Shown here: in pieces, positions 1 through 35,758 of the stretch
Layout of the letters: the number at the start of each line of letters is the position of its first letter
Position numbering within the stretch: position 1 is the stretch's first letter
Source of the DNA: Candidatus Omnitrophica bacterium UBA2593
GTDB taxonomy: Bacteria; Omnitrophota; Gorgyraeia; Gygaellales; UBA2593
Direction of reading: 5' to 3'
NCBI GenBank assembly: GCA_002340085.1
Contig: DDKR01000153.1
Coordinates: 1 to 35,758 of the forward strand
Length of the DNA stretch: 35,758 bases
Notes under the pieces: generated by a model
Seen by the model: only the letters and a program-made list of their open reading frames with translations
Databases searched by the model: none
Told to the model about the DNA's origin: nothing
Program-made: the position numbers and the translations under genes

Positions 1-1
1 A

Positions 2-3000
2 GATAAAAATGATAAATTTACTTTCTTCGTCGCACCTACTTTGGATAAAGAGAGTAAGAAAGAGGGTAAAAAAGAAGGAATTACTCGGCCTGATTTTAGC
101 GGGGTTAAGATTAAAGTAGATAAAAACGGCAATGCAATCTGGCAAGGCCGAGCCTCTTTTTATCTTAGCAATTTCTCACCTTATTTTACAGGCTCAATTT
201 CTCAGGATTTAAGGGGTTATTCAGGTTCGGTTTCGGGTGGAAGAGCACCATGGGTGTTTATTTACAATGAGAAAAATGAAAAAATCGGTAATCATACTCT
301 TATGCCTGGTGAATTTGCCTTTGACAGGCAGGGAAATTTATCCAAAGGCGCTTACTACGATAGTCTTTGTAAGAAGGTAATTACTGCAGAGGAGTTAAGA
401 AGCAGGACCGCTGTTTCTCGGAAGGTGGATATCGGAAATTTGAAAAAAGGTGATAAGCTTACTACGACAGATGGTCAGGAACTCGTGGTAGTATTTATTG
501 AGGGTAAAATGACAGCCTTAAGAGACAAAGATAAAAATTACTATCTGTTCTTCAGGGACCGCCTTTATCCTTACAAGGAGGTAAAGAGACGTAGGGAGAT
601 AGCTAAGTTGATTGGAGAAAGAGTAGATATCTTTGACGATAAAAAATTTACAGAAACAGTTACCCGGGCTTTAGGCAAAGGAAAGATTTCTATTCTACCT
701 GACGGAAGCTTTGTTTCTACTAAAGAATTAATGCCGGGCGAGATACGCAGGCCGAATGAATTGTTAAAGCAATATGTAGATGATTTTAAGAAGGGCGCTA
801 TTAAGACAGAAGATAAAAATGTTGAGAAGGTTTATAAGACTATGGCGAAATTAGATGCAGAGCGTAAATTTTTTGGTCGGTGGGGAAACAAGCTCTCGTG
901 GGAGGAGTTAGCTAAAAATGTTGATCGAGAGTCACTAATTAAATTTATTGAACACCGAGGTTATCTGGAGACTTTAAAAGGTAAGGATAATAAGAAGAAT
1001 GCAAGTTTAGGGCCTTGTGTGAAGATACACGCCGAACTTGGTGAAGTTGCGAAAAAGTTAGGTATAGATTTAGAGATGGTTTATGTTGAGGGATTGGAGG
1101 AGCCTCATGTCGCCCTTTATGATCCTGAGAAAAGAAGGATAATCGATGTGACTTATCAGAAAGAATATCCAGATAATGCTATTATAAAATTTAGGGGTAA
1201 AGAGATTAGCTGGGGAGAATTTAAGAAGAATCATAAAGATAATTTTGAGGGATATAAACCTTCTGCTATTTATAGCCAACAACTAGCGCAATTTTATTTA
1301 AAGGTCGGTAATTTAGGAGAGGCAGCAAGATGGGCAGAGAAGGCCTATAGAGAGGATAAAAAGACTAAAGAGTTAGCAGATATCTTTAATAATTTAGGTA
1401 ATGCTTATGGCAGGAAAGAAGGACTTTTTGTTGAACCGAAAAGAGAATTTTTTCAGCTCTTACACTGTTATAAAAGAGCAAGGGAGTTATATAAGTTAGA
1501 GGGAGATAATGAGAGAGCTGCCAAACTTAGTGAGTTAATCAAATTTCTTGATGCACACAGCACAGTTCCTACTCTTCACTTTGACCACAAGAATGGCTGT
1601 TATGTGTCTCGGATAATAGAGGAAGAATATTCTCATAGGCCTCTGCCCAAAAAAGAGGAAGAAGGCTATCTAATTAGCCCTTTAATTAACAACTTAAAGA
1701 AAACACTTCCCGAAGGAGCAGAACTAGAACTTAATAGTAATGGTAATAGTAATGGTAAAGGAATGGAGGCATTCATTAGAAAAGAAGGAGAAAGATATAA
1801 GGTTCTTCCCGATTCTATAAAAGGAGCAGATGGTAAGGAGTATAGATTAGTTTGCAATGCGAAGAACGGAAAAGATATATATTTCTTTGATGGGGAGAAA
1901 AAGAAATTACTCCCAGAAGTTAAGGTAGGAGAGATAGGAGGAATGAACTTATGCTTAAAGACAGAAACTGATAGTAATGGTGTTGCAGGGATAGTAGAAG
2001 TCTTAGAAAGAGGAAGAGGCGAAAAGAAAGAAAGATTCAATGTTTTAGTTTCTATGAGGTCAGATGGAGGCAGCAATGCTGTATTAGTAGAAAATGAGAA
2101 AGGTAGGTATATTGTAAGCGAAGACGGAAGATTATCAAAGGTTAAGACTTATGCGGGAGGACTTATTATTGATGAGAAGGAAAGAATATGGAATTTAGAG
2201 GAGAAGAGGGAGGTTGTAAGAGAATTTGCAAGTCATAAGGCATCGGTGTTGCAAGTTATTAGTGAGTTGGTAGGGAAGGCAACTATGAAGGAGGATGGTC
2301 CTGTCGCTTCTCGCCGGCACGAAATTATCAGTAGATTAAATGAGCTAAGTGGCCTGGTGGGGAAGAGTAAGAGTAAAGAAGAATTTACTTCTGTAATACA
2401 GGAGATCCAGCTCTTTGAAAAAGTTCTTAATGCTGCAGATAAAGCACAAGAGAAGATGAAAGAGTCATGGGAGCGTACCTGTATGGAACGGGAGACAGGG
2501 ATTTCCTTAGAATCAGAGAGGTTAATGGAGGAAGGGGGAAGGCTTAATGTCTCTGCTATTGAGGCTATTTCATTCCTCTTAGAGAGAAAGTATTCAGAAG
2601 CTCAAAAGATAATGAACGATCCTCAGCTCCAGAAAGATTTGTGTGATACACCAATTAAAGTAGATTGGGATAAGAGTGGTGCTATCCAGCGGCTTAGAGT
2701 GGTACTTTGGGCTGCTCCTATATTATCAAAGGAGGGAGGTAATCTTCGTTCCCAAGCTATACAATTGAAAAAGGAAGCTATCCATTATTCGGTGGGAGGA
2801 TTTTTGGGGGTGCCAGTAGCTCTTGGTACCTATCTACCCGAAGGAGCGGCTAGTCTGGGTAGATGGTTTCGTCATCCGGTGAGATCAACACACGATGTAG
2901 TTGATGGTATTTATAACTTAGGCTCAGGGATATGGGGATTGGTTAAAAAAGAAGGTGTTGGTGGGGCTATTGGAGAGATAGCACGCCAGACCGAAGGGGC

Positions 3001-6000
3001 AATCAGGCAGGCAGATTCCTTAGATATGGCTCTCTTTGGTGCTGAACTATTGGGTGAGATTCTCGCTGCTAAGGGATTAGCCAAGGGATGTTCTATAATA
3101 GGGAATAGCGGCAAAGTAGAGAATTTTTTGGGAAGGGCAGGGAATTGGATAGTTAAGCCTATAGTTGAGTCTAGGAGAATACAGCAGATTTCGAGCACTA
3201 CACGTATACTTACTAATAAACGTATACTTACTAATAATAAAGTAGTTAATCTACTCCGTAATAAATTGCAAGTCGATAAGGTATCAAATGTACTAGGAAA
3301 AGCTGTAAAAGCTTCACCTGGGGTTCCTCAGGGAGTAATAAGGTGGATAGGCAGTACCTCTAATACTTACTCTTATATGCTTCCTTCTATGGTGGGAGTT
3401 GGTATTATCCATGACTGCTTCACGGGGAATATTTCTCTTAGCCAAGCAATATTCAAACAGTATGAGAATCTTCCCCAGACTAAAAGTCAGGCCTTAGGAT
3501 TTAGTGCGGCGTTTGCTTTAGGAGGAAAGATTTTTGGTCCTATTCATTCTAAGATTTCCTCTCTTTCTAAGATTTCCTCTCATACTTCTCAACTTTCTCC
3601 TACTGCTCAGTGTGCTGCTCAGCGTGTTGCTCAGCGTGTTGCTCAGTGGACGATCAAAACCACCTCTTTCTTGACGCTTAACCACGGCCTTCCTAATGCA
3701 GTTTCTCTACTTACTACCGGCCAACCGCTTTCCTTAGAGACAAATGCAGTGTTGTTAGTCTCCGGACTTATTGGTTGGGGTTTAGGTAAAGGAGTCTTTA
3801 TTAATTCTGCCAGTAAAATAACAGATATAGGGTTACTTCATAGCTTAGGAAGAGCAAGTCTTACTACCTTAGGAAATTTCTGTCTGCTCAATAGCATAGA
3901 TTATGCAGTCAATACAGTGATGCATAAGGTACAGACTGGCCAAGACTTGGGACTTGGAGGGCTAAAAGAAGTATGGTGGAGTAAACATACTTTGGGGAAT
4001 TTAGCTATTAGTGCAGGATTTGCTGGATTAGCTGAGATAGCTAGAGTATCTTATGTAGCAAAAGAAGTGCGCGAAGTTAAAAAGATAATAAAAGAATTTA
4101 ATATAATAAATCCAAAAGATTTTAAAGGTAATTTAGATAATTTGGTAACTGCTTTAGAAAAAGAAGGGATTTCTCCTCAGGTGCTAGAGAGGTTAGATAA
4201 GTTTAAGGTAGTACATGGAGGAAAGGAAAAGAGCTTATTAGATTTATTAGGGGAACAAGGAGTAGTTCCATTAAAAAAGTTAAGGATAGTAGGTACTGAA
4301 TATAGTGCTACAGATGCTCTCAGGACATTGAGGATTGACGAAAAGATATGGGGGGAATTAGTAAATAATCCCTCATTAAAAAGTGCTATAAACGCATTTC
4401 GGAACACCAAGGTAGCAGGAAACAATCTTTTTGATAGAGTAATGGGCTTTGTCAGAGATTCAGGAGCTTTACCTACTACACAAGCTTTAGAACTTGCTAT
4501 AAGAAATAAATTGAACTTGAAGTTTTTTGATTGGACAGCCAAAATATATTCTTCGAAATGGACAAGAGGAGGTGCGTATGTGTTGACAGGTACAGGAGTT
4601 AATCTAACCATAAAGACAGCAAGAAATTTCTTCTCTGAAGATTCTTCTACCAAAGGAGATCTCTTTAAATCTTTAAGAGAAGCTTTTACTCTGGGAAATC
4701 TAACTGAAGGAGCCTTCTTTGGTTTAGCCGCACTATATCCTCTTCAAAAATTCCAGGTCAAGATACCAACACTACCCGATGGGTCCCTAAAACCTGATTG
4801 GATAAGCCGGGTACTCGAAAAAGGAGCAAAGCTTACTCAGGATAAAGGAAGATTCGGACAACCTATTGCTCGTCTTTGTAAAGAAAAGTTATTAGCGAGA
4901 GATCTGGAGAAAATATTGAAGGCAGATAGTTATGTTTGGCGCATTTCTCAATGGGGATTTTTTAAGAAATTTTCCTATGGTGCAACAATAGGAGCCCTGG
5001 GAGAAGGTATTGGTTACACTATCGATGCTTATCGAAGAGGTGATTTCTCTTTATATGAGTTGCGTAACTCCTCAGCTAAAGGAGGTATTGCTGGAGGGCT
5101 CATTACCTGGTGGTTAGGAGGCCTTTTGGGGAGTCTTTCTTCTAACTTTTCAGCAATTACCGGAAGGAGAGAAGAAGAGATTATTGCCTTACATCGCTTC
5201 AAGTTAGGAGGTGGAGCCCATACTGGACCGAGTTGGCTCTATTACCAGTCCTTAGCCGGAGCATTAGACTGGCTTTTAGTCTCTCCTCTCTTTACTATTG
5301 GAGGAAGTTTTTATAATGGTTTACTTTCCCAATCAGGATGGGAATTTAAAGATGCTTCTGGTAAGCAAATTAAAGGTTGGTTGATTACTGGTGATGAACG
5401 CCAAGGTTTTCATCACTTAACTCCACAAGATTTAGTGCTCTCTTCTATCCAGGGACCTTCTTCTGGTAAATGGATGAAGCCACTCTTTCGTTTTACCGGG
5501 GTACAGAGCTACAGATATTCTTTTCAAGGAGGAATAGTAGAGAAATTAGATAGGTATAGAAGAGTAGTCAAAGAATATTTCTCAAAGGATTGGGGACGAG
5601 GATCCCAAGGAATTACTTGGTCAGAAGCAGTAGTAAAGCAAATCTTTGCCGGGATGGAACCTACTAAAGGGTTTGTTTCTTTTTTGCGTTGGTTTGATTC
5701 CTCAATACTTACAACACCTCTGGTAGTTAAGACCGCTGATTTCGGCTTAAAAGTTGCCGAGAAAACATTGCTTTCTCCTAAAGGAAGAGGTTTCTCTGAT
5801 TTTAGTCGGAATTGTCTCTCTTTTATCGTCCTCTTTGCTAGAAGCCATCCCTCCCACCAGGCAACGAAGGAATTGAGGGCTCTCTATCAACAGTACAAAG
5901 ATGCAGAGAGAAATATCCAGAAGAGTAATAACGCAATGGGTGAGAAATCTAAGGTTCTTGCTTTAACCGCACTCTCCAGAGATATGCGTATGCCTTTAGA

Positions 6001-9000
6001 GAAAATAATTGAGAATTCCCAAAGACAAAAAAATAACCAGGCTCTTAATAAGGCCTTTTTAGAATACGCCAGACCCCAGATTGAAAAGATTGAGCAGGTT
6101 TTACAACATTTACAATATGGACAATATGAAGGAGTAATAAATGCCTATAGAAAAACCGTAAGAAAAGGAAAAGTTTTTGCTTCTAAGGAAGACTTTATTA
6201 AGTTTGCAGAAGCAAGAGGCCTATCTCTATCTAAAGATAAGGCTAAAGAAGCATTCTATGCCTATAATTCTCGTTTGGTATTTGAGAGAGCTAAGGAGAT
6301 TGCTAAAGGAGAAAACCCAACCCCGAGAGATATAGAGAAAGCAATTAGACAACTAACGATCAGGAGTGAGGCAAGGGAGGCTTATCTAAAAAAACCTCTT
6401 CATGAGAGAATAAACGAAAGAGGCGAAGGTATCAAAAGAGGTACACGCACTACTATAAAGAATCAAGTAGAAGAGGTATTTATAGAGCAGGCAGCAAAGA
6501 TATTTGGAGAGAAATATTTTGGCACTAAGGATTTAACAAAAGTTGTAAATTCCATCAATGTAACCTACAATTTAAAGAATCACCTCTTAACAATGATTAA
6601 AGAGGGTGATTTTACTACTCCAGAACTTCTTTTTGGTGGTCAGGAATTAGCCAATGTAATAAGAGATAGTATTAGACCAGCTCTCTCTAAAAGACTACAG
6701 CGTCTCTATGATTTAGCTCTTGATATAGGAGGAGCAAAGGATATAAAGGGTTTGCTTAATCCTTATATAAAGGAAGAGGCTGAGAGGAGATTATCTAAGA
6801 TTGATCAAGAAGCACAAAGATTAGCAGGAAAAGGAGGAAGACTTCTGCCTAATCAGCAAGATTACGAAAAAGCAGTAAAAAACTTGTCAAAAGATTATTT
6901 GGGAGAAATTAAGCAAGAGGTTAGGCAGATGAGGGAAGAAAGAAAGTCTAAGGGGGAAATAAAACAAGCAATCCAACAAAAAAAGAAAGATATAAAGGAG
7001 ATGGGAATAGGTTCTCTAAGAGAACAATCTGAATTGGCAAAAGATATCCGGGAAGCTAATTTAGACTCAAAAGCCCTTTATCAAAGAAGAATGGATGGGC
7101 TTAGGAGAGAGATAAACCAAGAAGCAAAAGACATACATAAAAAAAGAACAGGCTGGAAGGCAAGATTCAGCTCGCCATCAGATGAAGATATTCAAAAAGC
7201 AACAAAGAGGGTCTTGGATAGGATACTACCTCAAAAATTACCAGGTGAGATTGATTTAGGAGAATTATATGATACAGCTTCTCAAAAGGTTTTTGGTGTG
7301 GGTTTATCTAAGATAAGAGATTTTCTTAAACAGAAGCCATCCCAGCTTAAAATTATACGTGGGAGAGCTGAAAATCGAGCAAAGCAGGCTTTAGCTAAAA
7401 AATATGGTTTTAAGAATTTTGAGGAGTTTAAAAAAAGCTTTGAAGCTCTTAAGGGTTCTACCGACGGAGTTGGAAAATCAATATCTCTTTTAGCTTATAA
7501 TGTTAAAGATTTGGCCTTCTGGTTTGAACCAATCTTACGCACCAAAGCAATTACTGAAGGCGATCTCTTAACTTTGGCTGAGAATATTTATAGTGAATCT
7601 TTGCTTATAGATTTACCATTAGATAAATTGAGTAATCTTCAGAAAAGAGTTGAGGAGAGAAAGAGACTTTTAGATAAACCAAGTCCTATAGAGGATAGGG
7701 ATTTTGCCTTTTTAAAGATAAATGACCTTATTCCCAGAGCTGCTAAATGTAAGGTCAGTTCTTTAAAACAAGCCATTGACAGAATCATTGAGTTTTATTA
7801 TCGTTCTCATCCCAAGGATGCGGCAGAAATTGAAGGTAAAAAAATAGGAGATACCATTAAGATATCTAAGGTGATAAATGGGAAGAGAAGAGATTTTAAT
7901 TTTATTCTTACCCAAGAAATCAAAGAGAAAGTAGGCACCTACTACAGTTACCTCGAAGGTCAAATTTTTGGGTTCCTTTATCAACGGCTTACTCCTTTTC
8001 AAAGAGATAGGTTAGAGAAAGAATTGCCTAAAGAGCCATCTAAAAAGATGATGAGTTTTGGTCAGGTTCTCCAAAAGGCAGGATTGAATAGAGAGATACT
8101 TCCTGCTTATTTTCAGGAGGTAATTGTTTCTTCAAGGTTTAGAGAAAGTTTCTCTCCTACTATTAAGGCAATGAGATTGATATGGGAATTGGGAAAAGAT
8201 AATGGAAAGATAAACAAGACAGAGGTTCTCAAGACAATAGAGAAGAATTTATCTAAGAAGGAACAAGGAGAGGTTAAGGATTTCTTAAATGAGTATATAG
8301 AGGTTATCTCAAAGATCAATATCTTAATCTCTACAGCGGGAGGTGAGAGAAGAGGTGAGATTGAAAGAAAGATTGCCCAGATAATCTTTAGTTCTCAAAC
8401 AAAAGATGCTAAGAAGATGGAATTCAATGTAAGGAGGGAAATCAGGAGGCATTTTGCAGATGAGAAACTCCAAGGCATAGAAAAGGATAGTAATTATAGA
8501 AAGAGGCGAGGAGAAATATGGAGAGAATTTAAAGAAGAATGGCAAGGCAAGGGAGGCATTAAAGAGCATTTAGAGAGCTTGAGTAGAAAAGCTGGAGCGA
8601 TTAAAGGTAAACATTCAGAATTTTCTGATTTAGCTACGCTTGGAGAGTTTACTGCTTTATATTCAGACATTAAGAGTTGGGGGAGTAAGATTAGTAGTCC
8701 TAAATCTGATAAGGTCTCAAAGATAGAAGCTAAAATTGCCCAAAAGAAATTAGATTTTGTTTTGGAAGGAAGGATTACGGAAGCCGAATTAGAGCGATCT
8801 TTAAAGAATTTAAGATTACAAAAAGAGGCTTATCAGGCTCAGGAAGAGGTGAAGTCGAAGGAGCGTGGATTTTTGATAAGTGAAGAATACCAACCTTCCA
8901 AAACTACTTTTAAAAAACTTAAGTCATTATTTATCAATGGGTTAAAAGGAGGAAGTTACAAGAAGCGACTAAAAAGATTTGCGCAGGCAAAGAAGGCACT

Positions 9001-12000
9001 GGAGCTGTCTTCAGACAAAGACATAGTTAAAAATTGGAAGAGGTATCAAGATAGTCTTTATTCTTTGAGCGAAAAGATAGAAGCACAATCCTTAATTGCA
9101 GAAAGAGAATTAAGACTAGTTGGAGAAAGGCCTTTGCCTAAGCCAGAATGGTTAGAGAAAATTGATAGGGTTTTAGAGACCTTAGAAAATCCCAGGAGAG
9201 AAAAGTCTTTAAAAACTTCTCTAATAGATGAGGCAACACGTAAAGAATTAAGAGATGTTTTGAAAAAGATCGAGGTTAAAAAAGACCAAGGTGAAGAATT
9301 TCAGGTAAAGATAAATGGAGAGGAGATTAGGTGCAGGATTGAATTCGAACATATAAAGAATGAAAAAGGTAAGGTTATAAAAGTTGTTAAGCCAGATACT
9401 TTTAGGATAATAAGTGGAGGAGAAAATTTAAACCAGTTTTTCAGAGATGCGATTTCTCTGCATAAAGGAGATCCTATACGAGTGGTAATGATAGTGAGAG
9501 GTGTTATTGGTAAGATTATTAGAGCAAGGGGAGGCAACCTTAAAGAATCGCAGTCTACAAGGAATATCCTTAAAGTCATCCGGGAAGCAAATATTGAAGA
9601 AGTGATGGCAAGTGGAAAGACGCTTTTGGGTACGATGGCTTTAATCTCTAACCGCTTTCTTAGTGACCGAGGAATATCTCTGTATCTTACCAAAAATACT
9701 CCTTTAGTAAAACAAGTCCTTTCAGAAAACCAGGGATGGGTGCAGTTATTTGGCTTAAAGCTTAAAGATGCAGATAGCTTGGTCTCTAATCCTTCTGTCC
9801 CTACCACTTTTATCCACCAAGCCTTCAAAGATAAAAATACTATCTTTGTGGGAAGTTATGAGCGTTTTCCTCATCTTTTAAATCGGCGTATAAATACAGA
9901 CTTCTTAAATCGCCAGAGAATAATCAAACTTCTCAACTTTTTGGCTAAGAGTAATAACTTAGTAGTAATCGATGAAGGACAGAATATCTTCCTAAATCAC
10001 TTAGAGGCGATTGTTGGTTCAGGCCATGAGAGTCTTTCTTCCTCTTATCCTAAGTATAAACTTGTATGGGAGAAGATAAGACCATTGATAAATAAAGATA
10101 TTCGAGAGATTACCCTCAAAGAGGCAAAAGAGACTACATTAAAAGAAGGAGTATCTTCAGGTCTAACCAGGGGTATAGATAAGGCAAAATTAGGCTTTGT
10201 GCGCTTCAAAGATGGTGTCTATCTTACCCCTGAAGCAGAGAAATTTATTCGTCAGAAATTAGGAGGAGAAAGATGGCTTTTATCTGGAGAGATAAGGAGT
10301 ATAGTGGAAGCAATCGTTACCGGTGGTAACCGTATTGGTTTTACTTTTGACAGAAGAGTAGTAGTTTCTTCTAAGACCGATGGCTTACAAGCAGATATGG
10401 TCTTACATAATAAATCATTGATGGTCGCTTCTGCTTTAGAAAAGGCAACTCGCGAAGGAATTAAACTATCCGAGATAAATTGGAGGCAATCCTATGCAGG
10501 AGGAAGTACTTTAGTTTCTTCCTCGGCATTTGAATTACTCACTGCTTTAGGAGGAAGAAAATCAGTTCTTTCTGGAACAATTACACCTTTAAAGTCTTTG
10601 ATAATGCTGATAAATAGCCGGCAGATAGAGACAAATACCCACTATGCCGATTTAGGTTTAGATCCTATAACCAAAACATTCTCTTATGGAATAAGGAAGA
10701 ATGGGGAATTTGAGCCAAGAACAAAGGTAAAACTCATTGATGTTGATGTGAAGAATCAGTCAATTTATTCTGCCCTTACAGAAAAACTAATAAGAAACAA
10801 AAATGATAATAAAACCAAGTTTATAATGGTAAGTGAGGAGGGAAAACCTGCCTTAGTGAGAACCCTTAGAGAAAAAGGGCTTAAAGTAGATATCTATGAT
10901 AACTCTGTAACTGAATCAAGGAAGAGAGAATTAGTCCGGAGAGTAAAACAAGGAAGAACGGGTAAGATAATTATTGGGACCTTAAACTTAGTAAAGGAAG
11001 GACTTAATTTTGGCGAAGGTATAGATATTTACTTTGCTGCGCCCATTGTTGAGTTATCCACTGCTCTCCAAGGATTCGCCCGTAACAATCGTATTAAGAA
11101 AGGGGATATGGTTTATTTCTTCTATTCCCCCAGAGAGTTGAAAAACTTCTTAATCCAGAACAAGGGAGTAAAAGAATATATTCGGCTAACAGGTGGAGAT
11201 TCTTTAGAGGGGCCTCTTCAGCGGATGCATAATCCTTCTTCTCTTTCTAAGGAAGATTTAGTAAGACTTGTATTTAAAGTTCAGGAAGCAATAAATCTCT
11301 CCCATACTGCTTTAGAGAATTTAAATAAAATATTAGAAATCACTTACTTAGTCCGGCCATTAGAACGAGTGATGAGAATGTATGCTCCTGAGACTAAGGA
11401 GTATGCTTTCTTAGTAAAGGTTTATCGCCAGGTAATCTTAGATAGGGATTCTGATTTCTATTCTACTTTTGCCTTTAAAGATATCGCTACTCCTCGTGAT
11501 ATGGCTTATCAGTCCTTATTGAGTATTTCTCATCGGGTAACTACCCTTCTGAATATCCTGAAAGGTGCTTCTAATCAGTTTATGCTCAAAGGTTCTAAAT
11601 CAGGTTATGAGCCAACTATCTCTAAATTAAAAGTTTTAGCCGATGAATCTCCTTTTATAAAGAATAAACCTAGCCAAAGGATAATGGAAAGTCTCTTTAA
11701 TGCCTGGGGATTTAGAGAAGATGTCTTAAAACACAAATTTAGTAAGAGTGGTGATGGCAATAAGTCTCCTCCTAAATTCAGTGATTTAAGGTCAGTAGAT
11801 GATGCAGTTTCCCTTGCCAAATATCTTGCTGAAAACCTTCTTCTTCCTACCATCAGAACCTCAGCCAATGTTTCAGAACCTTTAGTAAAAGCAAACAAAC
11901 AGATAACTGTAACTACCAGAGTCTTAGAGAGCGAGTTTGCCAAACAAGGAATCTCCCTATCTCCGCAACATAAGACAAAAATCGAGAGGGCCTTAGATGG

Positions 12001-15000
12001 TTATACTTCTTATACCTTTACTACCCAACGGCTCTTTACTACTATTGGAGAAATAGTCGGGGACTTAGAAAAGGAAGAAACTTATGCGAAAAATAACTTT
12101 TTAAAAGCACTAAATGCGATTTTGAATCCTTCTTCAAATTTTTCTTCACAATTAAATACTCAACTATCAGAGAAAAGTAGTCTTTTAACTGATGCTTCCA
12201 TTGTGGTTAAAGAAATAGATGAAGCTATCAGAGTAAATAAGATTGAGCTATCCTCTTCTCAAACCCAAGCTGTGCAAGATGTCTTAGCTTTAGCAGTTAA
12301 TCCCGTAGTAGACCTTGGTGATGACCATGAGCCTGTTTCATACGGATATAAGAGGTTACACCGGATTGCCCAAGGAAAGGCTTGGATTGAGTATCATCTC
12401 GGCTCTACGCAGAGTAAAGATTTCATCAGTAGGATGCCTTACTATGCTCAGGAATCGAGTGCTTGGATAGGAAGATACCTGGGAATAAATGAGAGTTGGA
12501 ATCCAGTTTTATTGAATCCGGTCTCCTGGATTCCAATCTCGAGAATAAGGAGATTTGTCCTTACCTATAAAGATCGGGGAGTAGAAAGTCTCTACAAACA
12601 AGCTTTAATAAATCCCGTAAAGTATGAGAGAAGCTTAAGAGATATTTCTCGGTTTATCTCTCCTGGACGACCTGATTACGCTTCTATTTTCTCCTCTCTT
12701 GTTCTTCCATCCGCATTTTTATCTTCCAAAGTACTTACTAGCTTAGGGTTAGGAGCAACCCTTTTAAGTTCTCCATTTATACTTGCACCTACAGCAGCTC
12801 TCTTAGGTTTAATTCCCGCTCATCTTTTAGCTAAATACTTAGCCGAACACTGGGGAAGAGATGATAATTTTGCCCGCATAAGTAAACAGTTAGATAATAT
12901 CACTGATAATAGGGAGTTAAGAGAATATCTCTTATCTTTGCGTTTAGCAGCCCAAAGAGCTCGGGAAGAAAATCTCAGCCAACTTTCTCAGTGGAAGAGG
13001 GTTCCTCAGTCTTTGCGTCCTCTTTCTCCTTTTGGTTCTTTCTATACTAAATTAGATAAGAGAGAGTCAGCAAAGAAGCCTTTTGAAGCCACAGTAGCTG
13101 AATACTATACTCCTGCTTCTTATGCTCCTCGATTATCTACTACTGAAAAGATAAAGAGAGTTCATGAGTTTTTTAAGGGAGTAGATAGCAAGAGAGCAGA
13201 GAAATTTAATTTAAAAGAACTTATTGAATATCTCCAACTTTCTCCCGGAGAAAAAATCCATAAATTCAATAAGTATTTTAAGCTTGATTTTACAGAGGAG
13301 TGGAAAGAGATCCAGGAAAAATCAGAGCAGAAAAGATCTTCCTTAGCTACAGTTAATCTAATAAAACAGGGACTCTTTAATGAAAAAGAGAGAAGGTTTT
13401 CTCTTCTACAGGTCCTCGCTGCCACAACTGAACCTATCAAGCAGGCAGATTTCAATTTTATTACAAAGAGTTTTCAGCTCCAAGGTAGACTTTCAGAATC
13501 TAGGCCTAAGAACGATAAGGAGATCCAAACCAACCAAGAGATCATTAACTCTGCTTTAGAAGAGATTGTTTCTTTAGCCGACAAACTTAGTTTCAAACAA
13601 AGAAGAGAAGAGTTGTTAAGAGAAGCAAACACAGGTGAAGTAATTAGGAGGATAAATAAGATTCTGGAGGGTAATGAAGATTTTGGGAAAAAACTCCAAG
13701 CCATATATGAACTTTCTGCAGATGAAATTTTCAATTCATCAGAGCGCCAAGAAGCTTTAGAATATTTGTTACCAAAGCAAGCCAACCAATTACCAAATCA
13801 AGCCAACCAAAAGGTAGATTTATCTTCTTTAGAGCAAGCCCTGAACTTTCTTAAACAAAGTCTAAGATATGCTCAAGAAGAAGCAGAGAAGAGTATAAGT
13901 GATGATATGGTAAAAGCAGTATGTGAAAAGATGCCGGGGAAAAAACTCAAAGATCTTAAAAAAGAGTTAGAAGGTGATTTAAGCTACTCTATCTATAGTA
14001 TTCTTACCTCACAAAGTTCATCTGAAAAACCATTCCTTAAGAAGATTTCTCAGATCGAAGCTTTAGCTGAAATTACTGCTTCTGATTGGATCTATCACTT
14101 AAGAGCAAAACAGGAGATCCATAACTCGCTTAGAGAGGCTTCGAAAGACAAAGAAAATACCACATTAAAAAATATCCCTCAAGAAGATTTCCTCAAGTCC
14201 CTCACTGAAAAATACTACATCTCTCCTCAGCAGATCTCTTCCTTACGCCAGCTCTTCAGGGATTTTAAACATCTGCTTGAGATGCAATTCAAAGCCAAAG
14301 ATGAGAAGGATAATATTAATCTCTCTTTCTATGAAAAAGGTTATTATGAGGTTAGCCTACCACTCATAGAAGAAGTATCTAAAGAAGTTACTGGTTTGCT
14401 TAAGGATTGGGTAGAAGGTAAGAATTTAGATAAAATTTGCTCTTCTTCTGAAAAATTAAAGGAATTTCCTTCTCTCATTGAGAAGACCGCAGTCTTAAAG
14501 GAAAATTTAGCTACCTATGAGAAAGAATTAGGTATTCCTCATCAAAGAGCAATAGATTTCTCTAAGCAACCTCAAGAAGCTTTTGAGCTTTTAGGAATAA
14601 GAGGAGTCGAGCTAAAAGTAGATGAAAAAGTAGAAACAAGAAAGCTTCTTTTAGATAAACTTAATACCGCAATCCCCTTACGTGCCCAAGGACTCCTTCC
14701 TTTTGGAATAAATCTTTTACAAGTTTCTACGCCCCAAGAAGACCCTATCCTTCAAGAGATAGAAAGAGATCTCAGCAGTCCTATTCAACAAGACATTCAA
14801 AATAAAGTCTATGAGACTATCCTTCAATTCCCCCAACTAAAAAAGTATCTAAAAGATAAAGTCGATGATCCTCTGAGTGTAGATAAAGCGATGGAGAAGG
14901 TCAAAGAATTGTTCTCTGAAGGCAAGATCTCTTTAAAACTTGCTTCTTCTCATATCGATACAGTAAAACTCATTGATCGGACTACAGAAGGTAAGGGTTA

Positions 15001-18000
15001 TGAAGTATGGGTTCCTTTGGAAAGATTTCAGATTACTTTAGGTGAAGGAGGCAGATTCGGATTTAAACTGAGAGATGTAGGAAGATTAGAGGCTCGACAC
15101 GAGATATTAGGACACTTATTCGCTAAATTTTTAGGCATACCCTTAGGAGAGTCCAGAGATGCAATCTGGGGGTATAATGCTACTGAACAGGTAGCCTTAA
15201 CCCTTACCTCTGTCGATGCTATAGAGTGGGCGAAAAAAGGAAGAAGATTAACTCCTGACCAGATATCCTATATCCATGCAGTTACAAAGATCAGTCCAGT
15301 AACTCGACCTTCAAGATTGAGGTTCTGGTTAGAGAAACGTAAAAATTGGGATAATGAAAAAGATGCTTATATGGATTCGATGCGGTTATTTTATTTTGCC
15401 CAGGCAAAAGGTGATGATTCTCTTGCTGAAATTCTTTCCCATAAACTGTTAAAAGGATTTGGGAAAAAAGTTTCTCGTTTACCTTCACTTTCTTTTATAA
15501 GAGAGTATATTAACAGAAGAACTTCTTTTCTACCTCGACAGGGTTATAAAGCCTTCTCCCAAGGAGCAAAGAATACACTTGGCAAAAATGAAGGTACTAC
15601 ACCTATCGATGGAGAATGGATGAAATTAGAACCTCCTTCTTTGGCAAGATACTACTCTCTAAATTACCTTTCTTCATTCCATCCCCAAAAATCTGAACCT
15701 CCTTCTCTATTAGGTCCAGAAGGAGAAGATTCTCTCTATAAGGATTCTCTCTACTTAAATCAAAAATTAGATGAGATAGTTAAAGAAAAAGGAATTATTG
15801 AAGAAGTACTCAATGATGAAAATTTTAAGAAAAGAGTAAGAGAGAAAGCAGGTTATTATAGCCCCACAACATCAGCCTATTATGTAGAAACAAAAGGCAC
15901 CATCTTATACCGCGAGGGAAGAAATGCTTGGATAAGATTACACGAGATAAAACATGCCTTAGATGACATAGATTCTCCATACGGAAAACCCTCCCAAAAA
16001 CTAATAAATTTTTACCGTGAACTAAAATCCTTTTCTTTTGCTTTTGGACAGGGTGGAGATTTAACCGAAATAGAGGAGTCTTTAAGAAAATACGATAACC
16101 CCTTAGAGGACCTATTAGATTCACTCCTCTGCGAAGGAAAAACAGAGATATTTAGAAAAGACTTGAGTATAATTTTGAGACGTGCTGAAAAAAACCCTTG
16201 GTTTGATCAGATTAAGATCAATGGGTTTAAACAGGAGATGGGTTGGTCGGAAGGGAAATCGTCTTGGTCTATAGAAGAACTAAATAAGCCAGAGATTTTA
16301 AACCTTTTTGACAAGAGCGAGTTTGGTATAGCCACAGAACTCACTGCCTACATGTTCAATGGAGTAATCGAAGGAGATAAGGAGATTATTAAGTTTACTG
16401 ACTTCTTCTTAACCTGGCCTGAAGGACAAAAATTATGGAGAGATCACCTTGAGAAAATTGGCTTAGGTAAGATTGCTCAACTCCACATCGATCAAGTCCA
16501 ACAGAGAAAGAAGAAAGAAACTTCCTCTTCACCTTTTGTTCAATTAGGTATCCTTCAACAAAATCCTACTATAGGTATAGATAAGAATGGTAATGTCTTT
16601 GGTGGTGGTTATCCAGTTTGGGGACCATTTTATAATGAGGTATTAGAGCGATTAGGACAAATAACTCCTAAAATAGATAGGTATAGATCTTCTTCTTCAT
16701 TGTGCGAGGGGAAAAGAGAGAAGATTTTACTTACGGCTTTGGCAGGGATGTCCCCAGAAAATTTTAGAATTAATCCTCAGGATGATAATGATTCGGTGGG
16801 AAGAATTAGCTCTCAAATACCCACATCTGCCTCTCCTGTAGCCTTTAATAGGATTCTTGATTTGTTTGGAAGATATATCAATTCTTTTAAAAATTCTTTA
16901 ACTCTACCTGGCTCTTTAGCTAAGAAGGTGTATGATAGGTATAGGTTGGGTAAAAATAATAATGTAGAGAATATACTGAAGCAAGTTTTTAACAATCAAT
17001 TCTGGAAAGGAAAAGTAGAAATTCCAGAAAATTTACAGCGCCCCATTCTTCCTAATTTTGAATTTACCAAGATAATTCCAAATTTCCAGGAGTTGAAATT
17101 ATTAAATCTTACAGAACAAATAGAACAGATGAACCAAGGATTACTGTCCCTTTTTTCCTCTGTAGAACAAATGAATCAAGGAGTACCGCCTCTTCTCTCT
17201 TTGCGAATAAACCCTGATTCATTAGCGCAAAAAATAGCAGAGCTCAACATAGCAGAACTTAACAGAATAGCAGAGCTCAACATAGCAGAGCTTAACAAAA
17301 TAGCATCGCAAATATCGCAACAGAAGCCTATCTTCTACAGGAATTATATATCTTTTGGAAAATCTCCTGAAGAGAATGATGAAGTTGATTTCTATTCATT
17401 ACTATCTCAAGATAGATATTTTGGTGAAGGGTCCATTATTTCTAAATCCAGCATTCCTAAATTCGAGACTCCCGAAAGACTCAGGTTAAATACTACTAAA
17501 AGACAACTCCTATTTCCTGATTTTTCCTCTGTTACTCTATCAGGTCCTTCTTCTGCACATCATCTCAGTATCTCTGAACCAAAAAGAGGAACTAATTGGG
17601 CAAAGAGGAGCATAATAATAGGTTTACTTTTACTCTCTTTACTCCCTCTGAAAGATACTCCTAATAATAAATCAAACCTTTCGCCTTCTCTACTAATGCC
17701 TCCTTCCGTTGCTGATACCATTAAGCCCGAAGATATTATTTATACTGTTAAACCCGGAGATAGTCTCTGGAAACTTGCTAAGGAGCATTTTGGAGATGGT
17801 AGTGATTGGCGGAAAATTTTAGAGCTCAATCCCCAATTAAACGGTCGCTTAGGTAACCAATTAACACTAACTGGTGAGGAAAGAATAATAATTCAACCTG
17901 AAGAGCCAATTAAAATGCCCTCTCCAATTGGAAAAAGCTCAGTAGGTGTGGCATTTGTTGCCTCCTCTACATACATAGAAGTATCATTTACAGAGCAGTT

Positions 18001-21000
18001 AATGAGATGGATTGGAAAGGTATTATCACTAGTACTTGGCTTTGCTCCATTTCCATTAGGAATTATTCTTCCATCAGTGAAAATGAAAGGGGAGAAGGAA
18101 AGAGGAGTAGAGTTTGTTTCTTCCTTCCTCCCAATCTTTAATGATTCTCTGCTGGTTATTATGCTCGAGGAGGGAGCTAAGAGGGCAGTACTTCCGCTTA
18201 TCACTGAAGCCACCCCTATTGATGGTCTATCTTATCTCTTAATCAATGAAAAGAAAGAGTTTAGAAGAACGCTTACTACCCCCAGATCAACAACAGAAAG
18301 ATTTGAAGGTGTTGCTTTGCCACCTTACTCTATTATTTCAATCCCTGCACTCTTTAATATGGTGGCATTATCTCTTCTGAACTTTATTCCTAAACATAAT
18401 ATCTTAGGCGTCAACAACCTTTCTGGTTTTCTCTTACCAGTATTAACTGCACAGAAGAGAGATCAACGTTCTCTATCAATGGAGCAGCAGCGACTTGGAG
18501 TCTTGGAAATGGCTTTAGGAGCCCTGTTGTTAGCTATGATGAAAGCCTCTTCTTCATTGACTAATAGGCTGCTGGTGGTGATGTTCAATAGAGATAGTTT
18601 GCCGACTCCTCAAGGAGATTCTCAACAGAACCAACGGTCACAACGGCCAATTGGAATGCCACCTACAGGATCATCATCAATAAATGTAGGTGCAGTGGTG
18701 GGGAGTAGGAGTCAATCGACACCAGCACCATCAGAAATTAGTACAAGTCCATTAGATCCCAGTAAATTGGCTCAGATTGAAGATATAATAAACACTCTGC
18801 GATCTTTCATTGGAATGATATTAATGCGTGCTGGACCCATAAGTTCTGCGACAGCGTCATCTTGCGCAGACGCTCAGTCGCAAATAATAGCGCAAAATTT
18901 AGCTGTAATAGCTGTAATAATATTAGCTATATTAGGGAAGTGGAATAGATGTGAAGGAACCGGGAATACCCAAGGTCTGCCTGTAGGTGCAGATAGTCGA
19001 GGTATAACTGGAGATTCCGGAAAGAACTCTAAAAACAGATTCCGAGGTTCCAGTAGTGCGATTTTAGGTGAGCGTATAGCGGATAGCGTAGAGGATAGAG
19101 CAAGTATAAATACGTCTTCATCTCTAAATAATAGACCTCAGAAAGATCTCGCAGGAAACCATAGTTCCCTTAGTCCGCCTATACAGAGAAATGGTTCTCA
19201 AAGCTTAGGTAAATGGTCTAAGTTAATTATTCCTGAACTTGTCAGTGGGTTTAAGCGTCTTATTAATATAATTCTATCCACTCTATCCACAGAACCCCAG
19301 CGCCATTTTTCCAATGTTCTATCTGCGGTGGCAGTTTCAGGATTAAAAGTTAATGAGAACCTATTTCAGGCTACCATTCCTCCAGGAATTTTTGGGGGAG
19401 TCTCTTTAGCTATCCTTGGTTTGTTATTCATAGCAACGCTTGTAGGAATTGCTTATATAATTTTCAGCGCCAAGCCCCCAGCACAAAGTATTGGGGGAAA
19501 TACTTCTCCGCCATCTACTCTGAAAACTCAAGGTGTATATGGATATTCAAGGAATCCTCTATATACACTCTATCTTCTCTTGGCGGCGATTCTTACTATA
19601 TTTGGAATAGATGGTTTTGCTGAAGGGAAAGCTTGGGAAGGAGCCATCCTTATAGGTGTTGCAGTCTTCCTTACTCTTCCTTCTCTATTTTACCTTCCAA
19701 AAGAAGAGGGTGAATTACTATCTAAGTTTGAAGAGGCGTATAAAGAGTATAAAGAAAAAGTTCCACGTTTTGTCTCAACAAAGGTAGCGATTTGCACCTG
19801 CTCCATTTTATTATTCTTACTCTTAGGAACACTTGGTTGGTTAGATAGATGGGTTGATTCCATTGTTGATTTTATTACTCTGACCGTGACATTATCCTTG
19901 TTCACCTTATTCCCGTTATTCCTGCCAAGAATAACCACATCCTCATCTACAAAATTAATGGAGAAGGACTCCAATCAGATTAATGACTCTCCTCGGGCAA
20001 ATTCACCACTTACTATCTCCAACCTTGCCAGAAATTCAGTTCATCATCTAATTTTTCAGTTTAAAAAGATTCTTTTTGTGATTGTGATATCGTTTAAATT
20101 GCTAGTATCCGGCTATAATTTTGCTGTTCCTAATGCATTCTCGTCTCCTCCATCTGTTCCACCCGCTCAAGTACAAGTAGTAGAACAATTTTCTATTTGT
20201 GAGGCTTTAGGAGAGATAAGACAACTTGAAGGAATAGAGGTAGTTTATCTTGATGAAAAGAGGGTTTGGATTTTGATTAAAGAGAAGGGAAATTTAGAAG
20301 AATTAAAGCCAAAGATAGAAACTTTACTTAATAAGACAGGGTTATTCTGGAGAGGAGAAGAAGAAATTAATCCTGTCCCATTCAGATACATCTTTACAGT
20401 ATATCCCAATGTAGAAAAGGAAGAATTAGAGGTAAAGATAAAACCAAGGAATAACACGGTGGTTATTATTCAAGGAGAGTGGGCAGTGACTAGTGCTACT
20501 GATGAAAATTACAAGTTAGCTACTTGGGGTCTTGGTTCGTGTATTGGTGTATTGATATACAATCCTACTACTAAGATTGCGGCCATCACCCATGTTGATT
20601 TCGAAAATGCAGTCTTTTCTACTGTAAAAGAGATGCTTCTTGCAATAAGGACTGAAGGAAAAGATGAGATTCAAATATGGTTCACCGATAATATAGGTGA
20701 AATGGAAAAAACAGTAATCATCAGTCAATATAATTTGGACTATCGAGGTGATTTGCCGCGATCATTCGTGTTTGATACCAGAAACAGCGGACTTAGAAAA
20801 CTTTCAGAAGAGGAGATTAAAAGACTTGCCAACGATGAAACTTTAGATAAAAGACTAGGTCAAATAACCGATAAAAGAATAAAGAATTCAATTACATCTT
20901 GTATAGAAAGGTATGATGGTACTTCGTCTCCAATAACAAAAGGAAGGAGAACTTCTAAATCCAGAGGTCCCCAAAACGAAAGAAATCTTTTGTCCAGCAG

Positions 21001-24000
21001 AGGAGGATCTTCTAGTGCGATTGAGGTTGGGAAGAAAGGGATAGAATCGCTGTTGAATGGTAGAAGCACGCTATTTTCTTATTCTAATGAGCAAAAGAAA
21101 TCTAACCAAAGAAGTTGTTCTCCTCTTCGCGGTCCACCCAAAATTGGTGGAATTGGTAGCCTCGTCTCAACAGTTCTCGCCACCATCCTATTACCCGCAT
21201 TAATACCCCTTGCAATCATTGCTGGATTATCTTCCATTATTTCTGGTCTAATAGTTCAAAAAGGAATAATCAGTCTACCATTTCTCTTTGGGCTCACCGT
21301 GGAAGTCTCAAGAGAGATGGTTTTTGTTGCAAATGGGGTGTCCGTAGGAGTCCTAACCTCCAGGATGGCCCCTTCTACGGACCCCATTGCAACTATTATA
21401 GGAGGTGCATTATGTGTCCTATCAAGTTTGATAAATTACAGTTTGACCATATTGTCGAGTTTACCAATGATAATACTATCTTTGCTGCAGCCCGCCAAAA
21501 CAGTAGTCATAACAGCAATGGCCACCTTAGGCTATTTCTTATTAACCAGTCCACTGGCAATGTTTATTGTCGCAATGGTTGTGCTGATTCTTGGGAACAG
21601 CTTAGAGGCTCTACCCGTGATACCGTTATTGCTCAACTCATCGCTGCTCGCAACAACCATATCCCAGTCTATAGAATTAACGGGGGAGGGCTTCAATCGG
21701 ATTGAAGCCCCTTCTCCAGTTCAACCTGCTCTTGAAACCACCTCCAGTTCGATACAAAAGGGATCCCAGTTGAGTTTGTTTAAGAAAATATCTTCTGTCA
21801 AGAAAGGGAAATCTTATCCTTTTATAATTGCAGTAATACTTCCCATTCTTACATTTTTCCCCATCGTCAATACTTACCAACAATATAAGGTTAGCTATCT
21901 AAGAGATAAGGAGGCAATAGAGAAACTATTAGAGGAGAAATCAGATTTGCTTCATTATTATCATTCACATTTATCTTTTTCTAACATCCGTAGGATTTTG
22001 AAAATATGGATCAATTCTCTTTATCAAAATTCTGAACAAAAGAGAGAATTTCTAAAACATCTTTATAGATGTAAGTCTGTTGAGGAGATCATAGCTAATG
22101 ATAAATTGCCTGCCTTGATAAGGCTTTATGTAGGAGGGTTTATTAAAGGCGATGTATATGGCAACCGCTATCAATTATATCCAATAGCAAAACAACTCTT
22201 AAAGGAGACAGAAGATGAGAATATGTGGAAGTTACTTGCTTATCATAATAAAGTTACATCTCTTGGGAAAGTTACATCTCTTGGGTATAAGAGTATATTG
22301 TGTGATGATATAGTAAGAACTTATAGTCTTGCAGTGTTATTAATAATCGACCAAGAAATTCTAACAATTACAGAAGAAAAATTCCTAACAGCTATGGAAT
22401 ACATAAGATCTGCTCAGGTGTGTGGAGAAGCTCAGTCTTATATAATCAGAGCAAATAGAGAGTTAGTATTTGGAGGCAAAGAAATAGAAAAAGATAGGAA
22501 TATTAAATTCTTCTCAGGAACGATTGCTCATGAGATAGCACATATAATTGCTTATTGGCCCATCGAGGTCAGAGAAGTCGATGAATTCTTCGCAGATTTA
22601 GTTATGTTTGTCTTCTTCGAAAAAATGGGTTGGAAAGAAGATATTTGGATGTCTCAGCAAATGGTAAATTATAAGGAGGCTGTAGAATACGCTAAAGATA
22701 ATGGATGGGTAGTAAATAAGAAAGAACCACATACTATTGCGCGCACACAATTAAAGGTTATAGAAGATGCTATTAGAGAATATGAGGGCGAGGTATCTTG
22801 GGAAGAGATTCTTAAAGCTGCTTTAGATCCACGTTGGACGGATAAAAATCGCAACCGGTCGATAAATAATGGCTTAAATCTTTTCAGAGGTAATTCTATT
22901 GGCGATCTGTTAAACTCGAACTTAAAAAAGAAAATAACAAAGCGAATAGCTCAGTCTTATCCAGAAAAAGACTCTCCTATTTGGATAATAGCTAACCATA
23001 TGCTGGATGAAATCCTGAAAGATAATCACAAAAAGGATAGTATTGGAGAAAGGACAGGATATGGTAAGGTTAGGATTTATCGACCTCGAAGTAGATATAA
23101 AATAACATATAAGCAGGAGAAGGACGCAACAGTAATAATAAAGACAGATAGAGTAACTGGTAGTAAGGTAATTTCCCGCTATCCTACTAAGCCTATTCAA
23201 TACAGGAAGTCAAAGAATAAACCCTTTAGCTCTTCTCCTGTCGATACTTGGGCTATCGCTATAGGTTATGAAGGATTAGCTGGATTGTTTAATGGAATAA
23301 TTGATCTATTAAACCAACTATCTCTCTTATGGCTTGCCGTGGAGGCCTTAGGAGAGATGGTTTTTGTTGCAAATGGGGTGTCCGTAGGAGTCCTAACCTC
23401 CAGGATGGCCCCTCCTACGGACCCCATTGCAATTGGAGGAGGTGCATTATGTGTTCTATCAAGTTTGATAAATTACAGTTTGACCATATTGTCGAGTTTA
23501 CTAATGATAATACCATCTTTGCTGCTGCTCGGCAAAATGGTGGGTATAACGGAAACGGGCATCTCAGACTATTTCTTATTAATCAATCCACTGGCAATGT
23601 TTATTGTCGCAATGGTTGTGCTGATTCTTGGGAGCAACTCACTGGTTCTACCCGTGATACCGTTATTGCTCATCTCATCGCTGCGAAGAACAACCACATC
23701 CCTGTCTACAGGATTAATGGAAAGAGCCAGCAGTAGTCTACAGACCCAATCTACTTCTTCGCCACTGCACATTTTAGTCTTTGGCCCAGAACATTTAGCC
23801 CCGCAAATAAAACGCAAGATTAAAGAGAGATTTAAACAGATTGAGATTACCACCGTCGGAAATTATAATAGCTTTTTAGTAGACTTCGGTAAAAATAGAT
23901 TTCAGTTACTTATTATCGACGGTGTTACATTAAGTGTTACATTAAGTGAAAAAGGAGAAGTATGGGAGGAACTCGAAAGATTAATTAAAAAAGTAGTTGA

Positions 24001-27000
24001 GAAAAAGAGCAGACCAAGGATTATTATTCTATGTAGTAAAGATCTTGAACAGAAGATAGAGAAACTTAAGGAAGAGCATTCTTTAAAGATTGTATTTGTG
24101 GAGGACTATCCAGCGGGGAGCAATGTAAAAGGGTTTCTTGAAAGAATAAGAGAAGAACTGCACTTAAAAAAAGTAAGTTCACCACTGGTTAAGAATGTTT
24201 CTATTCCGATAGATGTGCGGTTAACTAAGGAGAATAGAAGGGATAGAATAGAAGCAATTATGGGCTCGCTGGGAGGATCAATTTTAAGTTTAAGTTTTCT
24301 TTACCTTCCGTGGCCGGTGGTGAGAGGATTTTTCTTCTCAGCGGGCCTAAGAAAATATCTTGCTCTATTCACTAGGAGTCCATCTCTTACATTCGCTTGT
24401 TTAATAACTGCTTCCATCTTCCTCACTTCAATCATATTCTTAGTTCTCAATTCTCAACTATTAACTGGACTTTTAACCCCGCCACCTATCTTAAGAGCTA
24501 CCGTGGCAGTTGTCTTAGGATTGATGGCTTTTGTTGTAATTTGGGAGAGGTTGGCAGTCCTAAACCTCCAGGAGACGGCCCCTGTCAACCTCCCTATTAC
24601 AACTAATACAGGAGGTAAAGAAGGAATTCAAACTGAGACTCCCAATCTTATTACCTCCAATCATGCTACTTTATCAATTAAGTCTATTATCTCCAGTCCA
24701 GTGGCTTCGCCGCTCATTACCTCCAGCCCTACCATGACAGCCTATACTTTAAGAAAGGCAAATAATTTAAGGGAGGAAGATTCACCACTCACCACCCCCA
24801 ACCTTACCATTTCCAGCTCTGTTACCTCATTTGAGGAATTTCTTGCTGGTATAAAGAAGTTAGAGGAGTGTCTGAAGGTTTTAGAGGAGTATTTAAAAGG
24901 AGCCCTTATTCCTACTATAGAAAAGACTACGAGAGAGATAGTAGATATTTTCAATAATCCCTCCTTTAAAAAGACATTAAGCAAATTTTTAAACGAGGAA
25001 ATCACCCATGAAATAAAGGCTGACTTGACTATAGTATGTGGGTATTGCCAGTTACAGGCATCAGAAGAAGAGAAAGAGCGTTCTATAGAAAAGCTCAATT
25101 CAATAAAAGCGCGCTTGATTGAAGTTAAAATAAAAGAAATTCTTTCACATTTTTCTTCTAGAATGGGATGGAGTGTTTTGATTTTGGCAGAGAATACCCA
25201 GAGATTAGAAGAACTTAAGGCGACATTCTCAAAATTAGGTGAATCAGAGTTAGTAAGTAAGACAGAAGAAATAATAAGAATTTGTAGACAAGAAGTCACC
25301 CTTCAACAGAAAAGCGAGTCTTACCTCGAGGCTACAGAGATAATTAACTCCATCCAAGATAAGCTTTCACCCGAAGGAAGTCAAATTGAACCCTCCACAG
25401 CTCAGACAACTTCACCACTCAAGATTGCTTTTAGTCCAATGGGTTTGTTGTCAGTTAGAGTCAAAAGAGATATAATAGGAGCAATTGTGGGTCTGCTGGG
25501 AGGAATTTTAGGTTTTTTCTACCTCACGTGGCTGGTGGGGAGAAAATCTATCTTTCCAGCGGGCCTAGAAAAATATCTTGCTTTACTTATTCACAGTCCA
25601 CCTCTTACATTCAGCTGTTTAGTAGCTACTTTCATCCTTCTTAACTCAATAAACTCAATAGATCTATCTCTAATCCCATCCTCAATCTCCAATCCTCAAT
25701 TATTAATTGGATTCTTAACCCGGCCACCTATCTTAAGAGCTACCGTGACAGTTGTCTTAGGATTGATGGCTTTTGTTGTAATTTGGGAGAGGTTGGTAGC
25801 CTTAACCTCCAGGATGGCCCCTGCCAACCTCCCTATTACAACTGATGGAGGAGACAAAATTTCTTATTATTCCTTGAGGAATACTGTAGAGAGAGAGCTT
25901 AAAGAGAAAAGGCTTGATTGGTATTTTATCTTCAGGAGGATTAAAGACCAAGGTTTTTCAGCTGCTTCGCCTATCAGGATAAAGAATGTGGTAATAATAG
26001 GAGTTCTAATAGTAGCATCACTTTTTGGGTTGTTAAAGTGCAGGGATTTTTTAAGAAAGCAGGATGAAATGCTTGAGGCAATGGAGATTCTTCGGGAAGG
26101 AAGAGAATCCACTTTTGGTCCGAGTTTTGGCGTGCTTTCACCAGAAGCCTTAAAAGAATTGATAAACTCCAAAACCTCTTATTCTCATCCAAGGTCGGTT
26201 ATGGAGTTGGTAGATAAATTGGCTTCTCTCTTTGGTGTATCTCCTACTGATGAACAAAGGTATGATTGTTTACTGAAGATTCAGACGATGGAAGGAAAAA
26301 TCAACGGATACAAAGGTTATATTTCAGAATTAGAAAGACGCTTTGGTTTACCTTCTGGGATAATGGGTGCAATTATAAGAGCAGAGATGTTTGGCTTAGC
26401 ACCTTTTGAAGAATTCACTGATTCTATAGGAGGGGTACTTACAGGAAAGACTTCTATAGGTCCTACTCAGGTGAGGATAGATACTGTGCGGATGTTATAT
26501 CCAGAGTACAGAAAAGCTTCTAACTTCAGGATTACTCAACTTCTTCAGGATGATAAATTTGCCCTTGAAGCAGGAGCAAAATATATACAGTGGTTAGTTA
26601 AAAAGATGGGGTTAGATCTTAAGAATTCTGGAGATCGGTTAAGGCTTTGGGTTGCTTATACAGCAGGACATCAATCACCGGCTTTTAAAGAAATCAGAAA
26701 ACCTCCATTTAGAAGAAATTTTAAAAAGGAAGATTGGGTTGCCAATGAAGCATGGGCTTATGCCTATGTAGCGGAAGCATTTTGCCGATACTTATCTACA
26801 CGGGCTTCTTCTGAGGCCTCTTCATCTTCTGTGGCTGATGAGAAGAAATCTGTTTTCTTAAAAGGATGTCGTGCAGTTAGAATCACCAGTTTAGCATCAG
26901 CAATTTCATTTTTAGGAACAATTCCTTTATTTACTCCTTTGGTGTCTTTTGCTACGGTATTGGCGGTGGGGATAGCTGTTTATTATGGGATGAAGAAGAT

Positions 27001-30000
27001 TGTTGGGTTTGTTAAGGTTGGTTTGGTCTTTAATCCTCAGCAAAACTCAAGGAAAGATGAGCTTGACGAGACTGGAGTTGGAGCTGAGATTAAAGAATTA
27101 ATTGATAAGTTTGGGAGAGTGTTGGAGGAAGTTCTAATAGGGAGAGGAGATAAATATTCTGAAGATATTTTTGCTGAGCAGTCTGAGGTAGCTTTATTGG
27201 TTCAGTCTACAAAGCAAGTAGTAGAGATTGCTTGTTCTAAAGGTAAGACATATATCTTAGCTTTAGCAGCTCTAATCAAATACCGTACAACGGGTATTCC
27301 TTCCTTGGCCTTTGTTCCTGCTTTTGGTTTAGGTTTAGATGCCTTTGAGAAACACAGGATACATCAGATATTAGGTAAGGTTGATCCTAATTTTAAGGTG
27401 GGTTTGGTAGATTTTGCTGAGGGAAAGGGTAAAATCTATGATGGGGATGGCGAATGGAGAGAAGTTAGTATAGCTGAAGTTTATAGCAAGTGTGGTTTGG
27501 TCTATAGTACAGTAGAAGATACAGTGCATAATTATTTAAGCGAGCATCTATCCCGAGAAGATAGAGACTTAGCTTTAATTACTCGCAAATGGTGGGTATT
27601 CTTTGATGAAGTGCATTTGACTTTGTTGGGTGAGCGCTTAGGAAACCCATTTGTTATCTCTGAGATGACCAAGCAATATTCAGAAGTTGTAGAAGAAGCC
27701 AATGATATAGCAAGAGAACTTTATGAGTTAGTGGAAAAAAATGGGGCTCTTCTGAAGAGCGAATATCATAGGATAGATGAGAAGGATAGGAAGGTAAAAC
27801 TTACTAGAATAGGAAGTAAATTTGTAAAAGAAAGACTTAAAAAGACAAAGTTATTGAGAAATCGGGGTAATTGGAAAGACTTTGTAGATACTGCCTTATG
27901 TGCTTGGTTCTGTTATAAAGAAGGTAGAGATTATCTTCATAATCCTGGTTTACCAGAGGGAGAAGAGATTTCCATCATTAGAGAGAGTGGAGAGAGAGGA
28001 AAAGAATCTTACAGCCATGGTTTACATCAGGCAATTCGTGCTAAACACGGCTATAACCCATTCAGAGATGGAAAGACTATTGCCTCAATTATGTTAATGG
28101 GTTTCCTAAGTGATCTGGAAGTGGTAGAAGGTTACTCAGGAGTGAGCGGGACCATAGATAGAGAAATGGCAAATGCTTTAGGATTAGGGGTTCAGATTAT
28201 TGAAGAAAAAGAGAAGCCAAATATCGTTCAAGAAGGATTTATTCGGATGTCAGTAAAACCAGATATTCAAGGATTGGTAGAGATTGTAGTAGAAAAAGTT
28301 AAGAGAGGACAGCCGGTTTTAATAAGGGTAGAAGATATTTCTCGGGTTGAAAAGGTAAAGGAAGCTTTAAAGGTAGAAGGCCTGGAGATAGAAGTGAAGA
28401 GTTTAGATGCCAGGACTGAAGCTGGTGAGAGACAGAGAATCCTTGAGAGTGCAGGTAAACCAGGAGCAGTTACTGTTGTTACTGCTGCGGGCAATACAGG
28501 TATAGATATCAGTCTTATGGAAGAAGCGATTGAGAAAGGCGGTTTGACAGTTATAGCGTTTGGCCTCTTGGAAGACAGATTGCAAGAGATACAACTGATG
28601 CGACGGGCAGCAAGGAGGGGAGAACCGGGAGAGTTTATTGTTTTCGGTTCACTTGAAGATAGAGTAGTAAGGCTTTATGCTAAGGATTATATCCCGGTGG
28701 CTAAAGGAATTTTAGAGAGAGCAGCAAAAGGTGATAGAAAAGCTCAGATTAAAGTTAGAAAAGTGGTTATGCAATTGCGTAAGACAATTAAAGATGCGAG
28801 ACTTCAACAGATCAGAAGGAGAGTTAAGATAGAGCAAATGATTACCCAAGCTTGGCAGAGGCGTTGTAATTTGAGAGAGAACATTAAGAATGGTTTGCTG
28901 GTAGAGGCTGTGGCGAAACTGATCGGTGTAGAGTTGAATGAGGAGAAGAAAGAGCAATATCAACAAGCAGCTTTAGAATTACTAGATAGGTATTGGGTTG
29001 AGTTTATTGCACGGTGCGATGAAGCAAGATATCAGCTGCTCAATAGATTTGGTTATGATTACACAGAGTGTCAAGGTATTCTGCAATTTCCAGTTGATTC
29101 GCAGTATATGAAAGAGGTAGGTAGATACACCGACGAGTTTATGTATTATACAGAAGCTAATACTTTCCTCTATATGTTGAAAGAAGCAGGAAAGAGTTTA
29201 GATGATTTGAATCTTAAGAGATCCTTCATTTACTGGTTTAAGAGAGTAAGGAATTTTGTTGTCCAAAAAAGTCCAGTTGTTATAGCTGCTGTAATTTTAT
29301 CCTTTGTAGTCTATGGGTTATACCGTCTGAGTTTTGGTTTATTTGGGCTTATCTCAACTCCTACACAACCCTCTGGTTTTGCCCGGGTTTTGATTGATTT
29401 TATTGTTAGTCTGTCTGCTCTTAATCAGGTATCATTGGTTGCAATCATAGTGATTGCGATGGTCTTTCTCTTATTCATTAATCGCAACCTTATCTTTCCG
29501 GCTTTAGCTAAAGACAGAAGCGAAAACTCGTTATCCGATGCTCTGTTTGGAATAAAGACAGAAAACCAGAATTTGACTTCATTCTCCCTCGCAGTTTACA
29601 AGAAGGTCTATCCAGTTATTGCACAGATTAGTACAGGAGTATCTCTAGTTATATTCGGCTTGTCTATTTTCACTGGTAGTAATTTGCTACTGAGTACAGT
29701 AGCATTTATCTCTATCTTCGCTTTAGGACTAGCTTTAATTACTTTGAGTGATTCAGGGTTAAAGGCATATATAAGACAAAATAGGATTTCTCTGCCATCT
29801 ACCTTGTTTGGGAGTTACGCTTACTATTTTGCTTTTAGTATCTTGGTTTATCTGGGAGTAATCTTTGGATTAGGTTATTTTGGCATTACTCCTGTGGTTA
29901 TGGATATGAGTATCTATTTGAGTATAGTTATCTTAGGGGGTGGGCTCCTTGCTTATTTCATCTATATGATGAATCAGTATTTGGATAGACGGTTTAATGA

Positions 30001-33000
30001 TAAACCCAAGGAAGTAGAACGAGATGTCGCTTTTGCTGGCATATTAGGAAGTGGTGCTTTGGCGGGCTTACTTATACATCTCCAAGAGATGGAATTACTT
30101 ACCCCTAATACTATTTCTACTATTTACGCTTCAATTTGGCCGGCGGTTCAGTTAACTGTAATATTAATGTTTCCACTCGCCTTGGTTGTTTTAGGTAAAC
30201 TTATTTTTGGTATTACGCGTGCTCAGATGTTGGGTGAAAAGATAGTAGAAAATGACGGTGTGGTTTTGAAGAGAGGTTTTTCGGAGAGTGTAAGGGAAGT
30301 CTTAAGATTAAAGCATATCAAGACTTGTATTGGTGTGGTTTTACGGGCGTTGATAATAAACATTATTCCTACCAGTATTATTTTTGGTGGTCTGCTTTTC
30401 TTATGGAAGATCTATACTGATACAAATATCGCCTTGGGGCTATTAAATACAATTACTCCTTACTCTTTAATAATAGCAGGAGTTGTTTTGATTATAATTT
30501 TAGCAACTTTAGCATTTAGTCCTAAAAAGGTAAGTGTAGCAACTGGTACAGTGTTAGGTGTGGGTGCAGTAGGGGGTATGACTATGGTTCAACAACAGAC
30601 AGGGCAAATGATCGAATTTAAAGCCTATTGTGCTGAACTCTTCGGAATTTCTAGAGAAGAATTTAAAGATCCGCGGGTAAGGATAGCCGTAGAAGAAATG
30701 AGAAAAGAGATAGAAAGATTAAAATCAGCCACTAATGATTCTTCTAAGTCCGGAAGAACTACTACAGCTGGAGGTACGCAAGGTAATCAGACTACAAATG
30801 ATCCAGATAAGACTGAATCATCTAAAGTTAACTTACAAGAGCCTCCAAGAGGGGGAAAGATTGAACCACTGAAAGAAGGTCCAGGTAATACCTTCTCAAA
30901 AGAAAATCCTCACAATAAATCTCCACCAAAATCTCAAAGTAAATCCTTCCTACAAAAACTCACTTCTTCTCTCAAAGAGAGTTTGAATTCTTTGAGTAAT
31001 CTTTTCATACCTTCTCTTAATGCTGAAGAAATAGATAACTTCCACAGCACCAGAGTTTATACTGAGAATACCACCCCAGGAGTGGAAAGAGAAGATTGTC
31101 TTTCTTTACAAGAGCCAGTTAAATGGCATCTTCCAATTAAAGTTCCTTATACTCTAACCAATGAAGGTAAATTTGGTGCTTCCAGAGATAGAGATGAACT
31201 TAGTGAACCAGGTTACGGTAAGCCAGATGAGATACCTCATACTGGCCTTGACTTCTGTGTTCCAAAAGGAACGCCTATATATGCAGCTTTAGAAGGCGTG
31301 GTTATCTTTAGCGGTGAACTTAATGGCTATGGAAAGACAATAATCATCAAGCATTCAGAGGGATGTTATACCTTATATGCTCATAATCAGGAAAATTTAG
31401 CTAGAGAAGGAGAGAAAGTCTCTCAGGAGACAGTGATTGCTAAAGTCGGCCGGAGTGGTAATGCGGGACAAGTTGGAGAGATGCTTCATTTTGAAGTAAT
31501 AGAGTCAGAGGTTGAGCTAAGTAATTATCAGGGATTAAGAGAGACATTGGCTACGGGAAAAGCAAAATATCGCAATCCTGAGGAGGTATTGGGATTGACT
31601 ATTTCTGATCGGGTAGTGGAAAATGGTGATTTAACCTCAACATTAGAAGAAAAAGCGGAAAGCTTGAGGGAACTTTTGAATTCAGGAATAGAATATTACA
31701 ATCAAGGAGATTTTAAGACTGCTATAACGATTTTCAGTGAAGGCATTAATTTAAACCCTTCCTTCTCTGAGGGGTATTTTTGGCGAGGAGCTACTTATTA
31801 TCATTTAAAGCAGTATTATGAAATGATAGAGGATTTTAAAAGATCTGAAGAGGTTAAAGAGACCAAACGGGAAATAGTATCTTCTTACACAAAAGGAGAA
31901 ATTCTTATATATAATAGTGGTAGAGTTCTTGAGGGAGGAGATCTCCAAATCAAATCAGAAGAGTTATTTTCGAACTATTTATTTTCGAGTGTTTTAATTG
32001 AAGATGCTAAAAAATGGATAGAGAGACTAGAATCAGCTCGTCTTCAAAGTAATATTTCTAAACCAGAGGAGAAAGAAGGGCCGGTTATTTTCGTATTGGA
32101 TAAAGGTGTGAATGCAGATCTTGTTGGGGGTTCAATTAAAGGTATAGGGAATAAAGGAGATTTAATAACCTGGTTAAGTCATGGCACTTTTGTAGCAAAG
32201 GTTATTCGTGATCTGTCTTCAGCTGAGATTATATCTATTGACATAACGAGACAATCAAAGACAGGCCCCCTTTTCGTTACAGATACAAAGAAGATTTCCC
32301 AATCTCTGATTCAGATACTCGCCTATATGAAAGAGAATCCCAGGGTAAAGGTAATAGTAAATATTTCTTTCAGTGGATCTTTTGGAGACTTCAATGATCT
32401 TTTAGATGTAGTCTTAATGCAAGCTATTATCCAACAAGGTGGAGTTATTGTTGCAGGCGCAGGGAATGAGGGCACTTCTTTATCTCGAATATCCAGGTAT
32501 CCTGTTTGTTATCCGGGTGTTATTGGGGTAGGCGCGATTAAAAAATCAGGAAACAAGGCCGATTATAGCAATTGGTCTAATGGCCTTCTCGTTGCTCCTG
32601 GGTGGATTAATGGGAGTGAGGAATGGAAAAATTTAACCAAAGAAGAGTACGGATGCGATATTGAAGAAATATATGGTACTTCCTTTAGTGCTCCTTATGT
32701 TGCTGGTCTAATTGCTAAGATATGCGAAGAATTTGGGTTCACACCTCAGCAGGCATATAAGATTATTGAAGAGACTGCAGAGCCTTTAAAAGTTTTTGAT
32801 AATTCCCCGAATTATTTCTTGAAAAAAGTTGATCCTTTCCGAGCATTAAAAAGAGCAAGAGAAGAGAAATATTCCAAACCCGCATTGGAAAGGGTCGGAT
32901 CATTATTTAATTTTCTCTTTCCACCACCTCTTTATGCTACAGGAGTAGATAATTCAACTACTACAGAACAACCTAATCTTAATTTCAAACCCGTATCGGA

Positions 33001-35758
33001 AAAGGTTGGATTAATTTATGGAAAAGAAGGATTCTATGAGAGCGAGAAAGAAGGACTGATAAATGGTAAGAAATATAGAGTGATTGTCATAGAGCCTCTC
33101 AAGGAACAGCCGGTTACCCCGCAAGATGGTCAATTTAAGACAAGAGATGATTCTGGGAATCCCAAGGGTCTTAACAAATCTTCTTTAGATCTATTTGTTC
33201 AAAAGCAGGTCTCTAGAGTTTTAGATAAAAGCGCAATTTCTCACAAACCTTCTGGAATTGCTCCTAAAACCGGTCTTTCTCCACCAAAGGAAGAGACAAG
33301 AGGTATAAACCGCTACTTAAGTTCATTAGTTGAATCTATAGTTAATATAACCAAATCTCTACTCAATCCTTTTGTATCTTCTCTTTATGCTGAAGAAGAA
33401 ATTAGTTCCTTCCGAGACACTTCTGTGAAGACACAGCCCATGAGTAAGTCATACAGAAAAGATCAAAACCATCCTCCCACTCCGGGAGTGGAGAATAAAG
33501 GTTGTCCTCAAAATTCGGACAAAGAGCAAGCCATTATATCACCAGAAGAAAAGTTTACCAGTATTGAGGGAGCATTAAAGGCAATCGGTGGACCCTATAA
33601 TCTACAAGCAATGCACTTCTTAAAAGAGAATTTACCTAAATTAGATCCCAGTGATCCAGGAAGAGAAGCAGCTGTTGAGATGCTCATAACCTACATTGCT
33701 GAAGAGCAAACCATAAAAGCTCAGATAGAAAAACTTAGAGAAGAGTTAAGTTTAAAATATGAGGGAGAAGCAGTAAAGGCAGCTAAAAAGGGAGATTATC
33801 AAAAGGCATTTAAATTCTTTGATATAGCTCTGCAATTAGATTCAAAAAATAAATTTGTATATTATTATCGAGGAGAGATCTTGCGTTCTTTGGGTTGGTT
33901 TGAAGAAGGTCTCAGAGATCATCTAAAAGTAATTGAGATAGATCCTAGAGATCCAGAAGTATATCGCCATATTACTCAAACTTATAAAGCAATGAGAGAA
34001 TATGAAAAAGCTATTTTCTATTTAAAGAAGATGATGGAATTATTAGATTCTGAAGAGAACTTCGATTATAACCAGTATCTCTATACTGAGTATTATAGAG
34101 GAGAGCATCCTTTCGTAGATTGGTCAAATTCTATCAAAAGATTACAATTTATCGAGATGTGGAGAACATCTTTAGCTAATCTTTATGCATTGAAAGGTGA
34201 TTATGAGAAGGCAATTGAGGAATACAATAAAATACTTTCCAGATGGTCTGATTATTTTGAAGCTCTTAACGGAAGAGCTATAGTTTATTTTAAGATAGGT
34301 GAATATGAGAAAGGGTTAAGAGATTATGAAGAATTGAAGGAGAGGAGATTAGAGGTCTTTCCTGACTTGGATGAATCGGTCAGTAAGTACCTTAAAGAGA
34401 AAGGTTGGTATCGTCTCGAAAGAGAATTGATGAAAATTATTGAAGAGCCGCGAAGGTTCATCCAGAGTTTAATTCAAGTTTTAAAGGACAAGGTAGATGT
34501 AGTAATTATAGACAGTCTACAGAGATGGGTTGAGGTGTGTCAGGAAAAAGGAGTGAAATCACAAGCAGCATTCTATGACAACAGAGACAATAAGATATAC
34601 ATCTATGTGGGATATGTTCAGGCGGTTGTCTTGGCTCATGAAGTAGTCCACAGTCTCCAAGCCAAATACTTAGAAGGAGATGTAACTGTTGAAAATAATC
34701 CTATCATAGAGATTTTTAACAAGATTCATAATTTGGTTTATCAGACAGAAGATTCAGATTTGATAGCTGGATTAGATGCTATCATACATTATCTCTATTA
34801 TGATCATAACAATCCTCTTAAAGATATTTGGTATGCTTATCGGCAAGGCCATCTAACTTATGAACAGGCAACGGAATCTCTTTTGGAGTTGTTTGGAGGG
34901 AAGATAGAGGAAGAATCTATTAAGGAAATTTTAATGACTTCTGAGGAAGAAAAGATAAACCGGATGTTAGAGAAAAATTTTAAGTTATATATTTCGGCGA
35001 TTGATGAATTTCTTGCCTATGTATATAGCTCAGCTGTAAATTATGATGTACCACTTATCAACAGATTAAGTGGGGAGGAAGCCCAGAAGCTTGCGCAGAG
35101 TGGCTACATTCATCCTTCTTCTAAAAGAATTGATATCAATGCGGCAACAGTATGGTTTTTGAACAAAATTCAGCAGTATCCCGAGATTAAAGATACTTTA
35201 AGAGATTATTATGAGAAAATACTAGGCCTACCTCTTCCTTCCATAATTAGTCTAGAGCTGCTCTCCTCTACGATAGAGAGTCATTTACCTGGACCTGTGG
35301 CTTATGATATTTTCCCACTTTACCATCCTAAAGGGAATCTAGTCTCTCACCGGCTCAGTTCAATCCCAGATCAAATTCCTATTAGAAGCAACCTTCCAAC
35401 TTCTTTTGGCTTCTTTGATAATTCACCTAAGTATCAAACGATTAAAGAAGCAATTTCTCAAGCAGAGGAGATAATAACCGTACCAGAAGCTAGTAAGAGA
35501 TTACCTGTAGATGGTAAAGAGGTATCAGTAAGATACTTTGTTCTTCCTTTCTTAGGTAAAAGAGCACCTCCAGTATTTGTCCACGCAAAGTTTGAAGAAG
35601 ACATTTTAAAGATCTATTTTTCACGGGATACCTTCAAATTGTTCTCTGAACACTTTAAAGGAAAACCCCTGACTACTGTTCTCCTTGCAATTGCCCGCCA
35701 CGAATATGCAGAACTTGTAGAAGGAAAATCCCATCAAGAAGCAATCCAAGCACAGGAA
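2..35758 (+). CDS. Single uninterrupted giant ORF (frame 2), truncated by both window edges; 11,919 codons of a multi-domain, membrane-anchored giant protein
   Basis: Manual codon-by-codon translation of frame 2 over every line found only sense codons. The supplied ORF track (which accepts ATG/GTG/TTG starts) lists no frame-2 ORF, as expected if frame 2 never reaches a stop. Every recognisable protein motif in the window lies in this frame. Confidence 0.9.
980..1170 (+). other. Domain in giant ORF: possible transglutaminase-like / papain-fold cysteine peptidase core
   Basis: Peptide NASLGPCVKIHAELGEVAKKLGIDLEMVYVEGLEEPHVALYDPEKRRIIDVT. Cys codon 1016-1018, His 1106-1108 and Asp 1145-1147 have the order and spacing typical of transglutaminase-core proteins. 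Motif-level recognition only. Confidence 0.35.
1271..1550 (+). other. Domain in giant ORF: TPR-like helical repeats
   Basis: LAQFYLKVGNLGEAARWAEKAYREDKKTKELADIFNNLGNAYGRKEG ... LLHCYKRARELYKLEGDNERAAKLSELIKFL shows the small/large residue pattern of TPR hairpins. Confidence 0.45.
3203..3238 (+). repeat. In-frame 18-nt tandem duplication (RILTNK/RILTNN)
   Basis: cgtatacttactaataaa followed immediately by cgtatacttactaataat; 17 of 18 nt identical. Confidence 0.9.
3548..3583 (+). repeat. In-frame 18-nt tandem duplication (SKISSL/SKISSH)
   Basis: tctaagatttcctct occurs at 3548-3562 and again at 3566-3580, a period of 18 nt. Confidence 0.9.
3605..3649 (+). repeat. In-frame 12-nt tandem repeat, about 3.75 units (AQCA AQRV AQRV AQW)
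   Basis: gctcagtgtgct gctcagcgtgtt gctcagcgtgtt gctcagtgg read directly from the sequence. Confidence 0.9.
5880..9300 (+). other. Region in giant ORF: long Lys/Glu/Arg-rich, probably alpha-helical / coiled-coil spacer
   Basis: The translation is dominated by K, E, R, Q, L and A with heptad-like spacing (e.g. KQEVRQMREERKSKGEIKQAIQQKKKDIKEMG). No catalytic motifs were recognised. Confidence 0.4.
9560..11150 (+). other. Domain in giant ORF: SecA-like / DEAD-box-like ATPase motor, copy 1
   Basis: Walker A: VMASGKTLLGTMAL (SGKT 9611-9622). GISLYLTKNTPLVKQ...FGLKL parallels SecA GVHVVTVNDYLA...LGLSV. Walker B: LVVIDEGQNIFLN (DEGQ 9971-9982). Second RecA-like lobe: GKIIIGTLNLVKEGLNFGEGIDIY ... 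LQGFARNNRIKKGDMVYFFYSPREL, resembling SecA VTIATNMAGRGTDI ... [23 protein letters not shown]. Confidence 0.6.
15840..16100 (+). other. Domain in giant ORF: minimal zincin-like module with HExxH (HEIKH)
   Basis: YYSPTTSAYYVETKGTILYREGRNAWIRLHEIKHALDD. HEIKH is encoded at 15941-15955, preceded by a beta-strand-like stretch as in small HExxH metallopeptidases. Confidence 0.35.
17234..17299 (+). repeat. In-frame 15-nt tandem repeat x4 (IAELN), organised as a 33-nt super-repeat
   Basis: atagcagagctcaac / atagcagaacttaac / aga / atagcagagctcaac / atagcagagcttaac. Confidence 0.9.
17735..17900 (+). other. Domain in giant ORF: LysM peptidoglycan-binding domain
   Basis: IYTVKPGDSLWKLAKEHFGDGSDWRKILELNPQL...LTGEERIIIQP matches the LysM consensus YtVk.GDtLw.IA...yGdg..w..I...N. 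A hydrophobic helix (SIIIGLLLLSLLPL, ~17610-17650) precedes it. Confidence 0.7.
17990..20120 (+). other. Region in giant ORF: membrane-embedded block with at least 8 hydrophobic helices
   Basis: Helix-length hydrophobic runs include WIGKVLSLVLGFAPFPLGIILP, YSIISIPALFNMVALSLLNFI, LGVLEMALGALLLAMM, IIAQNLAVIAVIILAILG, IFGGVSLAILGLLFIATLVGIAYIIF, VAICTCSILLFLLLGTLGWL, IVDFITLTVTLSLFTLFPLFL and ILFVIVISFKLLV. Confidence 0.6.
19380..19775 (+). other. Domain in giant ORF: isoprenylcysteine carboxyl / phospholipid methyltransferase-like (ICMT/PEMT family) C-terminal core
   Basis: LKTQGVYGYSRNPLYTLYLLLAAIL ... LPKEEGELLSKFEEAYKEYKEKVPRFV matches the family signature G.Y...R(H/N)P.Y ... EE..L...FG..Y..Y...V.R..P, and sits inside transmembrane helices. 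Confidence 0.55.
20459..20740 (+). other. Domain in giant ORF: CheD-like (chemoreceptor glutamine deamidase fold) Cys/His module
   Basis: VVIIQGEWAVTSATDENYKLATWGLGSCIGVLIYNPTTKIAAITHVDF parallels the CheD N-terminus IGIGEYAV...TLGLGSCVAVC..D...K.G..AHVMLP. The candidate catalytic Cys codon is 20540-20542. Confidence 0.55.
21130..21300 (+). other. Region in giant ORF: hydrophobic helical hairpin preceding hairpin-element copy 1
   Basis: IGGIGSLVSTVLATILLPALIPLAIIAGLSSIISGLIV ... ISLPFLFGL. Confidence 0.5.
21326..21393 (+). promoter_or_regulatory. Conserved intragenic RNA hairpin, copy 1 (22 bp, 21-nt loop containing ACCUCC)
   Basis: Pairs: 21326-32 with 21387-93; 21334-37 with 21383-86 (A21333 bulged); 21340-50 with 21372-82 (G21338 and U21339 bulged). 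Loop is uccuaaccuccaggauggccc. GGAGGU at 21401-21406 is complementary to loop ACCUCC at 21356-21361. Confidence 0.6.
21412..21705 (+). CDS. Nested 97-aa ORF in the -1 frame (window frame 1), fully overlapping the giant ORF; unknown function
   Basis: Listed in the ORF track. GGAGGU lies 5 nt upstream of the ATG. A paralogue at 23449-23736 differs mostly at third codon positions of this frame (24 synonymous versus 8 replacement codons in the first 91). The globular-looking sequence MCPIKFDKLQFDHIVEFTNDNTIFAAARQN...VYCRNGCADSWEQL...IPVYRING has no family I can name. Confidence 0.6.
   Translation: MCPIKFDKLQFDHIVEFTNDNTIFAAARQNSSHNSNGHLRLFLINQSTGNVYCRNGCADSWEQLRGSTRDTVIAQLIAARNNHIPVYRINGGGLQSD
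22250..22285 (+). repeat. Perfect in-frame 18-nt tandem duplication (KVTSLG x2)
   Basis: aaagttacatctcttggg occurs at 22250-22267 and is repeated exactly at 22268-22285. Confidence 0.95.
22380..22700 (+). other. Domain in giant ORF: minimal zincin-like module with HExxH (HEIAH)
   Basis: IIRANRELVFGGKEIEKDRNIKFFSGTIAHEIAHIIAYWPIEVREVDEFFADL. HEIAH is encoded at 22529-22543. Confidence 0.4.
23366..23433 (+). promoter_or_regulatory. Conserved intragenic RNA hairpin, copy 2
   Basis: Same fold as copy 1, exactly 2040 nt (680 codons) downstream. The only internal substitution (U21374 to C23414) turns a G.U wobble into a G-C pair. GGAGGU at 23438-23443 follows the hairpin. Confidence 0.6.
23449..23736 (+). 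CDS. Nested 95-aa ORF in the -1 frame, paralogue of 21412-21705; unknown function
   Basis: This is the inner part of track ORF 23329-23736. The ATG at 23449 is homologous to the copy-1 start and keeps the same GGAGGUGCAUU-AUG context. The ORF ends at TAG 23734-23736, and the giant frame 2 remains open throughout. Confidence 0.6.
   Translation: MCSIKFDKLQFDHIVEFTNDNTIFAAARQNGGYNGNGHLRLFLINQSTGNVYCRNGCADSWEQLTGSTRDTVIAHLIAAKNNHIPVYRINGKSQQ
23770..24120 (+). other. Domain in giant ORF: possible degenerate receiver/flavodoxin-like fold
   Basis: The alternating strand/helix pattern HILVFGPEH ... FQLLIIDG ... RPRIIILCSKD ... KIVFVED resembles CheY-like receivers, but the acidic pocket is not evident. 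Confidence 0.25.
23924..23947 (+). repeat. Perfect in-frame 12-nt tandem duplication (VTLS x2)
   Basis: gttacattaagt occurs at 23924-23935 and is repeated at 23936-23947. Confidence 0.95.
24250..24620 (+). repeat. About 125-aa transmembrane module, copy A (paralogue of 25480-25860)
   Basis: MGSLGGSILSLSFLYLPWPVVRGFFFSAGLRKYLALFTRSPSLTFACL...PPILRATVAVVLGLMAFVVIWERLAVLNLQETAPVNLPITT aligns with copy B along its whole length. Confidence 0.8.
24533..24603 (+). promoter_or_regulatory. Conserved intragenic RNA hairpin, copy 3
   Basis: Pairs: 24533-40 with 24596-603; 24543-47 with 24590-94; 24550-57 with 24582-89. Loop is uccuaaaccuccaggagacggccc. GGAGGU lies at 24611-24616. The -1-frame stop UAA (24604-24606) abuts the 3' end. 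Confidence 0.55.
25480..25860 (+). repeat. About 125-aa transmembrane module, copy B
   Basis: IVGLLGGILGFFYLTWLVGRKSIFPAGLEKYLALLIHSPPLTFSCL...PPILRATVTVVLGLMAFVVIWERLVALTSRMAPANLPITT. The last ~115 nt are nearly identical to copy A, while the first part is clearly more diverged. Confidence 0.8.
25775..25842 (+). promoter_or_regulatory. Conserved intragenic RNA hairpin, copy 4
   Basis: Pairs: 25775-82 with 25835-42; 25785-89 with 25829-33; 25792-99 with 25821-28. Loop is ccuuaaccuccaggauggccc. GGAGGA lies at 25847-25852. The -1-frame stop UGA (25843-25845) abuts the 3' end. Confidence 0.55.
26340..26680 (+). other. Domain in giant ORF: lytic transglycosylase (SLT / goose-type lysozyme-like)
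   Basis: GLPSGIMGAIIRAEMFG (candidate catalytic Glu codon 26384-26386) ... TSIGPTQVRIDT ... DDKFALEAGAKYIQWLVKKMG ... RLWVAYTAGH follows the SLT pattern ES ... GLMQ ... N...G..YL ... AYNAG. Confidence 0.65.
27170..28680 (+). other. Domain in giant ORF: SecA-like ATPase motor, copy 2
   Basis: VEIACSKGKTYILALAAL (GKT 27242-27250). FFDEVHLTLLGERLGNPFVIS (DEVH 27605-27616) resembles SecA [33 protein letters not shown] (28019-28036) resembles SecA GLHQAIEAKEG. GQPVLIRVEDISRVEKV...LDARTEAGERQRILESAGKPGAVTVVTAAGNTGIDISL resembles GQPVLVGT.SIE.SE...LNAK....EA.IIA.AG..GAVTIATNMAGRGTDI.L. GGLTVIAFGLLEDRLQEIQLMRRAARRGEPGEFIVFGSLEDRVVRLY resembles [47 protein letters not shown]. Confidence 0.8.
29275..30590 (+). 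other. Region in giant ORF: polytopic membrane domain with about 10-11 transmembrane helices
   Basis: Consecutive ~20-residue hydrophobic runs include VIAAVILSFVVYGLY, LVAIIVIAMVFLLFI, GVSLVIFGLSIFTG, VAFISIFALGLALITL, YYFAFSILVYLGVIFGLGYF, IYLSIVILGGGLLAYFIYMM, FAGILGSGALAGLLI, VQLTVILMFPLALVVLGKLIFGI, ALIINIIPTSIIFGGLLFLW, LIIAGVVLIIILATLAF and TVLGVGAVGGMTMV. Confidence 0.7.
31120..31600 (+). other. Domain in giant ORF: M23 (LytM/lysostaphin-type) metallo-endopeptidase
   Basis: IPHTGLDFCVPKGTPIYAALEGVVIFSGELNGYGKTIIIKHSEGCYTLYAHNQENLAREGEKVSQETVIAKVGRSGNAGQVGEMLHFEVIE. The HxxxD motif starts with His codon 31238-31240, and the LHFE motif contains His codon 31487-31489. Classic M23 order and spacing. 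Confidence 0.85.
31650..31850 (+). other. Domain in giant ORF: TPR repeats
   Basis: LLNSGIEYYNQGDFKTAITIFSEGINLNPSFSEGYFWRGATYYHLKQYYEMIEDFKRS. Confidence 0.65.
32080..32790 (+). other. Domain in giant ORF: S8 subtilisin-like serine peptidase
   Basis: Asp in VIFVLDKGVN (32099-32101), His in SHGTFVAKVI (32180-32182), oxyanion Asn in VAGAGNEG, and Ser in YGTSFSAPYVAGLIAK (32681-32683). This is the canonical D-H-N-S order. Confidence 0.8.
33740..34340 (+). other. Domain in giant ORF: TPR repeat array (about 5-6 repeats)
   Basis: GEAVKAAKKGDYQKAFKFFDIALQLDSKNKFVYYYRGEILRSLGWFEEGLRDHLKVIEIDPRDPEVYRHITQTYKAMREYEKAIFYLKKM ... LANLYALKGDYEKAIEEYNKILS ... ALNGRAIVYFKIGEYEKGLRDYEEL. Confidence 0.75.
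34540..34900 (+). other. Domain in giant ORF: minimal zincin-like module with HExxH (HEVVH)
   Basis: AAFYDNRDNKIYIYVGYVQAVVLAHEVVHSLQAKY. HEVVH is encoded at 34637-34651, in the same strand-then-HExxH layout as the modules at 15.9 and 22.5 kb. Confidence 0.4.

Follow-up and report, generated by a model that had tools for sequence, protein, structure and literature searches.

Can a stretch of bacterial DNA that stays open from end to end be an authentic piece of one very large gene and, if so, what kind of protein would that gene encode? This question is raised by the window analyzed here (the whole stretch of DNA, 35,758 nucleotides in length). Translation of the whole window revealed that frame +2 (2..35758; + strand, as are all features described below) holds 11,919 sense codons with no TAA, no TAG, and no TGA, bearing out the original prediction that the entire window is one open frame, whereas the other five frames contain 1107 (+1), 1088 (+3), 796, 457, and 905 stops. 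Outside frame +2 the longest open stretches are 69-188 codons and a stop occurs about every 11-26 codons. With a per-codon stop chance of 0.073 calculated from base composition, a run of 11,919 stop-free codons would arise by chance with a probability of about 1e-394. Since neither edge of the window has a stop, the frame is cut at both window ends, and the gene, with both of its ends outside the window, measures 35,757 nt or more. Exactly four other + strand ORFs of at least 60 aa were counted (21412-21705, 23329-23736, 24397-24606, and 27900-28097), the number given previously, and the heavy AGA, AAA/AAG, and GAA/GAG codon usage was likewise reproduced by our codon count.

The coding signal runs through the frame in the same manner. 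Codon position 1 of frame +2 was richest in G in 23 of 23 consecutive 1.5-kb segments (G fraction 0.24-0.41 at position 1 vs. 0.10-0.23 at positions 2 and 3), indicating that the signal is continuous, and base composition and codon periodicity are uniform along the window. Recoding of stop codons was rejected as a reason for the openness and is unneeded, because frame +2 lacks stops of any kind. We also rejected a series of separate internal genes, as neither promoter-like and terminator-like sites (positions 1-20000 scanned) nor in-frame ATG codons with an SD-like motif were enriched in the ORF. No tRNA or Rfam features were found within the window.

Domain searches and hydropathy scans showed the predicted product to be a membrane-anchored mosaic of three parts. 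The first part (aa 1 to ~6000) is almost free of predicted TM helices and comprises a family-specific conserved core and a divergent SecA-like motor (motor 1). The second (aa ~6000-10180) is polytopic, with ~44 predicted TM helices; an ICMT-like methyltransferase, a CheD/NTAN1-like deamidase, and a TM-tethered motor (motor 2) lie in its soluble loops. The C-terminal part comprises an M23 endopeptidase-type domain, an S8 subtilase, TPR arrays, and unassigned modules.

Two SecA-like motors had been predicted, and motor 2 (aa 9070-9597; 27209..28792) is the clear one. Here the Pfam models SecA_DEAD, SecA_PP_bind, P-loop_SecA, and Helicase_C all scored over their cutoffs, the first three spanning aa 9159-9540; a SecA HMM matched at E=3e-52 (profile positions 94-586), and the best SecA match in PDB was at E=8e-31. 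The NCBIfam SecA score was 148.8 bits vs. a cutoff of 862. Instead of the complete NBD1-PPXD-NBD2-HSD-HWD-CTD architecture of SecA, motor 2 consists of part of NBD1, PPXD, and NBD2 (matched SecA positions ~95-650), without the initial ~95 residues or any scaffold, wing, or C-terminal domain, and it is flanked by TM segments at aa 8968-9004 and 9751-9782. It aligns to SecA residues ~95-640 with ~28-30% identity and resembles SecA/SecA2 in its Walker A-like, DEVH, and arginine-finger motifs (CSKGKT, FFDEVH, and RRAARRGEPG) and in the canonical placement of the preprotein cross-linking domain. The CSKGKT motif is one residue short of the canonical P-loop GxxGxGKT, motif II reads DEVH vs. the canonical DEVD, and ATPase activity is a prediction.

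Motor 1 (aa ~3195-3700; 9584..11101), a very divergent SecA-like SF2 ATPase, was detected neither by Pfam nor by the SecA HMM, and self-BLAST of the window protein for a second motor was negative; this motor came to light only through alignment with a partial relative, P0121, and a structure model. The two proteins share the motifs MAxGKT (aa 3202-3207), DExQN (3324-3328), LSGT (3523-3526), and LQxFxRxNR (3689-3697), which in the window read ASGKT, DEGQN, SGT, and QGFARNNR, and a ~200-aa insert separates motifs II and III. In six relatives the core residues DE.QN, S.T, and Q...R.NR are invariant and Walker A reads xGK[TS]. Comparison with SecA using hhalign gave E=0.017 with all motifs colinear (second lobe: E=0.0013), and NCBIfam returned a RecG fragment match (E=0.004). 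An AlphaFold2 model of moderate confidence (mean pLDDT 60.7) had SecA/SecA2 as its closest structures, the top 20 Foldseek matches in PDB all being SecA/SecA2 at E=1e-11 to 3e-8 with a TM-score of only ~0.2. Taken together, the motifs and the model support motor 1 as a hyper-divergent SecA-like motor. Of the two predicted motors, one is clear in Pfam and the other is supported by motifs and a structure model. Unlike SecA, each of the two motors is part of a giant polytopic chain, scores far under family cutoffs, and has neither the ~95 N-terminal residues nor the helical scaffold, wing, and C-terminal domains. Their Walker A motifs are SKGKT (motor 2) and ASGKT (motor 1) in place of the canonical GEGKT, and whereas SecA docks on SecYEG through its scaffold, the window motors are tethered by TM helices of their own chain.

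Kyte-Doolittle scans, a crude hydropathy predictor rather than TMHMM or DeepTMHMM, yielded ~46 predicted TM helices (~1 per 260 aa), 44 of them within the polytopic region at aa 6004-10180 (18011..30541), where soluble loops lie between them. A crude topology parse places both motors and the CheD-like module on one side of the membrane and LysM and M23 on the other, with the positive-inside count running opposite to this assignment (63 vs. 51). Inside a TM cluster lies the ICMT/PEMT-like integral-membrane methyltransferase module (aa ~6457-6615; 19370..19846) with the signature SRNPLY...EEGELLSKFEEAYKEYKEKVPRF, to be compared with RHPxY ... EExxL...Y..Y...V.R in the ICMT/PEMT families. It matched the NCBIfam isoprenylcysteine methyltransferase model at E=3.5e-4 (20.5 bits vs. 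a cutoff of 160; profile positions 111-187 of 190), Pfam PEMT at 18.5 bits, under the cutoff of 25, and phrog_26245 at E=3.5e-8. The relative P0142 has a homologous module (27% identity; pairwise E=3e-7) on the downstream side of its core, and the annotation of several relatives reads ICMT family. The CheD/NTAN1-like deamidase module (aa 6816-6884; 20447..20653) has a GLGSC...H motif, the family's catalytic Cys lying in GSC, and scored 25.6 bits with Pfam N_Asn_amidohyd (cutoff 24; profile positions 8-76 of 270) on a 181-aa piece and 22-23 bits on longer pieces; NCBIfam CheD models matched at E=7.5e-5 to 8e-4, with 23 bits vs. an equivalog cutoff of ~240. Judged by these scores, the module resembles the superfamily and is no CheD orthologue. 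The earlier CheD-like and ICMT-like calls are thus weakly confirmed, with the motifs present and the scores mostly below cutoff. This region also contains two internal duplications. A TM-containing unit occurs as copy A (aa ~7099-7223; 21277..21683) and copy B (aa ~7779-7902; 23317..23720), which form DNA repeats D1 and D2 (87-91% identical, ~2040 nt apart; 74% identical in protein), and self-BLASTP and DNA repeats D3/D4 revealed a second duplicated TM unit (aa 7981-8200 and 8395-8613; 23942..25840) with copies 43% identical in self-BLASTP.

The M23, S8, LysM, and TPR domains that had been called from the sequence all scored over their Pfam thresholds. LysM (aa 5914-5947; 17741..17842) matched PF01476 at E=6e-8 (32.9 bits vs. 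20.9), NCBIfam LysM at E=9e-7, and a PHROG endolysin at E=2.6e-11. M23 (aa 10412-10503; 31235..31510) matched PF01551 at E=5e-26 (91.2 bits vs. a cutoff of 28.7), backed by M23 matches in PDB and by endolysin and peptidase matches in PHROG. The domain keeps H10413 and D10417 (HTGLD) and H10461 (YAH), and its HxH motif reads M10494-L-H10496. Because Met replaces the first His of HxH, catalytic competence is uncertain, and the domain may bind rather than cut. A short TPR stretch (aa 10558-10620; 31673..31861; Pfam TPR_1 and TPR_11) leads to the S8 subtilase domain (aa ~10695-10929; 32084..32788), which matched PF00082 at E=2e-18 (67.3 bits vs. a cutoff of 21.8), subtilisins in PDB, and a PHROG protease at E=8e-24. 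With the candidate triad D10700/H10727/S10894 and the oxyanion residue N10822, read from VLD(10700)KG, H(10727)GTF, GTS(10894)FS, and GAGN(10822)EG, the Asp being assigned by position only, the subtilase appears catalytically intact. The claim of an SLT domain had to be dropped: no match to a lytic transglycosylase of the PF01464 type was found in Pfam (1000-aa and short pieces), NCBIfam (aa 1-10,000), PHROGs (the protein minus aa 3001-4269 and 9001-10173), PDB sequences, or motif scans (ES...GLMQ...AYNAG). A PDB sequence search of aa 1-8500 gave nothing at E<=0.1. When compared to M23/LysM hydrolases and degenerate activators (LytM, ShyA, EnvC, NlpD, and DipM), the window protein likewise joins M23 with LysM, and its M23 fold keeps the HxxxD Zn-binding motif of the hydrolases. 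Unlike in the secreted hydrolases, the two domains are ~4,500 residues apart with dozens of TM helices between them, and the Met in HxH also sets the domain apart.

Further downstream, a module at aa 11092-11706 (33275..35119) contains a TPR array (aa ~11262-11444 by Pfam and PDB) and an AHEVVH region (motif at aa 11546), and is shared with L002, a 2.7-kb SRA contig. A literature search for sample SRR6487262 found no paper. Amino acid identity to the module is 76-78%, and the DNA is 90% identical over 33455-35120 (aa ~11152-11706). The pair differs by 255 substitutions with a dN/dS of 0.56, and no nonsense change was seen when compared to about 9.7 expected under neutrality (P<1/5000). Judging from its stop-free length, its periodicity, and the lack of nonsense changes against this close relative, the ORF is real and under selection. 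L002 differs from the window on both sides of the shared module, with a TAG at the equivalent of position 35121 and unrelated sequence beyond. Since the module ends at a stop codon in L002, module junctions can be gene boundaries in related genomes. The last module in view (aa 11707-11919; 35120..35758) has no recognizable domain.

How could such a chain work? West-Roberts et al. (2023; bioRxiv 10.1101/2023.11.21.568195) proposed a mechanism for proteins of this class, and for the window protein we infer one modeled on that proposal. Both ATPase motors would stay on the cytoplasmic face and would spend ATP threading either neighboring segments of their own chain or partner proteins through or into the membrane. 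In this way LysM and the M23/S8 modules would come to lie exposed on the outer face. There they could attach to and cleave peptidoglycan or surface proteins on a host or prey cell or, alternatively, reshape the envelope of the cell that makes them. The proteases within the chain may also cleave the giant precursor into pieces.

This last step can be extended into a reading of the whole chain as a polyprotein, in which one chain is translated but the working units are smaller proteins freed by the S8 domain and possibly by HExxH modules, so that the "giant protein" would be a precursor and not a single machine. West-Roberts et al. (bioRxiv 10.1101/2023.11.21.568195) also raised this possibility. 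The apparently intact subtilase would suit it, as would three canonical HExxH motifs against ~0.13 expected by chance, and the stop that closes the aa 11092-11706 module in L002 suggests that modules can work alone. However, the chain has no known cleavage sites, the HExxH modules found no counterpart among protease families or folds, and the TM helices between modules would hold most pieces in the membrane. We regard this reading as possible but somewhat unlikely; it is compatible with the membrane-anchored mosaic and its proposed mechanism and does not exclude them.

In which lineage does the gene reside? The conserved core (aa 1512-5228; 4535..15685) is colinear with partial Omnitrophota MAG proteins: BLASTP of P0142, P0141, P0136, P0122, P0123, P0126, and P0121 against the window protein gave colinear matches at 22-41% identity, and a profile of aa 3150-4200 matched only 15 proteins among 1.84 billion representatives. 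Except for P0123, labeled "[bacterium]," the named relatives are partial, contig-filling ORFs from Candidatus Omnitrophota/Omnitrophica MAGs, and those named to phylum (12 members of the P0122 cluster, P0121, and P0126) are all Omnitrophota or Omnitrophica. The GC content of the relatives' contigs is 36-39% vs. 38% in the window, and the order of core followed by ICMT-like module is kept in P0142. Scans for related loci were negative in the genome collection (alignment A1), the metagenome collection (A7), and the viral collection (A4), and GTDB species representatives yielded no relative. In a protein search with the SecA region, the matches were all canonical SecA at ~30% identity, and none was a giant relative. 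Within the core, the block at aa 4667-5228 (14000..15685) is the best conserved (41% identity to P0142) and carries the motif RHE(I)LGH...GIPLGE..GYN.TE. Its model (pLDDT 52) has a five-strand sheet preceding the HEILGH helix, and it had no PDB sequence match and no significant Foldseek match. A zincin identity for this HE(I)LGH block and for the three HExxH motifs was not supported by Pfam, PDB profiles, or Foldseek, the likeness being confined to the motif level. A hydrophobic stretch of the core identified by Kyte-Doolittle scan (aa 4244-4277; 12731..12832), one TM helix or a hairpin, keeps its hydrophobicity in the P0121 alignment.

The window holds no marker genes; from the MAG fragments at 22-41% identity and the source names of the relatives, the lineage is probably Omnitrophota. 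A host outside this phylum (another PVC phylum, Elusimicrobiota, Actinobacteriota, or similar) or horizontal acquisition would be in keeping with the low identity of the relatives, the bare "[bacterium]" label of one of them, the lack of a relative among GTDB species representatives, and reports of large truncated-SecA proteins in Actinobacteriota and of proteins of at least 10,000 aa in other PVC phyla; it is improbable given that every phylum-named relative belongs to Omnitrophota/Omnitrophica and that GC and architecture fit this phylum. Still less probable is a chimeric or mis-joined metagenomic contig assembled from several genes or strains, such that no cell has this exact ORF: an exact 53-mer (window 128-180) is absent from genome, metagenome, and viral contig collections, the L002 sequence differs on either side of the shared module so that junctions vary between strains, and the 87-91% identical repeats ~2 kb apart at 21277-23720 could mislead short-read assemblers, but random joins would not leave 11,919 codons in a single open frame, several MAG fragments assembled independently run colinear with aa 1512-5228, the core precedes the ICMT-like module in P0142 as well, composition and codon periodicity are uniform, and the diverged repeats are short, none exceeding 289 nt. 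Very probably, the window is a genuine interior fragment (at least 11,919 aa) of one very large gene of the Omnitrophota lineage, and the relatives and the architecture uphold the original prediction of a translated frame from the interior of a very large prokaryotic gene.

Omnitrophota proteins of large and giant size have been described, including an "Archaeovorin-type" (West-Roberts et al., 2023; bioRxiv 10.1101/2023.11.21.568195), and catalogued (Nielsen and Lui, 2026; bioRxiv 10.64898/2026.06.07.730766), with many TM helices, a divergent SecA_DEAD and PP-binding pair lacking scaffold and wing, peptidases of the S8 or C39 type, TPR, and domains that degrade the cell wall. As predicted, genes this large are on the whole very rare, but not within Omnitrophota, where proteins of at least 10,000 aa are reported in ~94% of complete genomes. 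In the terms of West-Roberts et al. (2023), a "large" ORF exceeds 30,000 bp (>10,000 aa) and a "giant" one has at least 90,000 bp (at least 30,000 aa); with at least 35,757 nt (11,919 aa) open and both ends cut by the window, the present ORF is, as far as it is visible, "large" and short of the "giant" threshold. It shares with the published proteins an ORF tens of kb in length, many TM helices (~46 by the crude predictor), a truncated divergent SecA beside TM anchors (motor 2, in which SecA_DEAD and the preprotein-binding domain occur without scaffold or wing), S8, TPR, a methyltransferase-type module, peptidoglycan-directed domains, long Pfam-free stretches, fast sequence evolution, and MAG relatives seen only as contig-truncated pieces. 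Unlike the published proteins, the window has no glycosyltransferase, glycoside hydrolase, NUDIX, dockerin, or TSP3 domains, carries two SecA-like motors of which one is far more divergent, and has a conserved core with only those 15 relatives among 1.84 billion representatives. M23, LysM, and the CheD/NTAN1-like module are present as well; searching the texts of West-Roberts et al. (2023) and Nielsen and Lui (2026) turned up no M23 or LysM, and searching that of West-Roberts et al. no CheD. With regard to the Archaeovorin subtype, M23, S8, and the ICMT-like module are present in the window, and the glycosyltransferase, glycoside hydrolase, and NUDIX domains absent from it could be carried by the rest of the gene. 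The dockerin-type subtype was rejected, as no Pfam scan of the window contained PF00404 or PF18884. The window protein thus belongs to an already described class and is no new class of system. A more speculative proposal, which we consider unlikely, is that the core and motor 1 mark a distinct and rare sub-family of Omnitrophota giant proteins with two separately evolved SecA-derived motors, each inserting or exporting a different section of the chain, and that such genes grow by in-frame capture of neighboring genes at module borders; such capture is suggested by the L002 module, which ends at a stop and is flanked by different modules.

What does the window mean for the biology of Omnitrophota, which may involve episymbiosis or predation and the self-export of megadalton chains? 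It is a further well-documented example of the very large membrane proteins of this phylum, and its own contributions, namely the two motors, the rare core, and the L002 pair, are modest but concrete. A single chain can carry two SecA-derived motors, one of them visible only by structure prediction and conserved motifs, and a core of ~3,700 aa with almost no relatives in public data is now defined. The window and L002, as a pair, show selection for the integrity of the ORF alongside rapid evolution of its amino acid sequence, and they show that what is a module border in one genome can be the end of a gene in a close relative.

In a six-frame stop count, frame +2 ran through 11,919 codons without TAA, TAG or TGA (bases 2–35758); the five other frames held 457–1,107 stops each, with open runs of at most 188 codons. 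Since the per-codon stop chance from base composition was 0.073, an accidental open frame of 11,919 codons has a probability of about 1e-394. At the first codon position of frame 2, G was the commonest base in 23 of 23 consecutive 1.5-kb windows, and the coding signal is therefore unbroken from the first base to the last. The original prediction, which described the whole window as one stop-free frame with only four plus-strand ORFs of at least 60 aa outside it, held in both respects, our count of such ORFs being exactly four. Within positions 1–20000, there was no excess of promoter-like sites (38, vs. 45.3 ± 7.5 by shuffle) or terminator-like sites (16, vs. 15.8 ± 3.6). SD-like motifs, found ahead of 5 of 149 in-frame ATGs (3.4%, vs. 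7.2% background), were not enriched. Neither tRNA genes nor Rfam matches occurred in the window, tandem repeats were trivial, and long near-identical DNA repeats were absent, the longest repeats being 289 and 116 nt, at 87–91% identity and ~2 kb apart. Antisense frame −2 had 457 stops, compared to 796–1107 in the other non-coding frames, and was the source of most spurious ORFs (TTG or GTG starts, ≤185 aa); a low stop count of this kind is common opposite a long coding frame and does not mark a gene.

A protein search recovered a close relative, a 2,658-bp Logan contig (L002; SRR6487262 contig 97), whose DNA was 90.5% identical to window 33455–35120 and whose protein was 76–78% identical to aa 11092–11706 (window 33275–35119), the only module common to both. 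Over the 605-codon alignment we obtained a dS of 0.238, a dN of 0.134 and a dN/dS of 0.56 (0.37–0.66 by sub-block), which is high for a bacterial protein, yet below 1, indicating that the amino acid sequence of this module is loosely constrained or fast-evolving. Random placement of the 255 nucleotide differences in a simulation produced a mean of 9.7 stop codons, and none of 5,000 trials yielded zero stops. Because the aligned codons carried no nonsense change in either the window or L002, against the 9.7 expected, we conclude that the integrity of the frame is under selection.

Upstream of the common module, an unrelated trypsin-like S1 protease module replaces the window sequence in L002. 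An in-frame TGA (L002:631–633) interrupts this protease domain between its His/Asp part (TNAHVV...DIAIL) and GDSGAP. This TGA could reflect recoding, a pseudogene, or an error of sequencing or assembly; frame 2 of the window is free of TGA. L002 also has a TAG exactly where its similarity to the window stops (window 35120/35121), 23 nt short of the contig end, and past 35120 the window frame remains open with a sequence different from that of L002. This TAG is a stop of L002, not of the window, and does not count against the open frame. Since the flanks of L002 differ and its TAG coincides with the end of similarity, the module borders behave like recombination or gene boundaries, and judging from this alignment they can apparently be gene ends in close relatives. 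Either module shuffling or the growth of these genes through in-frame fusion would fit this arrangement, and an assembly chimera, if any, would most likely lie at these same borders.

An exact window 53-mer was not found in GTDB species-representative genomes, JGI metagenome contigs or IMG/VR. With the Pfam-dark segment aa 3001–4500 (1,500 aa) as the query, a single match was obtained among 5.8 billion proteins, namely a partial protein of 2,018 aa from a Candidatus Omnitrophica MAG, encoded on a contig of 6,054 bp (33% identity, 99% query coverage). A profile of aa 3150–4200, built from two sequences and run exhaustively in HMMER against 1.84 billion representatives, retrieved just 15 proteins; their clusters comprised solely partial proteins filling their contigs (for instance, a contig of 23,352 bp encoding 7,780 aa), and the source was given as Candidatus Omnitrophota or Omnitrophica for all but one, a 'DEAD/DEAH box helicase [bacterium]'. 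In BLASTP, relatives were colinear with the window protein over aa 1512–5228, the conserved core, at 22–41% identity; several carry the annotation 'isoprenylcysteine carboxylmethyltransferase family', and the relatives' contigs have a GC content of 36–39%, vs. 38% for the window. An Omnitrophota origin, resting on homologues and source names and not on marker genes, is the best-supported assignment. Given a frame under selection and colinear relatives bearing Omnitrophota names, the proposal of an internal fragment of a very large Omnitrophota-type gene stands, and the window is very probably a real fragment of a large or giant membrane protein gene of this type.

Proteins of >10,000 aa have been termed 'large' and those of ≥30,000 aa 'giant', both being commonest in Omnitrophota; they feature numerous TM regions, C39 or S8 peptidases, cell-wall-directed domains, and divergent SecA DEAD and preprotein-binding domains without scaffold and wing (West-Roberts et al., 2023). 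In one corpus there are 3,650 proteins of ≥10,000 aa, and 93.8% of the complete genomes of Omnitrophota encode one or more of them (Nielsen and Lui, 2026), so that the earlier remark that genes of this size are very rare is out of date; the same study gives the reason why MAGs show truncated pieces only. In the published gene context, a type II secretion system or solute-binding and transport genes lie close by. On the basis of these two descriptions, the window belongs to an already described protein class. By visible length its protein is 'large', and the gene runs past both window ends. The dockerin type (West-Roberts et al., 2023) was rejected, as the window had no dockerin Pfam match, and no GT, GH or NUDIX domain, relevant to the Archaeovorin subtype, was found in the window.

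The N-terminal part (aa 1 to ~6000) is almost without strong hydrophobic segments, and ahead of the LysM domain nothing passed the Pfam threshold, nor did NCBIfam, PHROG or PDB sequences give a match of note. The stretch at aa ~1000–1950 (window 2999–5851), which is partly conserved in two of the relatives (P0142 and P0126), is Gly-, Ala- and Leu-rich, moderately hydrophobic below the TM threshold and poor in charged residues, and could be membrane-associated or amphipathic. Aligning the core with another relative (P0121) revealed the helicase motifs MAxGKT (aa 3202–3207), DExQN (3324–3328), LSGT (3523–3526) and LQxFxRxNR (3689–3697), whose core residues are invariant in six relatives (Walker A there being xGK[TS]) and which are spaced as in SecA, down to an insert of ~200 aa separating motif II from motif III, at the place of the preprotein cross-linking domain in SecA. 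Profile–profile similarity of this motor 1 to SecA was weak (E = 0.017, all motifs colinear; second RecA lobe, E = 0.0013). For an AlphaFold2 model built from six sequences (mean pLDDT 60.7), the top 20 Foldseek matches in the PDB were all SecA or SecA2 (E = 1e-11 to 3e-8, probability 1.0), ranked ahead of Dicer, XPD, Hef and RIG-I-type helicases, with TM-scores of only ~0.2, as expected of a flexible multi-domain model with modest confidence. These motifs and the predicted structure suggest, with moderate confidence, that motor 1 is a SecA-like SF2 ATPase. The best-conserved core block (aa 4667–5228; 41% identity to P0142) contains the motif RHE(I)LGH...GIPLGE...GYN.TE, and its fold had no PDB-sequence match and no significant Foldseek match.

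A hydropathy scan predicted ~46 TM helices in the whole protein and placed a polytopic region at aa ~5865–10180. This region holds a LysM domain (aa 5914–5947; Pfam, NCBIfam, PHROG), an ICMT/PEMT-like membrane methyltransferase signature (aa ~6457–6615; motif, sub-cutoff NCBIfam and Pfam, PHROG) that also occurs downstream of the core in P0142, and a CheD/NTAN1-like module with GLGSC...H (aa 6816–6884; motif, Pfam, NCBIfam). Two TM-containing units are duplicated (window 21277–21683 and 23317–23720, 74% protein identity; 24286–24563 and 25504–25805, 43%), the DNA identity reaching 91%, a sign that these predicted membrane segments have expanded locally in a tandem-like way. Like aa 1–3150 and 3760–5900, the stretch at aa 7300–9000 is Pfam-dark. 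Between TM helices 8968–9004 and 9751–9782 lies motor 2 (aa 9070–9597), with matches to the SecA HMM (E = 3e-52) and PDB SecA (E = 8e-31), SecA_DEAD, SecA_PP_bind and P-loop_SecA above the Pfam cutoff, and the motifs CSKGKT, DEVH and an arginine-rich motif VI. Judged by sequence it is unambiguously a SecA derivative. It has no counterpart of the N-terminal ~95 residues of SecA, nor of the scaffold, wing and C-terminal domains. Of the two SecA-like motors proposed originally, one was confirmed by Pfam, SecA HMM and PDB matches, and the other is recognized by conserved motifs and structure prediction only. A crude hydropathy parse put both motors and the CheD-like module on one membrane side and LysM and M23 on the opposite side, which is the biologically expected arrangement; since the positive-inside count does not support this topology and one miscounted helix would invert the sides, we take it as inference only.

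The M23 peptidase domain (aa 10412–10503; 91 bits) has an intact HTGLD (HxxxD), but its HxH reads MLH (aa 10494–10496; window 31481–31489), one catalytic His being replaced by Met, and the domain may either have weakened enzymatic activity or serve as a regulatory module of the dLytM kind. It is followed by a short TPR stretch (Pfam), an S8 subtilase (aa ~10695–10929; 67 bits) whose residues offer a plausible D/H/S triad together with an oxyanion Asn, a TPR array (aa ~11262–11444) and an AHEVVH region; the last 213 aa had no match in Pfam, PDB sequences or PHROG. M23, S8, LysM, TPR and one SecA motor of the predicted domain list were thereby recovered, the CheD-like and ICMT-like modules at superfamily or motif level only, and SLT was not borne out, with no match in Pfam, PDB sequences, motif scans, NCBIfam (aa 1–10,000) or PHROGs (all but aa 3001–4269 and 9001–10173). 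Three canonical HExxH motifs are present, vs. ~0.13 expected by chance: RLHEIKHAL (aa 5314; window 15941–15955), IAHEIAHII (aa 7510; window 22529–22543) and LAHEVVHSL (aa 11546; window 34637–34651), the last kept in L002 as AHEAVH. Together with the conserved RHE(I)LGH of the core block (window 14990–15200; aa ~4998–5066), they may be candidate cryptic zincin-like protease modules; no zincin-like family or fold was matched at these sites.

The window is one continuous, selected ORF encoding a mosaic of two SecA-type ATPase modules, dozens of predicted TM helices and TPR scaffolds, with a peptidoglycan-binding domain, a peptidoglycan-endopeptidase-type domain and a subtilase. We infer that the ATPase modules would stay cytoplasmic, tethered by adjoining TM helices that stand in for the absent SecA scaffold and wing, and would assist the threading of parts of the same chain, or of partners, across the membrane. 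The LysM, M23 and S8 parts would work outside on a host or prey cell wall, or on the cell's own envelope, and processing of the giant chain may be a further role of the embedded proteases. Such a model has already been put forward for the protein class (West-Roberts et al., 2023). It accords with the membrane-anchored architecture reported in 94% of 916 long Omnitrophota proteins; as a whole we hold it tentatively, as perhaps slightly more apt to be wrong than right. The combination of M23, LysM and CheD-like domains is specific to the window in so far as text searches found neither M23 nor LysM in West-Roberts et al. (2023) or Nielsen and Lui (2026), and no CheD in the former. Particular to this protein are its rare conserved core and the presence, in a single chain, of what appear to be two SecA-derived motors of very unequal divergence.

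Follow-up and report, generated by a model that had tools for sequence, protein, structure and literature searches.

The window, which is the whole stretch of DNA analysed (35,758 nucleotides), corresponds to an entire contig (C114) of an Omnitrophota genome and forms a single open frame of 11,919 codons that is open at both ends. The source genome (1.3 Mb, 162 contigs, 86% complete) contains further contigs that are open from end to end, including C155 (8,071 aa), C38 (4,997 aa), C3 (3,584 aa), and more; since the window frame has neither a start nor a stop and other contigs are also fully open, the true gene or genes must be much longer. Two motors, referred to here as copy 1 and copy 2, are embedded in the frame about 17.5 kb apart, and alongside the embedded motors the genome encodes a housekeeping SecA on a separate contig (C109). 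The features of the window are the following.

7559..15736, + strand: cassette of about 2,700 residues around copy 1 (aa ~2520-5245), delimited by BLASTP collinearity

9554..11206, + strand: motor core of copy 1 (aa 3185-3735), two RecA-like lobes plus an inserted domain, defined by motifs in 10 homologues and by hhalign against SF2 and SecA profiles

9611..9622, + strand: Walker A of copy 1, SGKT (aa 3204-3207), read from the translation

9971..9982, + strand: Walker B (motif II) of copy 1, DEGQ (aa 3324-3327), followed by NxxxxxEAIVG

10019..10549, + strand: inserted domain of about 177 residues between motifs II and III (aa 3340-3516), position and size taken from alignments

10571..10579, + strand: motif III of copy 1, SGT (aa 3524-3526), following GGRKSVL

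10649..11206, + strand: second RecA-like lobe of copy 1 (aa 3550-3735) with motifs V and VI, from Pfam Helicase_C, hhalign, and AlphaFold

aa 3666-3669, + strand: motif V of copy 1, EGLN

11069..11092, + strand: motif VI of copy 1, QGFARNNR (aa 3690-3697)

11207..11401, + strand: helical extension after the second lobe (aa 3736-3800), conserved in the family as AVxLALHLxEEINRSHxA

27047..29194, + strand: copy 2 (aa 9016-9731), comprising NBD1, PPXD, NBD2, and part of the helical scaffold, from Pfam, PDB, and NCBIfam

29255..30520, + strand: hydrophobic helices clustered immediately behind copy 2 (aa 9752-10173), from a Kyte-Doolittle scan

Judged by its sequence, copy 1 is certainly an SF2-type ATPase with two lobes and intact ATPase motifs. 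The initial annotation had described a two-lobe motor with SGKT, DEGQ, and QGFARNNR between 9560 and 11150, internal to a giant protein with kilobases of other sequence on either side; the translation and conservation in 10 homologues confirm the motor, and the single frame confirms its internal position. The family HMM covers aa 3152-3801 as its envelope on copy 1. In the 10-member family alignment, in which pairwise identity is 22-49%, the invariant positions are the D and E of Walker B and the Q that follows, the T of motif III, the E and G of motif V, and the Q, R, N, and R of motif VI; the A-I-x-G of EAIVG, after Walker B, is likewise invariant. The G and K of Walker A are kept in at least 90% of the family, and the S and G of motif III in 90%. 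Catalytic columns that are near-invariant at such identities form the pattern of selection on catalysis. The DEGQ region of copy 1 can be aligned by eye with the sequence DEVDSILIDEARTPLIISG of the genome's own SecA. The helical extension is modeled by AlphaFold as a helix of about 43 residues with low confidence, and it has no similarity to the SecA scaffold detectable by profile; no sequence evidence of a scaffold, two-helix finger, or wing domain was found in copy 1.

Copy 2 is unambiguously a SecA homologue by sequence comparison, and the earlier statement that a second, better conserved SecA copy lies about 17 kb downstream is borne out by three databases. It matches the Pfam families P-loop_SecA (4.8e-17), SecA_PP_bind (2.5e-10), and SecA_DEAD (3.4e-7), all above the cut-offs; among PDB entries it matches T. 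maritima SecA (7.6e-32) and aligns with SecA2 up to residue 686 of 778; and it matches the NCBIfam SecA and SecA2 models at 1e-30 to 1e-44. Its identity to the housekeeping SecA of the same genome is 24%. A transmembrane (TM) segment (aa 8976-9004) directly precedes copy 2, and the cluster of hydrophobic helices directly follows it. The phylogenetic tree took in copy 2 and left out copy 1, which is too diverged for meaningful alignment with SecA and SecA2. In this tree copy 2 groups with other embedded motors, apart from the canonical SecA clade (support 100), and its branch measures 3.76 substitutions per site. The embedded SecA-like motors have terminal branches of 2.4-3.8 substitutions per site, and evolution this fast makes the loss of SecA signatures in one lineage plausible.

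The homologues place copy 1 in a small family that evolves fast and is limited to giant proteins. A HMMER search with aa 3101-3800 against 1.84 billion representative proteins yielded 10 relatives, every one a fragment of a giant protein, with no SecA and no known helicase among them. Two metagenome scans and one viral scan found no relatives of copy 1, and a protein-homologue search with the copy 1 region, with alignment A1, and with the long-first-row alignment A5 returned nothing. Among 401 Omnitrophota genomes, the family profile gives strong full-length matches in four (the source genome included) and weaker matches (1e-8 to 1e-18) in about 10 other giant ORFs; the same search also gave chance-level matches to ordinary helicases of 700 residues, in their C-terminal lobes. 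SecA-like matches of the copy 2 type, mostly housekeeping SecA, occur in 383 of these genomes. A second motor of the copy 1 type was not found in the rest of the source genome. In named genomes, one relative was found, a 'Candidatus Omnitrophota' MAG in which the homologous gene is a complete ORF of 40,119 codons. This ORF carries a copy-1-type motor, and SecA, DEAD-box, RecG, and SNF2 profiles found no other motor in it.

The surroundings of copy 1 are conserved along with it. The cassette of about 2,700 residues is collinear by BLASTP in five sequences (P0001, P0002, P0003, L022, and the 40,119-codon ORF), and it ends in a strongly conserved HExxH block, 'RHEILGH...LGIPLGESR...WGYNxTE', which is conserved in four sequences. 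Neither the cassette flanks nor the HExxH block match Pfam, and no nucleic-acid-binding domain was found in the cassette. Copy 1 lies within a stretch (aa ~1340-4240) that has no strong TM segment; the nearest hydrophobic hairpin (aa 4244-4277) is missing from two relatives, and no conserved membrane domain adjoins the motor. The segment that holds copy 1 is probably cytoplasmic.

The initial annotation had called copy 1 SecA-type, and domain and structure databases do not sustain the name. Neither copy 1 nor its 10 relatives match Pfam PF07517, PF21090, or PF01043 or the NCBIfam SecA and SecA2 models at E values up to 10, and the intermediate relatives of copy 1 have no SecA match above threshold in Pfam. 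No SecA structure in the PDB is found by HMMER, whether the query is the window sequence or a family profile, and BLASTP finds no direct similarity between copy 1 and copy 2. In place of the SecA_DEAD and SecA_PP_bind domains that had been suggested for a Pfam check, the 10 family members show Helicase_C in five and DEAD in two (best 6.8e-8). Helicase_C scores E = 0.017-0.02 on the window sequence and down to 1.1e-4 in the relatives; at E = 0.02 it is the best relevant database match of the copy 1 window sequence, which is itself not matched by Pfam DEAD. Against the PDB, the family profiles give only weak single-lobe matches, to RecQ1, Mfd, and CshA, and phmmer with copy 1 gives a chance match only. 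Taken literally, then, at the level of HMMER, Pfam, NCBIfam, and PDB, copy 1 goes to other SF2 families with no specific SecA similarity, which is the outcome that the initial annotation had named as counting against a SecA identity.

These results raise the possibility that copy 1 shares with SecA only its membership of SF2. It would then be a helicase or translocase nearer to DEAD-box, RecG, or SNF2-type motors, with an unrelated insert, and would have RNA or DNA as its substrate or serve as an RNA-dependent ATPase switch. This explanation is regarded as possible rather than probable. All HMMER-level matches (DEAD, Helicase_C, RecG, RecQ1, Mfd, and CshA) agree with it, and other SF2 motors do occur in giant ORFs, namely an SNF2 domain in a 14,273-aa ORF and a DEAD/ResIII match in the fragment L031. 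Against it stand the DEGQ and Q..R.NR motifs of copy 1, which differ from the DEAD and HRxGRxGR of DEAD-box proteins, and a cassette in which no nucleic-acid-binding domain is found; profile comparisons of the whole motor bear on it further.

Sensitive profile tests on copy 1 lean towards SecA. In hhalign, the 10-sequence family profile aligns with the embedded SecA-like motors at 97.7% (E 1.4e-12) over 449 collinear columns, which span both lobes and the insert, and with canonical SecA at 88.4% over 416 columns, also collinear. Profiles of DEAD-box, RecG, and SNF2 proteins match copy 1 one lobe at a time and never over the whole motor. With an extended profile, made of the 10-sequence family and nine intermediate relatives, the match is 99.1% to the embedded SecA-like motors (E 1.2e-18, score 163) and 97.7% to canonical SecA (E 2.3e-12, score 109). 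Lobe scores summed against the extended profile reach 139 for DEAD-box, 122 for SNF2, and 115 for RecG; the DEAD-box sum is thus higher than the canonical SecA score and about 24 below that of the SecA-like motors, a modest margin for the latter. A best whole-motor match that is SecA-like and collinear through the insert nevertheless argues against an origin of copy 1 elsewhere in SF2.

When the lobes are taken one at a time, SecA comes out no nearer to copy 1 than DEAD-box or RecG does. Lobe 1 scores 63-74 against DEAD-box, 49-54 against SecA-like motors, and 40-41 against canonical SecA, so this lobe is closest to DEAD-box and favours the non-SecA explanation. Lobe 2 is matched at 90-97% by four SF2 families, and with the extended profile it scores 86.2 against SecA-like motors, 65.2 against SNF2, 60.9 against DEAD-box, and 59.2 against RecG. 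The region of motif III scores 30.2 against SecA-like motors compared with at most 19.6 for the others (P = 7e-4, with matching positions aligned).

The preprotein cross-linking domain (PPXD) of SecA sits between motifs II and III, a placement that is characteristic of SecA within SF2; in Hef, RIG-I-like, and SNF2 proteins, the insert is located after motif III. The insert of copy 1 precedes motif III, a position that speaks for SecA and against these other families. Compared on its own with the PPXD by hhalign, the insert gives no significant similarity (P = 0.0038 for embedded and P = 0.0023 for canonical motors with the extended profile; probability 9-13%). The sole weak signals within it are to SecA profiles at collinear positions and include a 'beta-hairpin, V-x-L-T, helix' element; non-SecA families give no signal in the insert.

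A fragment of a giant ORF from another genome (L028) bridges the copy 1 family and the SecA-like motors: its insert is of the copy 1 type, and its motif III and lobe 2 are SecA-like. The copy 1 family HMM matches L028 over Walker B and the insert (1.4e-13) and over lobe 2 (1e-9), and the embedded-SecA HMM matches motif III and lobe 2 (37.3 bits, 5e-14). The fragment includes the SecA-typical stretch 'IRIVDASSDVDMVSITAEAGRSGRITIVNERGWTG', with the pattern 'VDA..D....I.AEAG..G.ITIVNERG', and neither the DEAD-box nor the RecG HMM matches it. This combination of parts in one polypeptide is a further point against a motor unrelated to SecA.

Fold comparison adds a slight lean towards SecA, drawn from predicted models of low confidence. 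AlphaFold models of copy 1 were made for 800 and 561 residues, each from a two-sequence alignment, and have pLDDT values of 46.3 and 49.6; most of lobe 1 and of the insert stays under 50, and lobe 2 alone reaches 64-84. Copy 2 and the housekeeping SecA were kept out of these alignments, since including them would have made the comparison circular. In Foldseek the 800-residue model (pLDDT 46) has SecA or SecA2 as all of its top 29 matches (E 1.3e-7 to 5.7e-5), with TM-scores of 0.15-0.21. The 561-residue model ranks Hef first, followed by SecA, MDA5, Dicer, and SNF2 proteins including Rad54, interleaved at similar E values with TM-scores of about 0.2, and such a ranking suits the non-SecA explanation. 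The comparison with SecA through an AlphaFold model, as the initial annotation had proposed, favours SecA slightly with the first model and gives a mixed picture with the second, and a pLDDT of 46-50 makes both models too weak a basis for assigning the fold.

On balance, the account that narrowly earns preference is that copy 1 is a diverged member of the giant-protein SecA-like motor lineage that acts on polypeptide in cis. The designation SecA-type finds no match in Pfam, NCBIfam, and PDB and is supported in part, by whole-motor hhalign, the position of the insert, and L028. Copy 1 would most likely have descended from the SecA-like motors already known in giant proteins, of which copy 2 is one, and would have kept the SecA layout (lobe 1, inserted domain, motif III, lobe 2, and helical extension) while losing recognisable SecA signatures. 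It is predicted to bind and hydrolyse ATP, and its substrate would be polypeptide and not nucleic acid. Working in cis on the giant protein, copy 1 may help to move, unfold, or insert parts of that protein. The two motors probably differ in role, because no conserved membrane domain adjoins copy 1 and copy 2 is clamped between TM segments.

A more far-reaching proposal, considered unlikely, is that copy 1 represents a new SecA-derived family that operates off the membrane channel. Copy 1 would be an unfolding or threading engine in a cytoplasmic cassette that ends in an HExxH peptidase-like domain, and it would feed the giant polyprotein or neighbouring segments to the protein's own processing or export machinery. 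If true, this arrangement would mirror, with an SF2 motor, the AAA+ unfoldase-protease pairing. That copy 1 is a decayed duplicate that has lost its ATPase and serves as a structural spacer only is highly improbable: its extreme divergence from all known families and the low AlphaFold confidence would fit such decay, but Walker A, Walker B, and motifs III, V, and VI are near-invariant among relatives of 22-49% identity, and the motor lies inside a cassette conserved over about 2,700 residues.

In the literature, the chief clue to how bacterial proteins with 10,000 to over 40,000 residues are made, folded, exported, and processed comes from built-in SecA-like motors. The general published picture of motors in giant proteins is unchanged by copy 1. 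Because the domain and structure searches described here do not assign this extra motor family to SecA, Pfam-based domain censuses may count too few motors in giant proteins; in at least one complete gene, that of 40,119 codons, the copy-1-type motor is the only one detected. With its clear catalytic residues and a length of about 650 residues, copy 1 is also a defined domain that can be expressed, and on it action on polypeptide and on nucleic acid can be tested against each other.

Among known systems, DEAD-box and RecG helicases share with copy 1 the generic SF2 motifs, and lobe 1 is closest to DEAD-box by hhalign. Unlike DEAD-box proteins, copy 1 has DEGQ, SGT, and QGFARNNR and not DEAD, SAT, and HRxGRxGR; DEAD-box lobes are adjacent, with no insert, whereas copy 1 has about 177 residues before motif III.

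Canonical SecA and SecA2 have the same order of parts as copy 1, which is lobe 1, an insert between motifs II and III, lobe 2, and a helical region, and they are collinear with it over 416-422 columns (88-97.7% in hhalign). The motifs differ: Walker B is DEGQ in copy 1 and DEVD in canonical SecA, and motif V is EGLN as against GRGTD. None of the scaffold, two-helix finger, wing domain, and zinc-binding tail of canonical SecA can be detected in copy 1, which also differs in not being free-standing.

Divergent SecA_DEAD and preprotein-binding domains have been described in most giant proteins of Omnitrophota, and such domains were proposed to serve the export of the giant protein itself (West-Roberts et al., 2023; bioRxiv 10.1101/2023.11.21.568195). 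SecA-like motors in Omnitrophota giant proteins are thus already published; what is new here is a rare, diverged family that has no Pfam or NCBIfam SecA match and lies in a conserved cassette. Unlike the published motors, copy 1 lacks such matches and has no significant PPXD similarity in its insert; a motor joined directly to a multi-helix membrane domain is found in copy 2 and not in copy 1. Like the published motors, copy 1 is embedded in a giant multi-TM protein, evolves fast, and exists beside a normal housekeeping SecA. Copy 2 is a member of the published group, and the best profile match of copy 1, at 97.7-99.1%, is to the same group.

The giant gene or genes of the source genome (G000, UBA2593) are broken across many contigs, and together they amount to well over 30,000 codons. 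Besides the window contig, in six more contigs of this genome a single open frame runs the whole length of the contig:

C155, 8,071 aa
C38, 4,997 aa
C3, 3,584 aa
C24, 2,612 aa
C78, 2,398 aa
C30, 1,860 aa

Another Omnitrophota MAG, isolate MFD03726.bin.2.139, carries an uninterrupted ORF of 40,119 codons (loci L008-L019; G001:C10, CAWDSS010000010.1, 459489-579845, minus strand), with another ORF, of 6,179 aa, located 40 kb away. Collinearity of the window with the 40,119-codon ORF is limited to window aa 1629-5229.

The window features considered here are as follows:

12731-12832 (aa 4244-4277), hydrophobic hairpin within the conserved cassette
15090-15225 (aa ~5030-5075), strongly conserved HExxH block, RHEILGH..LGIPLGESR..WGYNxTE
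~21300-21700 (aa ~7100-7200), hydrophobic module EMVFVANGVSVGVLTSRMAP.TDPIA..., first unit
~23340-23740 (aa ~7780-7880), the same hydrophobic module, second unit
aa ~8130-8190 and aa ~8530-8600, another repeat pair
28700-29194 (aa ~9570-9731), C-terminal part of copy 2, the SecA-like motor

The hairpin is found in the window and in P0003, a giant-protein relative collinear with the cassette, but is missing from P0002, a second such relative, and from the 40,119-codon ORF; it is thus a lineage-specific insertion. The HExxH block, which lies about 1,250 residues C-terminal of copy 1 (the diverged motor), is common to four giant proteins. A Pfam search of aa ~5030-5075 gave no match; the block may be a metallopeptidase-like domain. 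Other HExxH motifs occur in the translated frame of the window at aa 5313, 7509, and 11545. The two units of the hydrophobic module are near-exact repeats of each other.

A further Omnitrophota genome has a 14,273-aa open frame that contains an SNF2-family domain (Pfam 7.8e-30; L112, G035:C48:24021-24806), so giant proteins also embed SF2 motors that are not SecA-like. In the motor of L028, a giant-ORF fragment (G070:C17, open-frame aa 465-908), the insert is of the copy-1 type and both motif III and the second lobe are SecA-like; this intermediate is useful for tracing the divergence of these giant-protein motors.

The alignment of copy 2 with M. tuberculosis SecA2 reaches residue 686 of 778 and that with TIGR04221 reaches 673 of 762, from which it follows that copy 2 keeps at least the first scaffold helix. 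The SecA-like domains of giant proteins have nevertheless been described as being without scaffold and wing (West-Roberts et al. 2023, bioRxiv 10.1101/2023.11.21.568195).

What the first reader, a model, noticed from the sequence alone, without database searches (positions are those of the whole stretch)
21401..21705. A complete small gene (SD + ATG + 97 codons + TGA) sits in the -1 frame inside the giant ORF, which stays open through it
GGAGGU (21401-21406), a 5-nt spacer and ATG 21412 open a 97-codon ORF in window frame 1 that ends at TGA 21703-21705. Its translation is hydrophilic and globular-looking (MCPIKFDKLQFDHIVEFTNDNTIFAAARQN...NVYCRNGCADSWEQLRGSTRDTVIAQLIAARNNHIPVYRING). Frame 2 has no stop over the same 294 nt, where it reads as hydrophobic helices (GGALCVLSSLINYSLTILSSL ... 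SPLAMFIVAMVVLILG ... LPVIPLLL). Elsewhere in this window, off-frames rarely stay open for 60 codons. A nearly 100-codon stretch open in two frames, with a canonical initiation context for the second frame, therefore suggests a genuine overlapping (overprinted) gene. I know of no description of nested out-of-frame genes inside bacterial giant genes.
Basis: seen in the sequence. Interest (0 to 1): 0.9.

Follow-up and report, generated by a model that had tools for sequence, protein, structure and literature searches.

The report
Small gene nested inside giant gene
A conserved ~90-residue protein gene, with its own ribosome-binding site and a new structured RNA in front of it, sits out of frame inside the giant genes of Omnitrophota bacteria, and selection maintains both reading frames.

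Summary
The whole window is one open frame-2 ORF of at least 11,919 codons. ATG 21412 to TGA 21705 is a 97-codon ORF in frame 1, behind AGGAGGTG.

- **Paralogue.** A second copy lies at 23449-23736. Between the copies, 32 of 48 substitutions fall on frame-1 third positions. Frame-1 dN/dS is 0.09; frame-2 is 1.6.
- **Family.** The protein belongs to a ~90-aa family with no Pfam, PDB or fold match. AF2 gives pLDDT 84. I found it in 43 loci of Omnitrophota-type MAGs plus several metagenome contigs.
- **Nesting.** In every locus it lies in the -1 frame of a multi-kilobase ORF.
- **Giant frame is kept open.** Host codon usage predicts 3-6 giant-frame stops per copy; none occurs. NTA codons before a purine number 0 of 714, against 60 of 401 before a pyrimidine.
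- **Giant-frame peptide.** Over the overlap it is unconserved, so the "hydrophobic helices" are largely a by-product.
- **Origin.** Distant homologues are ordinary free-standing cistrons between large ORFs, so the giant ORF probably grew across an existing gene.
- **New RNA.** A ~135-nt structured RNA not matched in Rfam, with strong covariation, precedes the SD. Its loop carries an anti-SD sequence. The window holds four copies.

The function is unknown. Nested out-of-frame genes have precedents (comS, rpmH, gndA).

The parts
2..35758 (+). Giant ORF, frame 2. It is open over the whole window (11,919 codons) and cut at both ends. Pfam finds LysM, SecA preprotein-binding and P-loop domains, peptidase M23, subtilase S8 and TPR.
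21268..21399 (+). Structured RNA element, copy A. It has two long hairpin domains. The apical loop of domain 2 carries ACCUCC, which is complementary to the SD. The covariance-model hit spans 21268-21414, so it includes the SD and ATG.
21400..21407 (+). Shine-Dalgarno AGGAGGTG of small ORF copy A. The giant frame reads it as Gly-Gly.
21412..21705 (+). Small ORF copy A, frame 1: 97 codons plus TGA.
23311..23436 (+). Structured RNA element, copy B. The covariance-model hit spans 23311-23451.
23437..23444 (+). Shine-Dalgarno AGGAGGTG of small ORF copy B.
23449..23736 (+). Small ORF copy B, frame 1: 95 codons plus TAG. It is 86% identical to copy A by BLAST (88% in the MAFFT alignment).
24475..24624 (+). 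Structured RNA element, copy C. No small ORF follows it, but a GGAGG remains after the element.
25717..25863 (+). Structured RNA element, copy D. No small ORF follows it, but a GGAGG remains after the element.
19879..19983 (+). Decayed relic of the C-terminal third of a third small-ORF copy (...AKNNHILIYKINGEGLQSD*). Frame 1 upstream of it is full of stops, while the giant frame stays open.

Best explanation
ATG 21412 to TGA 21705, and its paralogue at 23449-23736, is a real protein-coding gene. It encodes a ~90-residue folded protein.

**Shown**
- The gene lies entirely inside the giant ORF, one base behind it in phase.
- The small frame evolves under strong purifying selection.
- Across the nested clade (Omnitrophota-type MAGs) it always has an ATG and a near-perfect Shine-Dalgarno sequence at optimal spacing.
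- The giant frame through it is kept free of stops by selection on the small gene's synonymous sites. Its amino-acid sequence there is otherwise unconstrained.
- A ~135-nt RNA structure with heavy covariation sits directly upstream. It has two long hairpin domains; the loop of domain 1 is GUGGCA, and domain 2 carries a UGACCCC bulge and an ACCUCC loop.
- More distant homologues of the protein are ordinary free-standing cistrons between large ORFs.

**Inferred**
- Ribosomes initiate independently at the internal SD and ATG, on the giant mRNA or on a sub-transcript.
- The giant ORF arose, or grew, by reading across a pre-existing small gene and its leader. The overlap region serves the giant protein only as a loosely constrained linker.
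- The RNA element regulates access to the SD. Its ACCUCC loop can pair with GGAGGU. Output of the small protein would then be gated by ribosomes that unwind the structure while translating the giant frame, or by a bound factor, possibly the small protein itself.
- The small protein acts with the giant protein or its mRNA. This is a guess.
For: **Small frame is selected**
- Between copies A and B, 48 substitutions fall 7/32/9 on giant-frame codon positions 1/2/3. That puts 32 on small-frame third positions, and 28 of the 36 substitutions downstream of the ATG.
- NG86 dN/dS is 0.088 in the small frame and 1.63 in the giant frame.
- There are 35 close homologues of 89-99 aa with E down to 1e-37, and 18 invariant alignment columns.
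- Across 44 ORFs the pairwise differences at codon positions 1/2/3 are 0.32/0.24/0.57.
- AF2 gives pLDDT 84.2 and pTM 0.75.

**Independent initiation**
- All 44 copies have an ATG. GGAGG is present in 41 of 44, with a 6-nt spacer in 36. Fourteen of 44 have a small-frame stop within 10 codons upstream of the ATG.

**Nesting is conserved**
- In 43 of 43 genome loci and in five distinct metagenome contigs, the frame one base ahead of the small ORF is open through it. That frame usually runs thousands of codons in both directions.

**Giant frame is selected to stay open**
- With host codon usage, 2.6-6.7 stops per copy are expected. P(open) is at most 0.03 in each of the 25 copies tested. None is observed.
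- NTA codons followed by a purine: 0 of 714. Followed by a pyrimidine: 60 of 401.
- Free-standing homologues do have stops in both other frames.
- At the decayed relic at 19879-19983, frame 1 is closed but the giant frame is still open.

**RNA structure**
- RNAalifold on an unfitted MAFFT alignment predicts 25 pairs, 15 with compensatory changes.
- The covariance model hits lie upstream of the small ORF in nearly all loci, on the + strand only.
- On the model alignment, 86.9% of cells are paired, against 63.9% when shuffled and at most 50.6% when slid. Forty of 41 pairs show double changes. The covariation score is 0.558 against 0.186, exceeded by 0 of 500 shuffles.
- The giant frame reads domain 1 in different registers in different lineages, so that conservation is not protein-level.

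**Origin**
- Free-standing homologues occur in L054, L057 and L058 between large ORFs.
Against: - There is no direct evidence of translation: no Ribo-seq, proteomics or transcript ends.
- The function of the protein is unknown. Pfam, NCBIfam, PDB sequence search and Foldseek against PDB and BFVD all gave no match.
- The pairing between the anti-SD loop and the SD is between two nearly invariant sequences, so covariation cannot test it.
- RNA elements also occur without a small ORF: window copies C and D, and tandem arrays in L012, L020 and L044. SD control therefore cannot be the element's only role.
- The covariation counts were made on an alignment fitted to the model, which inflates them somewhat.
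- The "giant ORF grew across a gene" scenario rests on a few distant free-standing homologues. Their flanking ORFs show no detectable similarity to the giant proteins, and their neighbours sit in different relative frames.
Confidence: 0.85

Rival explanations
1. The module (structured RNA plus small ORF) is a selfish or mobile element. It spreads within and between giant genes and survives there because it can be read through in frame.
For: - The window holds several copies: two complete, two RNA-only and one relic.
- Other loci carry tandem arrays of the RNA element.
- Homology between copies A and B has sharp boundaries, at about 21277 and 21690, inside otherwise unalignable flanks.
- The giant-protein flanks are not alignable between genomes, and the module's position relative to the LysM and M23 domains varies.
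Against: - There is no similarity to any transposase, integrase, endonuclease or reverse transcriptase.
- No relatives were found in 2.9 million viral contigs.
- Every copy found is on the same strand as the giant ORF, and every small ORF is in the same relative frame.
- No terminal repeats or target duplications are visible.
- Close relatives were never found outside a giant ORF.
- Internal duplication and gene conversion within a repetitive giant gene explain the copy number equally well.
Confidence: 0.12
2. The open frame-1 stretch is a by-product of composition. Hydrophobic giant-frame codons (NTN, NCN) cannot create stops in the -1 frame, and the GGAGG and ATG are chance.
For: The region is the most hydrophobic part of the giant protein. 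Only 12% of its codons can form a frame-1 stop, against 31% gene-wide.
Against: - The synonymous shuffle still expects about 8 stops, and P = 0.0005-0.001.
- Frame 1, not frame 2, carries the wobble pattern and the low dN/dS.
- The family has 35 close and 188 profile-level homologues.
- The SD and ATG are conserved in 44 copies from genomes of 40-61% GC.
Confidence: 0.01
3. The small frame is reached by programmed -1 ribosomal frameshifting from the giant frame. This would give a truncated giant protein with the 90-residue domain at its C-terminus, in the manner of dnaX.
For: - The small ORF is in the -1 frame.
- An internal SD-like sequence and nearby RNA structure are classic stimulators of frameshifting.
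Against: - Fourteen of 44 copies have a small-frame stop within 10 codons upstream of the ATG, some within 1-5 codons.
- There is no conserved slippery heptamer between the SD and the ATG; that spacer is variable.
- The ATG is invariant, which a frameshift product would not need.
- The RNA structure lies upstream of the putative shift site, not downstream.
- Free-standing homologues start at the same Met.
Confidence: 0.02
4. The giant ORF is not translated through the module. The module would be removed at the RNA level (intron-like) or would mark a boundary between separately made polypeptides, so there is no true dual coding.
For: - A strongly structured RNA inside an ORF recalls introns and ribozymes.
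- In four loci (L013, L020, L026, L029) the giant ORF changes frame within a few hundred to about 1,900 nt of the module.
Against: - The giant frame is stop-free through the small ORF in all copies, although 3-6 stops are expected, and the codon avoidance is context-specific (0 of 714 NTA before a purine). If the segment were spliced out or untranslated, nothing would maintain this.
- All 55 RNA element copies checked lie in an open giant frame.
- No Rfam intron or ribozyme model matches, even at E <= 10.
Confidence: 0.03

Closest known systems
comS inside srfA (surfactin synthetase) of Bacillus subtilis (D'Souza 1994 and Hamoen 1995, as cited in PMC11230408)
   Same: A small gene lies wholly inside a very large multi-domain gene, on the same strand and in another frame. 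It has its own start, and its product is functionally distinct.
   Different: - comS encodes 46 aa (from my own knowledge) and is confined to Bacillus. The protein here is ~90 aa with a confidently predicted fold, and is conserved at 42-75% identity across loci in 42 species-representative MAGs, nearly all labelled Omnitrophota.
- Here the host frame over the overlap is essentially unconstrained, whereas comS overlaps a functional enzyme domain.
- Here a conserved structured RNA precedes the gene, and the module is repeated within one host gene.
rpmH (L34) nested out of frame in rnpA in Thermus; gndA in gnd of E. coli (PMC11230408)
   Same: Same-strand nested out-of-frame genes, with conservation of the SD, start and stop among relatives.
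   Different: The hosts are ordinary-sized genes whose overlapped parts are functional protein. No structured leader has been described for them. gndA encodes only 36 aa and has a narrow taxonomic range.
Overlapping genes of small phages (phiX174 E within D; MS2 lysis gene), including control of internal starts by RNA structure and by upstream translation (from my own knowledge)
   Same: There are two frames plus RNA structure in one stretch. Initiation at an internal start is plausibly gated by secondary structure that passing ribosomes open.
   Different: Those cases come from genome-size pressure in tiny viral genomes. Here the host is among the longest ORFs known in bacteria, and the arrangement looks like an ORF fusion across an existing gene. 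No coupling has been shown here.
Giant genes of Omnitrophota ('archaeovorin'-type; West-Roberts 2023, bioRxiv 10.1101/2023.11.21.568195; Seymour 2023, PMC10066038)
   Same: The host ORF fits this group. It is open for more than 35 kb, carries SecA-like, peptidase and LysM domains, has many predicted membrane segments, and its relatives are Omnitrophota MAGs.
   Different: - Neither paper, nor the 2026 complete-genome preprint (10.64898/2026.06.07.730766), contains the terms I searched for (nested, embedded/internal or overlapping ORFs) in this sense.
[quoted passage not shown]
SD-sequestering leaders, such as riboswitch expression platforms, ribosomal-protein leaders and the IS200 tnpA hairpin (from my own knowledge)
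   Same: A conserved structure lies immediately 5' of a strong SD and contains a sequence complementary to it.
   Different: - The element lies inside a translated ORF.
- It matches no Rfam family.
- It also occurs without a downstream small ORF and in tandem arrays.
- No ligand or protein partner is known.

Membership tests
Same-strand nested out-of-frame gene (comS / rpmH / gndA type) | The ORF lies wholly inside a longer ORF on the same strand, in a different frame | tested here: met
   21412-21705 (frame 1) lies inside the frame-2 ORF that spans the window. The same holds in 43 genome loci.
Same-strand nested out-of-frame gene (comS / rpmH / gndA type) | Own start codon and ribosome-binding site, conserved among relatives | tested here: met
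   ATG in 44 of 44 copies. GGAGG in 41 of 44, with a 6-nt spacer in 36.
Same-strand nested out-of-frame gene (comS / rpmH / gndA type) | Purifying selection on the nested frame | tested here: met
   dN/dS is 0.088 in the small frame and 1.63 in the host frame. Third-position variability is highest across 44 ORFs. There are 35 close homologues.
Same-strand nested out-of-frame gene (comS / rpmH / gndA type) | The host frame is kept functional or open through the overlap | tested here: met
   No stops against 2.6-6.7 expected per copy. NTA before a purine: 0 of 714.
Same-strand nested out-of-frame gene (comS / rpmH / gndA type) | The product is shown to be made (peptides, Ribo-seq, genetics) | not testable with these tools
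Omnitrophota giant genes | ORF longer than 20 kb | tested here: met
   At least 35,757 nt open, cut at both ends.
Omnitrophota giant genes | SecA-like DEAD/P-loop and preprotein-binding domains without the rest of SecA, plus cell-wall-degrading domains | tested here: met
   Pfam finds SecA_PP_bind, P-loop_SecA, LysM, Peptidase_M23 and Peptidase_S8. These features are as described in 10.1101/2023.11.21.568195.
Omnitrophota giant genes | Taxon is Omnitrophota | tested here: inconclusive
   The origin of the window is unknown. The loci that carry the same nested module are nearly all labelled Candidatus Omnitrophota.
Programmed -1 frameshift site (dnaX type) | Slippery heptamer with the shifted frame open upstream of the shift site | tested here: not met
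   The SD-to-ATG spacer is variable and has no slippery motif. Small-frame stops lie within 10 codons upstream of the ATG in 14 of 44 copies.
Any Rfam 15 RNA family (riboswitches, ribozymes, introns, leaders) | Covariance-model match | tested here: not met
   Only chance-level hairpin hits (E >= 0.16) in window 20900-24000 and L028 5700-6350.
Cis-regulatory SD-sequestering leader | Conserved secondary structure supported by covariation, directly 5' of the SD | tested here: met
Cis-regulatory SD-sequestering leader | Demonstrated alternative pairing that occludes the SD, and a trigger for it | tested here: inconclusive
   The ACCUCC loop is complementary to GGAGGU in nearly all copies. Both are invariant, so covariation is impossible. 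The element also exists without a small ORF.
FG-GAP / beta-propeller repeat proteins | Match to Pfam FG-GAP or FG-GAP_3 above threshold | tested here: not met
   The profile of the small protein hits FG-GAP repeat proteins over residues ~21-66. Only 1 of 37 members touches FG-GAP_3, at E = 0.12. Foldseek gives no significant hit.
Mobile elements (IS, MITE, intron, intein, phage) | Encoded mobility enzyme, terminal repeats, or presence on viral or mobile replicons | tested here: not met
   No family hits. No relatives in the viral contigs. The repeat scan of 20500-24500 found only short chance-level inverted repeats around the copies; I did not scan the copy boundaries specifically for terminal repeats.

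The most novel reading that the evidence does not exclude
Giant genes of Omnitrophota carry a repeated three-layer module: a new structured RNA, a strong internal ribosome-binding site, and a conserved ~90-residue protein, all read through by the giant frame. The module would act as a dedicated internal control or assembly device for synthesis of the giant protein. For example, the small protein might bind the RNA elements spaced along the >100-kb mRNA, or escort the nascent giant chain, with its output coupled to ribosome passage. Such a module would be a new kind of gene-within-gene regulatory architecture. It would also mean that some of the 'transmembrane helices' predicted in these giant proteins are coding by-products.
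Probability: 0.3. Interest if true: 0.9.

Novelty: new variant of a known kind. Interest (0 to 1): 0.8.

Why it matters
- **A clean natural case of dual coding.** Bacterial same-strand nested genes with solid evolutionary support are very few (comS, rpmH, gndA). This one is conserved across 43 loci in 42 species-representative genomes, nearly all labelled Omnitrophota. It encodes a full-size, confidently folded protein, and both frames show measurable and different kinds of selection.
- **How giant genes grow.** It points to a route by which the longest bacterial genes extend: by reading across neighbouring genes.
- **A caution for annotation.** Parts of these proteins, including predicted membrane helices, may be unconstrained read-through of other functional elements.
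- **A new RNA.** It reveals a strongly supported structured RNA that no Rfam model matches, inside ORFs for which an earlier Rfam screen found no catalytic RNA domains (Seymour 2023, PMC10066038).
- **A blind spot in gene calling.** The small protein was called only on contigs that happen to begin just upstream of it.
- **Handles for experiments.** The module is the most conserved sequence in these otherwise fast-evolving genes. It gives concrete targets (peptides, an RNA, an SD) for studying the expression of giant genes.

Tried and rejected
- **Compositional by-product.** I computed which giant-frame codons can create frame-1 stops and ran a synonymous shuffle. Composition helps but cannot explain the stretch.
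- **Frame-1 peptide as a frame-shifted copy of another part of the giant protein.** No similarity was found.
- **Known protein family or fold.** Pfam on single sequences and on all 37 members, NCBIfam, PDB sequence profile, and Foldseek against PDB and BFVD all gave nothing significant. A weak lead to FG-GAP-like blades did not meet the Pfam threshold.
- **Known RNA family.** Rfam at E <= 10 gave only chance hairpin hits, both on the window copies and on a canonical copy.
- **RNAalifold on the first 32-sequence MAFFT alignment.** It recovered only the CCUC/GAGG pairing because the variable stems were misaligned. A cleaner 12-sequence alignment and a covariance model solved this.
- **Sigma-70 promoter or terminator scan around the module.** Nothing rose above shuffled expectation upstream of the RNA element. 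The conserved AT-rich TAAATTTAACC patch 5' of the element remains uninterpreted.
- **DGR, retron, integron attC, REP/RAYT and ribozyme analogies.** I considered these from memory. I dropped them because the substitution pattern is not adenine-specific, there is no reverse transcriptase or HUH enzyme, the repeat polarity differs from attC, and no Rfam model matches.
- **Conserved position within the giant protein.** The flanks of other loci are not alignable to the window's giant protein by blastp, so this could not be established.
- **Viral contigs.** No relatives were found.
Full report
**1. Checking the observation**

The window is a single open reading frame in frame 2: 11,919 codons with no stop, running off both ends. 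Pfam finds LysM, SecA preprotein-binding and P-loop domains, peptidase M23, subtilase S8 and TPR repeats along it. That is the domain repertoire described for the giant genes of Omnitrophota (10.1101/2023.11.21.568195).

AGGAGGTG lies at 21400-21407, ATG at 21412 and TGA at 21703-21705, giving 97 codons in frame 1. The stop-to-stop opening in frame 1 is in fact 181 codons (21160-21702). It is the longest + strand off-frame stretch in the window, and the next longest, 143 codons at 23305-23733, turns out to be related.

**2. Is it chance?**

A stop in frame 1 needs a giant-frame codon that starts with AA, AG or GA, preceded by a codon ending in T. The region is the most hydrophobic part of the protein. 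Only 12% of its codons are stop-capable, against 31% overall. That helps keep frame 1 open but does not suffice. I ran 2,000 synonymous shuffles that keep the giant protein sequence. About 8.2 frame-1 stops are expected in the stretch. P(longest run >= 181 anywhere) is 0.001, and at this place it is 0.0005.

**3. An internal paralogue decides which frame is selected**

The segment 21277-21690 has a copy at 23317-23727 that is 87-91% identical, with a single 3-nt indel. The frame-1 translations are 86% identical, and the frame-2 translations 61%.

Of the 48 substitutions, 7, 32 and 9 fall on giant-frame codon positions 1, 2 and 3. Two-thirds therefore hit the third position of frame 1. Downstream of ATG 21412 the figure is 28 of 36. 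Upstream of the ATG there is no such periodicity.

Nei-Gojobori estimates give dN/dS = 0.088 in frame 1 (dS 0.71) and 1.63 in frame 2. Frame 1 is thus the frame under purifying selection, and that selection starts at the ATG.

**4. A conserved protein family, always nested**

The 97-aa product finds 35 proteins of 89-99 aa at 55-75% identity, with E down to 1e-37 and no Pfam domain. The alignment has 18 invariant columns.

A pattern scan of one genome per GTDB species gave 43 loci. Nearly all are labelled Candidatus Omnitrophota, with GC from 40 to 61%. In all of them the frame one base ahead of the small ORF is open through the small ORF. In 39 it runs to the end of the fetched flank, or for thousands of codons, on both sides. 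In the other four (L013, L020, L026, L029) the giant ORF simply switches frame a few hundred to about 1,900 nt away. That is what a single indel or an assembly error would produce. Five distinct metagenome contigs behave the same way.

Across 44 copies, the ATG is invariant. GGAGG is present in 41, with a 6-nt spacer in 36. Fourteen have a small-frame stop within 10 codons upstream of the ATG. This argues for independent initiation and against entry by frameshifting. Pairwise differences at small-frame codon positions 1/2/3 are 0.32/0.24/0.57.

AlphaFold2 with the family alignment gives a confident model: pLDDT 84 and pTM 0.75, with five strands, a helix and a final strand.

**5. The giant frame is also under selection, but only to stay open**

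I resampled each small ORF's codons from the host's own usage, keeping the small protein fixed. Between 2.6 and 6.7 stops are then expected in the giant frame, and P(open) is at most 0.03 in each of the 25 copies tested before the script failed. None has a stop.

The signature is context-specific. Small-frame NTN codons followed by a purine never end in A (0 of 714). When followed by a pyrimidine, 60 of 401 do.

The giant-frame peptide over the overlap is not conserved between genomes. It is a Ser/Thr/Leu/Ala/Pro-rich string with mean hydropathy from -0.6 to +1.5.

A natural control lies at 19879-19983. It is a decayed relic of a third copy (...AKNNHILIYKINGEGLQSD*). Frame 1 upstream of it is full of stops, while the giant frame remains open.

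**6. Origin**

A profile search of 1.84 billion cluster representatives finds 188 proteins, mostly 83-110 aa and aligned end to end. For four of the more distant ones I could see the gene neighbourhood, three of them with DNA: L054 on a 914-kb Omnitrophota contig, L057, and L058/L059. For the fourth, P0085, only the gene table was available.

In the three with DNA, the gene is an ordinary free-standing cistron with its own SD, sitting between large ORFs of about 500-2,300 aa. Both other frames are interrupted by stops inside it, and no copy of the RNA element is detectable.

The simplest reading is that the small gene came first. In the nested clade, the giant ORF came to read across it. This explains why the small frame is constrained and the giant frame is not. 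It is an inference from few cases. The flanking ORFs show no similarity to the giant proteins, and their relative frames differ.

**7. A new structured RNA in front of the gene**

The roughly 135 nt before the SD are conserved at the nucleotide level and fold the same way in every lineage.
- **Domain 1.** An outer stem (AGCCGC/GCGGCU type), a variable stem, and a UUCC/GGAA stem capped by a GUGGCA loop.
- **Domain 2.** UUGUUGU/ACAACAA, then two long variable stems, a 3' bulge UGACCCC, and an apical loop containing ACCUCC.
- **Linker.** An A-rich linker then leads to AGGAGGUG.

RNAalifold on an unfitted 12-sequence MAFFT alignment predicts 25 pairs, 15 with compensatory changes.

A covariance model with 41 pairs finds the element upstream of the small ORF in nearly all loci, always on the + strand. 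It also finds extra and tandem copies, for example three each in L012, L020 and L044.

On the model alignment of 59 copies:
- 86.9% of cells pair, against 63.9% in shuffles and at most 50.6% when partners are slid.
- 40 of 41 pairs show double changes.
- The covariation score is 0.558 against 0.186, reached by 0 of 500 shuffles.

The alignment is fitted to the model, so these numbers are somewhat generous. The unfitted result points the same way.

Rfam 15 has no matching family at E <= 10.

All 55 copies checked lie in an open giant frame. However, the register in which the giant frame reads domain 1 differs between lineages. The conservation is therefore at the RNA level and not in the giant protein.

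The window has four copies:
- A, 21268-21414
- B, 23311-23451
- C, 24475-24624
- D, 25717-25863

C and D have lost the small ORF but keep a GGAGG.

**8. How it most likely works**

What is shown:
- Two frames and an RNA structure are simultaneously maintained over about 430 nt.
- The small gene has all the signals of an independently initiated cistron.

What is inferred:
- 30S subunits start at the internal SD and ATG, on the giant mRNA or on a sub-transcript.
- The ACCUCC loop, which mimics the 3' end of 16S rRNA, can pair with GGAGGU and mask the SD. RNAalifold's only consensus on the broad alignment was exactly this pairing.
- Expression of the small protein may therefore be gated. The gate could be ribosomes that melt the structure while translating the giant frame, as in the translational coupling of RNA phages. 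It could instead be a factor bound to the RNA, perhaps the small protein itself.

Because the element also occurs without the small ORF and in arrays, it probably has a further role. Candidates are mRNA stability or processing, polymerase processivity, or a protein-binding site. I cannot distinguish these.

The protein's function is unknown. Its central ~45 residues weakly resemble one FG-GAP-like propeller blade, but the Pfam threshold is not met and Foldseek finds nothing.

**9. Rivals**

- **Chance or composition.** Refuted, as shown in sections 2-4.
- **Programmed -1 frameshifting.** Unlikely, because of the close upstream stops, the absence of a slippery site and the invariant ATG.
- **Removal of the module from the mRNA.** This would leave the stop avoidance in the giant frame unexplained.
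- **A selfish or mobile module.** Not excluded. The evidence for it is multiple copies, tandem arrays, sharp homology boundaries, and a variable position relative to domains. However, there is no mobility enzyme, no viral relative, and a strictly constant strand and frame. Duplication and gene conversion inside a repetitive gene would do as well.

**10. Comparison with what is known, and novelty**

Same-strand nested out-of-frame genes are a known but very small class in bacteria: comS in srfA, rpmH in Thermus, gndA in gnd (PMC11230408). By every sequence-level criterion this is a member of that class. Expression remains to be shown. It differs in five ways:
- **Size and fold of the product.** It is a ~90-aa protein with a confidently predicted fold.
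- **Breadth of conservation.** It is found in 43 loci from 42 species-representative genomes, nearly all labelled Omnitrophota.
- **Direction of constraint.** The nested frame is constrained, and the host frame serves only as a linker.
- **Structured RNA.** A novel RNA is embedded in the same ORF.
- **Repetition.** The module is repeated within one host gene.

Term searches of the two main papers on Omnitrophota giant genes and of a 2026 complete-genome preprint found no mention of nested ORFs. [quoted passage not shown] A library search for Omnitrophota plus "overlapping gene" returned nothing relevant.

I rate it a new variant of a known kind, of high interest.

**11. Practical side-notes**

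Gene callers report the small protein only on contigs that begin 41-126 nt upstream of its ATG, that is, inside the RNA element. Elsewhere the giant ORF masks it. The repeat may also break assemblies. Between genomes, the module is the most conserved part of these otherwise unalignable giant genes.

Noticed in passing
window 24475-24624 and 25717-25863: Two further copies of the structured RNA element (E = 1.6e-7 and 2.9e-4 with model R1). They are in the same giant frame. Each is followed by a GGAGG but by no ATG or small ORF. They look like modules that have lost the gene.
   Followed up: partly
window 19879-19983: A decayed relic of the C-terminal third of a third small-ORF copy. It ends in the same GLQSD* as copy A. 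Frame 1 upstream is full of stops, the giant frame is intact, and no RNA element is detectable upstream.
   Followed up: yes
L054 8001-8309; L057 4307-4597; L058 2270-2563: Distant homologues of the small protein are free-standing cistrons between large ORFs. Both other frames carry stops, and no R1 RNA element is found. In L054, two terminator-like hairpins with T-runs lie just upstream of the gene, inside the called upstream ORF.
   Followed up: partly
L012 5430-5930; L020 2236-2688; L044 5702-6446; L016 5428-5739; L051 409-956: Tandem arrays of two or three RNA elements, all inside the open giant frame. In L016 and L032 a degenerate second small-ORF copy sits between the RNA element and the intact small ORF.
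   Followed up: partly
about 10-25 nt upstream of each RNA element (e.g. L023 5825-5845; window 24455-24478): A conserved AT-rich patch (TAAATTTAACCCAGCCG consensus) lies immediately 5' of domain 1, even in GC-rich genomes. It could be a -10-like promoter box, part of the RNA, or a conserved giant-frame peptide (NLTQP). The sigma-70 scan of the window gave nothing there.
   Followed up: partly
contig starts in L001-L007 and L051-L053: Every metagenome contig on which the small ORF had been called as a gene begins 41-126 nt upstream of its ATG, inside the RNA element. This suggests gene-caller masking by the giant ORF, assembly breaks at the repeated element, or both.
   Followed up: partly
window 21686-21711: A perfect 10-bp hairpin (GGGCTTCAAT-CGG-ATTGAAGCCC) spans the TGA of small ORF copy A. 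The C-terminal GLQSD* it encodes is shared with the relic at about 19960-19983, but copy B lacks it. No T-run follows.
   Followed up: no
window 22250-22285: A perfect tandem duplication of 18 nt (AAAGTTACATCTCTTGGG, twice), in frame in the giant ORF.
   Followed up: no
small protein residues ~21-66 (window 21472-21609): The family profile also hits multi-repeat FG-GAP (beta-propeller) proteins, over this segment only. Foldseek's weak top hits include designed propeller and trefoil proteins. This may be a single blade-like unit that oligomerises. It is below all thresholds.
   Followed up: partly
window, - strand (e.g. 4180-4743, 24745-25302, 9304-9855): Many antisense open stretches of 100-188 codons, all in one antisense frame. 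This is the usual by-product of an AT-rich coding strand. I did not examine them further.
   Followed up: no
L013 2470-2645; L020 1301-1326; L026 4145-4406; L029 313-337: The giant ORF switches reading frame, with short overlaps of the two open frames, within a few hundred to about 1,900 nt of the module. These could be assembly indels, genuine ORF boundaries or frameshift sites.
   Followed up: no

What the first reader, a model, noticed from the sequence alone, without database searches (positions are those of the whole stretch)
23438..23736. Second copy of the nested ORF: differences are 24 synonymous versus 8 replacement codons in the -1 frame, showing purifying selection on the nested frame
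I aligned 21412-21705 with 23449-23736 codon by codon over the first 91 codons. Twenty-four codons differ only at the frame-1 third position and are silent (e.g. acc/act, gca/gct, cgc/cgg, cac/cat, agg/aga, cag/caa, cca/cct, tat/tac). Only 8 codons change the amino acid (P3S, S31G, S32G, H33Y, S35G, R65T, Q75H, R80K). Each frame-1 third position is a frame-2 second position, so every one of those silent changes alters the giant-frame residue. One example is TAMATLGY versus TETGISDY, which introduces charged residues. The nested frame is therefore the one under protein-level selection here. Even so, about 30 substitutions introduced no frame-2 stop in either copy. The 3-nt indel between hairpin and SD also preserves both frames. 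The two copies use different stop codons (TGA and TAG).
Basis: seen in the sequence. Interest (0 to 1): 0.9.

Follow-up and report, generated by a model that had tools for sequence, protein, structure and literature searches.

The report
Small gene hidden inside giant gene
A roughly 95-residue protein gene with its own ribosome-binding site and a conserved folded RNA leader sits out of frame inside a giant (over 35 kb) bacterial gene; both reading frames are kept intact, and the same arrangement recurs in dozens of Omnitrophota genomes where gene callers never report it.

Summary
Over 91 aligned codons, copy 1 (21412-21705) and copy 2 (23449-23736) differ at 24 silent and 8 replacement codons. 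dN/dS is 0.08 in the nested frame and about 2 in the giant frame.

The giant frame is open over all 35,758 nt. Given the nested protein and local codon usage, it would stay open across a nested ORF by chance only about 1 time in 2,000.

The nested protein belongs to an unannotated family of about 90 residues (188 clusters at 50% identity). In 42 of 43 species-level loci, almost all from Candidatus Omnitrophota, it lies inside a giant ORF, always in the frame one nucleotide behind it (giant = nested +1).

Each copy has an ATG, a GGAGG Shine-Dalgarno sequence usually 6 nt upstream, and an in-frame stop further upstream. A two-hairpin RNA element precedes it, with very strong covariation and no Rfam match.

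More distant relatives are free-standing small genes between large ORFs. The nesting therefore probably arose when flanking ORFs fused across an older gene.

The function of the protein is unknown. It is a real, conserved, dual-coding nested gene that I could not find described in the literature I searched.

The parts
2..35758 (+). Part of a giant ORF (codons start at 2, 5, 8...). It is open over the whole window: 11,919 codons and no stop, running off both ends.
   Evidence: Pfam hits in this frame: LysM, SecA_PP_bind, P-loop_SecA, Helicase_C, Peptidase_M23, Peptidase_S8, TPR.
19885..19983 (+). Relic of a third nested-ORF copy. The C-terminal ~32 residues are recognisable (RDIILVHLIPVIPAKNNHILIYKINGEGLQSD*). 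The upstream part is broken by stops in the nested frame, while the giant frame stays open.
   Evidence: Repeat family D6 and translation.
21259..21411 (+). Leader RNA element 1: hairpin H1, then hairpin H2 (21324-21395), then the Shine-Dalgarno sequence AGGAGGTG (21400-21407).
   Evidence: Covariance-model hits, single-sequence folds, sequence.
21412..21705 (+). Nested ORF copy 1: 97 aa, ATG start, TGA stop, reading one nucleotide behind the giant frame.
23299..23448 (+). Leader RNA element 2: H1, then H2 (23364-23435), then AGGAGGTG (23437-23444).
23449..23736 (+). Nested ORF copy 2, the finding itself: 95 aa, ATG start, TAG stop, 88% identical to copy 1.
24463..24624 (+). Solo H1-H2 element (H2 at 24534-24602) with an SD-like AGGAGGT but no nested ORF after it. 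Its stems differ from elements 1 and 2 through compensatory changes.
25705..25861 (+). Second solo H1-H2 element (H2 at 25776-25841), with no nested ORF.
27716..28621 (+). SecA-like module of the giant protein (SecA_PP_bind, P-loop_SecA, Helicase_C). It lies downstream of the nested genes, as it does in four other loci.
   Evidence: Conserved order in L002, L008, L009 and L045.

Best explanation
**What it is.** This is a genuine, independently translated small protein gene. It belongs to a soluble ~90-residue family with no annotation. The gene is embedded on the same strand as a giant Omnitrophota-type gene, reading one nucleotide behind the giant frame.

**Shown:**
- The nested frame evolves under strong purifying selection.
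- The giant frame across it evolves almost freely at the amino-acid level but is kept free of stops. This is achieved mainly through pyrimidine-ending nested codons.
- Every copy has an ATG, a strong Shine-Dalgarno sequence usually 6 nt upstream, and an in-frame stop further upstream. The protein is therefore made by internal initiation, not by frameshifting.
- A conserved two-hairpin RNA element (H1 and H2) on the sense strand precedes the Shine-Dalgarno sequence.
- The unit lies upstream of the SecA-like module of the giant protein.
- Distant relatives of the small gene are free-standing genes between large ORFs.

**Inferred:**
- The nesting arose when flanking large ORFs fused by reading through an older small gene. 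One free-standing relative has the junction TGATG, where loss of the TGA would give exactly the phase seen in the nested loci.
- The giant-frame stretch over the nested gene is a translated spacer. Its only requirement is to carry ribosomes through.
- H1-H2 is a cis-acting leader controlling internal initiation. It could slow or space giant-frame ribosomes, or mask the Shine-Dalgarno sequence through its ACCUCC loop, which resembles the anti-Shine-Dalgarno sequence.
- The small protein is an accessory factor made next to the membrane and SecA-like part of the giant protein.
For: - Window copies: 24 silent and 8 replacement codon differences, omega 0.078 in the nested frame versus 2.06 in the giant frame.
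- Other genomes: 39 further pairs give nested omega 0.01-0.31 and giant-frame omega 0.65-9.6.
- Giant frame: 0 stops in 11,919 codons.
- Stop avoidance: the probability that the giant frame stays open across the nested ORF is 0.0005 for each window copy. It is 0-0.022 in all but one of 40 copies, with a maximum of 0.078. Nested third positions are T .32 C .40 A .14 G .14 against an expected T .36 C .24 A .23 G .18.
- Family: 35 close homologues of 89-99 aa with an invariant Met1, and 188 representative clusters in the profile search.
- Conservation of the arrangement: in 42 of 43 genome loci, almost all labelled Candidatus Omnitrophota, the ORF lies inside an ORF open over the whole fetched locus (up to 6,755 codons), always with giant = nested +1. 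The same holds in L001-L007.
- Translation signals: ATG in 40/40, GGAGG in 37/40, spacing 6 nt in 32/40, and an upstream in-frame stop 6-255 nt away in 40/40.
- RNA element H1-H2: 52 covariance-model hits, all on the + strand. Of the pair cells, 93.9% form standard pairs, and 42 of 44 pairs show compensatory changes. The covariation score is 0.683, against 0.191 in shuffles (0 of 500 reach it) and at most 0.10 in slid controls. G-U plus U-G pairs number 174 against 25 A-C plus C-A, which points to sense-strand RNA.
- Independent search: a metagenome scan seeded only with the H2 loop motif gave 4 loci with a true H2 hit. Each has the nested gene just downstream and a giant frame open over the whole locus. 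A fifth locus (L081) carries the motif beside a partial nested gene at a contig end but gave no covariance-model hit.
- Structure: the AlphaFold2 model is confident (pLDDT 84).
- Free-standing relatives.
- Gene order: the SecA-like module lies 0.7-7.3 kb downstream in L002, L008, L009 and L045, and 3.4 kb downstream of copy 2 in the window.
Against: - There are no expression data of any kind, so translation of either frame across this stretch is inferred from sequence evolution only.
- The function of the protein is unknown. There are no Pfam, NCBIfam, PHROGs or PADLOC hits, no PDB sequence hit, and no significant Foldseek hit.
- The pairing between the H2 loop and the Shine-Dalgarno sequence cannot be tested by covariation, because both sequences are nearly invariant.
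- H1-H2 also occurs without a nested ORF and in tandem arrays. Its role may therefore not be limited to the nested gene.
- A decayed copy in the window shows that extra copies are dispensable.
- The fusion origin rests on a few distant homologues (profile E 1e-5 to 1e-12).
- Pair counts come from alignments fitted to the covariance model. The loci are phylogenetically related, not independent. Some Nei-Gojobori pS values are saturated.
Confidence: 0.8

Rival explanations
1. The unit (H1-H2 hairpins with or without the small ORF) is a selfish palindromic cassette. It copies itself within giant genes and is tolerated only when it keeps the host frame open. The small protein would serve the element, for example as a new kind of transposition or homing factor, and not the cell.
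For: - The window holds two intact copies, one relic and two solo hairpin elements within 6 kb.
- Hairpin elements form tandem arrays in L012, L016, L020, L031 and L044.
- The duplicated segment in the window is delimited almost exactly by H1 and the end of the ORF.
- Public contigs often break inside the hairpins.
Against: - There are usually only one or two nested genes per 20 kb. Across 703 kb of loci, nearly all hairpin hits lie just upstream of a nested gene.
- The relative frame is always the same, and where the SecA-like module could be detected it lies downstream of the unit.
- The two window copies are each other's closest relatives (88% versus at most 75% to any other), as expected for a local duplication.
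- There are no transposase, nuclease or recombinase signatures.
- Distant relatives are ordinary free-standing genes.
Confidence: 0.1
2. The nested frame is reached by programmed -1 ribosomal frameshifting from the giant frame. The product would be a truncated giant protein ending in the small domain, and the hairpin would be the frameshift stimulator.
For: The nested frame is the -1 frame of the giant ORF, and a strong hairpin lies nearby. In window copy 1 the nested frame is open for 84 codons upstream of the ATG.
Against: - All 40 copies have an in-frame stop 6-255 nt upstream of the ATG, often between the hairpin and the Shine-Dalgarno sequence.
- Met1 is invariant, and the Shine-Dalgarno sequence sits at canonical spacing.
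- The hairpins lie upstream of the ORF, not downstream of a slippery site.
Confidence: 0.03
3. The functional product here is the giant-frame peptide (hydrophobic, transmembrane-like in this window). On this view the nested ORF and its apparent conservation are by-products of constraint on that peptide or on the RNA.
For: In the window the giant-frame translation of the nested region is strongly hydrophobic. Mean Kyte-Doolittle hydropathy is 1.25, about 2 sd above the simulations, and several 19-residue windows score above 1.6.
Against: - Giant-frame omega is about 1 or higher everywhere, while nested omega is about 0.1.
- Giant-frame hydropathy over the nested ORF ranges from -0.6 to 1.25 among loci and is often below the simulated mean.
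- Giant-frame identity between loci is only 27-49% in the blastp matches that include this stretch. The nested protein is 42-75% identical.
- An RNA structure cannot explain silent-site-only divergence over 270 nt.
Confidence: 0.02
4. The giant ORF is not translated through this region. The open frame would be kept for a reason other than making one polypeptide. For example, the transcript could be cut at the long hairpins, so that the small gene and the downstream part are expressed from processed RNAs.
For: - H2 is a ~25-bp duplex, the kind of structure cut by double-strand-specific RNases (own knowledge; not tested here).
- Whether giant transcripts or proteins are cleaved is stated as an open question in bioRxiv 10.1101/2023.11.21.568195.
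- The giant-frame peptide here is unconstrained.
Against: - Stop avoidance in the giant frame across the nested ORF in about 40 lineages implies that ribosomes read it.
- A cut would leave the upstream part without a stop codon and the downstream part without a start.
- No catalytic RNA or Rfam family matches.
Confidence: 0.05

Closest known systems
comS inside srfAB (Bacillus subtilis surfactin synthetase operon); comparison from my own knowledge
   Same: A small protein gene with its own ribosome-binding site lies out of frame, on the same strand, inside a very large multi-domain gene. Both frames are functional.
   Different: comS is 46 aa and confined to a narrow group of Bacillus. It has no conserved structured leader that I know of, and its host gene is an NRPS. 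Here the gene is ~90 aa and conserved in dozens of Omnitrophota genomes. It has a covarying two-hairpin leader and sits in genes longer than 35 kb.
Rz1 embedded in Rz (phage lambda spanin genes), and overprinted genes of phiX174 (B in A, E in D); own knowledge
   Same: A fully nested, out-of-frame, same-strand gene pair in which both products are made. In Rz/Rz1 the two products work together.
   Different: Those are compact viral genomes where overlap saves space. Here the host is a cellular giant gene. The overlapped stretch of the host frame appears to be an unconstrained spacer, not a functional domain.
Giant genes of Candidatus Omnitrophota (Seymour et al. 2023, PMC10066038; West-Roberts et al. 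2023, bioRxiv 10.1101/2023.11.21.568195; bioRxiv 10.64898/2026.06.07.730766)
   Same: The ORF is longer than 35 kb and has SecA-like, S8 and M23 peptidase, TPR and LysM domains and many hydrophobic segments. The homologous loci come from Omnitrophota MAGs.
   Different: Term searches for 'nested', 'overlapping' and 'reading frame' in the two bioRxiv papers, and for 'overlapping' in PMC10066038, found no mention of a nested gene in the giant genes. A separate library search for 'Omnitrophota' with 'overlapping gene' found nothing relevant. I did not search these papers for RNA-structure terms. [quoted passage not shown]
Rickettsia palindromic elements and similar in-frame palindromic repeats; own knowledge
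   Same: Hairpin-forming repeats sit inside coding sequence and are read through in frame. Solo copies and arrays occur.
   Different: Those elements are dispersed over many unrelated genes and carry no ORF. Here the element is tied to one small gene and one class of host gene, and it shows G-U-tolerant, sense-strand covariation.
Two-hairpin cis-acting antiterminator RNAs (HK022 put; EAR of Bacillus eps operons); own knowledge
   Same: Two adjacent stem-loops inside a long transcription unit. Processive antitermination would be useful for very long genes.
   Different: There is no sequence or Rfam similarity. The elements cluster only next to the nested gene, at least 21 kb into the ORF, and not near its 5' end. 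Nothing was tested for RNA polymerase binding.

Membership tests
Same-strand nested (out-of-frame) protein-coding gene pair | Both frames stay open over the overlap more than chance allows | tested here: met
   The nested open stretches are 181 and 143 codons in a frame that has 1,107 stops per 11,919 codons. P(giant frame open | nested protein, codon usage) is 0.0005.
Same-strand nested (out-of-frame) protein-coding gene pair | Purifying selection on the embedded frame | tested here: met
   Omega is 0.078 between the window copies and 0.01-0.31 in 39 pairs from other genomes.
Same-strand nested (out-of-frame) protein-coding gene pair | The embedded gene has its own translation start signals | tested here: met
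   ATG in 40/40, GGAGG in 37/40, spacing 6 nt in 32/40, and an upstream in-frame stop in 40/40.
Same-strand nested (out-of-frame) protein-coding gene pair | Both products are detected experimentally | not testable with these tools
   No transcript, ribosome-profiling or proteome data are available here.
Omnitrophota giant gene (SecA-domain-bearing type described in bioRxiv 10.1101/2023.11.21.568195) | ORF of tens of kb with divergent SecA DEAD and preprotein-binding domains, peptidases and many hydrophobic segments | tested here: met
   An open frame of at least 35.7 kb. SecA_PP_bind, P-loop_SecA, Helicase_C, Peptidase_S8, Peptidase_M23, TPR and LysM. Many hydropathy windows above 1.6.
Omnitrophota giant gene (SecA-domain-bearing type described in bioRxiv 10.1101/2023.11.21.568195) | The organism belongs to Candidatus Omnitrophota | tested here: inconclusive
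   The window carries no marker gene. Homologous loci are almost all labelled Omnitrophota; a few carry other labels on MAGs.
Programmed -1 ribosomal frameshift site | The nested frame is continuous with the host frame upstream, with a slippery site followed by a downstream structure | tested here: not met
   There are in-frame stops 6-255 nt upstream of the ATG in 40/40 copies, and the hairpins lie upstream of the start.
Any Rfam RNA family | Covariance-model match to H1-H2 | tested here: not met
   Only chance-level microRNA or sRNA hits with E of at least 0.17.
FG-GAP / beta-propeller repeat proteins | Pfam FG-GAP match in the nested protein | tested here: not met
   There is no Pfam hit for the nested proteins at E up to 1. 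The family profile only cross-hits FG-GAP repeats in a few long proteins over ~40 residues.
Dispersed in-frame palindromic repeat (RPE-like) | Many copies in unrelated genes, with no ORF of their own | tested here: not met
   In 703 kb of loci, hits cluster next to the nested gene. All four true H2 hits from the motif-seeded metagenome scan have the nested gene and a giant ORF. Whole genomes were not scanned.

The most novel reading that the evidence does not exclude
The H1-H2 RNA and the nested protein together form a dedicated cis-acting device that makes 100-kb-class genes expressible. The protein, made on the spot from the giant mRNA, would bind the hairpin arrays or the nascent giant chain. 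That would keep transcription and translation going, or hand the following SecA-like and membrane segment to the membrane. This would be a previously unknown kind of intragenic helper system specific to giant genes.
Probability: 0.15. Interest if true: 0.95.

Novelty: new variant of a known kind. Interest (0 to 1): 0.8.

Why it matters
- **Strength of the case.** Well-supported nested protein genes in cellular genomes are rare. This one is backed by about 40 species, omega near 0.1, explicit stop avoidance in the host frame, and a covarying RNA leader.
- **Invisible to annotation.** Gene callers do not report an ORF fully inside another on the same strand. The family is in databases only where a contig happens to break at the hairpins, and the window's own two proteins are absent from a 15-billion-protein collection.
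- **Relevance to giant genes.** It bears on an open question about Omnitrophota giant genes: whether they act as one transcript and one protein. It gives a concrete, testable internal landmark of RNA structure, internal start and small protein next to the SecA-like module.
- **A caution for topology models.** Some predicted 'transmembrane helices' in these giant proteins may be alternative-frame readings of a nested gene or of GC-rich hairpin stems.
- **Origin.** It offers a clear example of how an overlap can arise by ORF fusion across an existing gene, as opposed to de novo overprinting.

Tried and rejected
- **Protein family searches.** Pfam, NCBIfam, PHROGs and PADLOC gave nothing for the nested protein. 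The PDB sequence profile gave only chance hits.
- **Structure searches.** Foldseek against PDB and against viral models gave no hit with E below 0.02. The best PDB TM-score was 0.42 (BRICHOS, E 0.36).
- **Rfam.** Searches on the window and on two other loci gave nothing.
- **RNAalifold on a plain MAFFT alignment.** It predicted no structure, because the variable stems were misaligned. I replaced it with single-sequence folds and two hand-seeded covariance models.
- **Transmembrane idea.** I considered that the giant-frame peptide over the nested ORF is a conserved membrane segment. I rejected it because hydropathy is not conserved among loci.
- **Frameshift idea.** Rejected because of the upstream stops.
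- **Internal promoter idea.** There is an AT-rich motif 5' of H1, but no sigma-70-like site was found there in the window. This remains unresolved.
- **Motif phase test.** The conserved loop motifs are mostly read in one phase of the giant frame, with a minority in other phases. This supports an RNA-level constraint but is not decisive alone.
- **Apparent exceptions.** In L029 and L013 the giant ORF merely changes frame nearby, probably through an indel.
- **Metagenome motif scan.** Most hits were random. Only 4 of 80 loci held a real hairpin, and a fifth (L081) had the motif beside a partial nested gene.
- **Source of the window.** Look-up of the window's own nested proteins found nothing.
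Full report
**1. The observation**

Frame 2 of the + strand is open over the entire 35,758-nt window: 11,919 codons and no stop. Frame 1 has 1,107 stops, yet it contains two exceptional open stretches of 181 and 143 codons at 21160-21702 and 23305-23733. These hold ATG-started ORFs at 21412-21705 (97 aa) and 23449-23736 (95 aa).

- There are 24 codons with silent differences and 8 with replacements.
- Of the 37 nucleotide differences, 29 fall on the nested third position. The binomial P for this is 2.5e-8.
- Nei-Gojobori omega is 0.078 in the nested frame and 2.06 in the giant frame.

The stop codons (TGA and TAG), the 3-nt indel upstream of the Shine-Dalgarno sequence, and the quoted giant-frame peptides are all correct.

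**2. Is the open giant frame a matter of chance?**

I kept each nested protein sequence fixed and redrew synonymous codons from the giant gene's own codon usage. The giant frame stayed open across the nested ORF in 1 of 2,000 draws for each window copy. The range was 0-0.022 in all but one of 40 copies from other genomes, with a maximum of 0.078.

Nested third positions are depleted in purines. Observed values are A .14 and G .14, against an expected .23 and .18. C is enriched.40 against .24. This is what stop avoidance requires, because every stop codon has a purine at its second position, and the giant-frame second position is the nested third position.

**3. The arrangement is conserved in dozens of Omnitrophota genomes**

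- The nested protein has 35 close homologues, 55-75% identical, all 89-99 aa, all 'hypothetical', with an invariant Met1.
- A profile search finds 188 clusters at 50% identity, nearly all 80-110 aa.
- A scan of one genome per species found 43 loci, almost all from Candidatus Omnitrophota MAGs.
- In 42 of these 43 loci the small ORF lies inside an ORF that is open over the whole fetched locus (up to 6,755 codons), always with giant frame = nested frame +1. L001-L007 show the same.
- The two apparent exceptions (L029, L013) are places where the large ORF simply changes frame nearby.
- Across 39 sequence pairs, nested-frame omega is 0.01-0.31 and giant-frame omega is 0.65-9.6.
- In public assemblies the small gene is called only where a contig begins inside the upstream hairpins or is very short. 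The window's own two proteins are not in the 15-billion-protein collection.

The family has therefore been hidden by gene callers, which do not report an ORF fully inside another on the same strand.

**4. Translation signals**

All 40 copies start with ATG. GGAGG is present in 37 of 40, with 6-nt spacing in 32. All 40 have an in-frame stop 6-255 nt upstream of the ATG.

This means independent internal initiation. It excludes a conserved N-terminal extension or a frameshift fusion.

**5. A conserved structured RNA precedes the gene**

The ~115 nt upstream of the two window ORFs are far more alike than the ORFs' silent sites: 6 differences in 97 nt, against pS 0.45.

Across loci the region folds into two hairpins:
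- H1 has a GCCGC/GCGGC stem and an apical loop CCGUGGCAGG.
- H2 has a GUUGU/ACAAC base and a ~15-bp stem of variable sequence. Its apical mini-hairpin has the loop (C)ACCUCC, and its 3' internal loop is ACUGACC.

A covariance model of H1+H2 finds 52 hits in 703 kb, all on the + strand. Most lie just upstream of a nested gene or in short tandem arrays there. On the model-fitted alignment:
- 93.9% of pair cells form standard pairs.
- 42 of 44 pairs show compensatory changes.
- The covariation score is 0.683. Shuffles average 0.191 and none of 500 reach the observed value. Slid controls give at most 0.10.

G-U plus U-G pairs number 174 against 25 A-C plus C-A. This places the structure on the sense-strand RNA. 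Fitting to the model inflates such counts, but the margin is large, and the single-sequence folds agree.

Further observations on the element:
- The window holds four copies. Two precede the ORFs, and two are solo (24463-24624 and 25705-25861). The solo stems differ from the others through compensatory changes.
- The conserved loop motifs are mostly read in one phase of the giant frame, but in a minority of loci in another phase. Together with invariant 'silent' positions, this points to an RNA-level constraint.
- No Rfam family matches.
- A metagenome scan seeded only with the H2 loop motif gave mostly random hits. All four loci with a true hairpin hit carry the nested gene just downstream, inside a fully open giant frame. 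A fifth locus (L081) has the motif beside a partial nested gene at a contig end.

**6. The protein**

AlphaFold2 gives a confident small alpha/beta model: pLDDT 84, five strands, one helix, one strand. There is no significant match in PDB or in viral models, and no family in Pfam, NCBIfam, PHROGs or PADLOC. The family profile cross-hits FG-GAP repeats over ~40 residues. I treat this as motif resemblance only.

The proteins are soluble and near neutral (median pI 6.8, GRAVY -0.39). Internal Met is almost absent, and residue 2 is C, V, S, Y, G or A in all 37 aligned sequences. An A-starting second codon would create TGA in the giant frame (inference from the sequence).

**7. Context and origin**

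The giant protein carries LysM, a SecA-like module (27716-28621), M23 and S8 peptidases and TPR repeats. These are the features described for Omnitrophota giant genes. The SecA-like module lies 0.7-7.3 kb downstream of the nested gene in four other loci, and 3.4 kb downstream of copy 2 in the window.

Three observations bear on the history of the unit:
- A decayed third copy at 19885-19983 keeps the giant frame open while the nested frame is broken.
- Two loci carry two nested paralogues in tandem.
- The more distant family members P0161 and P0085 are free-standing genes between large ORFs, and the weaker hit P0180 lies between mraZ and a downstream ORF. In L052 the upstream gene's TGA overlaps the small gene's ATG as TGATG, and the +1 frame is closed.

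Loss of that TGA would give exactly the phase seen in all nested loci. I therefore infer that the small gene is older than the overlap. It was engulfed when flanking ORFs fused, and the giant-frame stretch across it is the young, nearly unconstrained part.

**8. Mechanism: what is shown and what is inferred**

Shown:
- Dual coding, with selection on the nested protein and on the openness of the giant frame.
- Canonical internal start signals.
- A sense-strand RNA structure.
- A conserved position upstream of the SecA-like module.

Inferred:
- The hairpins govern internal initiation in a translated ORF. They could pause or space giant-frame ribosomes, or mask the Shine-Dalgarno sequence with the anti-Shine-Dalgarno-like loop. 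This pairing cannot be tested by covariation, because both sequences are invariant.
- The small protein acts on the neighbouring membrane and secretion part of the giant protein.

Alternatives considered are a selfish palindromic cassette, RNA processing at the long duplex, frameshifting, and a functional giant-frame membrane peptide. They are weighed in the rival explanations. The last two are contradicted by the data.

**9. Comparison with what is known, and novelty**

The closest analogues are comS inside srfAB, and lambda Rz1 inside Rz (my own knowledge). These work like this arrangement, but neither is a homologue.

Term searches in the two giant-gene preprints and in Seymour et al. 2023, plus a separate literature search, found no mention of a nested gene in these ORFs. 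I did not search those papers for RNA-structure terms.

I rate this a new variant of a known kind: a nested gene conserved across dozens of Omnitrophota genomes, with its own RNA leader, inside giant genes.

**Caveats**
- No expression data are available.
- The loci are related, not independent.
- The null codon usage is taken from the giant gene itself.
- Some pS values are saturated.
- The taxon of the window is inferred from its homologues.

Noticed in passing
window 19885-19983: Decayed third copy of the nested ORF. The C-terminal ~32 residues are recognisable and end in LQSD* as in copy 1. The upstream part is broken by several stops in the nested frame, while the giant frame stays open.
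   Followed up: partly
window 24463-24624 and 25705-25861: Two solo H1-H2 hairpin elements without a nested ORF. They lie in ~320-nt repeats (24286-24620 and 25504-25860). Their stems differ from those of elements 1 and 2 through compensatory changes.
   Followed up: yes
window 21377-21637, 23426-23683, 24479-24568, 25724-25810: Strongly hydrophobic, transmembrane-like giant-frame segments coincide with the nested ORFs and hairpin stems. In other genomes the same stretch is not consistently hydrophobic. Some 'TM helices' predicted for such giant proteins may therefore be by-products of the other frame or of the RNA stems.
   Followed up: partly
L016 9746-9973 and L032 6865-7086: A divergent paralogue of the small gene (~76 aa, with its own AGGAGGTG-like site) lies immediately upstream of the canonical nested gene. 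Two nested genes therefore sit in tandem inside the giant ORF. L010 has a second copy 6 kb upstream (3662-3889).
   Followed up: partly
L012 9413-9930; L020 2224-2688; L044 9690-10454: Tandem arrays of 3-5 H1-H2 or H2-like hairpins with the same apical motif (CCCACCUCCGGGGACUGACCC in L012) but different stems.
   Followed up: partly
L001-L007 (positions 1-130): Public contigs begin inside the H1/H2 hairpins, 45-125 nt upstream of the small gene. This suggests that assemblies break at this repeated or palindromic element. Only in such cases was the small gene called.
   Followed up: no
L052 9960-10005: In a free-standing relative, the upstream gene's stop overlaps the small gene's start (TGATG). 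A GC-rich hairpin followed by a T-run lies ~40 nt upstream, inside the upstream gene.
   Followed up: no
window 22520-22570: Between the two nested copies the giant protein has an HExxH motif (GTIAHEIAHIIAYWP). This suggests a zinc metalloprotease-like domain, but there is no Pfam match.
   Followed up: no
window 22253-22288 and 23925-23948: Perfect short tandem duplications in the giant ORF: an 18-nt unit AAAGTTACATCTCTTGGG x2 giving KVTSLGKVTSLG, and a 12-nt unit GTTACATTAAGT x2.
   Followed up: no
5' flank of H1 in most loci (e.g. L041 9853-9872; window 24463-24482): A conserved AT-rich motif (AAUUUAnAUUU) lies directly before AACCCAGCCGC. It could be a -10-like box, a spacer, or part of the RNA element. 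The window scan found no sigma-70-like site there.
   Followed up: partly

What the first reader, a model, noticed from the sequence alone, without database searches (positions are those of the whole stretch)
21404..21640. Zero-substitution patches in the nested ORF coincide with hydrophobic helices of the giant frame, a signature of simultaneous constraint in two frames
Between the two copies, nested codons 4-17, 47-61 and 67-74 show no nucleotide change at all, not even at synonymous sites. Flanking stretches are dense with silent changes. In the giant frame these invariant patches encode exactly the helix-like segments that are identical in both copies: ALCVLSSLINYSLTILSSL, PLAMFIVAMVVLILG and LPVIPLLL. 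The variable patches encode the connecting loops. This mosaic is what true dual coding predicts. Where both products matter, nothing changes; where only the nested protein matters, its synonymous sites drift. It argues that the giant ORF is read through this region as a transmembrane hairpin while the same DNA also encodes a soluble ~95-aa protein.
Basis: inference. Interest (0 to 1): 0.85.

Follow-up and report, generated by a model that had tools for sequence, protein, structure and literature searches.

The report
Small gene nested in giant gene

Summary
Between the two copies (21412-21705 and 23449-23736), nested codons 4-17, 47-61 and 67-74 carry no change, and this clustering exceeds chance (P about 1e-4 to 1e-3).

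Dual coding is real:
- The nested ORF belongs to a conserved ~90-aa family with a confident fold.
- AGGAGGTG precedes its ATG in nearly all loci.
- 29 of 37 substitutions fall at its third codon positions.
- The overlapping frame stays open across the nested ORF in 88 of 89 loci, where chance gives a median of 6e-4 per locus.

The patches do not recur. Other pairs of similar divergence have silent changes inside them. The giant-frame residues there vary freely (L/S/W, I/T/M). 18 of 42 homologues have no helix-like window. Hydropathy matches what the nested protein's codons dictate. The mosaic most likely reflects patchy gene conversion between the two intragenic copies.

Also new: a roughly 130-nt two-hairpin RNA element with strong covariation and a CCUCC loop lies just upstream of the nested ORF. 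It is always on the sense strand (105 hits). The window holds four copies, two of them without an ORF. It is absent from Rfam.

The parts
2..35758 (+). Giant ORF in frame 2. It runs off both ends of the window (at least 11,919 codons). It contains LysM, SecA preprotein-binding and SecA P-loop/helicase-C domains, as reported for Omnitrophota giant proteins.
   Evidence: paper 10.1101/2023.11.21.568195
21280..21399 (+). Structured RNA element, copy 1. Hairpin H1 has an apical CCGUGGAAG. Hairpin H2 (21326-21393) has the closing stem GUUGC/GCAAC, a mini-hairpin with CCUCC in its loop, and a 3' bulge UGGCCCC.
   Evidence: CM hit of 80.4 bits, E = 5e-17; MFE -46.6 kcal/mol, z = -2.1; covariation across the family
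21400..21407 (+). Shine-Dalgarno sequence AGGAGGTG, 4 nt upstream of the nested ATG. The giant frame reads it as Gly-Gly.
   Evidence: present in nearly all of about 85 homologous loci
21412..21705 (+). Nested ORF copy 1 (frame 1, 97 aa). It encodes a member of a conserved ~90-aa protein family.
21421..21462 (+). Zero-substitution patch 1 (nested codons 4-17). Giant frame: SSLINYSLTILSSL, hydropathy 1.05.
21550..21594 (+). Zero-substitution patch 2 (nested codons 47-61). Giant frame: PLAMFIVAMVVLILG, hydropathy 2.75.
21610..21633 (+). Zero-substitution patch 3 (nested codons 67-74). Giant frame: LPVIPLLL, hydropathy 2.59.
23320..23436 (+). Structured RNA element, copy 2. Its SD lies at 23437-23444.
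   Evidence: CM hit of 78.8 bits; alignment
23449..23736 (+). Nested ORF copy 2 (frame 1, 95 aa, 88% identical in protein to copy 1).
19879..19983 (+). Decayed third copy of the nested ORF. Only the C-terminal third is recognisable (SDRDIILVHLIPVIPAKNNHILIYKINGEGLQSD**). The nested frame has stops upstream, while the giant frame stays open.
   Evidence: tblastn E = 1e-7
24481..24624 (+). Orphan copy of the RNA element. An SD-like AGGAGGT follows it, but no ATG and no nested ORF.
   Evidence: (66 bits)
25723..25863 (+). Orphan copy of the RNA element with no nested ORF. It is part of a second intragenic duplication (24238-24619 against 25465-25858).
   Evidence: (52 bits)

Best explanation
The region is a cassette embedded in the sense strand of an Omnitrophota giant gene. 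The cassette is a structured RNA element of about 130 nt, a strong Shine-Dalgarno sequence, and a small gene of about 90 codons.

The small gene is the frame under protein-level selection. It is most likely translated on its own by internal initiation at its SD and ATG on the giant mRNA. Its product is a small globular beta-rich protein of unknown function that is inherited together with giant genes.

The giant frame lies one nucleotide downstream of the nested frame, so nested codon position 3 is giant position 2. Selection on the giant frame through the cassette is essentially only for staying free of stop codons, so that translation of the giant protein is not interrupted. The peptide it encodes there is rich in Leu, Ser, Thr, Ile, Ala and Pro. 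That composition is a by-product of the nested gene's codons. It looks like membrane helices in this window but is not conserved.

The three zero-substitution patches between the window's two copies are a feature of this pair only. They are most likely tracts of recent gene conversion, or partial homogenisation, between two old intragenic duplicates 2 kb apart.

Shown: the nested family and its fold; the SD and ATG; the switch of selection between frames; maintenance of the open giant frame; non-reproducibility of the patches; the RNA covariation.

Inferred: internal initiation; gene conversion as the cause of the mosaic; any regulatory role of the RNA element. One such role would be the CCUCC loop masking the SD until a ribosome translating the giant frame melts the hairpins.
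For: Nested gene:
- 35 homologues of 89-99 aa at 55-75% identity. A profile search found 188 clusters, mostly 80-110 aa.
- 18 invariant columns in the alignment. AlphaFold2 gives pLDDT 84 and pTM 0.75, with six strands and one helix.
- AGGAGGTG lies 4-7 nt before the ATG in nearly all loci.
- In many loci a nested-frame stop lies 1-5 codons upstream of the ATG. This excludes entry into the nested frame by frameshifting from the giant frame.

Frame of selection:
- Between the two window copies, 29 of 37 substitutions are at nested position 3.
- In orthologous pairs the flanks vary most at giant position 3, while the nested ORF varies at nested position 3. In L035/L037 the rates at nested positions 1/2/3 are 0.06/0.02/0.25.
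- The cassette is far more conserved than its flanks. In L042/L081 the RNA element has 0 of 140 differences and the nested ORF 10 of 255, against 25-62% in the flanks.

Giant frame open:
- The +1 frame is open across the whole nested ORF in 43 of 43 genome loci and 45 of 46 metagenome loci, usually for thousands of codons.
- The exact probability of no stop, given the nested protein and the flank codon usage, has a median of 6e-4 and a maximum of 0.08.

No conserved giant-frame peptide.

The mosaic is specific to this pair:
- The clustering is significant, but in other pairs the unchanged runs fall elsewhere.
- Third-position divergence is about 52% in codons 18-46 and 0 of 37 in the patches. 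This is bimodal, as a mix of old and recently exchanged tracts would be.
- A near-identical block (1 change in 73 nt, 21320-21392) lies outside the nested ORF.
- The gene shows repeated intragenic duplication.
Against: - No expression data exist for either product.
- Gene conversion is inferred from pattern alone. With only two full copies, no formal test such as GENECONV was possible.
- Patch 1 shows somewhat reduced silent variation in other pairs too (0.22 against about 0.34). A weak general constraint near the 5' end of the nested ORF therefore cannot be excluded.
- In this window's lineage the giant-frame peptide is mildly more hydrophobic than the null (z = +1.3 and +1.7). A lineage-specific membrane role is not excluded.
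- If the contig comes from a short-read metagenome assembly, mixing of reads between the two copies could create identical tracts artificially.
Confidence: 0.7

Rival explanations
1. The invariant patches are places where both proteins are under purifying selection, because the giant protein crosses the membrane there as a hairpin of helices. The variable patches are loops where only the nested protein matters.
For: The patches are real and non-random. Patches 2 and 3 are strongly hydrophobic in the giant frame (hydropathy 2.75 and 2.59). W1 and W2 each have three windows of 19 residues with hydropathy >= 1.6, against about 1.6 expected. Omnitrophota giant proteins are reported to have many predicted transmembrane segments.
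Against: The patches do not recur in other pairs or across the family. Giant-frame residues at these columns are unconserved. 18 of 42 homologues have no helix-like window, and hydropathy is not above the stop-free null (mean z = -0.3). The enriched base is C, not T. Patch 1 is less hydrophobic than the variable stretch beside it. An equally invariant block lies upstream of the nested ORF, where there is no dual coding.
Confidence: 0.08
2. A constraint specific to this lineage, other than gene conversion, keeps the patches invariant. Candidates are RNA structure within the nested mRNA, or a membrane role of the read-through peptide acquired only in this organism.
For: W1 and W2 are mildly more hydrophobic than the null (z = +1.3 and +1.7) and poorer in A at nested position 3 than expected (0.10-0.12 against 0.22). 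Patch 1 has somewhat fewer silent changes in other pairs as well.
Against: Zero changes at 37 third positions next to about 52% change requires near-absolute selection. No other lineage shows this.
Confidence: 0.13
3. The mosaic is an artefact or chance. Either random clustering of substitutions produced it, or reads from the two 87%-identical copies were mixed during assembly or polishing.
For: Assemblies of related genomes often break at this repeat. Contigs L002-L008, L019, L056, L073 and L074 begin inside or just before the RNA element. This shows the region is hard to assemble.
Against: Chance alone is unlikely (P = 1e-4 to 7e-4). Both copies keep intact ORFs in both frames and an intact RNA element. 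Assembly mixing cannot be checked without the reads.
Confidence: 0.07
4. The cassette is a selfish, frame-compatible repeat, like the Rickettsia palindromic elements but carrying its own small gene. It spreads within and between giant genes and is tolerated because it never introduces a stop in the host frame.
For: There are multiple copies per gene, tandem arrays, orphan elements and a decayed copy. The element forms hairpins. The cassette is much more conserved than its flanks. Flanks are non-homologous in most locus pairs.
Against: In several related pairs the flanks are co-linear at equal distance from the cassette, which fits vertical inheritance. All 105 element copies are on the sense strand, and G-U pairs are common in the stems. 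Both point to function at the RNA level. No transposase-like features were found in the nested protein. It is absent from viral contigs. This rival concerns the origin of the cassette and is compatible with the best explanation of the patches.
Confidence: 0.2

Closest known systems
comS nested out of frame inside the srfA-B non-ribosomal peptide synthetase gene of Bacillus subtilis (from my own knowledge)
   Same: A small ORF on the same strand lies in a different reading frame inside a very large ORF, has its own ribosome-binding site, and is translated from the large gene's mRNA.
   Different: ComS is 46 aa and confined to a narrow lineage. Here the product is a folded protein of about 90 aa, conserved across a phylum, sometimes present in several copies per host gene, and preceded by a conserved structured RNA. 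The host-frame peptide here shows no conservation.
Rz1 embedded in the +1 frame of Rz (phage lambda spanins) and gndA inside gnd of E. coli (PMC11230408, abstract seen)
   Same: A same-strand gene is fully nested in an alternative frame, and both products are made.
   Different: In Rz/Rz1 both frames encode functional, conserved proteins that act together. Here only stop-avoidance could be shown for the outer frame within the overlap.
Rickettsia palindromic elements: selfish hairpin repeats inserted in frame into protein-coding genes (Ogata et al. 2000, from my own knowledge; reviewed in PMC10969869, listed)
   Same: Hairpin-forming repeats of about 100-150 nt sit inside ORFs without breaking the frame. 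They add a passenger peptide and occur in many copies.
   Different: The element here is always on the sense strand, is conserved with covariation across a phylum, was seen only in giant ORFs, and is usually coupled to an SD and a small gene.
SD-sequestering leaders and riboswitches, and translational coupling by ribosome-mediated unfolding (for example the MS2 coat and replicase genes; from my own knowledge)
   Same: A conserved structure lies directly 5' of an SD and carries a loop (CCUCC) complementary to it.
   Different: It lies inside a translated ORF. Orphan and tandem copies keep CCUCC with no SD beside them. No ligand or switch is known. It has no Rfam match.
Omnitrophota giant genes (10.1101/2023.11.21.568195; 10.64898/2026.06.07.730766)
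   Same: The host ORF has the reported features: more than 10,000 codons, SecA DEAD/preprotein-binding and LysM domains, and many hydrophobic segments.
   Different: Term searches of both papers found 'nested', 'ribosome binding', 'Shine-Dalgarno', 'hairpin' and 'RNA structure' absent, and the passages containing 'overlapping' did not concern overlapping genes.

Membership tests
Same-strand nested overlapping gene (dual coding) | The inner ORF is intact and of conserved length in homologues. | tested here: met
   About 75 full-length homologous ORFs of 87-105 codons were collected. A profile search found 188 clusters.
Same-strand nested overlapping gene (dual coding) | There is purifying selection in the inner frame. 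| tested here: met
   29 of 37 changes between W1 and W2 are at its third positions. Orthologous pairs give rates of 0.01-0.11 at positions 1 and 2 against 0.09-0.52 at position 3.
Same-strand nested overlapping gene (dual coding) | The inner ORF has its own translation start signals. | tested here: met
   AGGAGGTG lies 4-7 nt before a conserved ATG. Nested-frame stops lie just upstream of the ATG in many loci.
Same-strand nested overlapping gene (dual coding) | The outer ORF is kept open through the overlap more often than chance allows. | tested here: met
   88 of 89 loci are open. The chance probability has a median of 6e-4 per locus.
Same-strand nested overlapping gene (dual coding) | The outer-frame amino-acid sequence is conserved within the overlap. 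| tested here: not met
   The commonest residue covers less than 70% of sequences in most giant-frame columns, with alternation such as L/S/W and I/T/M. Synonymous variability of the inner frame is about 1.0 of expectation. Hydropathy equals the null.
Same-strand nested overlapping gene (dual coding) | Both products are detected. | not testable with these tools
   No proteomic or ribosome-profiling data were available.
   The maximum 19-residue hydropathy is 2.66 in W1 and 2.79 in W2, with three windows >= 1.6 in each. This rests on a Kyte-Doolittle scale only; no dedicated topology predictor was available.
   18 of 42 homologues have no such window. Mean z against the stop-free null is -0.3 for mean hydropathy and +0.3 for the best window.
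cis-acting structured RNA (leader or riboswitch-like) | It has a conserved secondary structure supported by compensatory changes. | tested here: met
   81.9% of cells are paired, against 39-58% when partners are slid. 25 of 30 pairs have double changes, and 0 of 500 shuffles reach the observed values. 21 of 21 pairs are compensatory across 57 sequences. The mini-hairpin stems covary.
cis-acting structured RNA (leader or riboswitch-like) | It has a fixed position 5' of the regulated start and pairs with the SD. | tested here: inconclusive
   The last element ends 5-25 nt before the SD, and its loop CCUCC is complementary to GGAGG. But orphan and tandem copies without an SD keep CCUCC, and both motifs are nearly invariant, so no covariation test is possible.
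cis-acting structured RNA (leader or riboswitch-like) | It matches a described RNA family. | tested here: not met
   Rfam 15 gave no hit at E <= 1 other than two chance-level matches. No tRNA or tmRNA was found.
In-frame palindromic selfish repeat (RPE-like) | It is a multi-copy, hairpin-forming repeat inserted in ORFs without breaking the frame. | tested here: met
   The window has four copies. Tandem arrays occur elsewhere. All copies lie within open giant frames.
In-frame palindromic selfish repeat (RPE-like) | It shows insertion polymorphism or target duplications, and occurs in unrelated genes and in both orientations. | tested here: inconclusive
   All 105 hits are on the sense strand of giant ORFs. 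Only loci chosen through the nested protein were searched, so occurrence elsewhere is unknown.

The most novel reading that the evidence does not exclude
Omnitrophota giant genes carry a conserved internal cistron. A previously undescribed structured RNA holds the ribosome-binding site of a small out-of-frame gene. Translation of that gene is gated, either by a ligand or by ribosomes translating the giant frame and melting the hairpins. The cell would then make a dedicated ~90-aa partner protein in step with synthesis of the giant protein. This would be a phylum-wide case of regulated dual coding plus a new RNA class. It would also mean that some of the 'transmembrane segments' predicted in giant proteins are read-through by-products of this gene.
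Probability: 0.35. Interest if true: 0.85.

Novelty: new variant of a known kind. Interest (0 to 1): 0.7.

Why it matters
- Conserved same-strand nested genes are rare in bacteria. This one is present across a phylum and always sits inside the largest known bacterial genes.
- It gives a clean natural example in which one frame is selected for its protein and the other only for staying open. That separates 'dual coding' into two different kinds of constraint.
- Gene callers report the giant ORF and suppress the nested gene. The family is visible in databases only where assemblies break at the repeat, so it is systematically missed.
- Predicted membrane helices at these sites in giant proteins should be treated with caution.
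- The upstream RNA element is a strong new candidate for a structured cis-acting RNA. It also explains some of the assembly fragmentation of these genes.
- The nested protein and the RNA offer concrete handles for studying how giant genes are expressed.

Tried and rejected
- Function of the nested protein: no significant hit in Pfam, NCBIfam, PHROGs or PADLOC; Foldseek against PDB and BFVD, best E = 0.2 and 0.03; PDB sequence profile search.
- The only distant signal is similarity of residues about 21-66 to FG-GAP and tectonin propeller blades. This is too weak to assign membership.
- Entry into the nested frame by -1 frameshifting from the giant frame: rejected. Nested-frame stops lie 1-5 codons before the ATG in many loci, and the SD and ATG are conserved.
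- An internal sigma-70 promoter in front of the nested ORF: the consensus scan found none there.
- Selection for hydrophobic helices in the giant frame: rejected by the stop-free conditional sampler.
- Chance as the cause of the mosaic: rejected by permutation.
- A search for close relatives of the window's copies with a degenerate DNA pattern (NVYCRNGCADSWEQ) in metagenome contigs found none. The decisive within-lineage test therefore could not be run.
- Phage association: the element and the protein are both absent from viral contigs.
- The W1/W2 row of the position-tally script failed because the two flanking windows overlap. The tally was used instead.
Full report
**The setting.** The whole 35,758-nt window is one stop-free reading frame (frame 2, at least 11,919 codons) that runs off both ends. 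It encodes LysM, SecA preprotein-binding and SecA P-loop/helicase-C domains. These match what has been described for the giant genes of Candidatus Omnitrophota (10.1101/2023.11.21.568195). A unit of about 415 nt occurs twice, 2037 nt apart: 21277-21683 and 23317-23720. Each unit carries an ORF in frame 1: 21412-21705 (97 aa) and 23449-23736 (95 aa). The giant frame starts its codons one nucleotide after the nested frame, so nested position 3 is giant position 2.

**The observation.** The substitution list confirms that nested codons 4-17, 47-61 and 67-74 carry no change, while the stretches between are full of silent changes. In codons 1-91 there are 37 substitutions: 29 at nested position 3, 6 at position 1 and 2 at position 2. 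At the codon level, 24 codons changed only synonymously and 8 changed the amino acid. Permutation shows the clustering is not chance: the three longest unchanged runs sum to 37 codons or more with P = 1e-4, with or without weighting by family variability.

Two descriptive points are weaker. Identity of the giant-frame peptides in invariant DNA is automatic. And patch 1 is less hydrophobic (1.05) than the variable stretch of codons 18-46 (1.38 and 1.32), so 'invariant = helix, variable = loop' holds for two of three patches.

**The nested ORF is a real gene.**
- It has 35 homologues of 89-99 aa at 55-75% identity. A profile search found 188 clusters, mostly 80-110 aa. The alignment has 18 invariant columns.
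- AlphaFold2 gives a confident globular model (pLDDT 84, pTM 0.75, six strands and a helix).
- In 43 genome loci, nearly all Omnitrophota MAGs, and in 46 metagenome loci, the ORF starts with ATG. In nearly every case AGGAGGTG lies 4-7 nt upstream.
- Nested-frame stops often lie only 1-5 codons before the ATG. Entry by frameshifting from the giant frame is therefore implausible, and independent initiation is the best reading.
- No functional annotation could be obtained. The only signal is a weak resemblance of residues about 21-66 to propeller-blade repeats.

**The giant frame is constrained too, but only to stay open.** The +1 frame is open across the whole nested ORF in 43 of 43 genome loci and 45 of 46 metagenome loci, usually for thousands of codons on both sides. 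Given each nested protein and the codon usage of its flanks, the exact probability of no stop has a median of 6e-4 and a maximum of 0.08. In orthologous pairs the frame of selection visibly switches. The flanks vary most at giant position 3, while the nested ORF varies at nested position 3. The cassette is far more conserved than its flanks.

- Across 42 homologues, synonymous variability in the three patches is about 1.0 of expectation, as elsewhere. The giant-frame residues in those columns alternate freely among whatever the wobble base allows, short of a stop: S/L/W, I/T/M, A/V/G/E/D.
- In 34 other pairs of comparable divergence, silent changes occur inside the patches. The fractions are 0.22, 0.33 and 0.29, against 0.27-0.39 outside. 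Unchanged runs fall at other places.
- 18 of 42 read-through peptides have no 19-residue window with hydropathy >= 1.6. An exact sampler that keeps the nested protein and forbids stops shows observed hydropathy is not raised (mean z = -0.3; W1 +1.3, W2 +1.7).
- The base in excess at nested position 3 is C (0.40 against 0.26 expected). That gives Ser/Pro/Thr/Ala in the giant frame, not hydrophobic residues.
- The helix-like look of the peptide here is therefore largely a by-product of the nested gene's pyrimidine-rich wobble positions.

**What the mosaic most likely is.** Third-position divergence is about 52% in codons 18-46 and 0 of 37 in the patches. That is a bimodal pattern. An equally invariant block (1 change in 73 nt, 21320-21392) lies upstream of the nested ORF. 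The gene has a history of intragenic duplication: a decayed third copy of the nested ORF at 19879-19983 and a second duplicated unit at 24238-24619 and 25465-25858. Patchy gene conversion between old duplicates is the simplest account. A lineage-specific constraint and an assembly artefact remain possible and could not be tested. A degenerate-pattern search for close relatives found none.

**The wider finding: a conserved RNA element.** The ~130 nt before the SD form a conserved two-hairpin element.
- H1 has a GCCGC/GCGGC base and an apical CCGUGGCAGG.
- H2 has a GUUGU/ACAAC base and a long stem whose sequence varies but whose pairing is kept.
- H2 also has a mini-hairpin presenting CCUCC in its loop, and a 3' bulge CUGACCCC.
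- Covariation is strong. 81.9% of cells are paired, against 39-58% for slid controls, and 25 of 30 pairs carry double changes. 21 of 21 pairs are compensatory in 57 sequences. Frequent G-U pairs point to RNA on the sense strand.
- A covariance model finds 57 + 48 copies in the loci held, all on the sense strand and often in tandem before the nested ORF.
- The window has four copies: 21280-21414 and 23320-23451 before the nested ORFs, and two orphans at 24481-24624 and 25723-25863 with no ORF.
- Rfam has no match. The element is absent from viral contigs. Many assemblies break inside it.
- The conserved giant-frame motifs (PSVAG, LQGLTP) are the translation of this RNA. In the window the frame over CCUCC differs from that in other loci, which shows that the nucleotides, not the peptide, are conserved.
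- CCUCC is complementary to the SD. Masking of the SD, relieved when a ribosome on the giant frame melts the hairpins, is an attractive mechanism. It remains inference, and orphan copies keep CCUCC without an adjacent SD.

**Context and novelty.**
- In a remote clade the same small protein is a free-standing cistron between two ORFs of more than 750 codons. This suggests that the small gene is the older frame and that the giant ORF reads through it.
- Flanks are co-linear in some related pairs, which fits vertical inheritance. They are unrelated in most pairs, where giant proteins have diverged fast or the cassette has moved.
- Term searches of two papers on Omnitrophota giant genes found no mention of a nested gene, an internal ribosome-binding site or an RNA structure.
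- The closest known arrangements are comS inside srfA-B and Rz1 inside Rz (nested same-strand genes), and the in-frame Rickettsia palindromic elements.
- I class this as a new variant of a known kind.

Noticed in passing
window 21280-21414, 23320-23451, 24481-24624, 25723-25863 (also 57 hits in L002-L051 and 48 in L055-L100): A conserved two-hairpin RNA-like element of about 130 nt lies inside giant ORFs. It has an apical CCGUGGCAGG, a CCUCC loop and a CUGACCCC bulge. It is always on the sense strand, shows strong covariation and has no Rfam match. Two of the window's four copies have no nested ORF after them.
   Followed up: yes
window 19879-19983: A decayed third copy of the nested ORF. Only its C-terminal third is recognisable, and it ends in the same GLQSD** tail as copy 1. 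The nested frame has stops upstream, while the giant frame remains open.
   Followed up: partly
window 24238-24619 and 25465-25858: A second intragenic duplication of about 380 nt (73-87% identity). It carries the two orphan RNA elements and a hydrophobic stretch of the giant protein.
   Followed up: partly
L017 9737-9973, L033 6856-7086 (also L061, L067); L011 3671-3877: In some loci a diverged second small ORF (for example MCRNFRDLIFTHFVVASEGAVFGSARENGNNH...VYRTN) sits between the RNA element and the canonical nested ORF, in the same frame. These are tandem paralogous nested genes. L011 has a further diverged copy 6 kb upstream.
   Followed up: partly
L053 2270-2563, L054 350-643 (protein P0130); P0085: In a remote, low-GC clade the homologous small protein is a separate cistron. 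The preceding ORF of more than 750 codons stops 8 nt into it, and the next large ORF starts 15 nt after it. This may be the ancestral, unfused arrangement.
   Followed up: partly
nested ORFs of 42 loci (window 21412-21705 and 23449-23736 included): Third positions of the nested codons are enriched in C (0.40 against 0.26 expected from flank codon usage with stops forbidden) and depleted in A, G and T. The cause is unexplained. It may be the nested gene's own codon preference, or selection for Ser/Pro/Thr/Ala in the giant frame.
   Followed up: partly
contig ends of L001-L008, L019, L056, L073, L074: Public assemblies often end inside or just upstream of the RNA element. Gene callers report the nested protein mainly at such breaks. 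Elsewhere the giant ORF masks it, so the family is under-represented in protein databases.
   Followed up: partly
protein P0090 (220 aa) and locus L099: In these sequences the reading frame passes from the giant frame into the nested frame within the cassette. This may be a sequencing or assembly indel, or a natural frame fusion.
   Followed up: no
window about 17200-17320 (giant aa 5735-5770): A short in-frame tandem repeat in the giant protein (AELNIAELNRIAELNIAELNK), plus duplicated MNQG motifs nearby.
   Followed up: no

What the first reader, a model, noticed from the sequence alone, without database searches (positions are those of the whole stretch)
21326..25842. Four copies of a 68-71-nt intragenic hairpin with covarying arms and a conserved loop: candidate structured RNA element
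The elements lie at 21326-21393, 23366-23433, 24533-24603 and 25775-25842, and all fold the same way: outer stem, middle stem, inner stem, then a 21-24-nt loop.
- Arm sequences differ between copies 1/2 and copies 3/4, yet complementarity is kept.
- The outer stem is GUUGCAA(A)U/AUUGCAAC versus GUUGUAAU/AUUACAAC, a C-G to U-A double change.
- The middle stem is GGG/CCC versus GGGAG/CUCCC.
- The inner stem is GUCCGUAGGAG/CUYCUACGGAC versus GUUGGYAG/CUGYCAAC.
- Single differences within a pair toggle only between Watson-Crick and wobble pairs (U21374 versus C23414 opposite G; G.U/C-G in copy 3 versus G-C/U.G in copy 4).
- The loop core CCUAACCUCCAGGAUGGCCC is conserved at the nucleotide level.
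- In copies 1/2 the ~90 nt around the hairpin carry one substitution, although the adjacent ORF has diverged at roughly a quarter of its codons.

Covariation with a conserved loop is the classical hallmark of a functional RNA (or single-stranded DNA) structure, here embedded in coding sequence.
Basis: seen in the sequence. Interest (0 to 1): 0.85.

Follow-up and report, generated by a model that had tools for sequence, protein, structure and literature searches.

The report
Structured RNA leader of a hidden nested gene
The four hairpins are real, evolutionarily conserved RNA structures inside a giant bacterial gene. They belong to a two-hairpin element that sits just in front of a small, previously unannotated gene encoded in a different reading frame within that giant gene.

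Summary
All four hairpins exist at the stated coordinates and fold well (z -4.5 to -5.9). A covariance model built only from other genomes finds exactly these four, on the + strand.

The context changes the picture:
- The whole 35.7-kb window is one stop-free ORF, an Omnitrophota-type giant gene with SecA-like and LysM domains.
- Each hairpin ("M") is the 3' half of a larger element: UUAACC, a second covarying hairpin ("U", GUGGCA loop), hairpin M (CCUCC apical loop, UGACCCC bulge), and an A/U-rich linker.
- Copies 1 and 2 then carry AGGAGGUG, 6 nt and an AUG that opens a 95-97-aa ORF in the -1 frame. Substitutions between these copies show selection on that nested frame (24 synonymous : 11 non-synonymous, versus 3:31 in the giant frame).
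- The small protein has about 190 relatives. In 77 of 77 distinct loci the giant frame stays open across it (0.4 expected).
- Across 89 distinct hairpins, 96.7% of cells pair and 21 of 21 pairs show compensatory changes. The loop is conserved as nucleotides in different reading phases.

Most likely this is an RNA-level leader controlling internal translation of the nested gene. The mechanism is inferred, not shown. It has no Rfam match and is not mentioned in the Omnitrophota papers I searched.

The parts
1..35758 (+). Host: a single giant ORF (codon starts at positions = 2 mod 3). It is stop-free across the whole window, at least 11,919 aa, and runs off both ends.
   Evidence: One search finds 0 stops in this frame against 457-1107 in the others. 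One search finds LysM and SecA-like (P-loop, preprotein cross-linking, DEAD) domains. SecA-like domains are described as common in Omnitrophota giant proteins (10.1101/2023.11.21.568195).
21277..21321 (+). Hairpin U of unit A1 (loop GUGGAA, a variant of the family's GUGGCA). The UUAACC motif is missing here.
   Evidence: fold. It differs from the A2 copy at 10 positions yet still folds.
21326..21393 (+). Hairpin M of unit A1 (finding copy 1): GUUGC/GCAAC base, long stem, CCUCC apical loop, UGGCCCC bulge.
   Evidence: MFE -34.2, z -5.3. (R1 43.3 bits, E 1.4e-10).
21400..21405 (+). Shine-Dalgarno AGGAGG(UG) of nested gene A1, 6 nt before the AUG.
21412..21705 (+). Nested gene A1: 97 aa in the -1 frame relative to the giant ORF (positions = 1 mod 3), AUG to UGA.
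   Evidence: translation. (32 of 44 substitutions versus A2 fall at its third codon positions; 24 synonymous: 11 non-synonymous). (35 homologues, E down to 1.7e-37). (HMM E 1e-48).
23309..23314 (+). UUAAAC motif (family consensus UUAACC) upstream of hairpin U of unit A2.
23316..23362 (+). Hairpin U of unit A2 (loop GUGGAG).
23366..23433 (+). Hairpin M of unit A2 (finding copy 2).
   Evidence: -35.8, z -5.9. (38.4 bits).
23437..23442 (+). Shine-Dalgarno AGGAGG(UG) of nested gene A2, 6 nt before the AUG.
23449..23736 (+). Nested gene A2: 95 aa in the -1 frame, AUG to UAG.
   Evidence: HMM E 1.6e-49.
24473..24478 (+). UUAACC motif of solo unit B3.
24481..24528 (+). Hairpin U of solo unit B3 (loop GUGGCA).
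24533..24603 (+). Hairpin M of solo unit B3 (finding copy 3). It is followed by AGGAGG (24610-24615) but no start codon or ORF.
   Evidence: -30.4, z -4.5. (30.7 bits). (no nested ORF or remnant downstream).
25715..25720 (+). UUAACC motif of solo unit B4.
25722..25771 (+). Hairpin U of solo unit B4 (loop GUGACA).
25775..25842 (+). Hairpin M of solo unit B4 (finding copy 4). It is followed by GGAGGAG but no ORF.
   Evidence: -30.7, z -4.9. (26.7 bits)..
19876..19971 (+). Decayed remnant of a third nested-gene copy (C-terminal ~30 codons, ...AKNNHILIYKINGEGLQSD*) in the same -1 frame. Stops lie upstream and no hairpin was detected.
   Evidence: HMM positions 62-89, E 7e-4. (translation; the tail matches A1's GGGLQSD*).

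Best explanation
The four hairpins are the downstream halves of a conserved mRNA element about 130-150 nt long. The element lies inside, and is translated as part of, an Omnitrophota-type giant gene.

**Layout.** The element reads: A/U-rich run, UUAACC, hairpin U (GUGGCA loop), hairpin M (apical CCUCC loop plus a 3' UGACCCC bulge), then an A/U-rich linker. In full units this is followed by a very strong ribosome-binding site (AGGAGGUGU, 6 nt, AUG). That site starts a ~91-aa gene written in the -1 frame inside the giant ORF. The window holds two full units (copies 1 and 2) and two solo units that have lost or never had the gene (copies 3 and 4).

**Shown:**
- the structures covary on the sense strand;
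- the loops are conserved as nucleotides irrespective of reading phase;
- the nested gene is under purifying selection and has its own start;
- the giant frame is actively kept open across it.

**Inferred mechanism.** The element is the leader that governs internal initiation of the nested gene.
- Hairpin M displays an anti-Shine-Dalgarno mimic, (A)CCUCC, that can pair 5-7 bp with the GGAGGU(G) about 45 nt downstream.
- The two stable hairpins would hold the site closed or shielded until a ribosome translating the giant frame melts them.
- The small protein would then be made in step with, and next to, the nascent giant protein (translational coupling).
- The protein carries one weakly FG-GAP/VCBS-like propeller-blade repeat. 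Its role is unknown.
For: **Structure**
- all four hairpins fold well.
- a model built from other genomes finds only these four in 35.7 kb.
- 96 sense-strand hits across 87 other loci.
- 96.7% of cells paired, 21 of 21 pairs with compensatory changes, 0 of 500 shuffles as high.
- the sense strand is more stable than the antisense strand (p = 8e-10).
- the loop is read in 2 phases, and lengths step by 3.

**Nested gene**
- substitution periodicity and 24:11 synonymous: non-synonymous, versus 3:31 in the giant frame.
- a family of about 190 representatives, almost all 85-105 aa.
- the gene always lies at -1 inside an ORF that is open over the fetched locus.
- 77 of 77 distinct copies keep the giant frame open, against 0.4 expected.
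- 71% pyrimidine at the nested gene's third positions.
- an in-frame stop lies within 140 nt upstream in 62 of 81 loci, so the gene must initiate on its own.

**Link between hairpin and gene**
- 73 of 91 distinct M hairpins are followed directly by a family ORF.
- the SD is AGGAGGUGU with a 6-nt spacer in 60 of 73 loci.
- the linker is A/U-rich, modally 7 nt.
- these are the only strong-SD alternate-frame ORFs in the window.

Loop-SD complementarity is read directly from the sequences.
Against: - Solo units lack the ORF yet remain conserved. B3 and B4 differ by about 4% over U+M against about 24% in the flanking coding sequence, with wobble-toggling changes. Tandem extra units occur in L012, L016, L031, L044, L093 and others, and most solo units have no GGAGG after them. 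So the hairpins have some role, or persistence, independent of an adjacent start site.
- In about 9 loci, 33-97 nt of other hairpins are inserted between M and the SD. That argues against a strict loop-SD pseudoknot geometry.
- The SD is only moderately paired in ordinary secondary-structure ensembles (mean unpaired probability 0.42). Pseudoknots could not be modelled.
- CCUCC and GGAGG are both nearly invariant, so their pairing cannot be tested by covariation.
- Hairpin U, UUAACC and the UGACCCC bulge have no assigned role in this model.
- The loci were fetched through the small protein, so the 73-of-91 association is biased upward.
- There are no expression data.
Confidence: 0.5

Rival explanations
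1. The element defines or protects a sub-transcript. The giant mRNA would be cleaved, or an internal promoter would fire, in the A/U-rich UUAACC region. Hairpins U and M would then sit at the 5' end of a shorter mRNA, shielding it from 5'-end-dependent decay, while the A/U-rich linker and strong SD drive translation of the nested gene (an ompA-5'UTR-like design). Solo units would be general stabilisers, or barriers to RNase scanning, in a very long mRNA.
For: - Conservation begins abruptly at an A/U-rich run plus an invariant UUAACC just 5' of hairpin U.
- The layout is two stable hairpins, then an A/U-rich linker, then a strong RBS.
- This model explains solo and tandem units that have no ORF.
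Against: - No conserved -35 or -10 pattern lies upstream.
- There is no evidence of cleavage.
- It does not explain why the apical loop is specifically an anti-SD mimic.
- Giant-frame continuity is strictly preserved through the element, so the RNA is also read intact.
Confidence: 0.2
2. The element is a docking site for a trans-acting factor, either a protein (possibly the nested protein itself, as autoregulation) or an RNA. The factor would recognise the conserved single-stranded motifs (GUGGCA, CCUCC, UGACCCC, UUAACC) displayed on stems of arbitrary sequence.
For: - Invariant loops and bulges on freely covarying stems are typical of protein-binding hairpins.
- All four window copies share a genome-specific variant, AGGAUGGCCCC instead of AGGGAYUGACCCC. 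The five L012 copies likewise share one variant. Both patterns fit co-evolution with a trans factor.
- The window protein also departs from the family consensus (YCRNGC versus YTRNGR).
Against: - The protein has no detectable RNA-binding fold. There is no PDB match, and only a weak FG-GAP-like repeat.
- Shared variants could equally reflect recent common descent or gene conversion.
- No formal co-variation test was run.
Confidence: 0.15
3. The element is a selfish in-frame palindromic repeat (like Rickettsia palindromic elements or MITE/REP-type repeats), with or without its small ORF as cargo. It would spread within giant genes and be tolerated because it keeps the frame.
For: - It is multi-copy per genome, and tandem arrays occur.
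- Metagenome contigs often break right at the element.
- Lengths step by 3.
- A decayed copy lies in the window.
- Other small palindromes are inserted next to it in some loci.
Against: - Every independent hit is in the sense orientation of a giant ORF. The 3 antisense hits among 99 are mirror images of the same palindromes.
- Copies differ by compensatory substitutions in the stems while loops stay fixed across a phylum. That indicates long-term purifying selection on structure rather than copy-and-paste.
- There is an RNA-specific strand asymmetry.
- No terminal inverted repeats or target duplications were seen at the A1/A2 repeat boundaries.
- None were found in viral contigs.
- No transposase-like protein is present.
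Confidence: 0.07
4. The hairpins stimulate programmed -1 ribosomal frameshifting. They would push giant-frame ribosomes into the -1 frame, either fusing the small domain to the giant protein or causing termination followed by re-initiation at the nested AUG.
For: - The nested frame is exactly -1 relative to the giant frame in every locus.
- A subset of loci has A_AAU_UUA in the correct phase 6-8 nt before hairpin U.
- In the window the -1 frame happens to be open from 21157 and from 23302.
Against: - The heptamer is not conserved and is absent from the window units.
- 62 of 81 loci have a -1-frame stop within 140 nt before the AUG.
- The AUG, SD and 6-nt spacing are near-invariant, which a frameshift fusion would not need.
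Confidence: 0.05
5. The similarity is protein-level only: a repeated peptide motif of the giant protein whose DNA happens to be palindromic.
For: Some host-frame residues recur (S/T-V-A-G, L-T-P, T-T, G-G).
Against: - The host frame reads the hairpin in different phases, giving unrelated peptides.
- Stems covary with no amino-acid conservation.
- Synonymous GGA/GGU choices covary with the opposite arm of hairpin U: U-A in 30 copies and A-U in 16.
Confidence: 0.02

Closest known systems
comS nested out of frame inside srfAB (surfactin synthetase) of Bacillus subtilis (from my own knowledge of the literature)
   Same: A small protein-coding gene with its own start lies wholly inside a very large gene, in another reading frame on the same strand. 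Both frames are functional.
   Different: - Here the host is a 12,000+ aa Omnitrophota giant protein.
- The arrangement is conserved across a phylum in many diverged copies.
- There can be several copies per host gene.
- The nested gene is far better conserved than its host.
- It carries a dedicated two-hairpin structured leader.
Translational coupling through RNA structure: the IncB/IncI-alpha repA/repZ leader-peptide pseudoknot, and the MS2 coat-lysis/replicase hairpins (from my own knowledge)
   Same: A hairpin upstream of an RBS has a loop that can pair with RBS-proximal sequence. Translation of the overlapping upstream frame would remodel the structure and switch on the downstream start.
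   Different: - No sequence similarity.
- The loop here is a direct anti-SD mimic.
- The upstream 'leader' is a giant ORF that continues through and beyond the nested gene.
- The coupling is inferred only.
Stabilising 5' stem-loops such as the ompA 5' UTR (from my own knowledge)
   Same: Two stable hairpins are followed by an A/U-rich segment and a strong RBS.
   Different: The element is inside coding sequence and is itself translated in the host frame. No 5' end has been mapped.
Rickettsia palindromic elements (in-frame palindromic insertions in ORFs; from my own knowledge)
   Same: Palindromic units occur inside protein-coding genes and preserve the reading frame.
   Different: - The orientation here is strictly sense.
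- Loops are conserved while stems change by compensatory substitution.
- The element is tied to a downstream RBS and gene.
Rfam release 15 families
   Same: None.
   Different: No match at gathering thresholds over the whole window. At E <= 10 over 21200-21760 the only matches were three far-sub-threshold chance hits: two miRNA-precursor families on the unrelated hairpin at 21682-21717, and PYLIS_4 at 21252-21332 with 16 bits against a gathering score of 50.

Membership tests
Nested (overprinted) same-strand gene | A complete ORF lies inside a larger ORF in another frame. | tested here: met
   (window). (-1 frame inside an ORF open over the fetched locus in about 80 of 88 loci).
Nested (overprinted) same-strand gene | Purifying selection acts on the nested frame. 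| tested here: met
   (32 of 44 substitutions at its third positions; 24 synonymous: 11 non-synonymous versus 3:31). (a conserved family).
Nested (overprinted) same-strand gene | The host frame is maintained across the overlap. | tested here: met
   (77 of 77 open against 0.4 expected under synonymous resampling). (pyrimidine-rich third positions).
Nested (overprinted) same-strand gene | The nested gene has its own translation start and an expressed product. | not testable with these tools
   The SD AGGAGGUGU, 6-nt spacer and AUG are near-invariant, and upstream in-frame stops are present. There are no expression data.
Structured cis-acting RNA element | Base pairs are maintained by compensatory substitutions in independent sequences. 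| tested here: met
   (21 of 21 pairs, 424 cells; the alignment is fitted to the model). (MAFFT-only alignments also show double changes).
Structured cis-acting RNA element | There is a strand-specific (RNA) signature. | tested here: met
   (the sense strand is more stable in 69 of 87 copies; 8% G.U). (every independent hit is on the sense strand).
RBS-sequestering / translational-coupling structure | The SD or start codon is paired by the structure, and opened by upstream translation. | tested here: inconclusive
   Loop (A)CCUCC is complementary to GGAGGU. The SD unpaired probability is 0.42 without pseudoknots. Linker insertions occur in some loci. No covariation test is possible.
-1 programmed frameshift cassette | A slippery X_XXY_YYZ heptamer lies in the 0 frame 5-9 nt before the structure. 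| tested here: not met
   A_AAU_UUA occurs only in a subset and is absent from the window units.
-1 programmed frameshift cassette | The -1 frame is open from the shift site into the downstream product. | tested here: not met
   (a stop within 140 nt upstream of the AUG in 62 of 81 loci).
Integron attC site | RYYYAAC (R'') at the 5' end and GTTRRRY (R') at the 3' end of the hairpin. | tested here: not met
   The order is reversed here: GTTGT at the 5' end and ACAAC at the 3' end on either strand. A neighbouring intI was not searched for.
Bacterial SECIS | An in-frame UGA lies immediately 5' of the hairpin. | tested here: not met
   The giant frame has no stop. The conserved UGA of the bulge is out of frame in 72 of 79 copies (xUG ACC).
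Mobile palindromic repeat (RPE / MITE / REP) | Near-identical copies occur in both orientations and in unrelated contexts, with TIR or TSD. | tested here: not met
   Only loci fetched through the small protein, plus the window, were examined.
FG-GAP / VCBS propeller repeat (the nested protein) | A match to the Pfam model at its gathering score. | tested here: not met
   (no Pfam hit at E <= 1). There is only indirect similarity: profile hits to multi-repeat FG-GAP proteins and hhalign probability 33%, E 4.6e-4.
Omnitrophota giant gene (the host) | An ORF over 20-30 kb with many TM segments and SecA DEAD / preprotein-binding domains. | tested here: met
   Features as described in 10.1101/2023.11.21.568195 and PMC10066038. 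Relatives come almost all from Ca. Omnitrophota MAGs.

The most novel reading that the evidence does not exclude
The U+M element may be a new class of intra-ORF RNA device: a bacterial internal ribosome-entry or processing platform, possibly a self-processing or factor-guided cleavage site. It would turn a giant mRNA into a scaffold that launches translation of a partner protein at defined points. The small propeller-blade protein would then be made next to, and assemble co-translationally with, the emerging giant protein. On this reading, many 'transmembrane-like' segments of Omnitrophota giant proteins would be by-products of out-of-frame reading of nested genes.
Probability: 0.2. Interest if true: 0.9.

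Novelty: new variant of a known kind. Interest (0 to 1): 0.8.

Why it matters
- **Giant-gene biology.** Omnitrophota giant genes are among the longest known, and how they are expressed is an open question. Earlier work found no Rfam RNA domains inside them and took this to suggest single mRNAs (PMC10066038).
- **First conserved internal signal.** This is, to my knowledge, the first conserved internal RNA structure and internal translation unit seen in these genes. The nested gene is far better conserved than its host, which points to an important function.
- **Annotation blind spot.** Gene callers report the small protein only where a contig end truncates the giant ORF.
- **Topology predictions.** L/S/T/A-rich, hydrophobic stretches of giant proteins can be passive read-through of a nested gene. 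That affects predictions of their membrane topology.
- **Testable system.** The element offers a clean case of dual coding plus RNA-structure constraint on the same nucleotides.

Tried and rejected
- **Rfam.** Searched at gathering thresholds and at E <= 10. Nothing relevant.
- **Small-protein annotation.** Pfam, PHROGs and NCBIfam found nothing. A PDB sequence-profile search and Foldseek with the AF2 model (pLDDT 84) gave no significant match.
- **Viral contigs.** No relatives.
- **Exact-sequence look-up of the window protein.** Not on record.
- **MAFFT alignment of all hairpins.** It put the variable stems out of register, so RNAalifold recovered only 10 pairs. I solved this by seeding a model with one length class.
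- **Ungapped pairing score for hairpin U.** Barely above the control (12.4 versus 10.8), because of bulges. RNAfold and a length-class alignment show the helix.
- **Internal promoter.** No conserved -35 or -10 pattern.
- **Self-BLAST of the whole giant protein.** It returned only the identity hit. A chunked search worked.
- **Host-gene homology around the element.** Mostly undetectable between loci.
- **Tertiary pairings** among UUAACC, GUGGCA, CCUCC, UGACCCC and the start region. By eye, nothing convincing. GGUUAA at MVK-type starts complements UUAACC, but UUAACC is present regardless of the start type.
- **Families considered and rejected.** attC, SECIS, sigma-54 promoter, HUH/IS200 ends, CsrA-type sites, and hammerhead or other ribozyme cores.

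Full report
**1.

As RNA each folds into one long hairpin on the + strand, with MFE -30.4 to -35.8 kcal/mol and z -4.5 to -5.9. None of 200 dinucleotide shuffles folded as well. The 21-nt loop core occurs three times with at most 1 mismatch, against 0.00 expected. Copy 3 differs by small insertions. The arm differences between copies 1/2 and 3/4, and the Watson-Crick/wobble toggles within each pair, are as described.

**2. The context is a giant gene with a second gene inside it**

- The + frame with codon starts at positions = 2 (mod 3) has no stop codon in all 35,758 bases. The other five frames have 457-1107 stops.
- The translation is at least 11,919 aa. It has many hydrophobic segments, a LysM domain and SecA-like P-loop, preprotein-binding and DEAD domains. 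SecA-like domains are reported as common in Omnitrophota giant proteins.
- Immediately after hairpins 1 and 2 come AGGAGGUG, 6 nt and AUG (21412 and 23449). These open ORFs of 97 and 95 aa in the -1 frame.
- Between the two copies, 32 of 44 substitutions fall on the third codon position of that -1 frame.
- Codon changes are 24 synonymous: 11 non-synonymous in the -1 frame, and 3:31 in the giant frame. Selection therefore acts on the nested ORF.

**3. The nested gene is a real, widespread, unannotated family**

- A word-indexed search found 35 homologues of 89-99 aa at 55-75% identity, with no Pfam domain.
- An exhaustive profile search found 188 cluster representatives, nearly all 85-105 aa.
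- I fetched 43 loci from GTDB genomes, almost all labelled Candidatus Omnitrophota, and 46 from metagenomes.
- In about 80 of 88 loci, the frame at +1 relative to the small ORF is open across the whole fetched locus, up to 6.2 kb. The small ORF is therefore always at -1 inside a very long ORF.
- All 77 distinct nested ORFs leave the giant frame stop-free. Resampling synonymous codons with each locus's own usage predicts 0.4 of 77.
- The means is visible in the codon usage. Third positions of the nested gene are 71% pyrimidine, against 51% in the flanks. This forbids stops in the host frame and forces an L/S/T/A-rich host peptide.
- The nested frame has a stop within 140 nt upstream of its AUG in 62 of 81 loci. 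The SD is AGGAGGUGU with a 6-nt spacer in 60 of 73 loci. The gene must therefore initiate on its own.
- Databases hold the family mostly on short contigs. In the two contexts I inspected, the contig end cuts the giant ORF just upstream. The window's own copy is not on record. This is an annotation blind spot.
- The AF2 model is confident (pLDDT 84): five strands, a helix and a final strand. It has no PDB match.
- The only lead on function is a weak resemblance of residues ~20-66 to one FG-GAP/VCBS propeller-blade repeat.

**4. The hairpin is a conserved RNA structure**

- Upstream of the nested start, most loci have a hairpin with the same plan but unrelated stem sequences.
- The plan is a GUUGU/ACAAC base, a 17-20-bp variable stem, a 3' bulge A-Y-UGACCC(C), a short covarying apical stem (CCCU/AGGG, CGCC/GGCG, CACC/GGUG) and an apical CCUCC loop.
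- Model R1, seeded with 14 hairpins from other genomes, finds the four window copies and no other site.
- Across the window and 87 other loci, R1 gives 99 hits. Of these, 96 are on the sense strand and 3 are mirror images of the same palindromes.
- On the resulting alignment, 96.7% of cells pair, against 74% in shuffles and 50-75% when partners are slid. All 21 pairs show double changes, in 424 cells. That alignment is fitted to the model, but MAFFT-only alignments show the same trend.
- The sense strand folds better than the antisense strand in 69 of 87 copies (p = 8e-10), and 8% of pairs are G.U. This points to RNA.
- Hairpin lengths step by three (62, 65, 68, 71, 74, 77).
- The host frame reads CCUCC in two phases (55 versus 23 copies), giving unrelated peptides. 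The loop is therefore conserved as nucleotides.

**5.

- Two to five nt upstream of hairpin M lies a second hairpin, U. It has a GCCGC/GCGGC base, a variable middle stem, an apical YWCC/GGWR stem and a GUGGCA loop. Its lengths are 38, 41, 44, 47 or 50 nt.
- Hairpin U is preceded by a near-invariant UUAACC and an A/U-rich run.
- A synonymous GGA/GGU choice on one arm covaries with UCC/ACC on the other: U-A in 30 copies and A-U in 16.
- All four window units have hairpin U, at 21277-21321, 23316-23362, 24481-24528 and 25722-25771.
- The A1 and A2 copies of U differ at 10 positions yet both fold.
- After M comes an A/U-rich linker, modally 7 nt, and then the SD.

**6. Hairpins with and without the gene**

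- Of 91 distinct M hairpins, 73 are followed directly by a family ORF. The other 18 are solo, mostly extra tandem units just upstream. The sample is biased, because the loci were fetched through the protein.
- In the window, copies 3 and 4 are solo. AGGAGG or GGAGGAG persists, but there is no start codon, ORF or remnant.
- Even so, U+M differ by only about 4% between copies 3 and 4, against about 24% in the adjacent coding sequence, whose substitutions show no codon periodicity (23/19/15).
- A decayed C-terminal remnant of a third nested copy lies at 19876-19971 in the same -1 frame. Units are evidently gained and lost.

**7. Mechanism**

What is shown is a sense-strand RNA structure with conserved single-stranded motifs. 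It is translated through in the host frame and sits immediately 5' of the strong RBS of a conserved nested gene.

My best inference (confidence about 0.5) is a leader that controls internal initiation:
- The (A)CCUCC apical loop mimics the 16S anti-SD and can pair 5-7 bp with GGAGGU(G).
- Ribosomes on the giant frame must melt both hairpins just before they reach the RBS.
- Nested-gene translation could thereby be coupled to giant-gene translation, and the small protein would be made beside the nascent giant chain.

Several observations count against this being the whole story:
- Solo units are conserved.
- Some loci have insertions in the linker.
- Predicted SD pairing is only moderate.
- U, UUAACC and UGACCCC have no assigned role.

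The rivals, with my confidence in each:
- a processing, stability or 5'-end element (0.2);
- a docking site for a trans factor, hinted at by genome-specific loop variants (0.15);
- an in-frame selfish palindrome (0.07);
- a -1 frameshift stimulator (0.05; its defining features were tested and not met);
- a purely protein-level repeat (0.02; refuted by the phase analysis).

**8. Comparison and novelty**

- There is no Rfam family.
- The two Omnitrophota giant-gene papers do not contain the words nested, hairpin or frameshift.
- The Omnitrophota survey reports finding no catalytic RNA domains in giant ORFs and does not mention hairpins.
- Keyword searches found nothing on nested genes in this phylum.
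- The closest known things are, from my own knowledge, comS inside srfAB (a nested gene in a very large gene) and translational-coupling structures (IncB repA pseudoknot, MS2). They resemble this in kind, not in sequence.
- I therefore class the element as a new variant of a known kind: a new structured-RNA family joined to a new nested-gene family, conserved across a phylum inside its giant genes.

Noticed in passing
window 19876-19971 (+, -1 frame): A decayed remnant of a third nested-gene copy (...DIILVHLIPVIPAKNNHILIYKINGEGLQSD**). The tail matches A1's GGGLQSD*. Stops lie upstream and no hairpin was detected. The host frame here reads as a hydrophobic 'TM-like' segment.
   Followed up: partly
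window 21682-21717: A perfect 10-bp hairpin, GGGCTTCAAT-CGG-ATTGAAGCCC, overlaps the stop codon (UGA 21703-21705) of nested gene A1. It is absent from copy A2. It drew only spurious sub-threshold miRNA hits in Rfam.
   Followed up: no
L037:2893-2990, L038:888-975, L048, L086, L054, L070, L046 (between hairpin M and the SD): Other palindromic units (for example GGGACACCC...GGGTGTCCC, or GAGACACCCCGCGC...GCGCGGGTGTT) are inserted in frame between hairpin M and the SD in several loci. They may be a separate family of small in-frame palindromic insertions.
   Followed up: no
L016:2738-2999, L063, L032: A second, divergent nested ORF (MCRNFRDL...IPVYRTNRFLY*) sits between hairpin M and the main nested gene, giving two nested paralogues in tandem. 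The second has its own SD directly after the first one's stop.
   Followed up: partly
L012:2425-2910: A tandem array of about 185-nt units, each with one U and two M hairpins and with near-identical loops, lies upstream of the nested gene at 72% GC.
   Followed up: partly
window 27.4-28.7 kb; L002-L006 ~7.4-8.1 kb; L045 ~2.1-3.0 kb: SecA-like domains of the giant protein lie 1-7 kb downstream of the nested gene in the few loci where host homology is detectable. Otherwise the host protein is too divergent to align, so the nested gene is much better conserved than its host.
   Followed up: partly
window 21326-25842 versus the family: All four window hairpins share a genome-specific loop/bulge variant, AGGAUGGCCCC, instead of the family's AGGGAYUGACCCC. 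The window's nested proteins have YCRNGC where the family has YTRNGR. This may be co-evolution or simply shared descent.
   Followed up: no
L001-L007, and most family members: The small protein is recorded in databases mostly on short contigs. In the two contexts I inspected (L001-L007), the contig begins within or just upstream of the element, which suggests assemblies break at these repeats. Gene callers seem to report the nested gene only when the giant ORF is truncated.
   Followed up: partly
window 22258-22293 and 23921-23946: Short in-frame tandem duplications sit inside the giant ORF: AAAGTTACATCTCTTGGG twice, and GTTACATTAAGT twice.
   Followed up: no
subset of loci (e.g. L041, L080, L082, L038, L078, L046), ~6-8 nt before hairpin U: A_AAU_UUA, a canonical -1 slippery heptamer in the correct host-frame phase, precedes UUAACC in a subset of related loci. 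It is not conserved across the family and is absent from the window.
   Followed up: partly

What the first reader, a model, noticed from the sequence alone, without database searches (positions are those of the whole stretch)
21351..21414. Hairpin loop carries an anti-Shine-Dalgarno mimic (ACCUCC) complementary to a GGAGG box 4-8 nt downstream of every copy: potential pseudoknot or SD-sequestering switch
In all four copies the loop contains (A)CCUCC, and a GGAGG(U/A) box follows the 3' arm after 1-7 nt (21401-06, 23438-43, 24611-16, 25847-52). Loop-to-3'-tail pairing of 5-6 bp would form an H-type pseudoknot. In copies 1 and 2 that GGAGGU is also the Shine-Dalgarno of the nested ORF. The element could therefore gate initiation of the nested gene, for example opening only when a ribosome translating the giant frame melts the hairpin, which would couple the two products. 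CCUCC is also the core of the 16S rRNA anti-SD, so the loop mimics the ribosome's own SD-binding site.
Basis: inference. Interest (0 to 1): 0.7.

Follow-up and report, generated by a model that had tools for sequence, protein, structure and literature searches.

The report
Nested gene and RNA hairpins in giant gene
The GGAGG box is the ribosome-binding site of a real ~92-aa gene hidden in the -1 frame of an Omnitrophota giant gene, and the hairpin before it belongs to a new, conserved RNA module whose CCUCC loop is kept even where no GGAGG follows, so the proposed loop-to-box pseudoknot is not supported.

Summary
All four copies have a ~20-25 bp hairpin with (A)CCUCC at the apex and GGAGG 2-7 nt after the 3' arm.

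The whole window is one stop-free frame (>=11,919 codons) of an Omnitrophota giant gene. The "nested ORF" is a real gene: ~90 related loci, always in the -1 frame, under purifying selection, with GGAGG fixed 6 nt before its AUG. The giant frame stays open across it in 71 of 71 cases.

The hairpin (H2) is half of a ~140-nt two-hairpin sense-strand RNA module. It is absent from Rfam and strongly supported by covariation (93.8% paired against 70% in shuffles). It occurs in tandem arrays inside giant genes.

The pseudoknot/SD-switch reading fails three tests:
- 26 of 28 modules without a nested gene keep the CCUCC apex but have no GGAGG. The two exceptions are copies 3 and 4 of this window.
- Loop and box show no covariation.
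- About 25 bp separate the apex from a 7-nt spacer.

GGAGG is therefore a Shine-Dalgarno sequence, and CCUCC is an intrinsic module motif whose partner is unknown. A ribosome-dependent capture of the SD by the apex remains possible. The locus appears undescribed and is interesting.

The parts
2..35758 (+). Giant ORF (codon starts = 2 mod 3), open at both window ends. It is an Omnitrophota 'Archaeovorin'-like giant protein with LysM, SecA PPXD/P-loop, Peptidase_M23, Peptidase_S8 and TPR domains.
   Evidence: There are 0 stops in 11,919 codons against 457-1107 stops in the other frames. Related loci are Omnitrophota MAGs.
21272..21414 (+). RNA module copy 1. H1 is 21277-21321 (apex CCGUGGAAG). 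H2 is 21326-21393, with its apex ACCUCC at 21356-61 and its 3' bulge UGGCCCC. A 7-nt spacer follows, then the SD GGAGGU at 21401-06 and the AUG at 21412-14.
   Evidence: The CM hit scores 95.3 bits, E 6.6e-21.
21412..21705 (+). Nested gene copy 1 (97 aa, -1 frame relative to the giant ORF), family 'B' (..DHIVEF..FAAAR..RNG.ADSWE..IPVYRING).
   Evidence: There are 31 full-length homologues and ~90 loci. The AF2 model has pLDDT 83.5.
23312..23451 (+). RNA module copy 2. H1 is ~23316-23362 (apex CCGUGGAGG). H2 is ~23366-23433 (apex CCUCC at 23397-401). The SD GGAGGAGGU is at 23435-43 and the AUG at 23449-51.
   Evidence: The CM hit scores 91.3 bits.
23449..23736 (+). Nested gene copy 2 (95 aa, -1 frame), 88% identical to copy 1.
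   Evidence: Between the copies, 29 of 38 differences fall on nested-frame codon position 3.
24476..24624 (+). RNA module copy 3, with no nested gene. H2 is 24533-24603 (apex CCUCC at 24565-69). GGAGGU at 24611-16 is retained, probably as a relic SD, but no start codon or ORF follows: the -1 frame has stops at 24604 and 24616.
   Evidence: The CM hit scores 98.1 bits. The sequence is, ORFs, and tblastn finds no remnant.
25718..25863 (+). RNA module copy 4, with no nested gene. H2 is 25775-25842 (apex CCUCC at 25806-10). GGAGGA is at 25847-52.
   Evidence: The CM hit scores 82.1 bits.
19879..19986 (+). Decayed remnant of the C-terminal third of a third nested-gene copy in the -1 frame (DRDIILVHLIPVIPAKNNHILIYKINGEGLQSD**).
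   Evidence: tblastn gives E 1e-7. The translation shows upstream stops. There is no module upstream.

Best explanation
Interval 21351-21414 runs from the apex of hairpin H2 to the start codon of a genuine overlapping gene.

Shown:
- The window lies inside one giant Omnitrophota gene.
- A ~92-aa gene is nested in its -1 frame. It is conserved across the phylum and under purifying selection, and the giant frame is kept open across it.
- GGAGG(UG) sits 6 nt before the nested AUG and occurs where a nested ORF follows. It is that gene's Shine-Dalgarno sequence. In most loci there are stop codons in the nested frame just upstream, so the gene starts by independent internal initiation on the giant mRNA.
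- H2 and the preceding H1 form a ~140-nt sense-strand RNA module. Its stems covary and three motifs stay invariant: the H1 hexaloop GUGGCA, the H2 apex CCUCC and the one-sided H2 bulge A(Y)UGACCC. Both loop motifs are kept even where the giant reading frame passes through them in a different phase.
- The module occurs in tandem arrays, with or without a nested gene downstream. CCUCC is therefore a property of the module and not the partner of a cis SD.

Inferred mechanism:
- The cassette 'structured leader + SD + small gene' behaves like an ordinary gene with its 5' leader that has been engulfed by the giant ORF.
- The very stable H2 ends about 7 nt before the SD, at the 5' edge of a 30S footprint. 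There it insulates the RBS from upstream pairing and slows incoming giant-frame ribosomes, which gives 30S subunits a window to load.
- The invariant loops are recognition sites for an unidentified trans factor, protein or RNA. That would also explain the modules without a nested gene.
For: Giant ORF.

Nested gene:
- 29 of 38 c1/c2 differences fall at nested codon position 3.
- There are 31 full-length homologues of 90-99 aa, and 180 at depth.
- 46 genome loci and 44 metagenome loci were found, almost all Omnitrophota.
- The gene is always in the -1 frame of an ORF open across the fetched locus, and the nested frame usually closes 12-180 nt upstream of the AUG.
- The giant frame is stop-free in 71 of 71 nested genes against P~0.29 each under synonymous shuffling, and the third frame is open in 0 of 71.
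- Divergence at codon positions 1/2/3 is 0.34/0.25/0.58.
- Amino-acid identity is 0.57 in the nested frame, 0.32 in the giant frame and 0.30 in the third frame.

SD:
- GGAGG lies at -11 in most of the 71 upstream regions.
- It is present after about 60 gene-adjacent modules and absent after 26 of 28 modules without a nested gene.

RNA module:
- 18 of 20 RNAalifold pairs show double compensatory changes.
- 93.8% of cells are paired against 70.1% in shuffles and 43-52% in slid controls. The covariation score is 0.66 against 0.22 and 0.09-0.14.
- G-U pairs number 170 against 37 A-C, and all 109 hits are on the sense strand.
- The apex stem covaries and presents CCUCC.
- The motifs occur in more than one codon phase.
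- No Rfam family matches.

With H2 intact, the SD does not pair with the module (P 0.10; 0.00 with the apex).
Against: - There is no expression, ribosome-profiling or structure-probing data. Internal initiation, pausing and insulation are inferences.
- A few nested genes have no module within 140 nt (for example L031, L087, L092), so the module is not strictly required for expression.
- A pausing or insulating role does not need invariant loop sequences, and the postulated trans factor is unidentified.
- The exact complementarity of the apex to the SD could still be functional in gene-adjacent copies.
- The covariation alignment A4 was fitted to the model, which inflates pair counts somewhat. 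The independent MAFFT alignment A3 gives the same picture.
Confidence: 0.7

Rival explanations
1. In the resting mRNA the CCUCC apex pairs with the downstream GGAGG as an H-type pseudoknot and sequesters the nested gene's SD. A ribosome translating the giant frame melts the structure and switches the nested gene on.
For: A 5-6 nt perfect complement is present in most gene-adjacent modules. Duplex energy is -7.0 to -10.9 kcal/mol. CCUCC lies in an apical loop.
Against: - 26 of 28 modules without a nested gene keep CCUCC with no GGAGG nearby.
- There is no covariation and there are uncompensated variants.
- About 25 bp lie between the apex and the base, against a median 7-nt spacer (range 1-16). 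24 of 76 loops are only 5 nt.
- The duplex energy is about the size of a standard pseudoknot initiation penalty of ~9 kcal/mol (my recollection of the Dirks-Pierce and pKiss parameters, not computed here).
- Some gene-adjacent H2 hairpins lack CCUCC yet keep the same SD (L038, L080, L082, L083).
Confidence: 0.07
2. Reverse-polarity, ribosome-dependent capture. With H2 folded the SD is free. When a giant-frame ribosome opens the 5' arm, the released apex and C-rich 3' arm clamp the SD. The nested gene is then initiated only in gaps between giant-frame ribosomes, which avoids collisions.
For: With the 5' arm removed, the predicted P(GGAGG paired to the CCUCC apex) is 0.76 on average and 0.91 at the median. 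With H2 intact it is 0.00.
Against: - An apex mutant still sequesters the SD (0.67) through other C-rich sequence, so the result is partly generic.
- The time window before the ribosome itself covers the SD is only about 20 codons.
- Modules without a nested gene have no SD to clamp.
- There is no covariation.
Confidence: 0.1
3. The C-rich apical loops act as anti-SD regulators at a distance or in trans, like the C-rich loops of Gram-positive sRNAs. Arrays of H2 hairpins, possibly released by processing of the giant mRNA, would pair with the SDs of the nested genes or of other mRNAs.
For: The CCUCC apex is conserved in all module types, including those without a nested gene. Modules form arrays, mostly within ~1 kb of nested genes. 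The hairpins are very stable, about -38 kcal/mol.
Against: There is no evidence of processing or of stable fragments. Targets are unknown. It does not explain the equally conserved GUGGCA loop and A(Y)UGACCC bulge.
Confidence: 0.08
4. The box is only a conserved Gly-Gly in the giant protein, and the hairpin is a by-product of a repeated hydrophobic protein segment with no RNA-level function.
For: GGA-GGU is in phase with the giant frame in 64 of 67 cases. The modules encode a semi-conserved hydrophobic peptide..SVAG..VV..GG.G.LLQGLTP..TT...
Against: - Modules without a nested gene lack the box.
- The arms are not conserved as protein but covary as base pairs.
- The loop motifs persist in different codon phases.
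- G-U pairs far outnumber A-C.
Confidence: 0.02
5. A DNA-level mobile or recombinogenic palindromic cassette (MITE, RPE or attC-like) that spreads in-frame within giant genes, with the small ORF as its cargo.
For: The duplicated unit c1/c2 is exactly module plus gene. The window also holds a decayed third copy, tandem arrays occur, and public contigs break at the module.
Against: The cassette always lies on the sense strand and in a fixed frame relation. It sits in the same kind of giant gene across a whole phylum, with 42-74% protein divergence, which fits vertical inheritance. No transposase-like features were found. The G-U asymmetry fits RNA.
Confidence: 0.03

Closest known systems
comS nested out of frame inside the srfA-B surfactin synthetase gene of Bacillus subtilis (from my own knowledge, not tested here)
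   Same: A small protein-coding gene with its own SD and start codon lies embedded in another reading frame of a very large gene. It is presumably translated from the same mRNA.
   Different: The gene here is conserved across a whole phylum, occurs as two paralogous families and in multiple copies per giant gene, and is preceded by a conserved structured RNA module. Its function is unknown.
SD-sequestering pseudoknot riboswitches (preQ1-II, SAM-II/V type) and other anti-SD expression platforms
   Same: An anti-SD sequence lies in a hairpin loop and a complementary SD lies in the 3' tail.
   Different: In those RNAs the two partners always co-occur, the connecting loops are short and sterically matched, and there is a ligand pocket. 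Here the loop is conserved without the SD, about 25 bp separate them, and there is no covariation.
C-rich apical-loop regulatory RNAs that pair with SD sequences (S. aureus RNAIII hairpins, RsaE/RoxS) (from my own knowledge)
   Same: A C/U-rich apical loop on a stable hairpin is exactly complementary to GGAGG-type SDs.
   Different: Those are independent trans-acting sRNAs. Here the hairpins are embedded in a coding sequence, read through by ribosomes, and arranged in tandem arrays. No released RNA is known.
Rickettsia palindromic elements (RPE): in-frame hairpin repeats inside ORFs (from my own knowledge)
   Same: A repeated hairpin-forming unit is translated as part of a host protein without breaking the frame.
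   Different: RPEs are dispersed selfish insertions in many unrelated genes. The present modules sit at a conserved place in one gene type, have invariant loops with covarying stems, and are linked to a nested gene.
Translational control of overlapping genes by RNA structure in RNA phages (MS2 lysis and replicase genes) (from my own knowledge)
   Same: Internal initiation of an out-of-frame or downstream gene depends on local RNA structure and on upstream ribosome traffic.
   Different: This is a cellular genome with a giant host ORF, an independent strong SD, and a tandem structured module. The dependence on ribosome traffic is only hypothesised here.

Membership tests
Shine-Dalgarno site of an internally initiated gene | A purine-rich GGAGG complementary to the 16S 3' end, 5-9 nt upstream of a start codon | tested here: met
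   GGAGG(UG) lies 6 nt before the AUG in most of the 71 upstream regions.
Shine-Dalgarno site of an internally initiated gene | The start codon opens an ORF under purifying selection | tested here: met
   
Shine-Dalgarno site of an internally initiated gene | The motif co-occurs with the ORF and is absent where the ORF is absent | tested here: met
   It is present after about 60 gene-adjacent modules and absent after 26 of 28 modules without a nested gene. The exceptions are window copies 3 and 4.
Shine-Dalgarno site of an internally initiated gene | Demonstrated 30S binding or initiation | not testable with these tools
   This needs toeprinting, start-site profiling or proteomics.
Overlapping (dual-coding) gene pair | Both frames are open over the overlap in all homologues | tested here: met
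   All 71 of 71 are open, a joint probability of ~1e-39 under synonymous shuffling. The third frame is open in 0 of 71.
Overlapping (dual-coding) gene pair | The embedded frame shows a codon-position signature of selection | tested here: met
   Divergence at positions 1/2/3 is 0.34/0.25/0.58, and 29 of 38 c1/c2 differences fall at position 3.
H-type pseudoknot / SD-sequestering switch | Loop and 3' tail are complementary | tested here: met
   ACCUCC is complementary to GGAGGU, and 86% of cells are paired in A3.
H-type pseudoknot / SD-sequestering switch | The two partners co-occur or covary across homologues | tested here: not met
   There is no covariation: 0.044 against 0.045, with 288 of 500 shuffles at least as high. 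26 of 28 modules without a nested gene have the loop without the box.
H-type pseudoknot / SD-sequestering switch | Connecting segments are long enough to span the enclosed helix | tested here: not met
   The median spacer is 7 nt against ~25 enclosing bp, and 24 of 76 loops are 5-nt pentaloops. This is a rough geometric argument, not 3D modelling.
-1 programmed ribosomal frameshift site (dnaX type) | A slippery heptamer followed by a downstream stimulatory structure, with the -1 frame open from the shift site | tested here: not met
   The hairpin is upstream of the -1 ORF, not downstream. There is no conserved slippery motif in GGAGGUGUACCAUG. Stops in the -1 frame lie 12-18 nt before the AUG in many loci.
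Any described RNA family (Rfam 15) | A match to a curated covariance model | tested here: not met
   The only hit is a sub-threshold miRNA match: 25.6 bits against a gathering score of 68, E 0.28.
FG-GAP/VCBS beta-propeller repeat (nested protein) | A Pfam gathering-threshold match | tested here: not met
   Pfam gives no hit at E<=1. A profile of the family hits FG-GAP proteins repeatedly, which is only a lead.
Sigma-70 promoter inside H2 (TTGACC ... TACAAC) | -35 and -10 hexamers with a 16-18 nt spacer and a conserved final T in the -10 | tested here: not met
   The spacing varies from 17 to 20 nt and the -10-like hexamer ends in C. The promoter scan calls nothing upstream of either nested AUG.

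The most novel reading that the evidence does not exclude
The two-hairpin module is a translation-traffic device peculiar to giant mRNAs. Its CCUCC apex is a true anti-SD decoy that is held away from the nested gene's SD while H2 is folded. It clamps the SD when a giant-frame ribosome opens H2. Production of the small FG-GAP-like protein is thereby gated to the ribosome flow on the giant ORF. Additional modules in the array act as spare decoys or as binding sites for the same machinery.
Probability: 0.12. Interest if true: 0.85.

Novelty: new variant of a known kind. Interest (0 to 1): 0.74.

Why it matters
Long out-of-frame overlapping genes that are convincingly conserved are rare in cellular genomes. 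This one is conserved across a phylum, present in two paralogous families, and sits inside the largest known bacterial genes.

It comes with a new, strongly covarying RNA structure that lies wholly inside a coding sequence. That combination offers a natural system for studying how internal initiation coexists with ribosome traffic on a >100-kb mRNA.

It also affects how Omnitrophota giant proteins are interpreted. Here, some of the hydrophobic 'transmembrane-like' stretches are the giant-frame read-through of an RNA module and of another gene. Assemblies also tend to break at these modules.

Neither of the two giant-gene papers I checked mentions any of this.

Tried and rejected
- **Rfam** scan of 20.8-26.3 kb at E<=1: nothing real.
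- **Nested protein** against Pfam, NCBIfam, PDB sequences and Foldseek-PDB: no assignable family or fold. FG-GAP similarity is only a lead.
- **-1 frameshifting into the nested frame**: rejected, because of upstream stops, no slippery site and the hairpin on the wrong side.
- **Minus-strand explanation of the codon-position signal**: no open minus-strand frame spans the repeat.
- **Internal promoter formed by TTGACC...TACAAC**: rejected, because of variable spacing and a poor -10.
- **H1 loop to H2 loop kissing** (GG(C)AGG with CCUCC): considered. The GG is predicted to close the H1 stem, whose flanking pairs covary, and both loops are invariant, so nothing supports it. This rests on inspection.
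- **H2 bulge UGACCC pairing with GGGUCA in the 5' arm**: present only in a subfamily (inspection).
- **Remnants of the nested gene after copies 3 and 4**: none found.
- **Minus-strand ORFs 24742-25299 and 25867-26172**: no Pfam match, treated as chance ORFs.
- **Pseudoknot-aware folding programs** (pKiss, IPknot) were not available. I substituted constrained folding and geometric reasoning.
Full report
**1. Context**

The whole 35,758-nt window is one reading frame (codon starts = 2 mod 3) without a single stop in 11,919 codons. The other five frames carry 457-1107 stops. In this frame Pfam finds LysM, SecA preprotein-binding and P-loop domains, Peptidase_M23, Peptidase_S8 and TPR. This is the make-up reported for the SecA-bearing 'Archaeovorin' giant proteins of Omnitrophota. 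The related loci found later are almost all Omnitrophota MAGs. The 'giant frame' of the finding is therefore real, and the four 'copies' lie inside a giant gene.

**2. The observation**

GGAGG lies at 21401, 23435/23438, 24611 and 25847, and CCTCC at 21357, 23397, 24565 and 25806. Each copy folds into the same long hairpin, at -31.6 to -39.0 kcal/mol with z from -2.3 to -3.1. The spacer from the extended 3' arm to GGAGG is 7, 2-5, 7 and 4 nt.

Copies 1/2 and 3/4 are two pairs of recent duplicates. Between the pairs the arms differ by compensatory changes, for example GTCCGTAG/CTACGGAC against GTTGGCAG/CTGTCAAC. In copy 3 the apex CCTCCAGGA is kept although the local reading frame is shifted, so VLTSRM becomes VLNLQET.

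**3. The nested ORF is a real gene**

- In the 289-nt repeat downstream of the hairpin, 29 of the 38 c1/c2 differences fall on codon position 2 of the giant frame. That is position 3 of the nested frame.
- The 95-97-aa product has 31 full-length homologues of 90-99 aa at 58-74% identity and about 180 relatives in a deep profile search.
- Ninety loci were fetched. In essentially all of them the small gene lies in the -1 frame of an ORF that is open over the whole fetched locus.
- Upstream of its AUG the nested frame is usually closed after 12-180 nt. The small protein is therefore made by independent initiation, not by frameshifting.
- Across 71 distinct genes the giant frame is never interrupted. 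Under synonymous-codon randomisation P is about 0.29 each, so about 1e-39 jointly. The third frame is never open.
- Divergence by nested codon position is 0.34/0.25/0.58. The nested product is 57% conserved. The giant-frame product over the same DNA is 32% conserved, no better than the non-coding third frame at 30%, but it is hydrophobic.
- The AF2 model is confident (pLDDT 83.5, pTM 0.74). It has no PDB neighbour and no Pfam or NCBIfam match. A weak FG-GAP-like resemblance is only a lead.
- A shorter paralogous family (hhalign probability 97.6%) is nested in the same way in other loci.

**4. The hairpin is part of a conserved RNA module**

The 140 nt upstream of the nested AUG share two hairpins in most loci.
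- H1 has a variable stem and an invariant apex CC-GUGGCA-GG.
- H2 has an outer stem UUGUUGU/ACAACAA and a variable middle stem of about 12 bp.
- H2 also has a one-sided 3' bulge A(Y)UGACCC and a short apical stem that presents CCUCC.
- After H2 come a short spacer, GGAGGUG and the AUG.

RNAalifold on a plain MAFFT alignment finds double compensatory changes in 18 of 20 pairs. A covariance model finds exactly the four copies in the window and 109 copies in all loci, all on the sense strand. On that alignment 93.8% of cells are paired, against 70.1% in shuffles and 43-52% with slid partners. The covariation score is 0.66 against 0.22 and 0.09-0.14.

G-U pairs (170) far outnumber A-C (37), so the sense strand folds, most simply as RNA. 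The loop motifs occur in more than one codon phase of the giant frame. CCUCC is found in phases 3, 2 and 1 in 33, 13 and 1 cases. In one subfamily the H1 apex is read as YRGRY instead of SVAG. They are therefore conserved as nucleotides. Rfam has no such family.

**5. Test of the pseudoknot / SD-switch idea**

Modules occur in tandem arrays, and many have no nested gene after them. About 60 modules are followed by GGAGG, an AUG and a nested ORF in the -1 frame.

- **Modules without a nested gene.** 28 such modules have an H2 as stable and as tall as the others (-37 against -39 kcal/mol, about 26 bp) with CCUCC at the apex. Only 2 of them have a GGAGG within 25 nt, and 9 have none within 400 nt. 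The two exceptions are copies 3 and 4 of this window. They have no start codon or ORF, and no remnant of the gene, so they look like relic SDs.
- **Covariation.** The proposed helix, named as a pseudoknot on the alignment, is 86.2% paired against 86.1% in shuffles. Its covariation score is 0.044 against 0.045. Loop variants (CCUCG, CCUCA) and box variants (AGAGG, GGAGC) are not compensated.
- **Geometry.** About 25 bp enclose the apex, while the spacer from the base of H2 to GGAGG has a median of 7 nt. In 24 of 76 cases the loop is just the five nucleotides CCUCC.
- **Energetics.** In the nested-structure ensemble GGAGG pairs with the first codons of the nested gene (0.51) and hardly with the module (0.10; 0.00 with the apex). 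Forcing CCUCC:GGAGG without a pseudoknot costs +15.5 kcal/mol on average.

GGAGG is therefore the nested gene's SD, and CCUCC is an intrinsic motif of the module. The alternative that Gly-Gly codons explain the box also fails as a general explanation, because modules without a nested gene lack the box.

**6. What is not excluded**

If the 5' arm of H2 is removed, as an invading ribosome would do, the remaining RNA is predicted to pair GGAGG with the CCUCC apex (mean P 0.76, median 0.91). An apex mutant still sequesters the SD at 0.67. A ribosome-dependent capture is thus thermodynamically conceivable.

**7. Best explanation**

Shown: an SD-led overlapping gene, preceded by a conserved structured RNA module, inside a giant ORF.

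Inferred: the cassette behaves like a gene with its structured 5' leader that has been engulfed by the giant ORF. The giant frame across it is merely kept open. H2 abuts the 5' edge of the ribosome-binding site. It probably insulates the site and slows incoming giant-frame ribosomes. The invariant loops are probably recognised by an unknown trans factor.

The cassette turns over within the gene. c1 and c2 are 80-100% identical exactly over module plus gene, and a decayed third copy lies at 19879-19986.

**8. Novelty**

Two papers on Omnitrophota giant genes mention no nested genes, hairpins or internal SDs. Further literature searches found no description. The closest analogue I know is comS inside srfA-B (from memory). 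The RNA module is a new family.

Noticed in passing
window 19879-19986 (+, -1 frame): This is a C-terminal remnant of a third nested-gene copy (DRDIILVHLIPVIPAKNNHILIYKINGEGLQSD**). It is preceded by stops and has no RNA module upstream, which suggests that cassettes decay as well as duplicate.
   Followed up: partly
window 21283-21672 vs 23323-23709: c1 and c2 are 80-100% identical exactly over 'module + nested gene' (H2 is 100% identical), while the flanks are at background identity. This indicates a cassette-level duplication or gene conversion inside the giant gene.
   Followed up: partly
L036:4737, L018:4737, L068:2737, L094:369, L096:5227: A second, shorter nested-gene family (82-87 aa, MCRNYNDLEFTHFVV...VPVYRTN) is a distant paralogue of the first (hhalign 97.6%). 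It is also in the -1 frame and also preceded by a module plus SD. In L036 and L018 the two families sit in tandem.
   Followed up: partly
L001-L009 (first 50-130 nt): Public contigs that carry the small gene often end inside or just upstream of the module, several at the same base in the H2 loop. This suggests that assemblies break at the repeated hairpin module.
   Followed up: no
window 21398-21425 and homologous sites in related loci: In nested genes that begin MCP or MAP, GGAGGUG pairs locally with codons 2-4 to form a small hairpin around the AUG (-3 to -9 kcal/mol). Genes that begin MVK lack it.
   Followed up: partly
window 21272-21705, 23312-23736, 24476-24624, 25718-25863: The hydrophobic, TM-like stretches of the giant protein here are the giant-frame read-through of the RNA modules (GRAVY +0.51) and of the nested genes (+0.35), against -0.26 for the whole window. 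Some predicted TM regions of Omnitrophota giants may reflect this overprinting.
   Followed up: partly
nested protein (window 21412-21705): A profile of the family repeatedly hits FG-GAP/VCBS beta-propeller repeat proteins through its core FAAARENGNGHLRLFLIN...RNG. The confident AF2 model has no PDB neighbour.
   Followed up: partly
window 24742-25299 (-) and 25867-26172 (-): These are long antisense ORFs (185 and 101 aa) downstream of copies 3 and 4. They have no Pfam match and were not examined for conservation.
   Followed up: partly
window, whole: GGAGG is enriched (95 against 73.6 expected, with only 1 of 100 shuffles reaching 95) and lies mostly on the sense strand of the giant gene.
   Followed up: no
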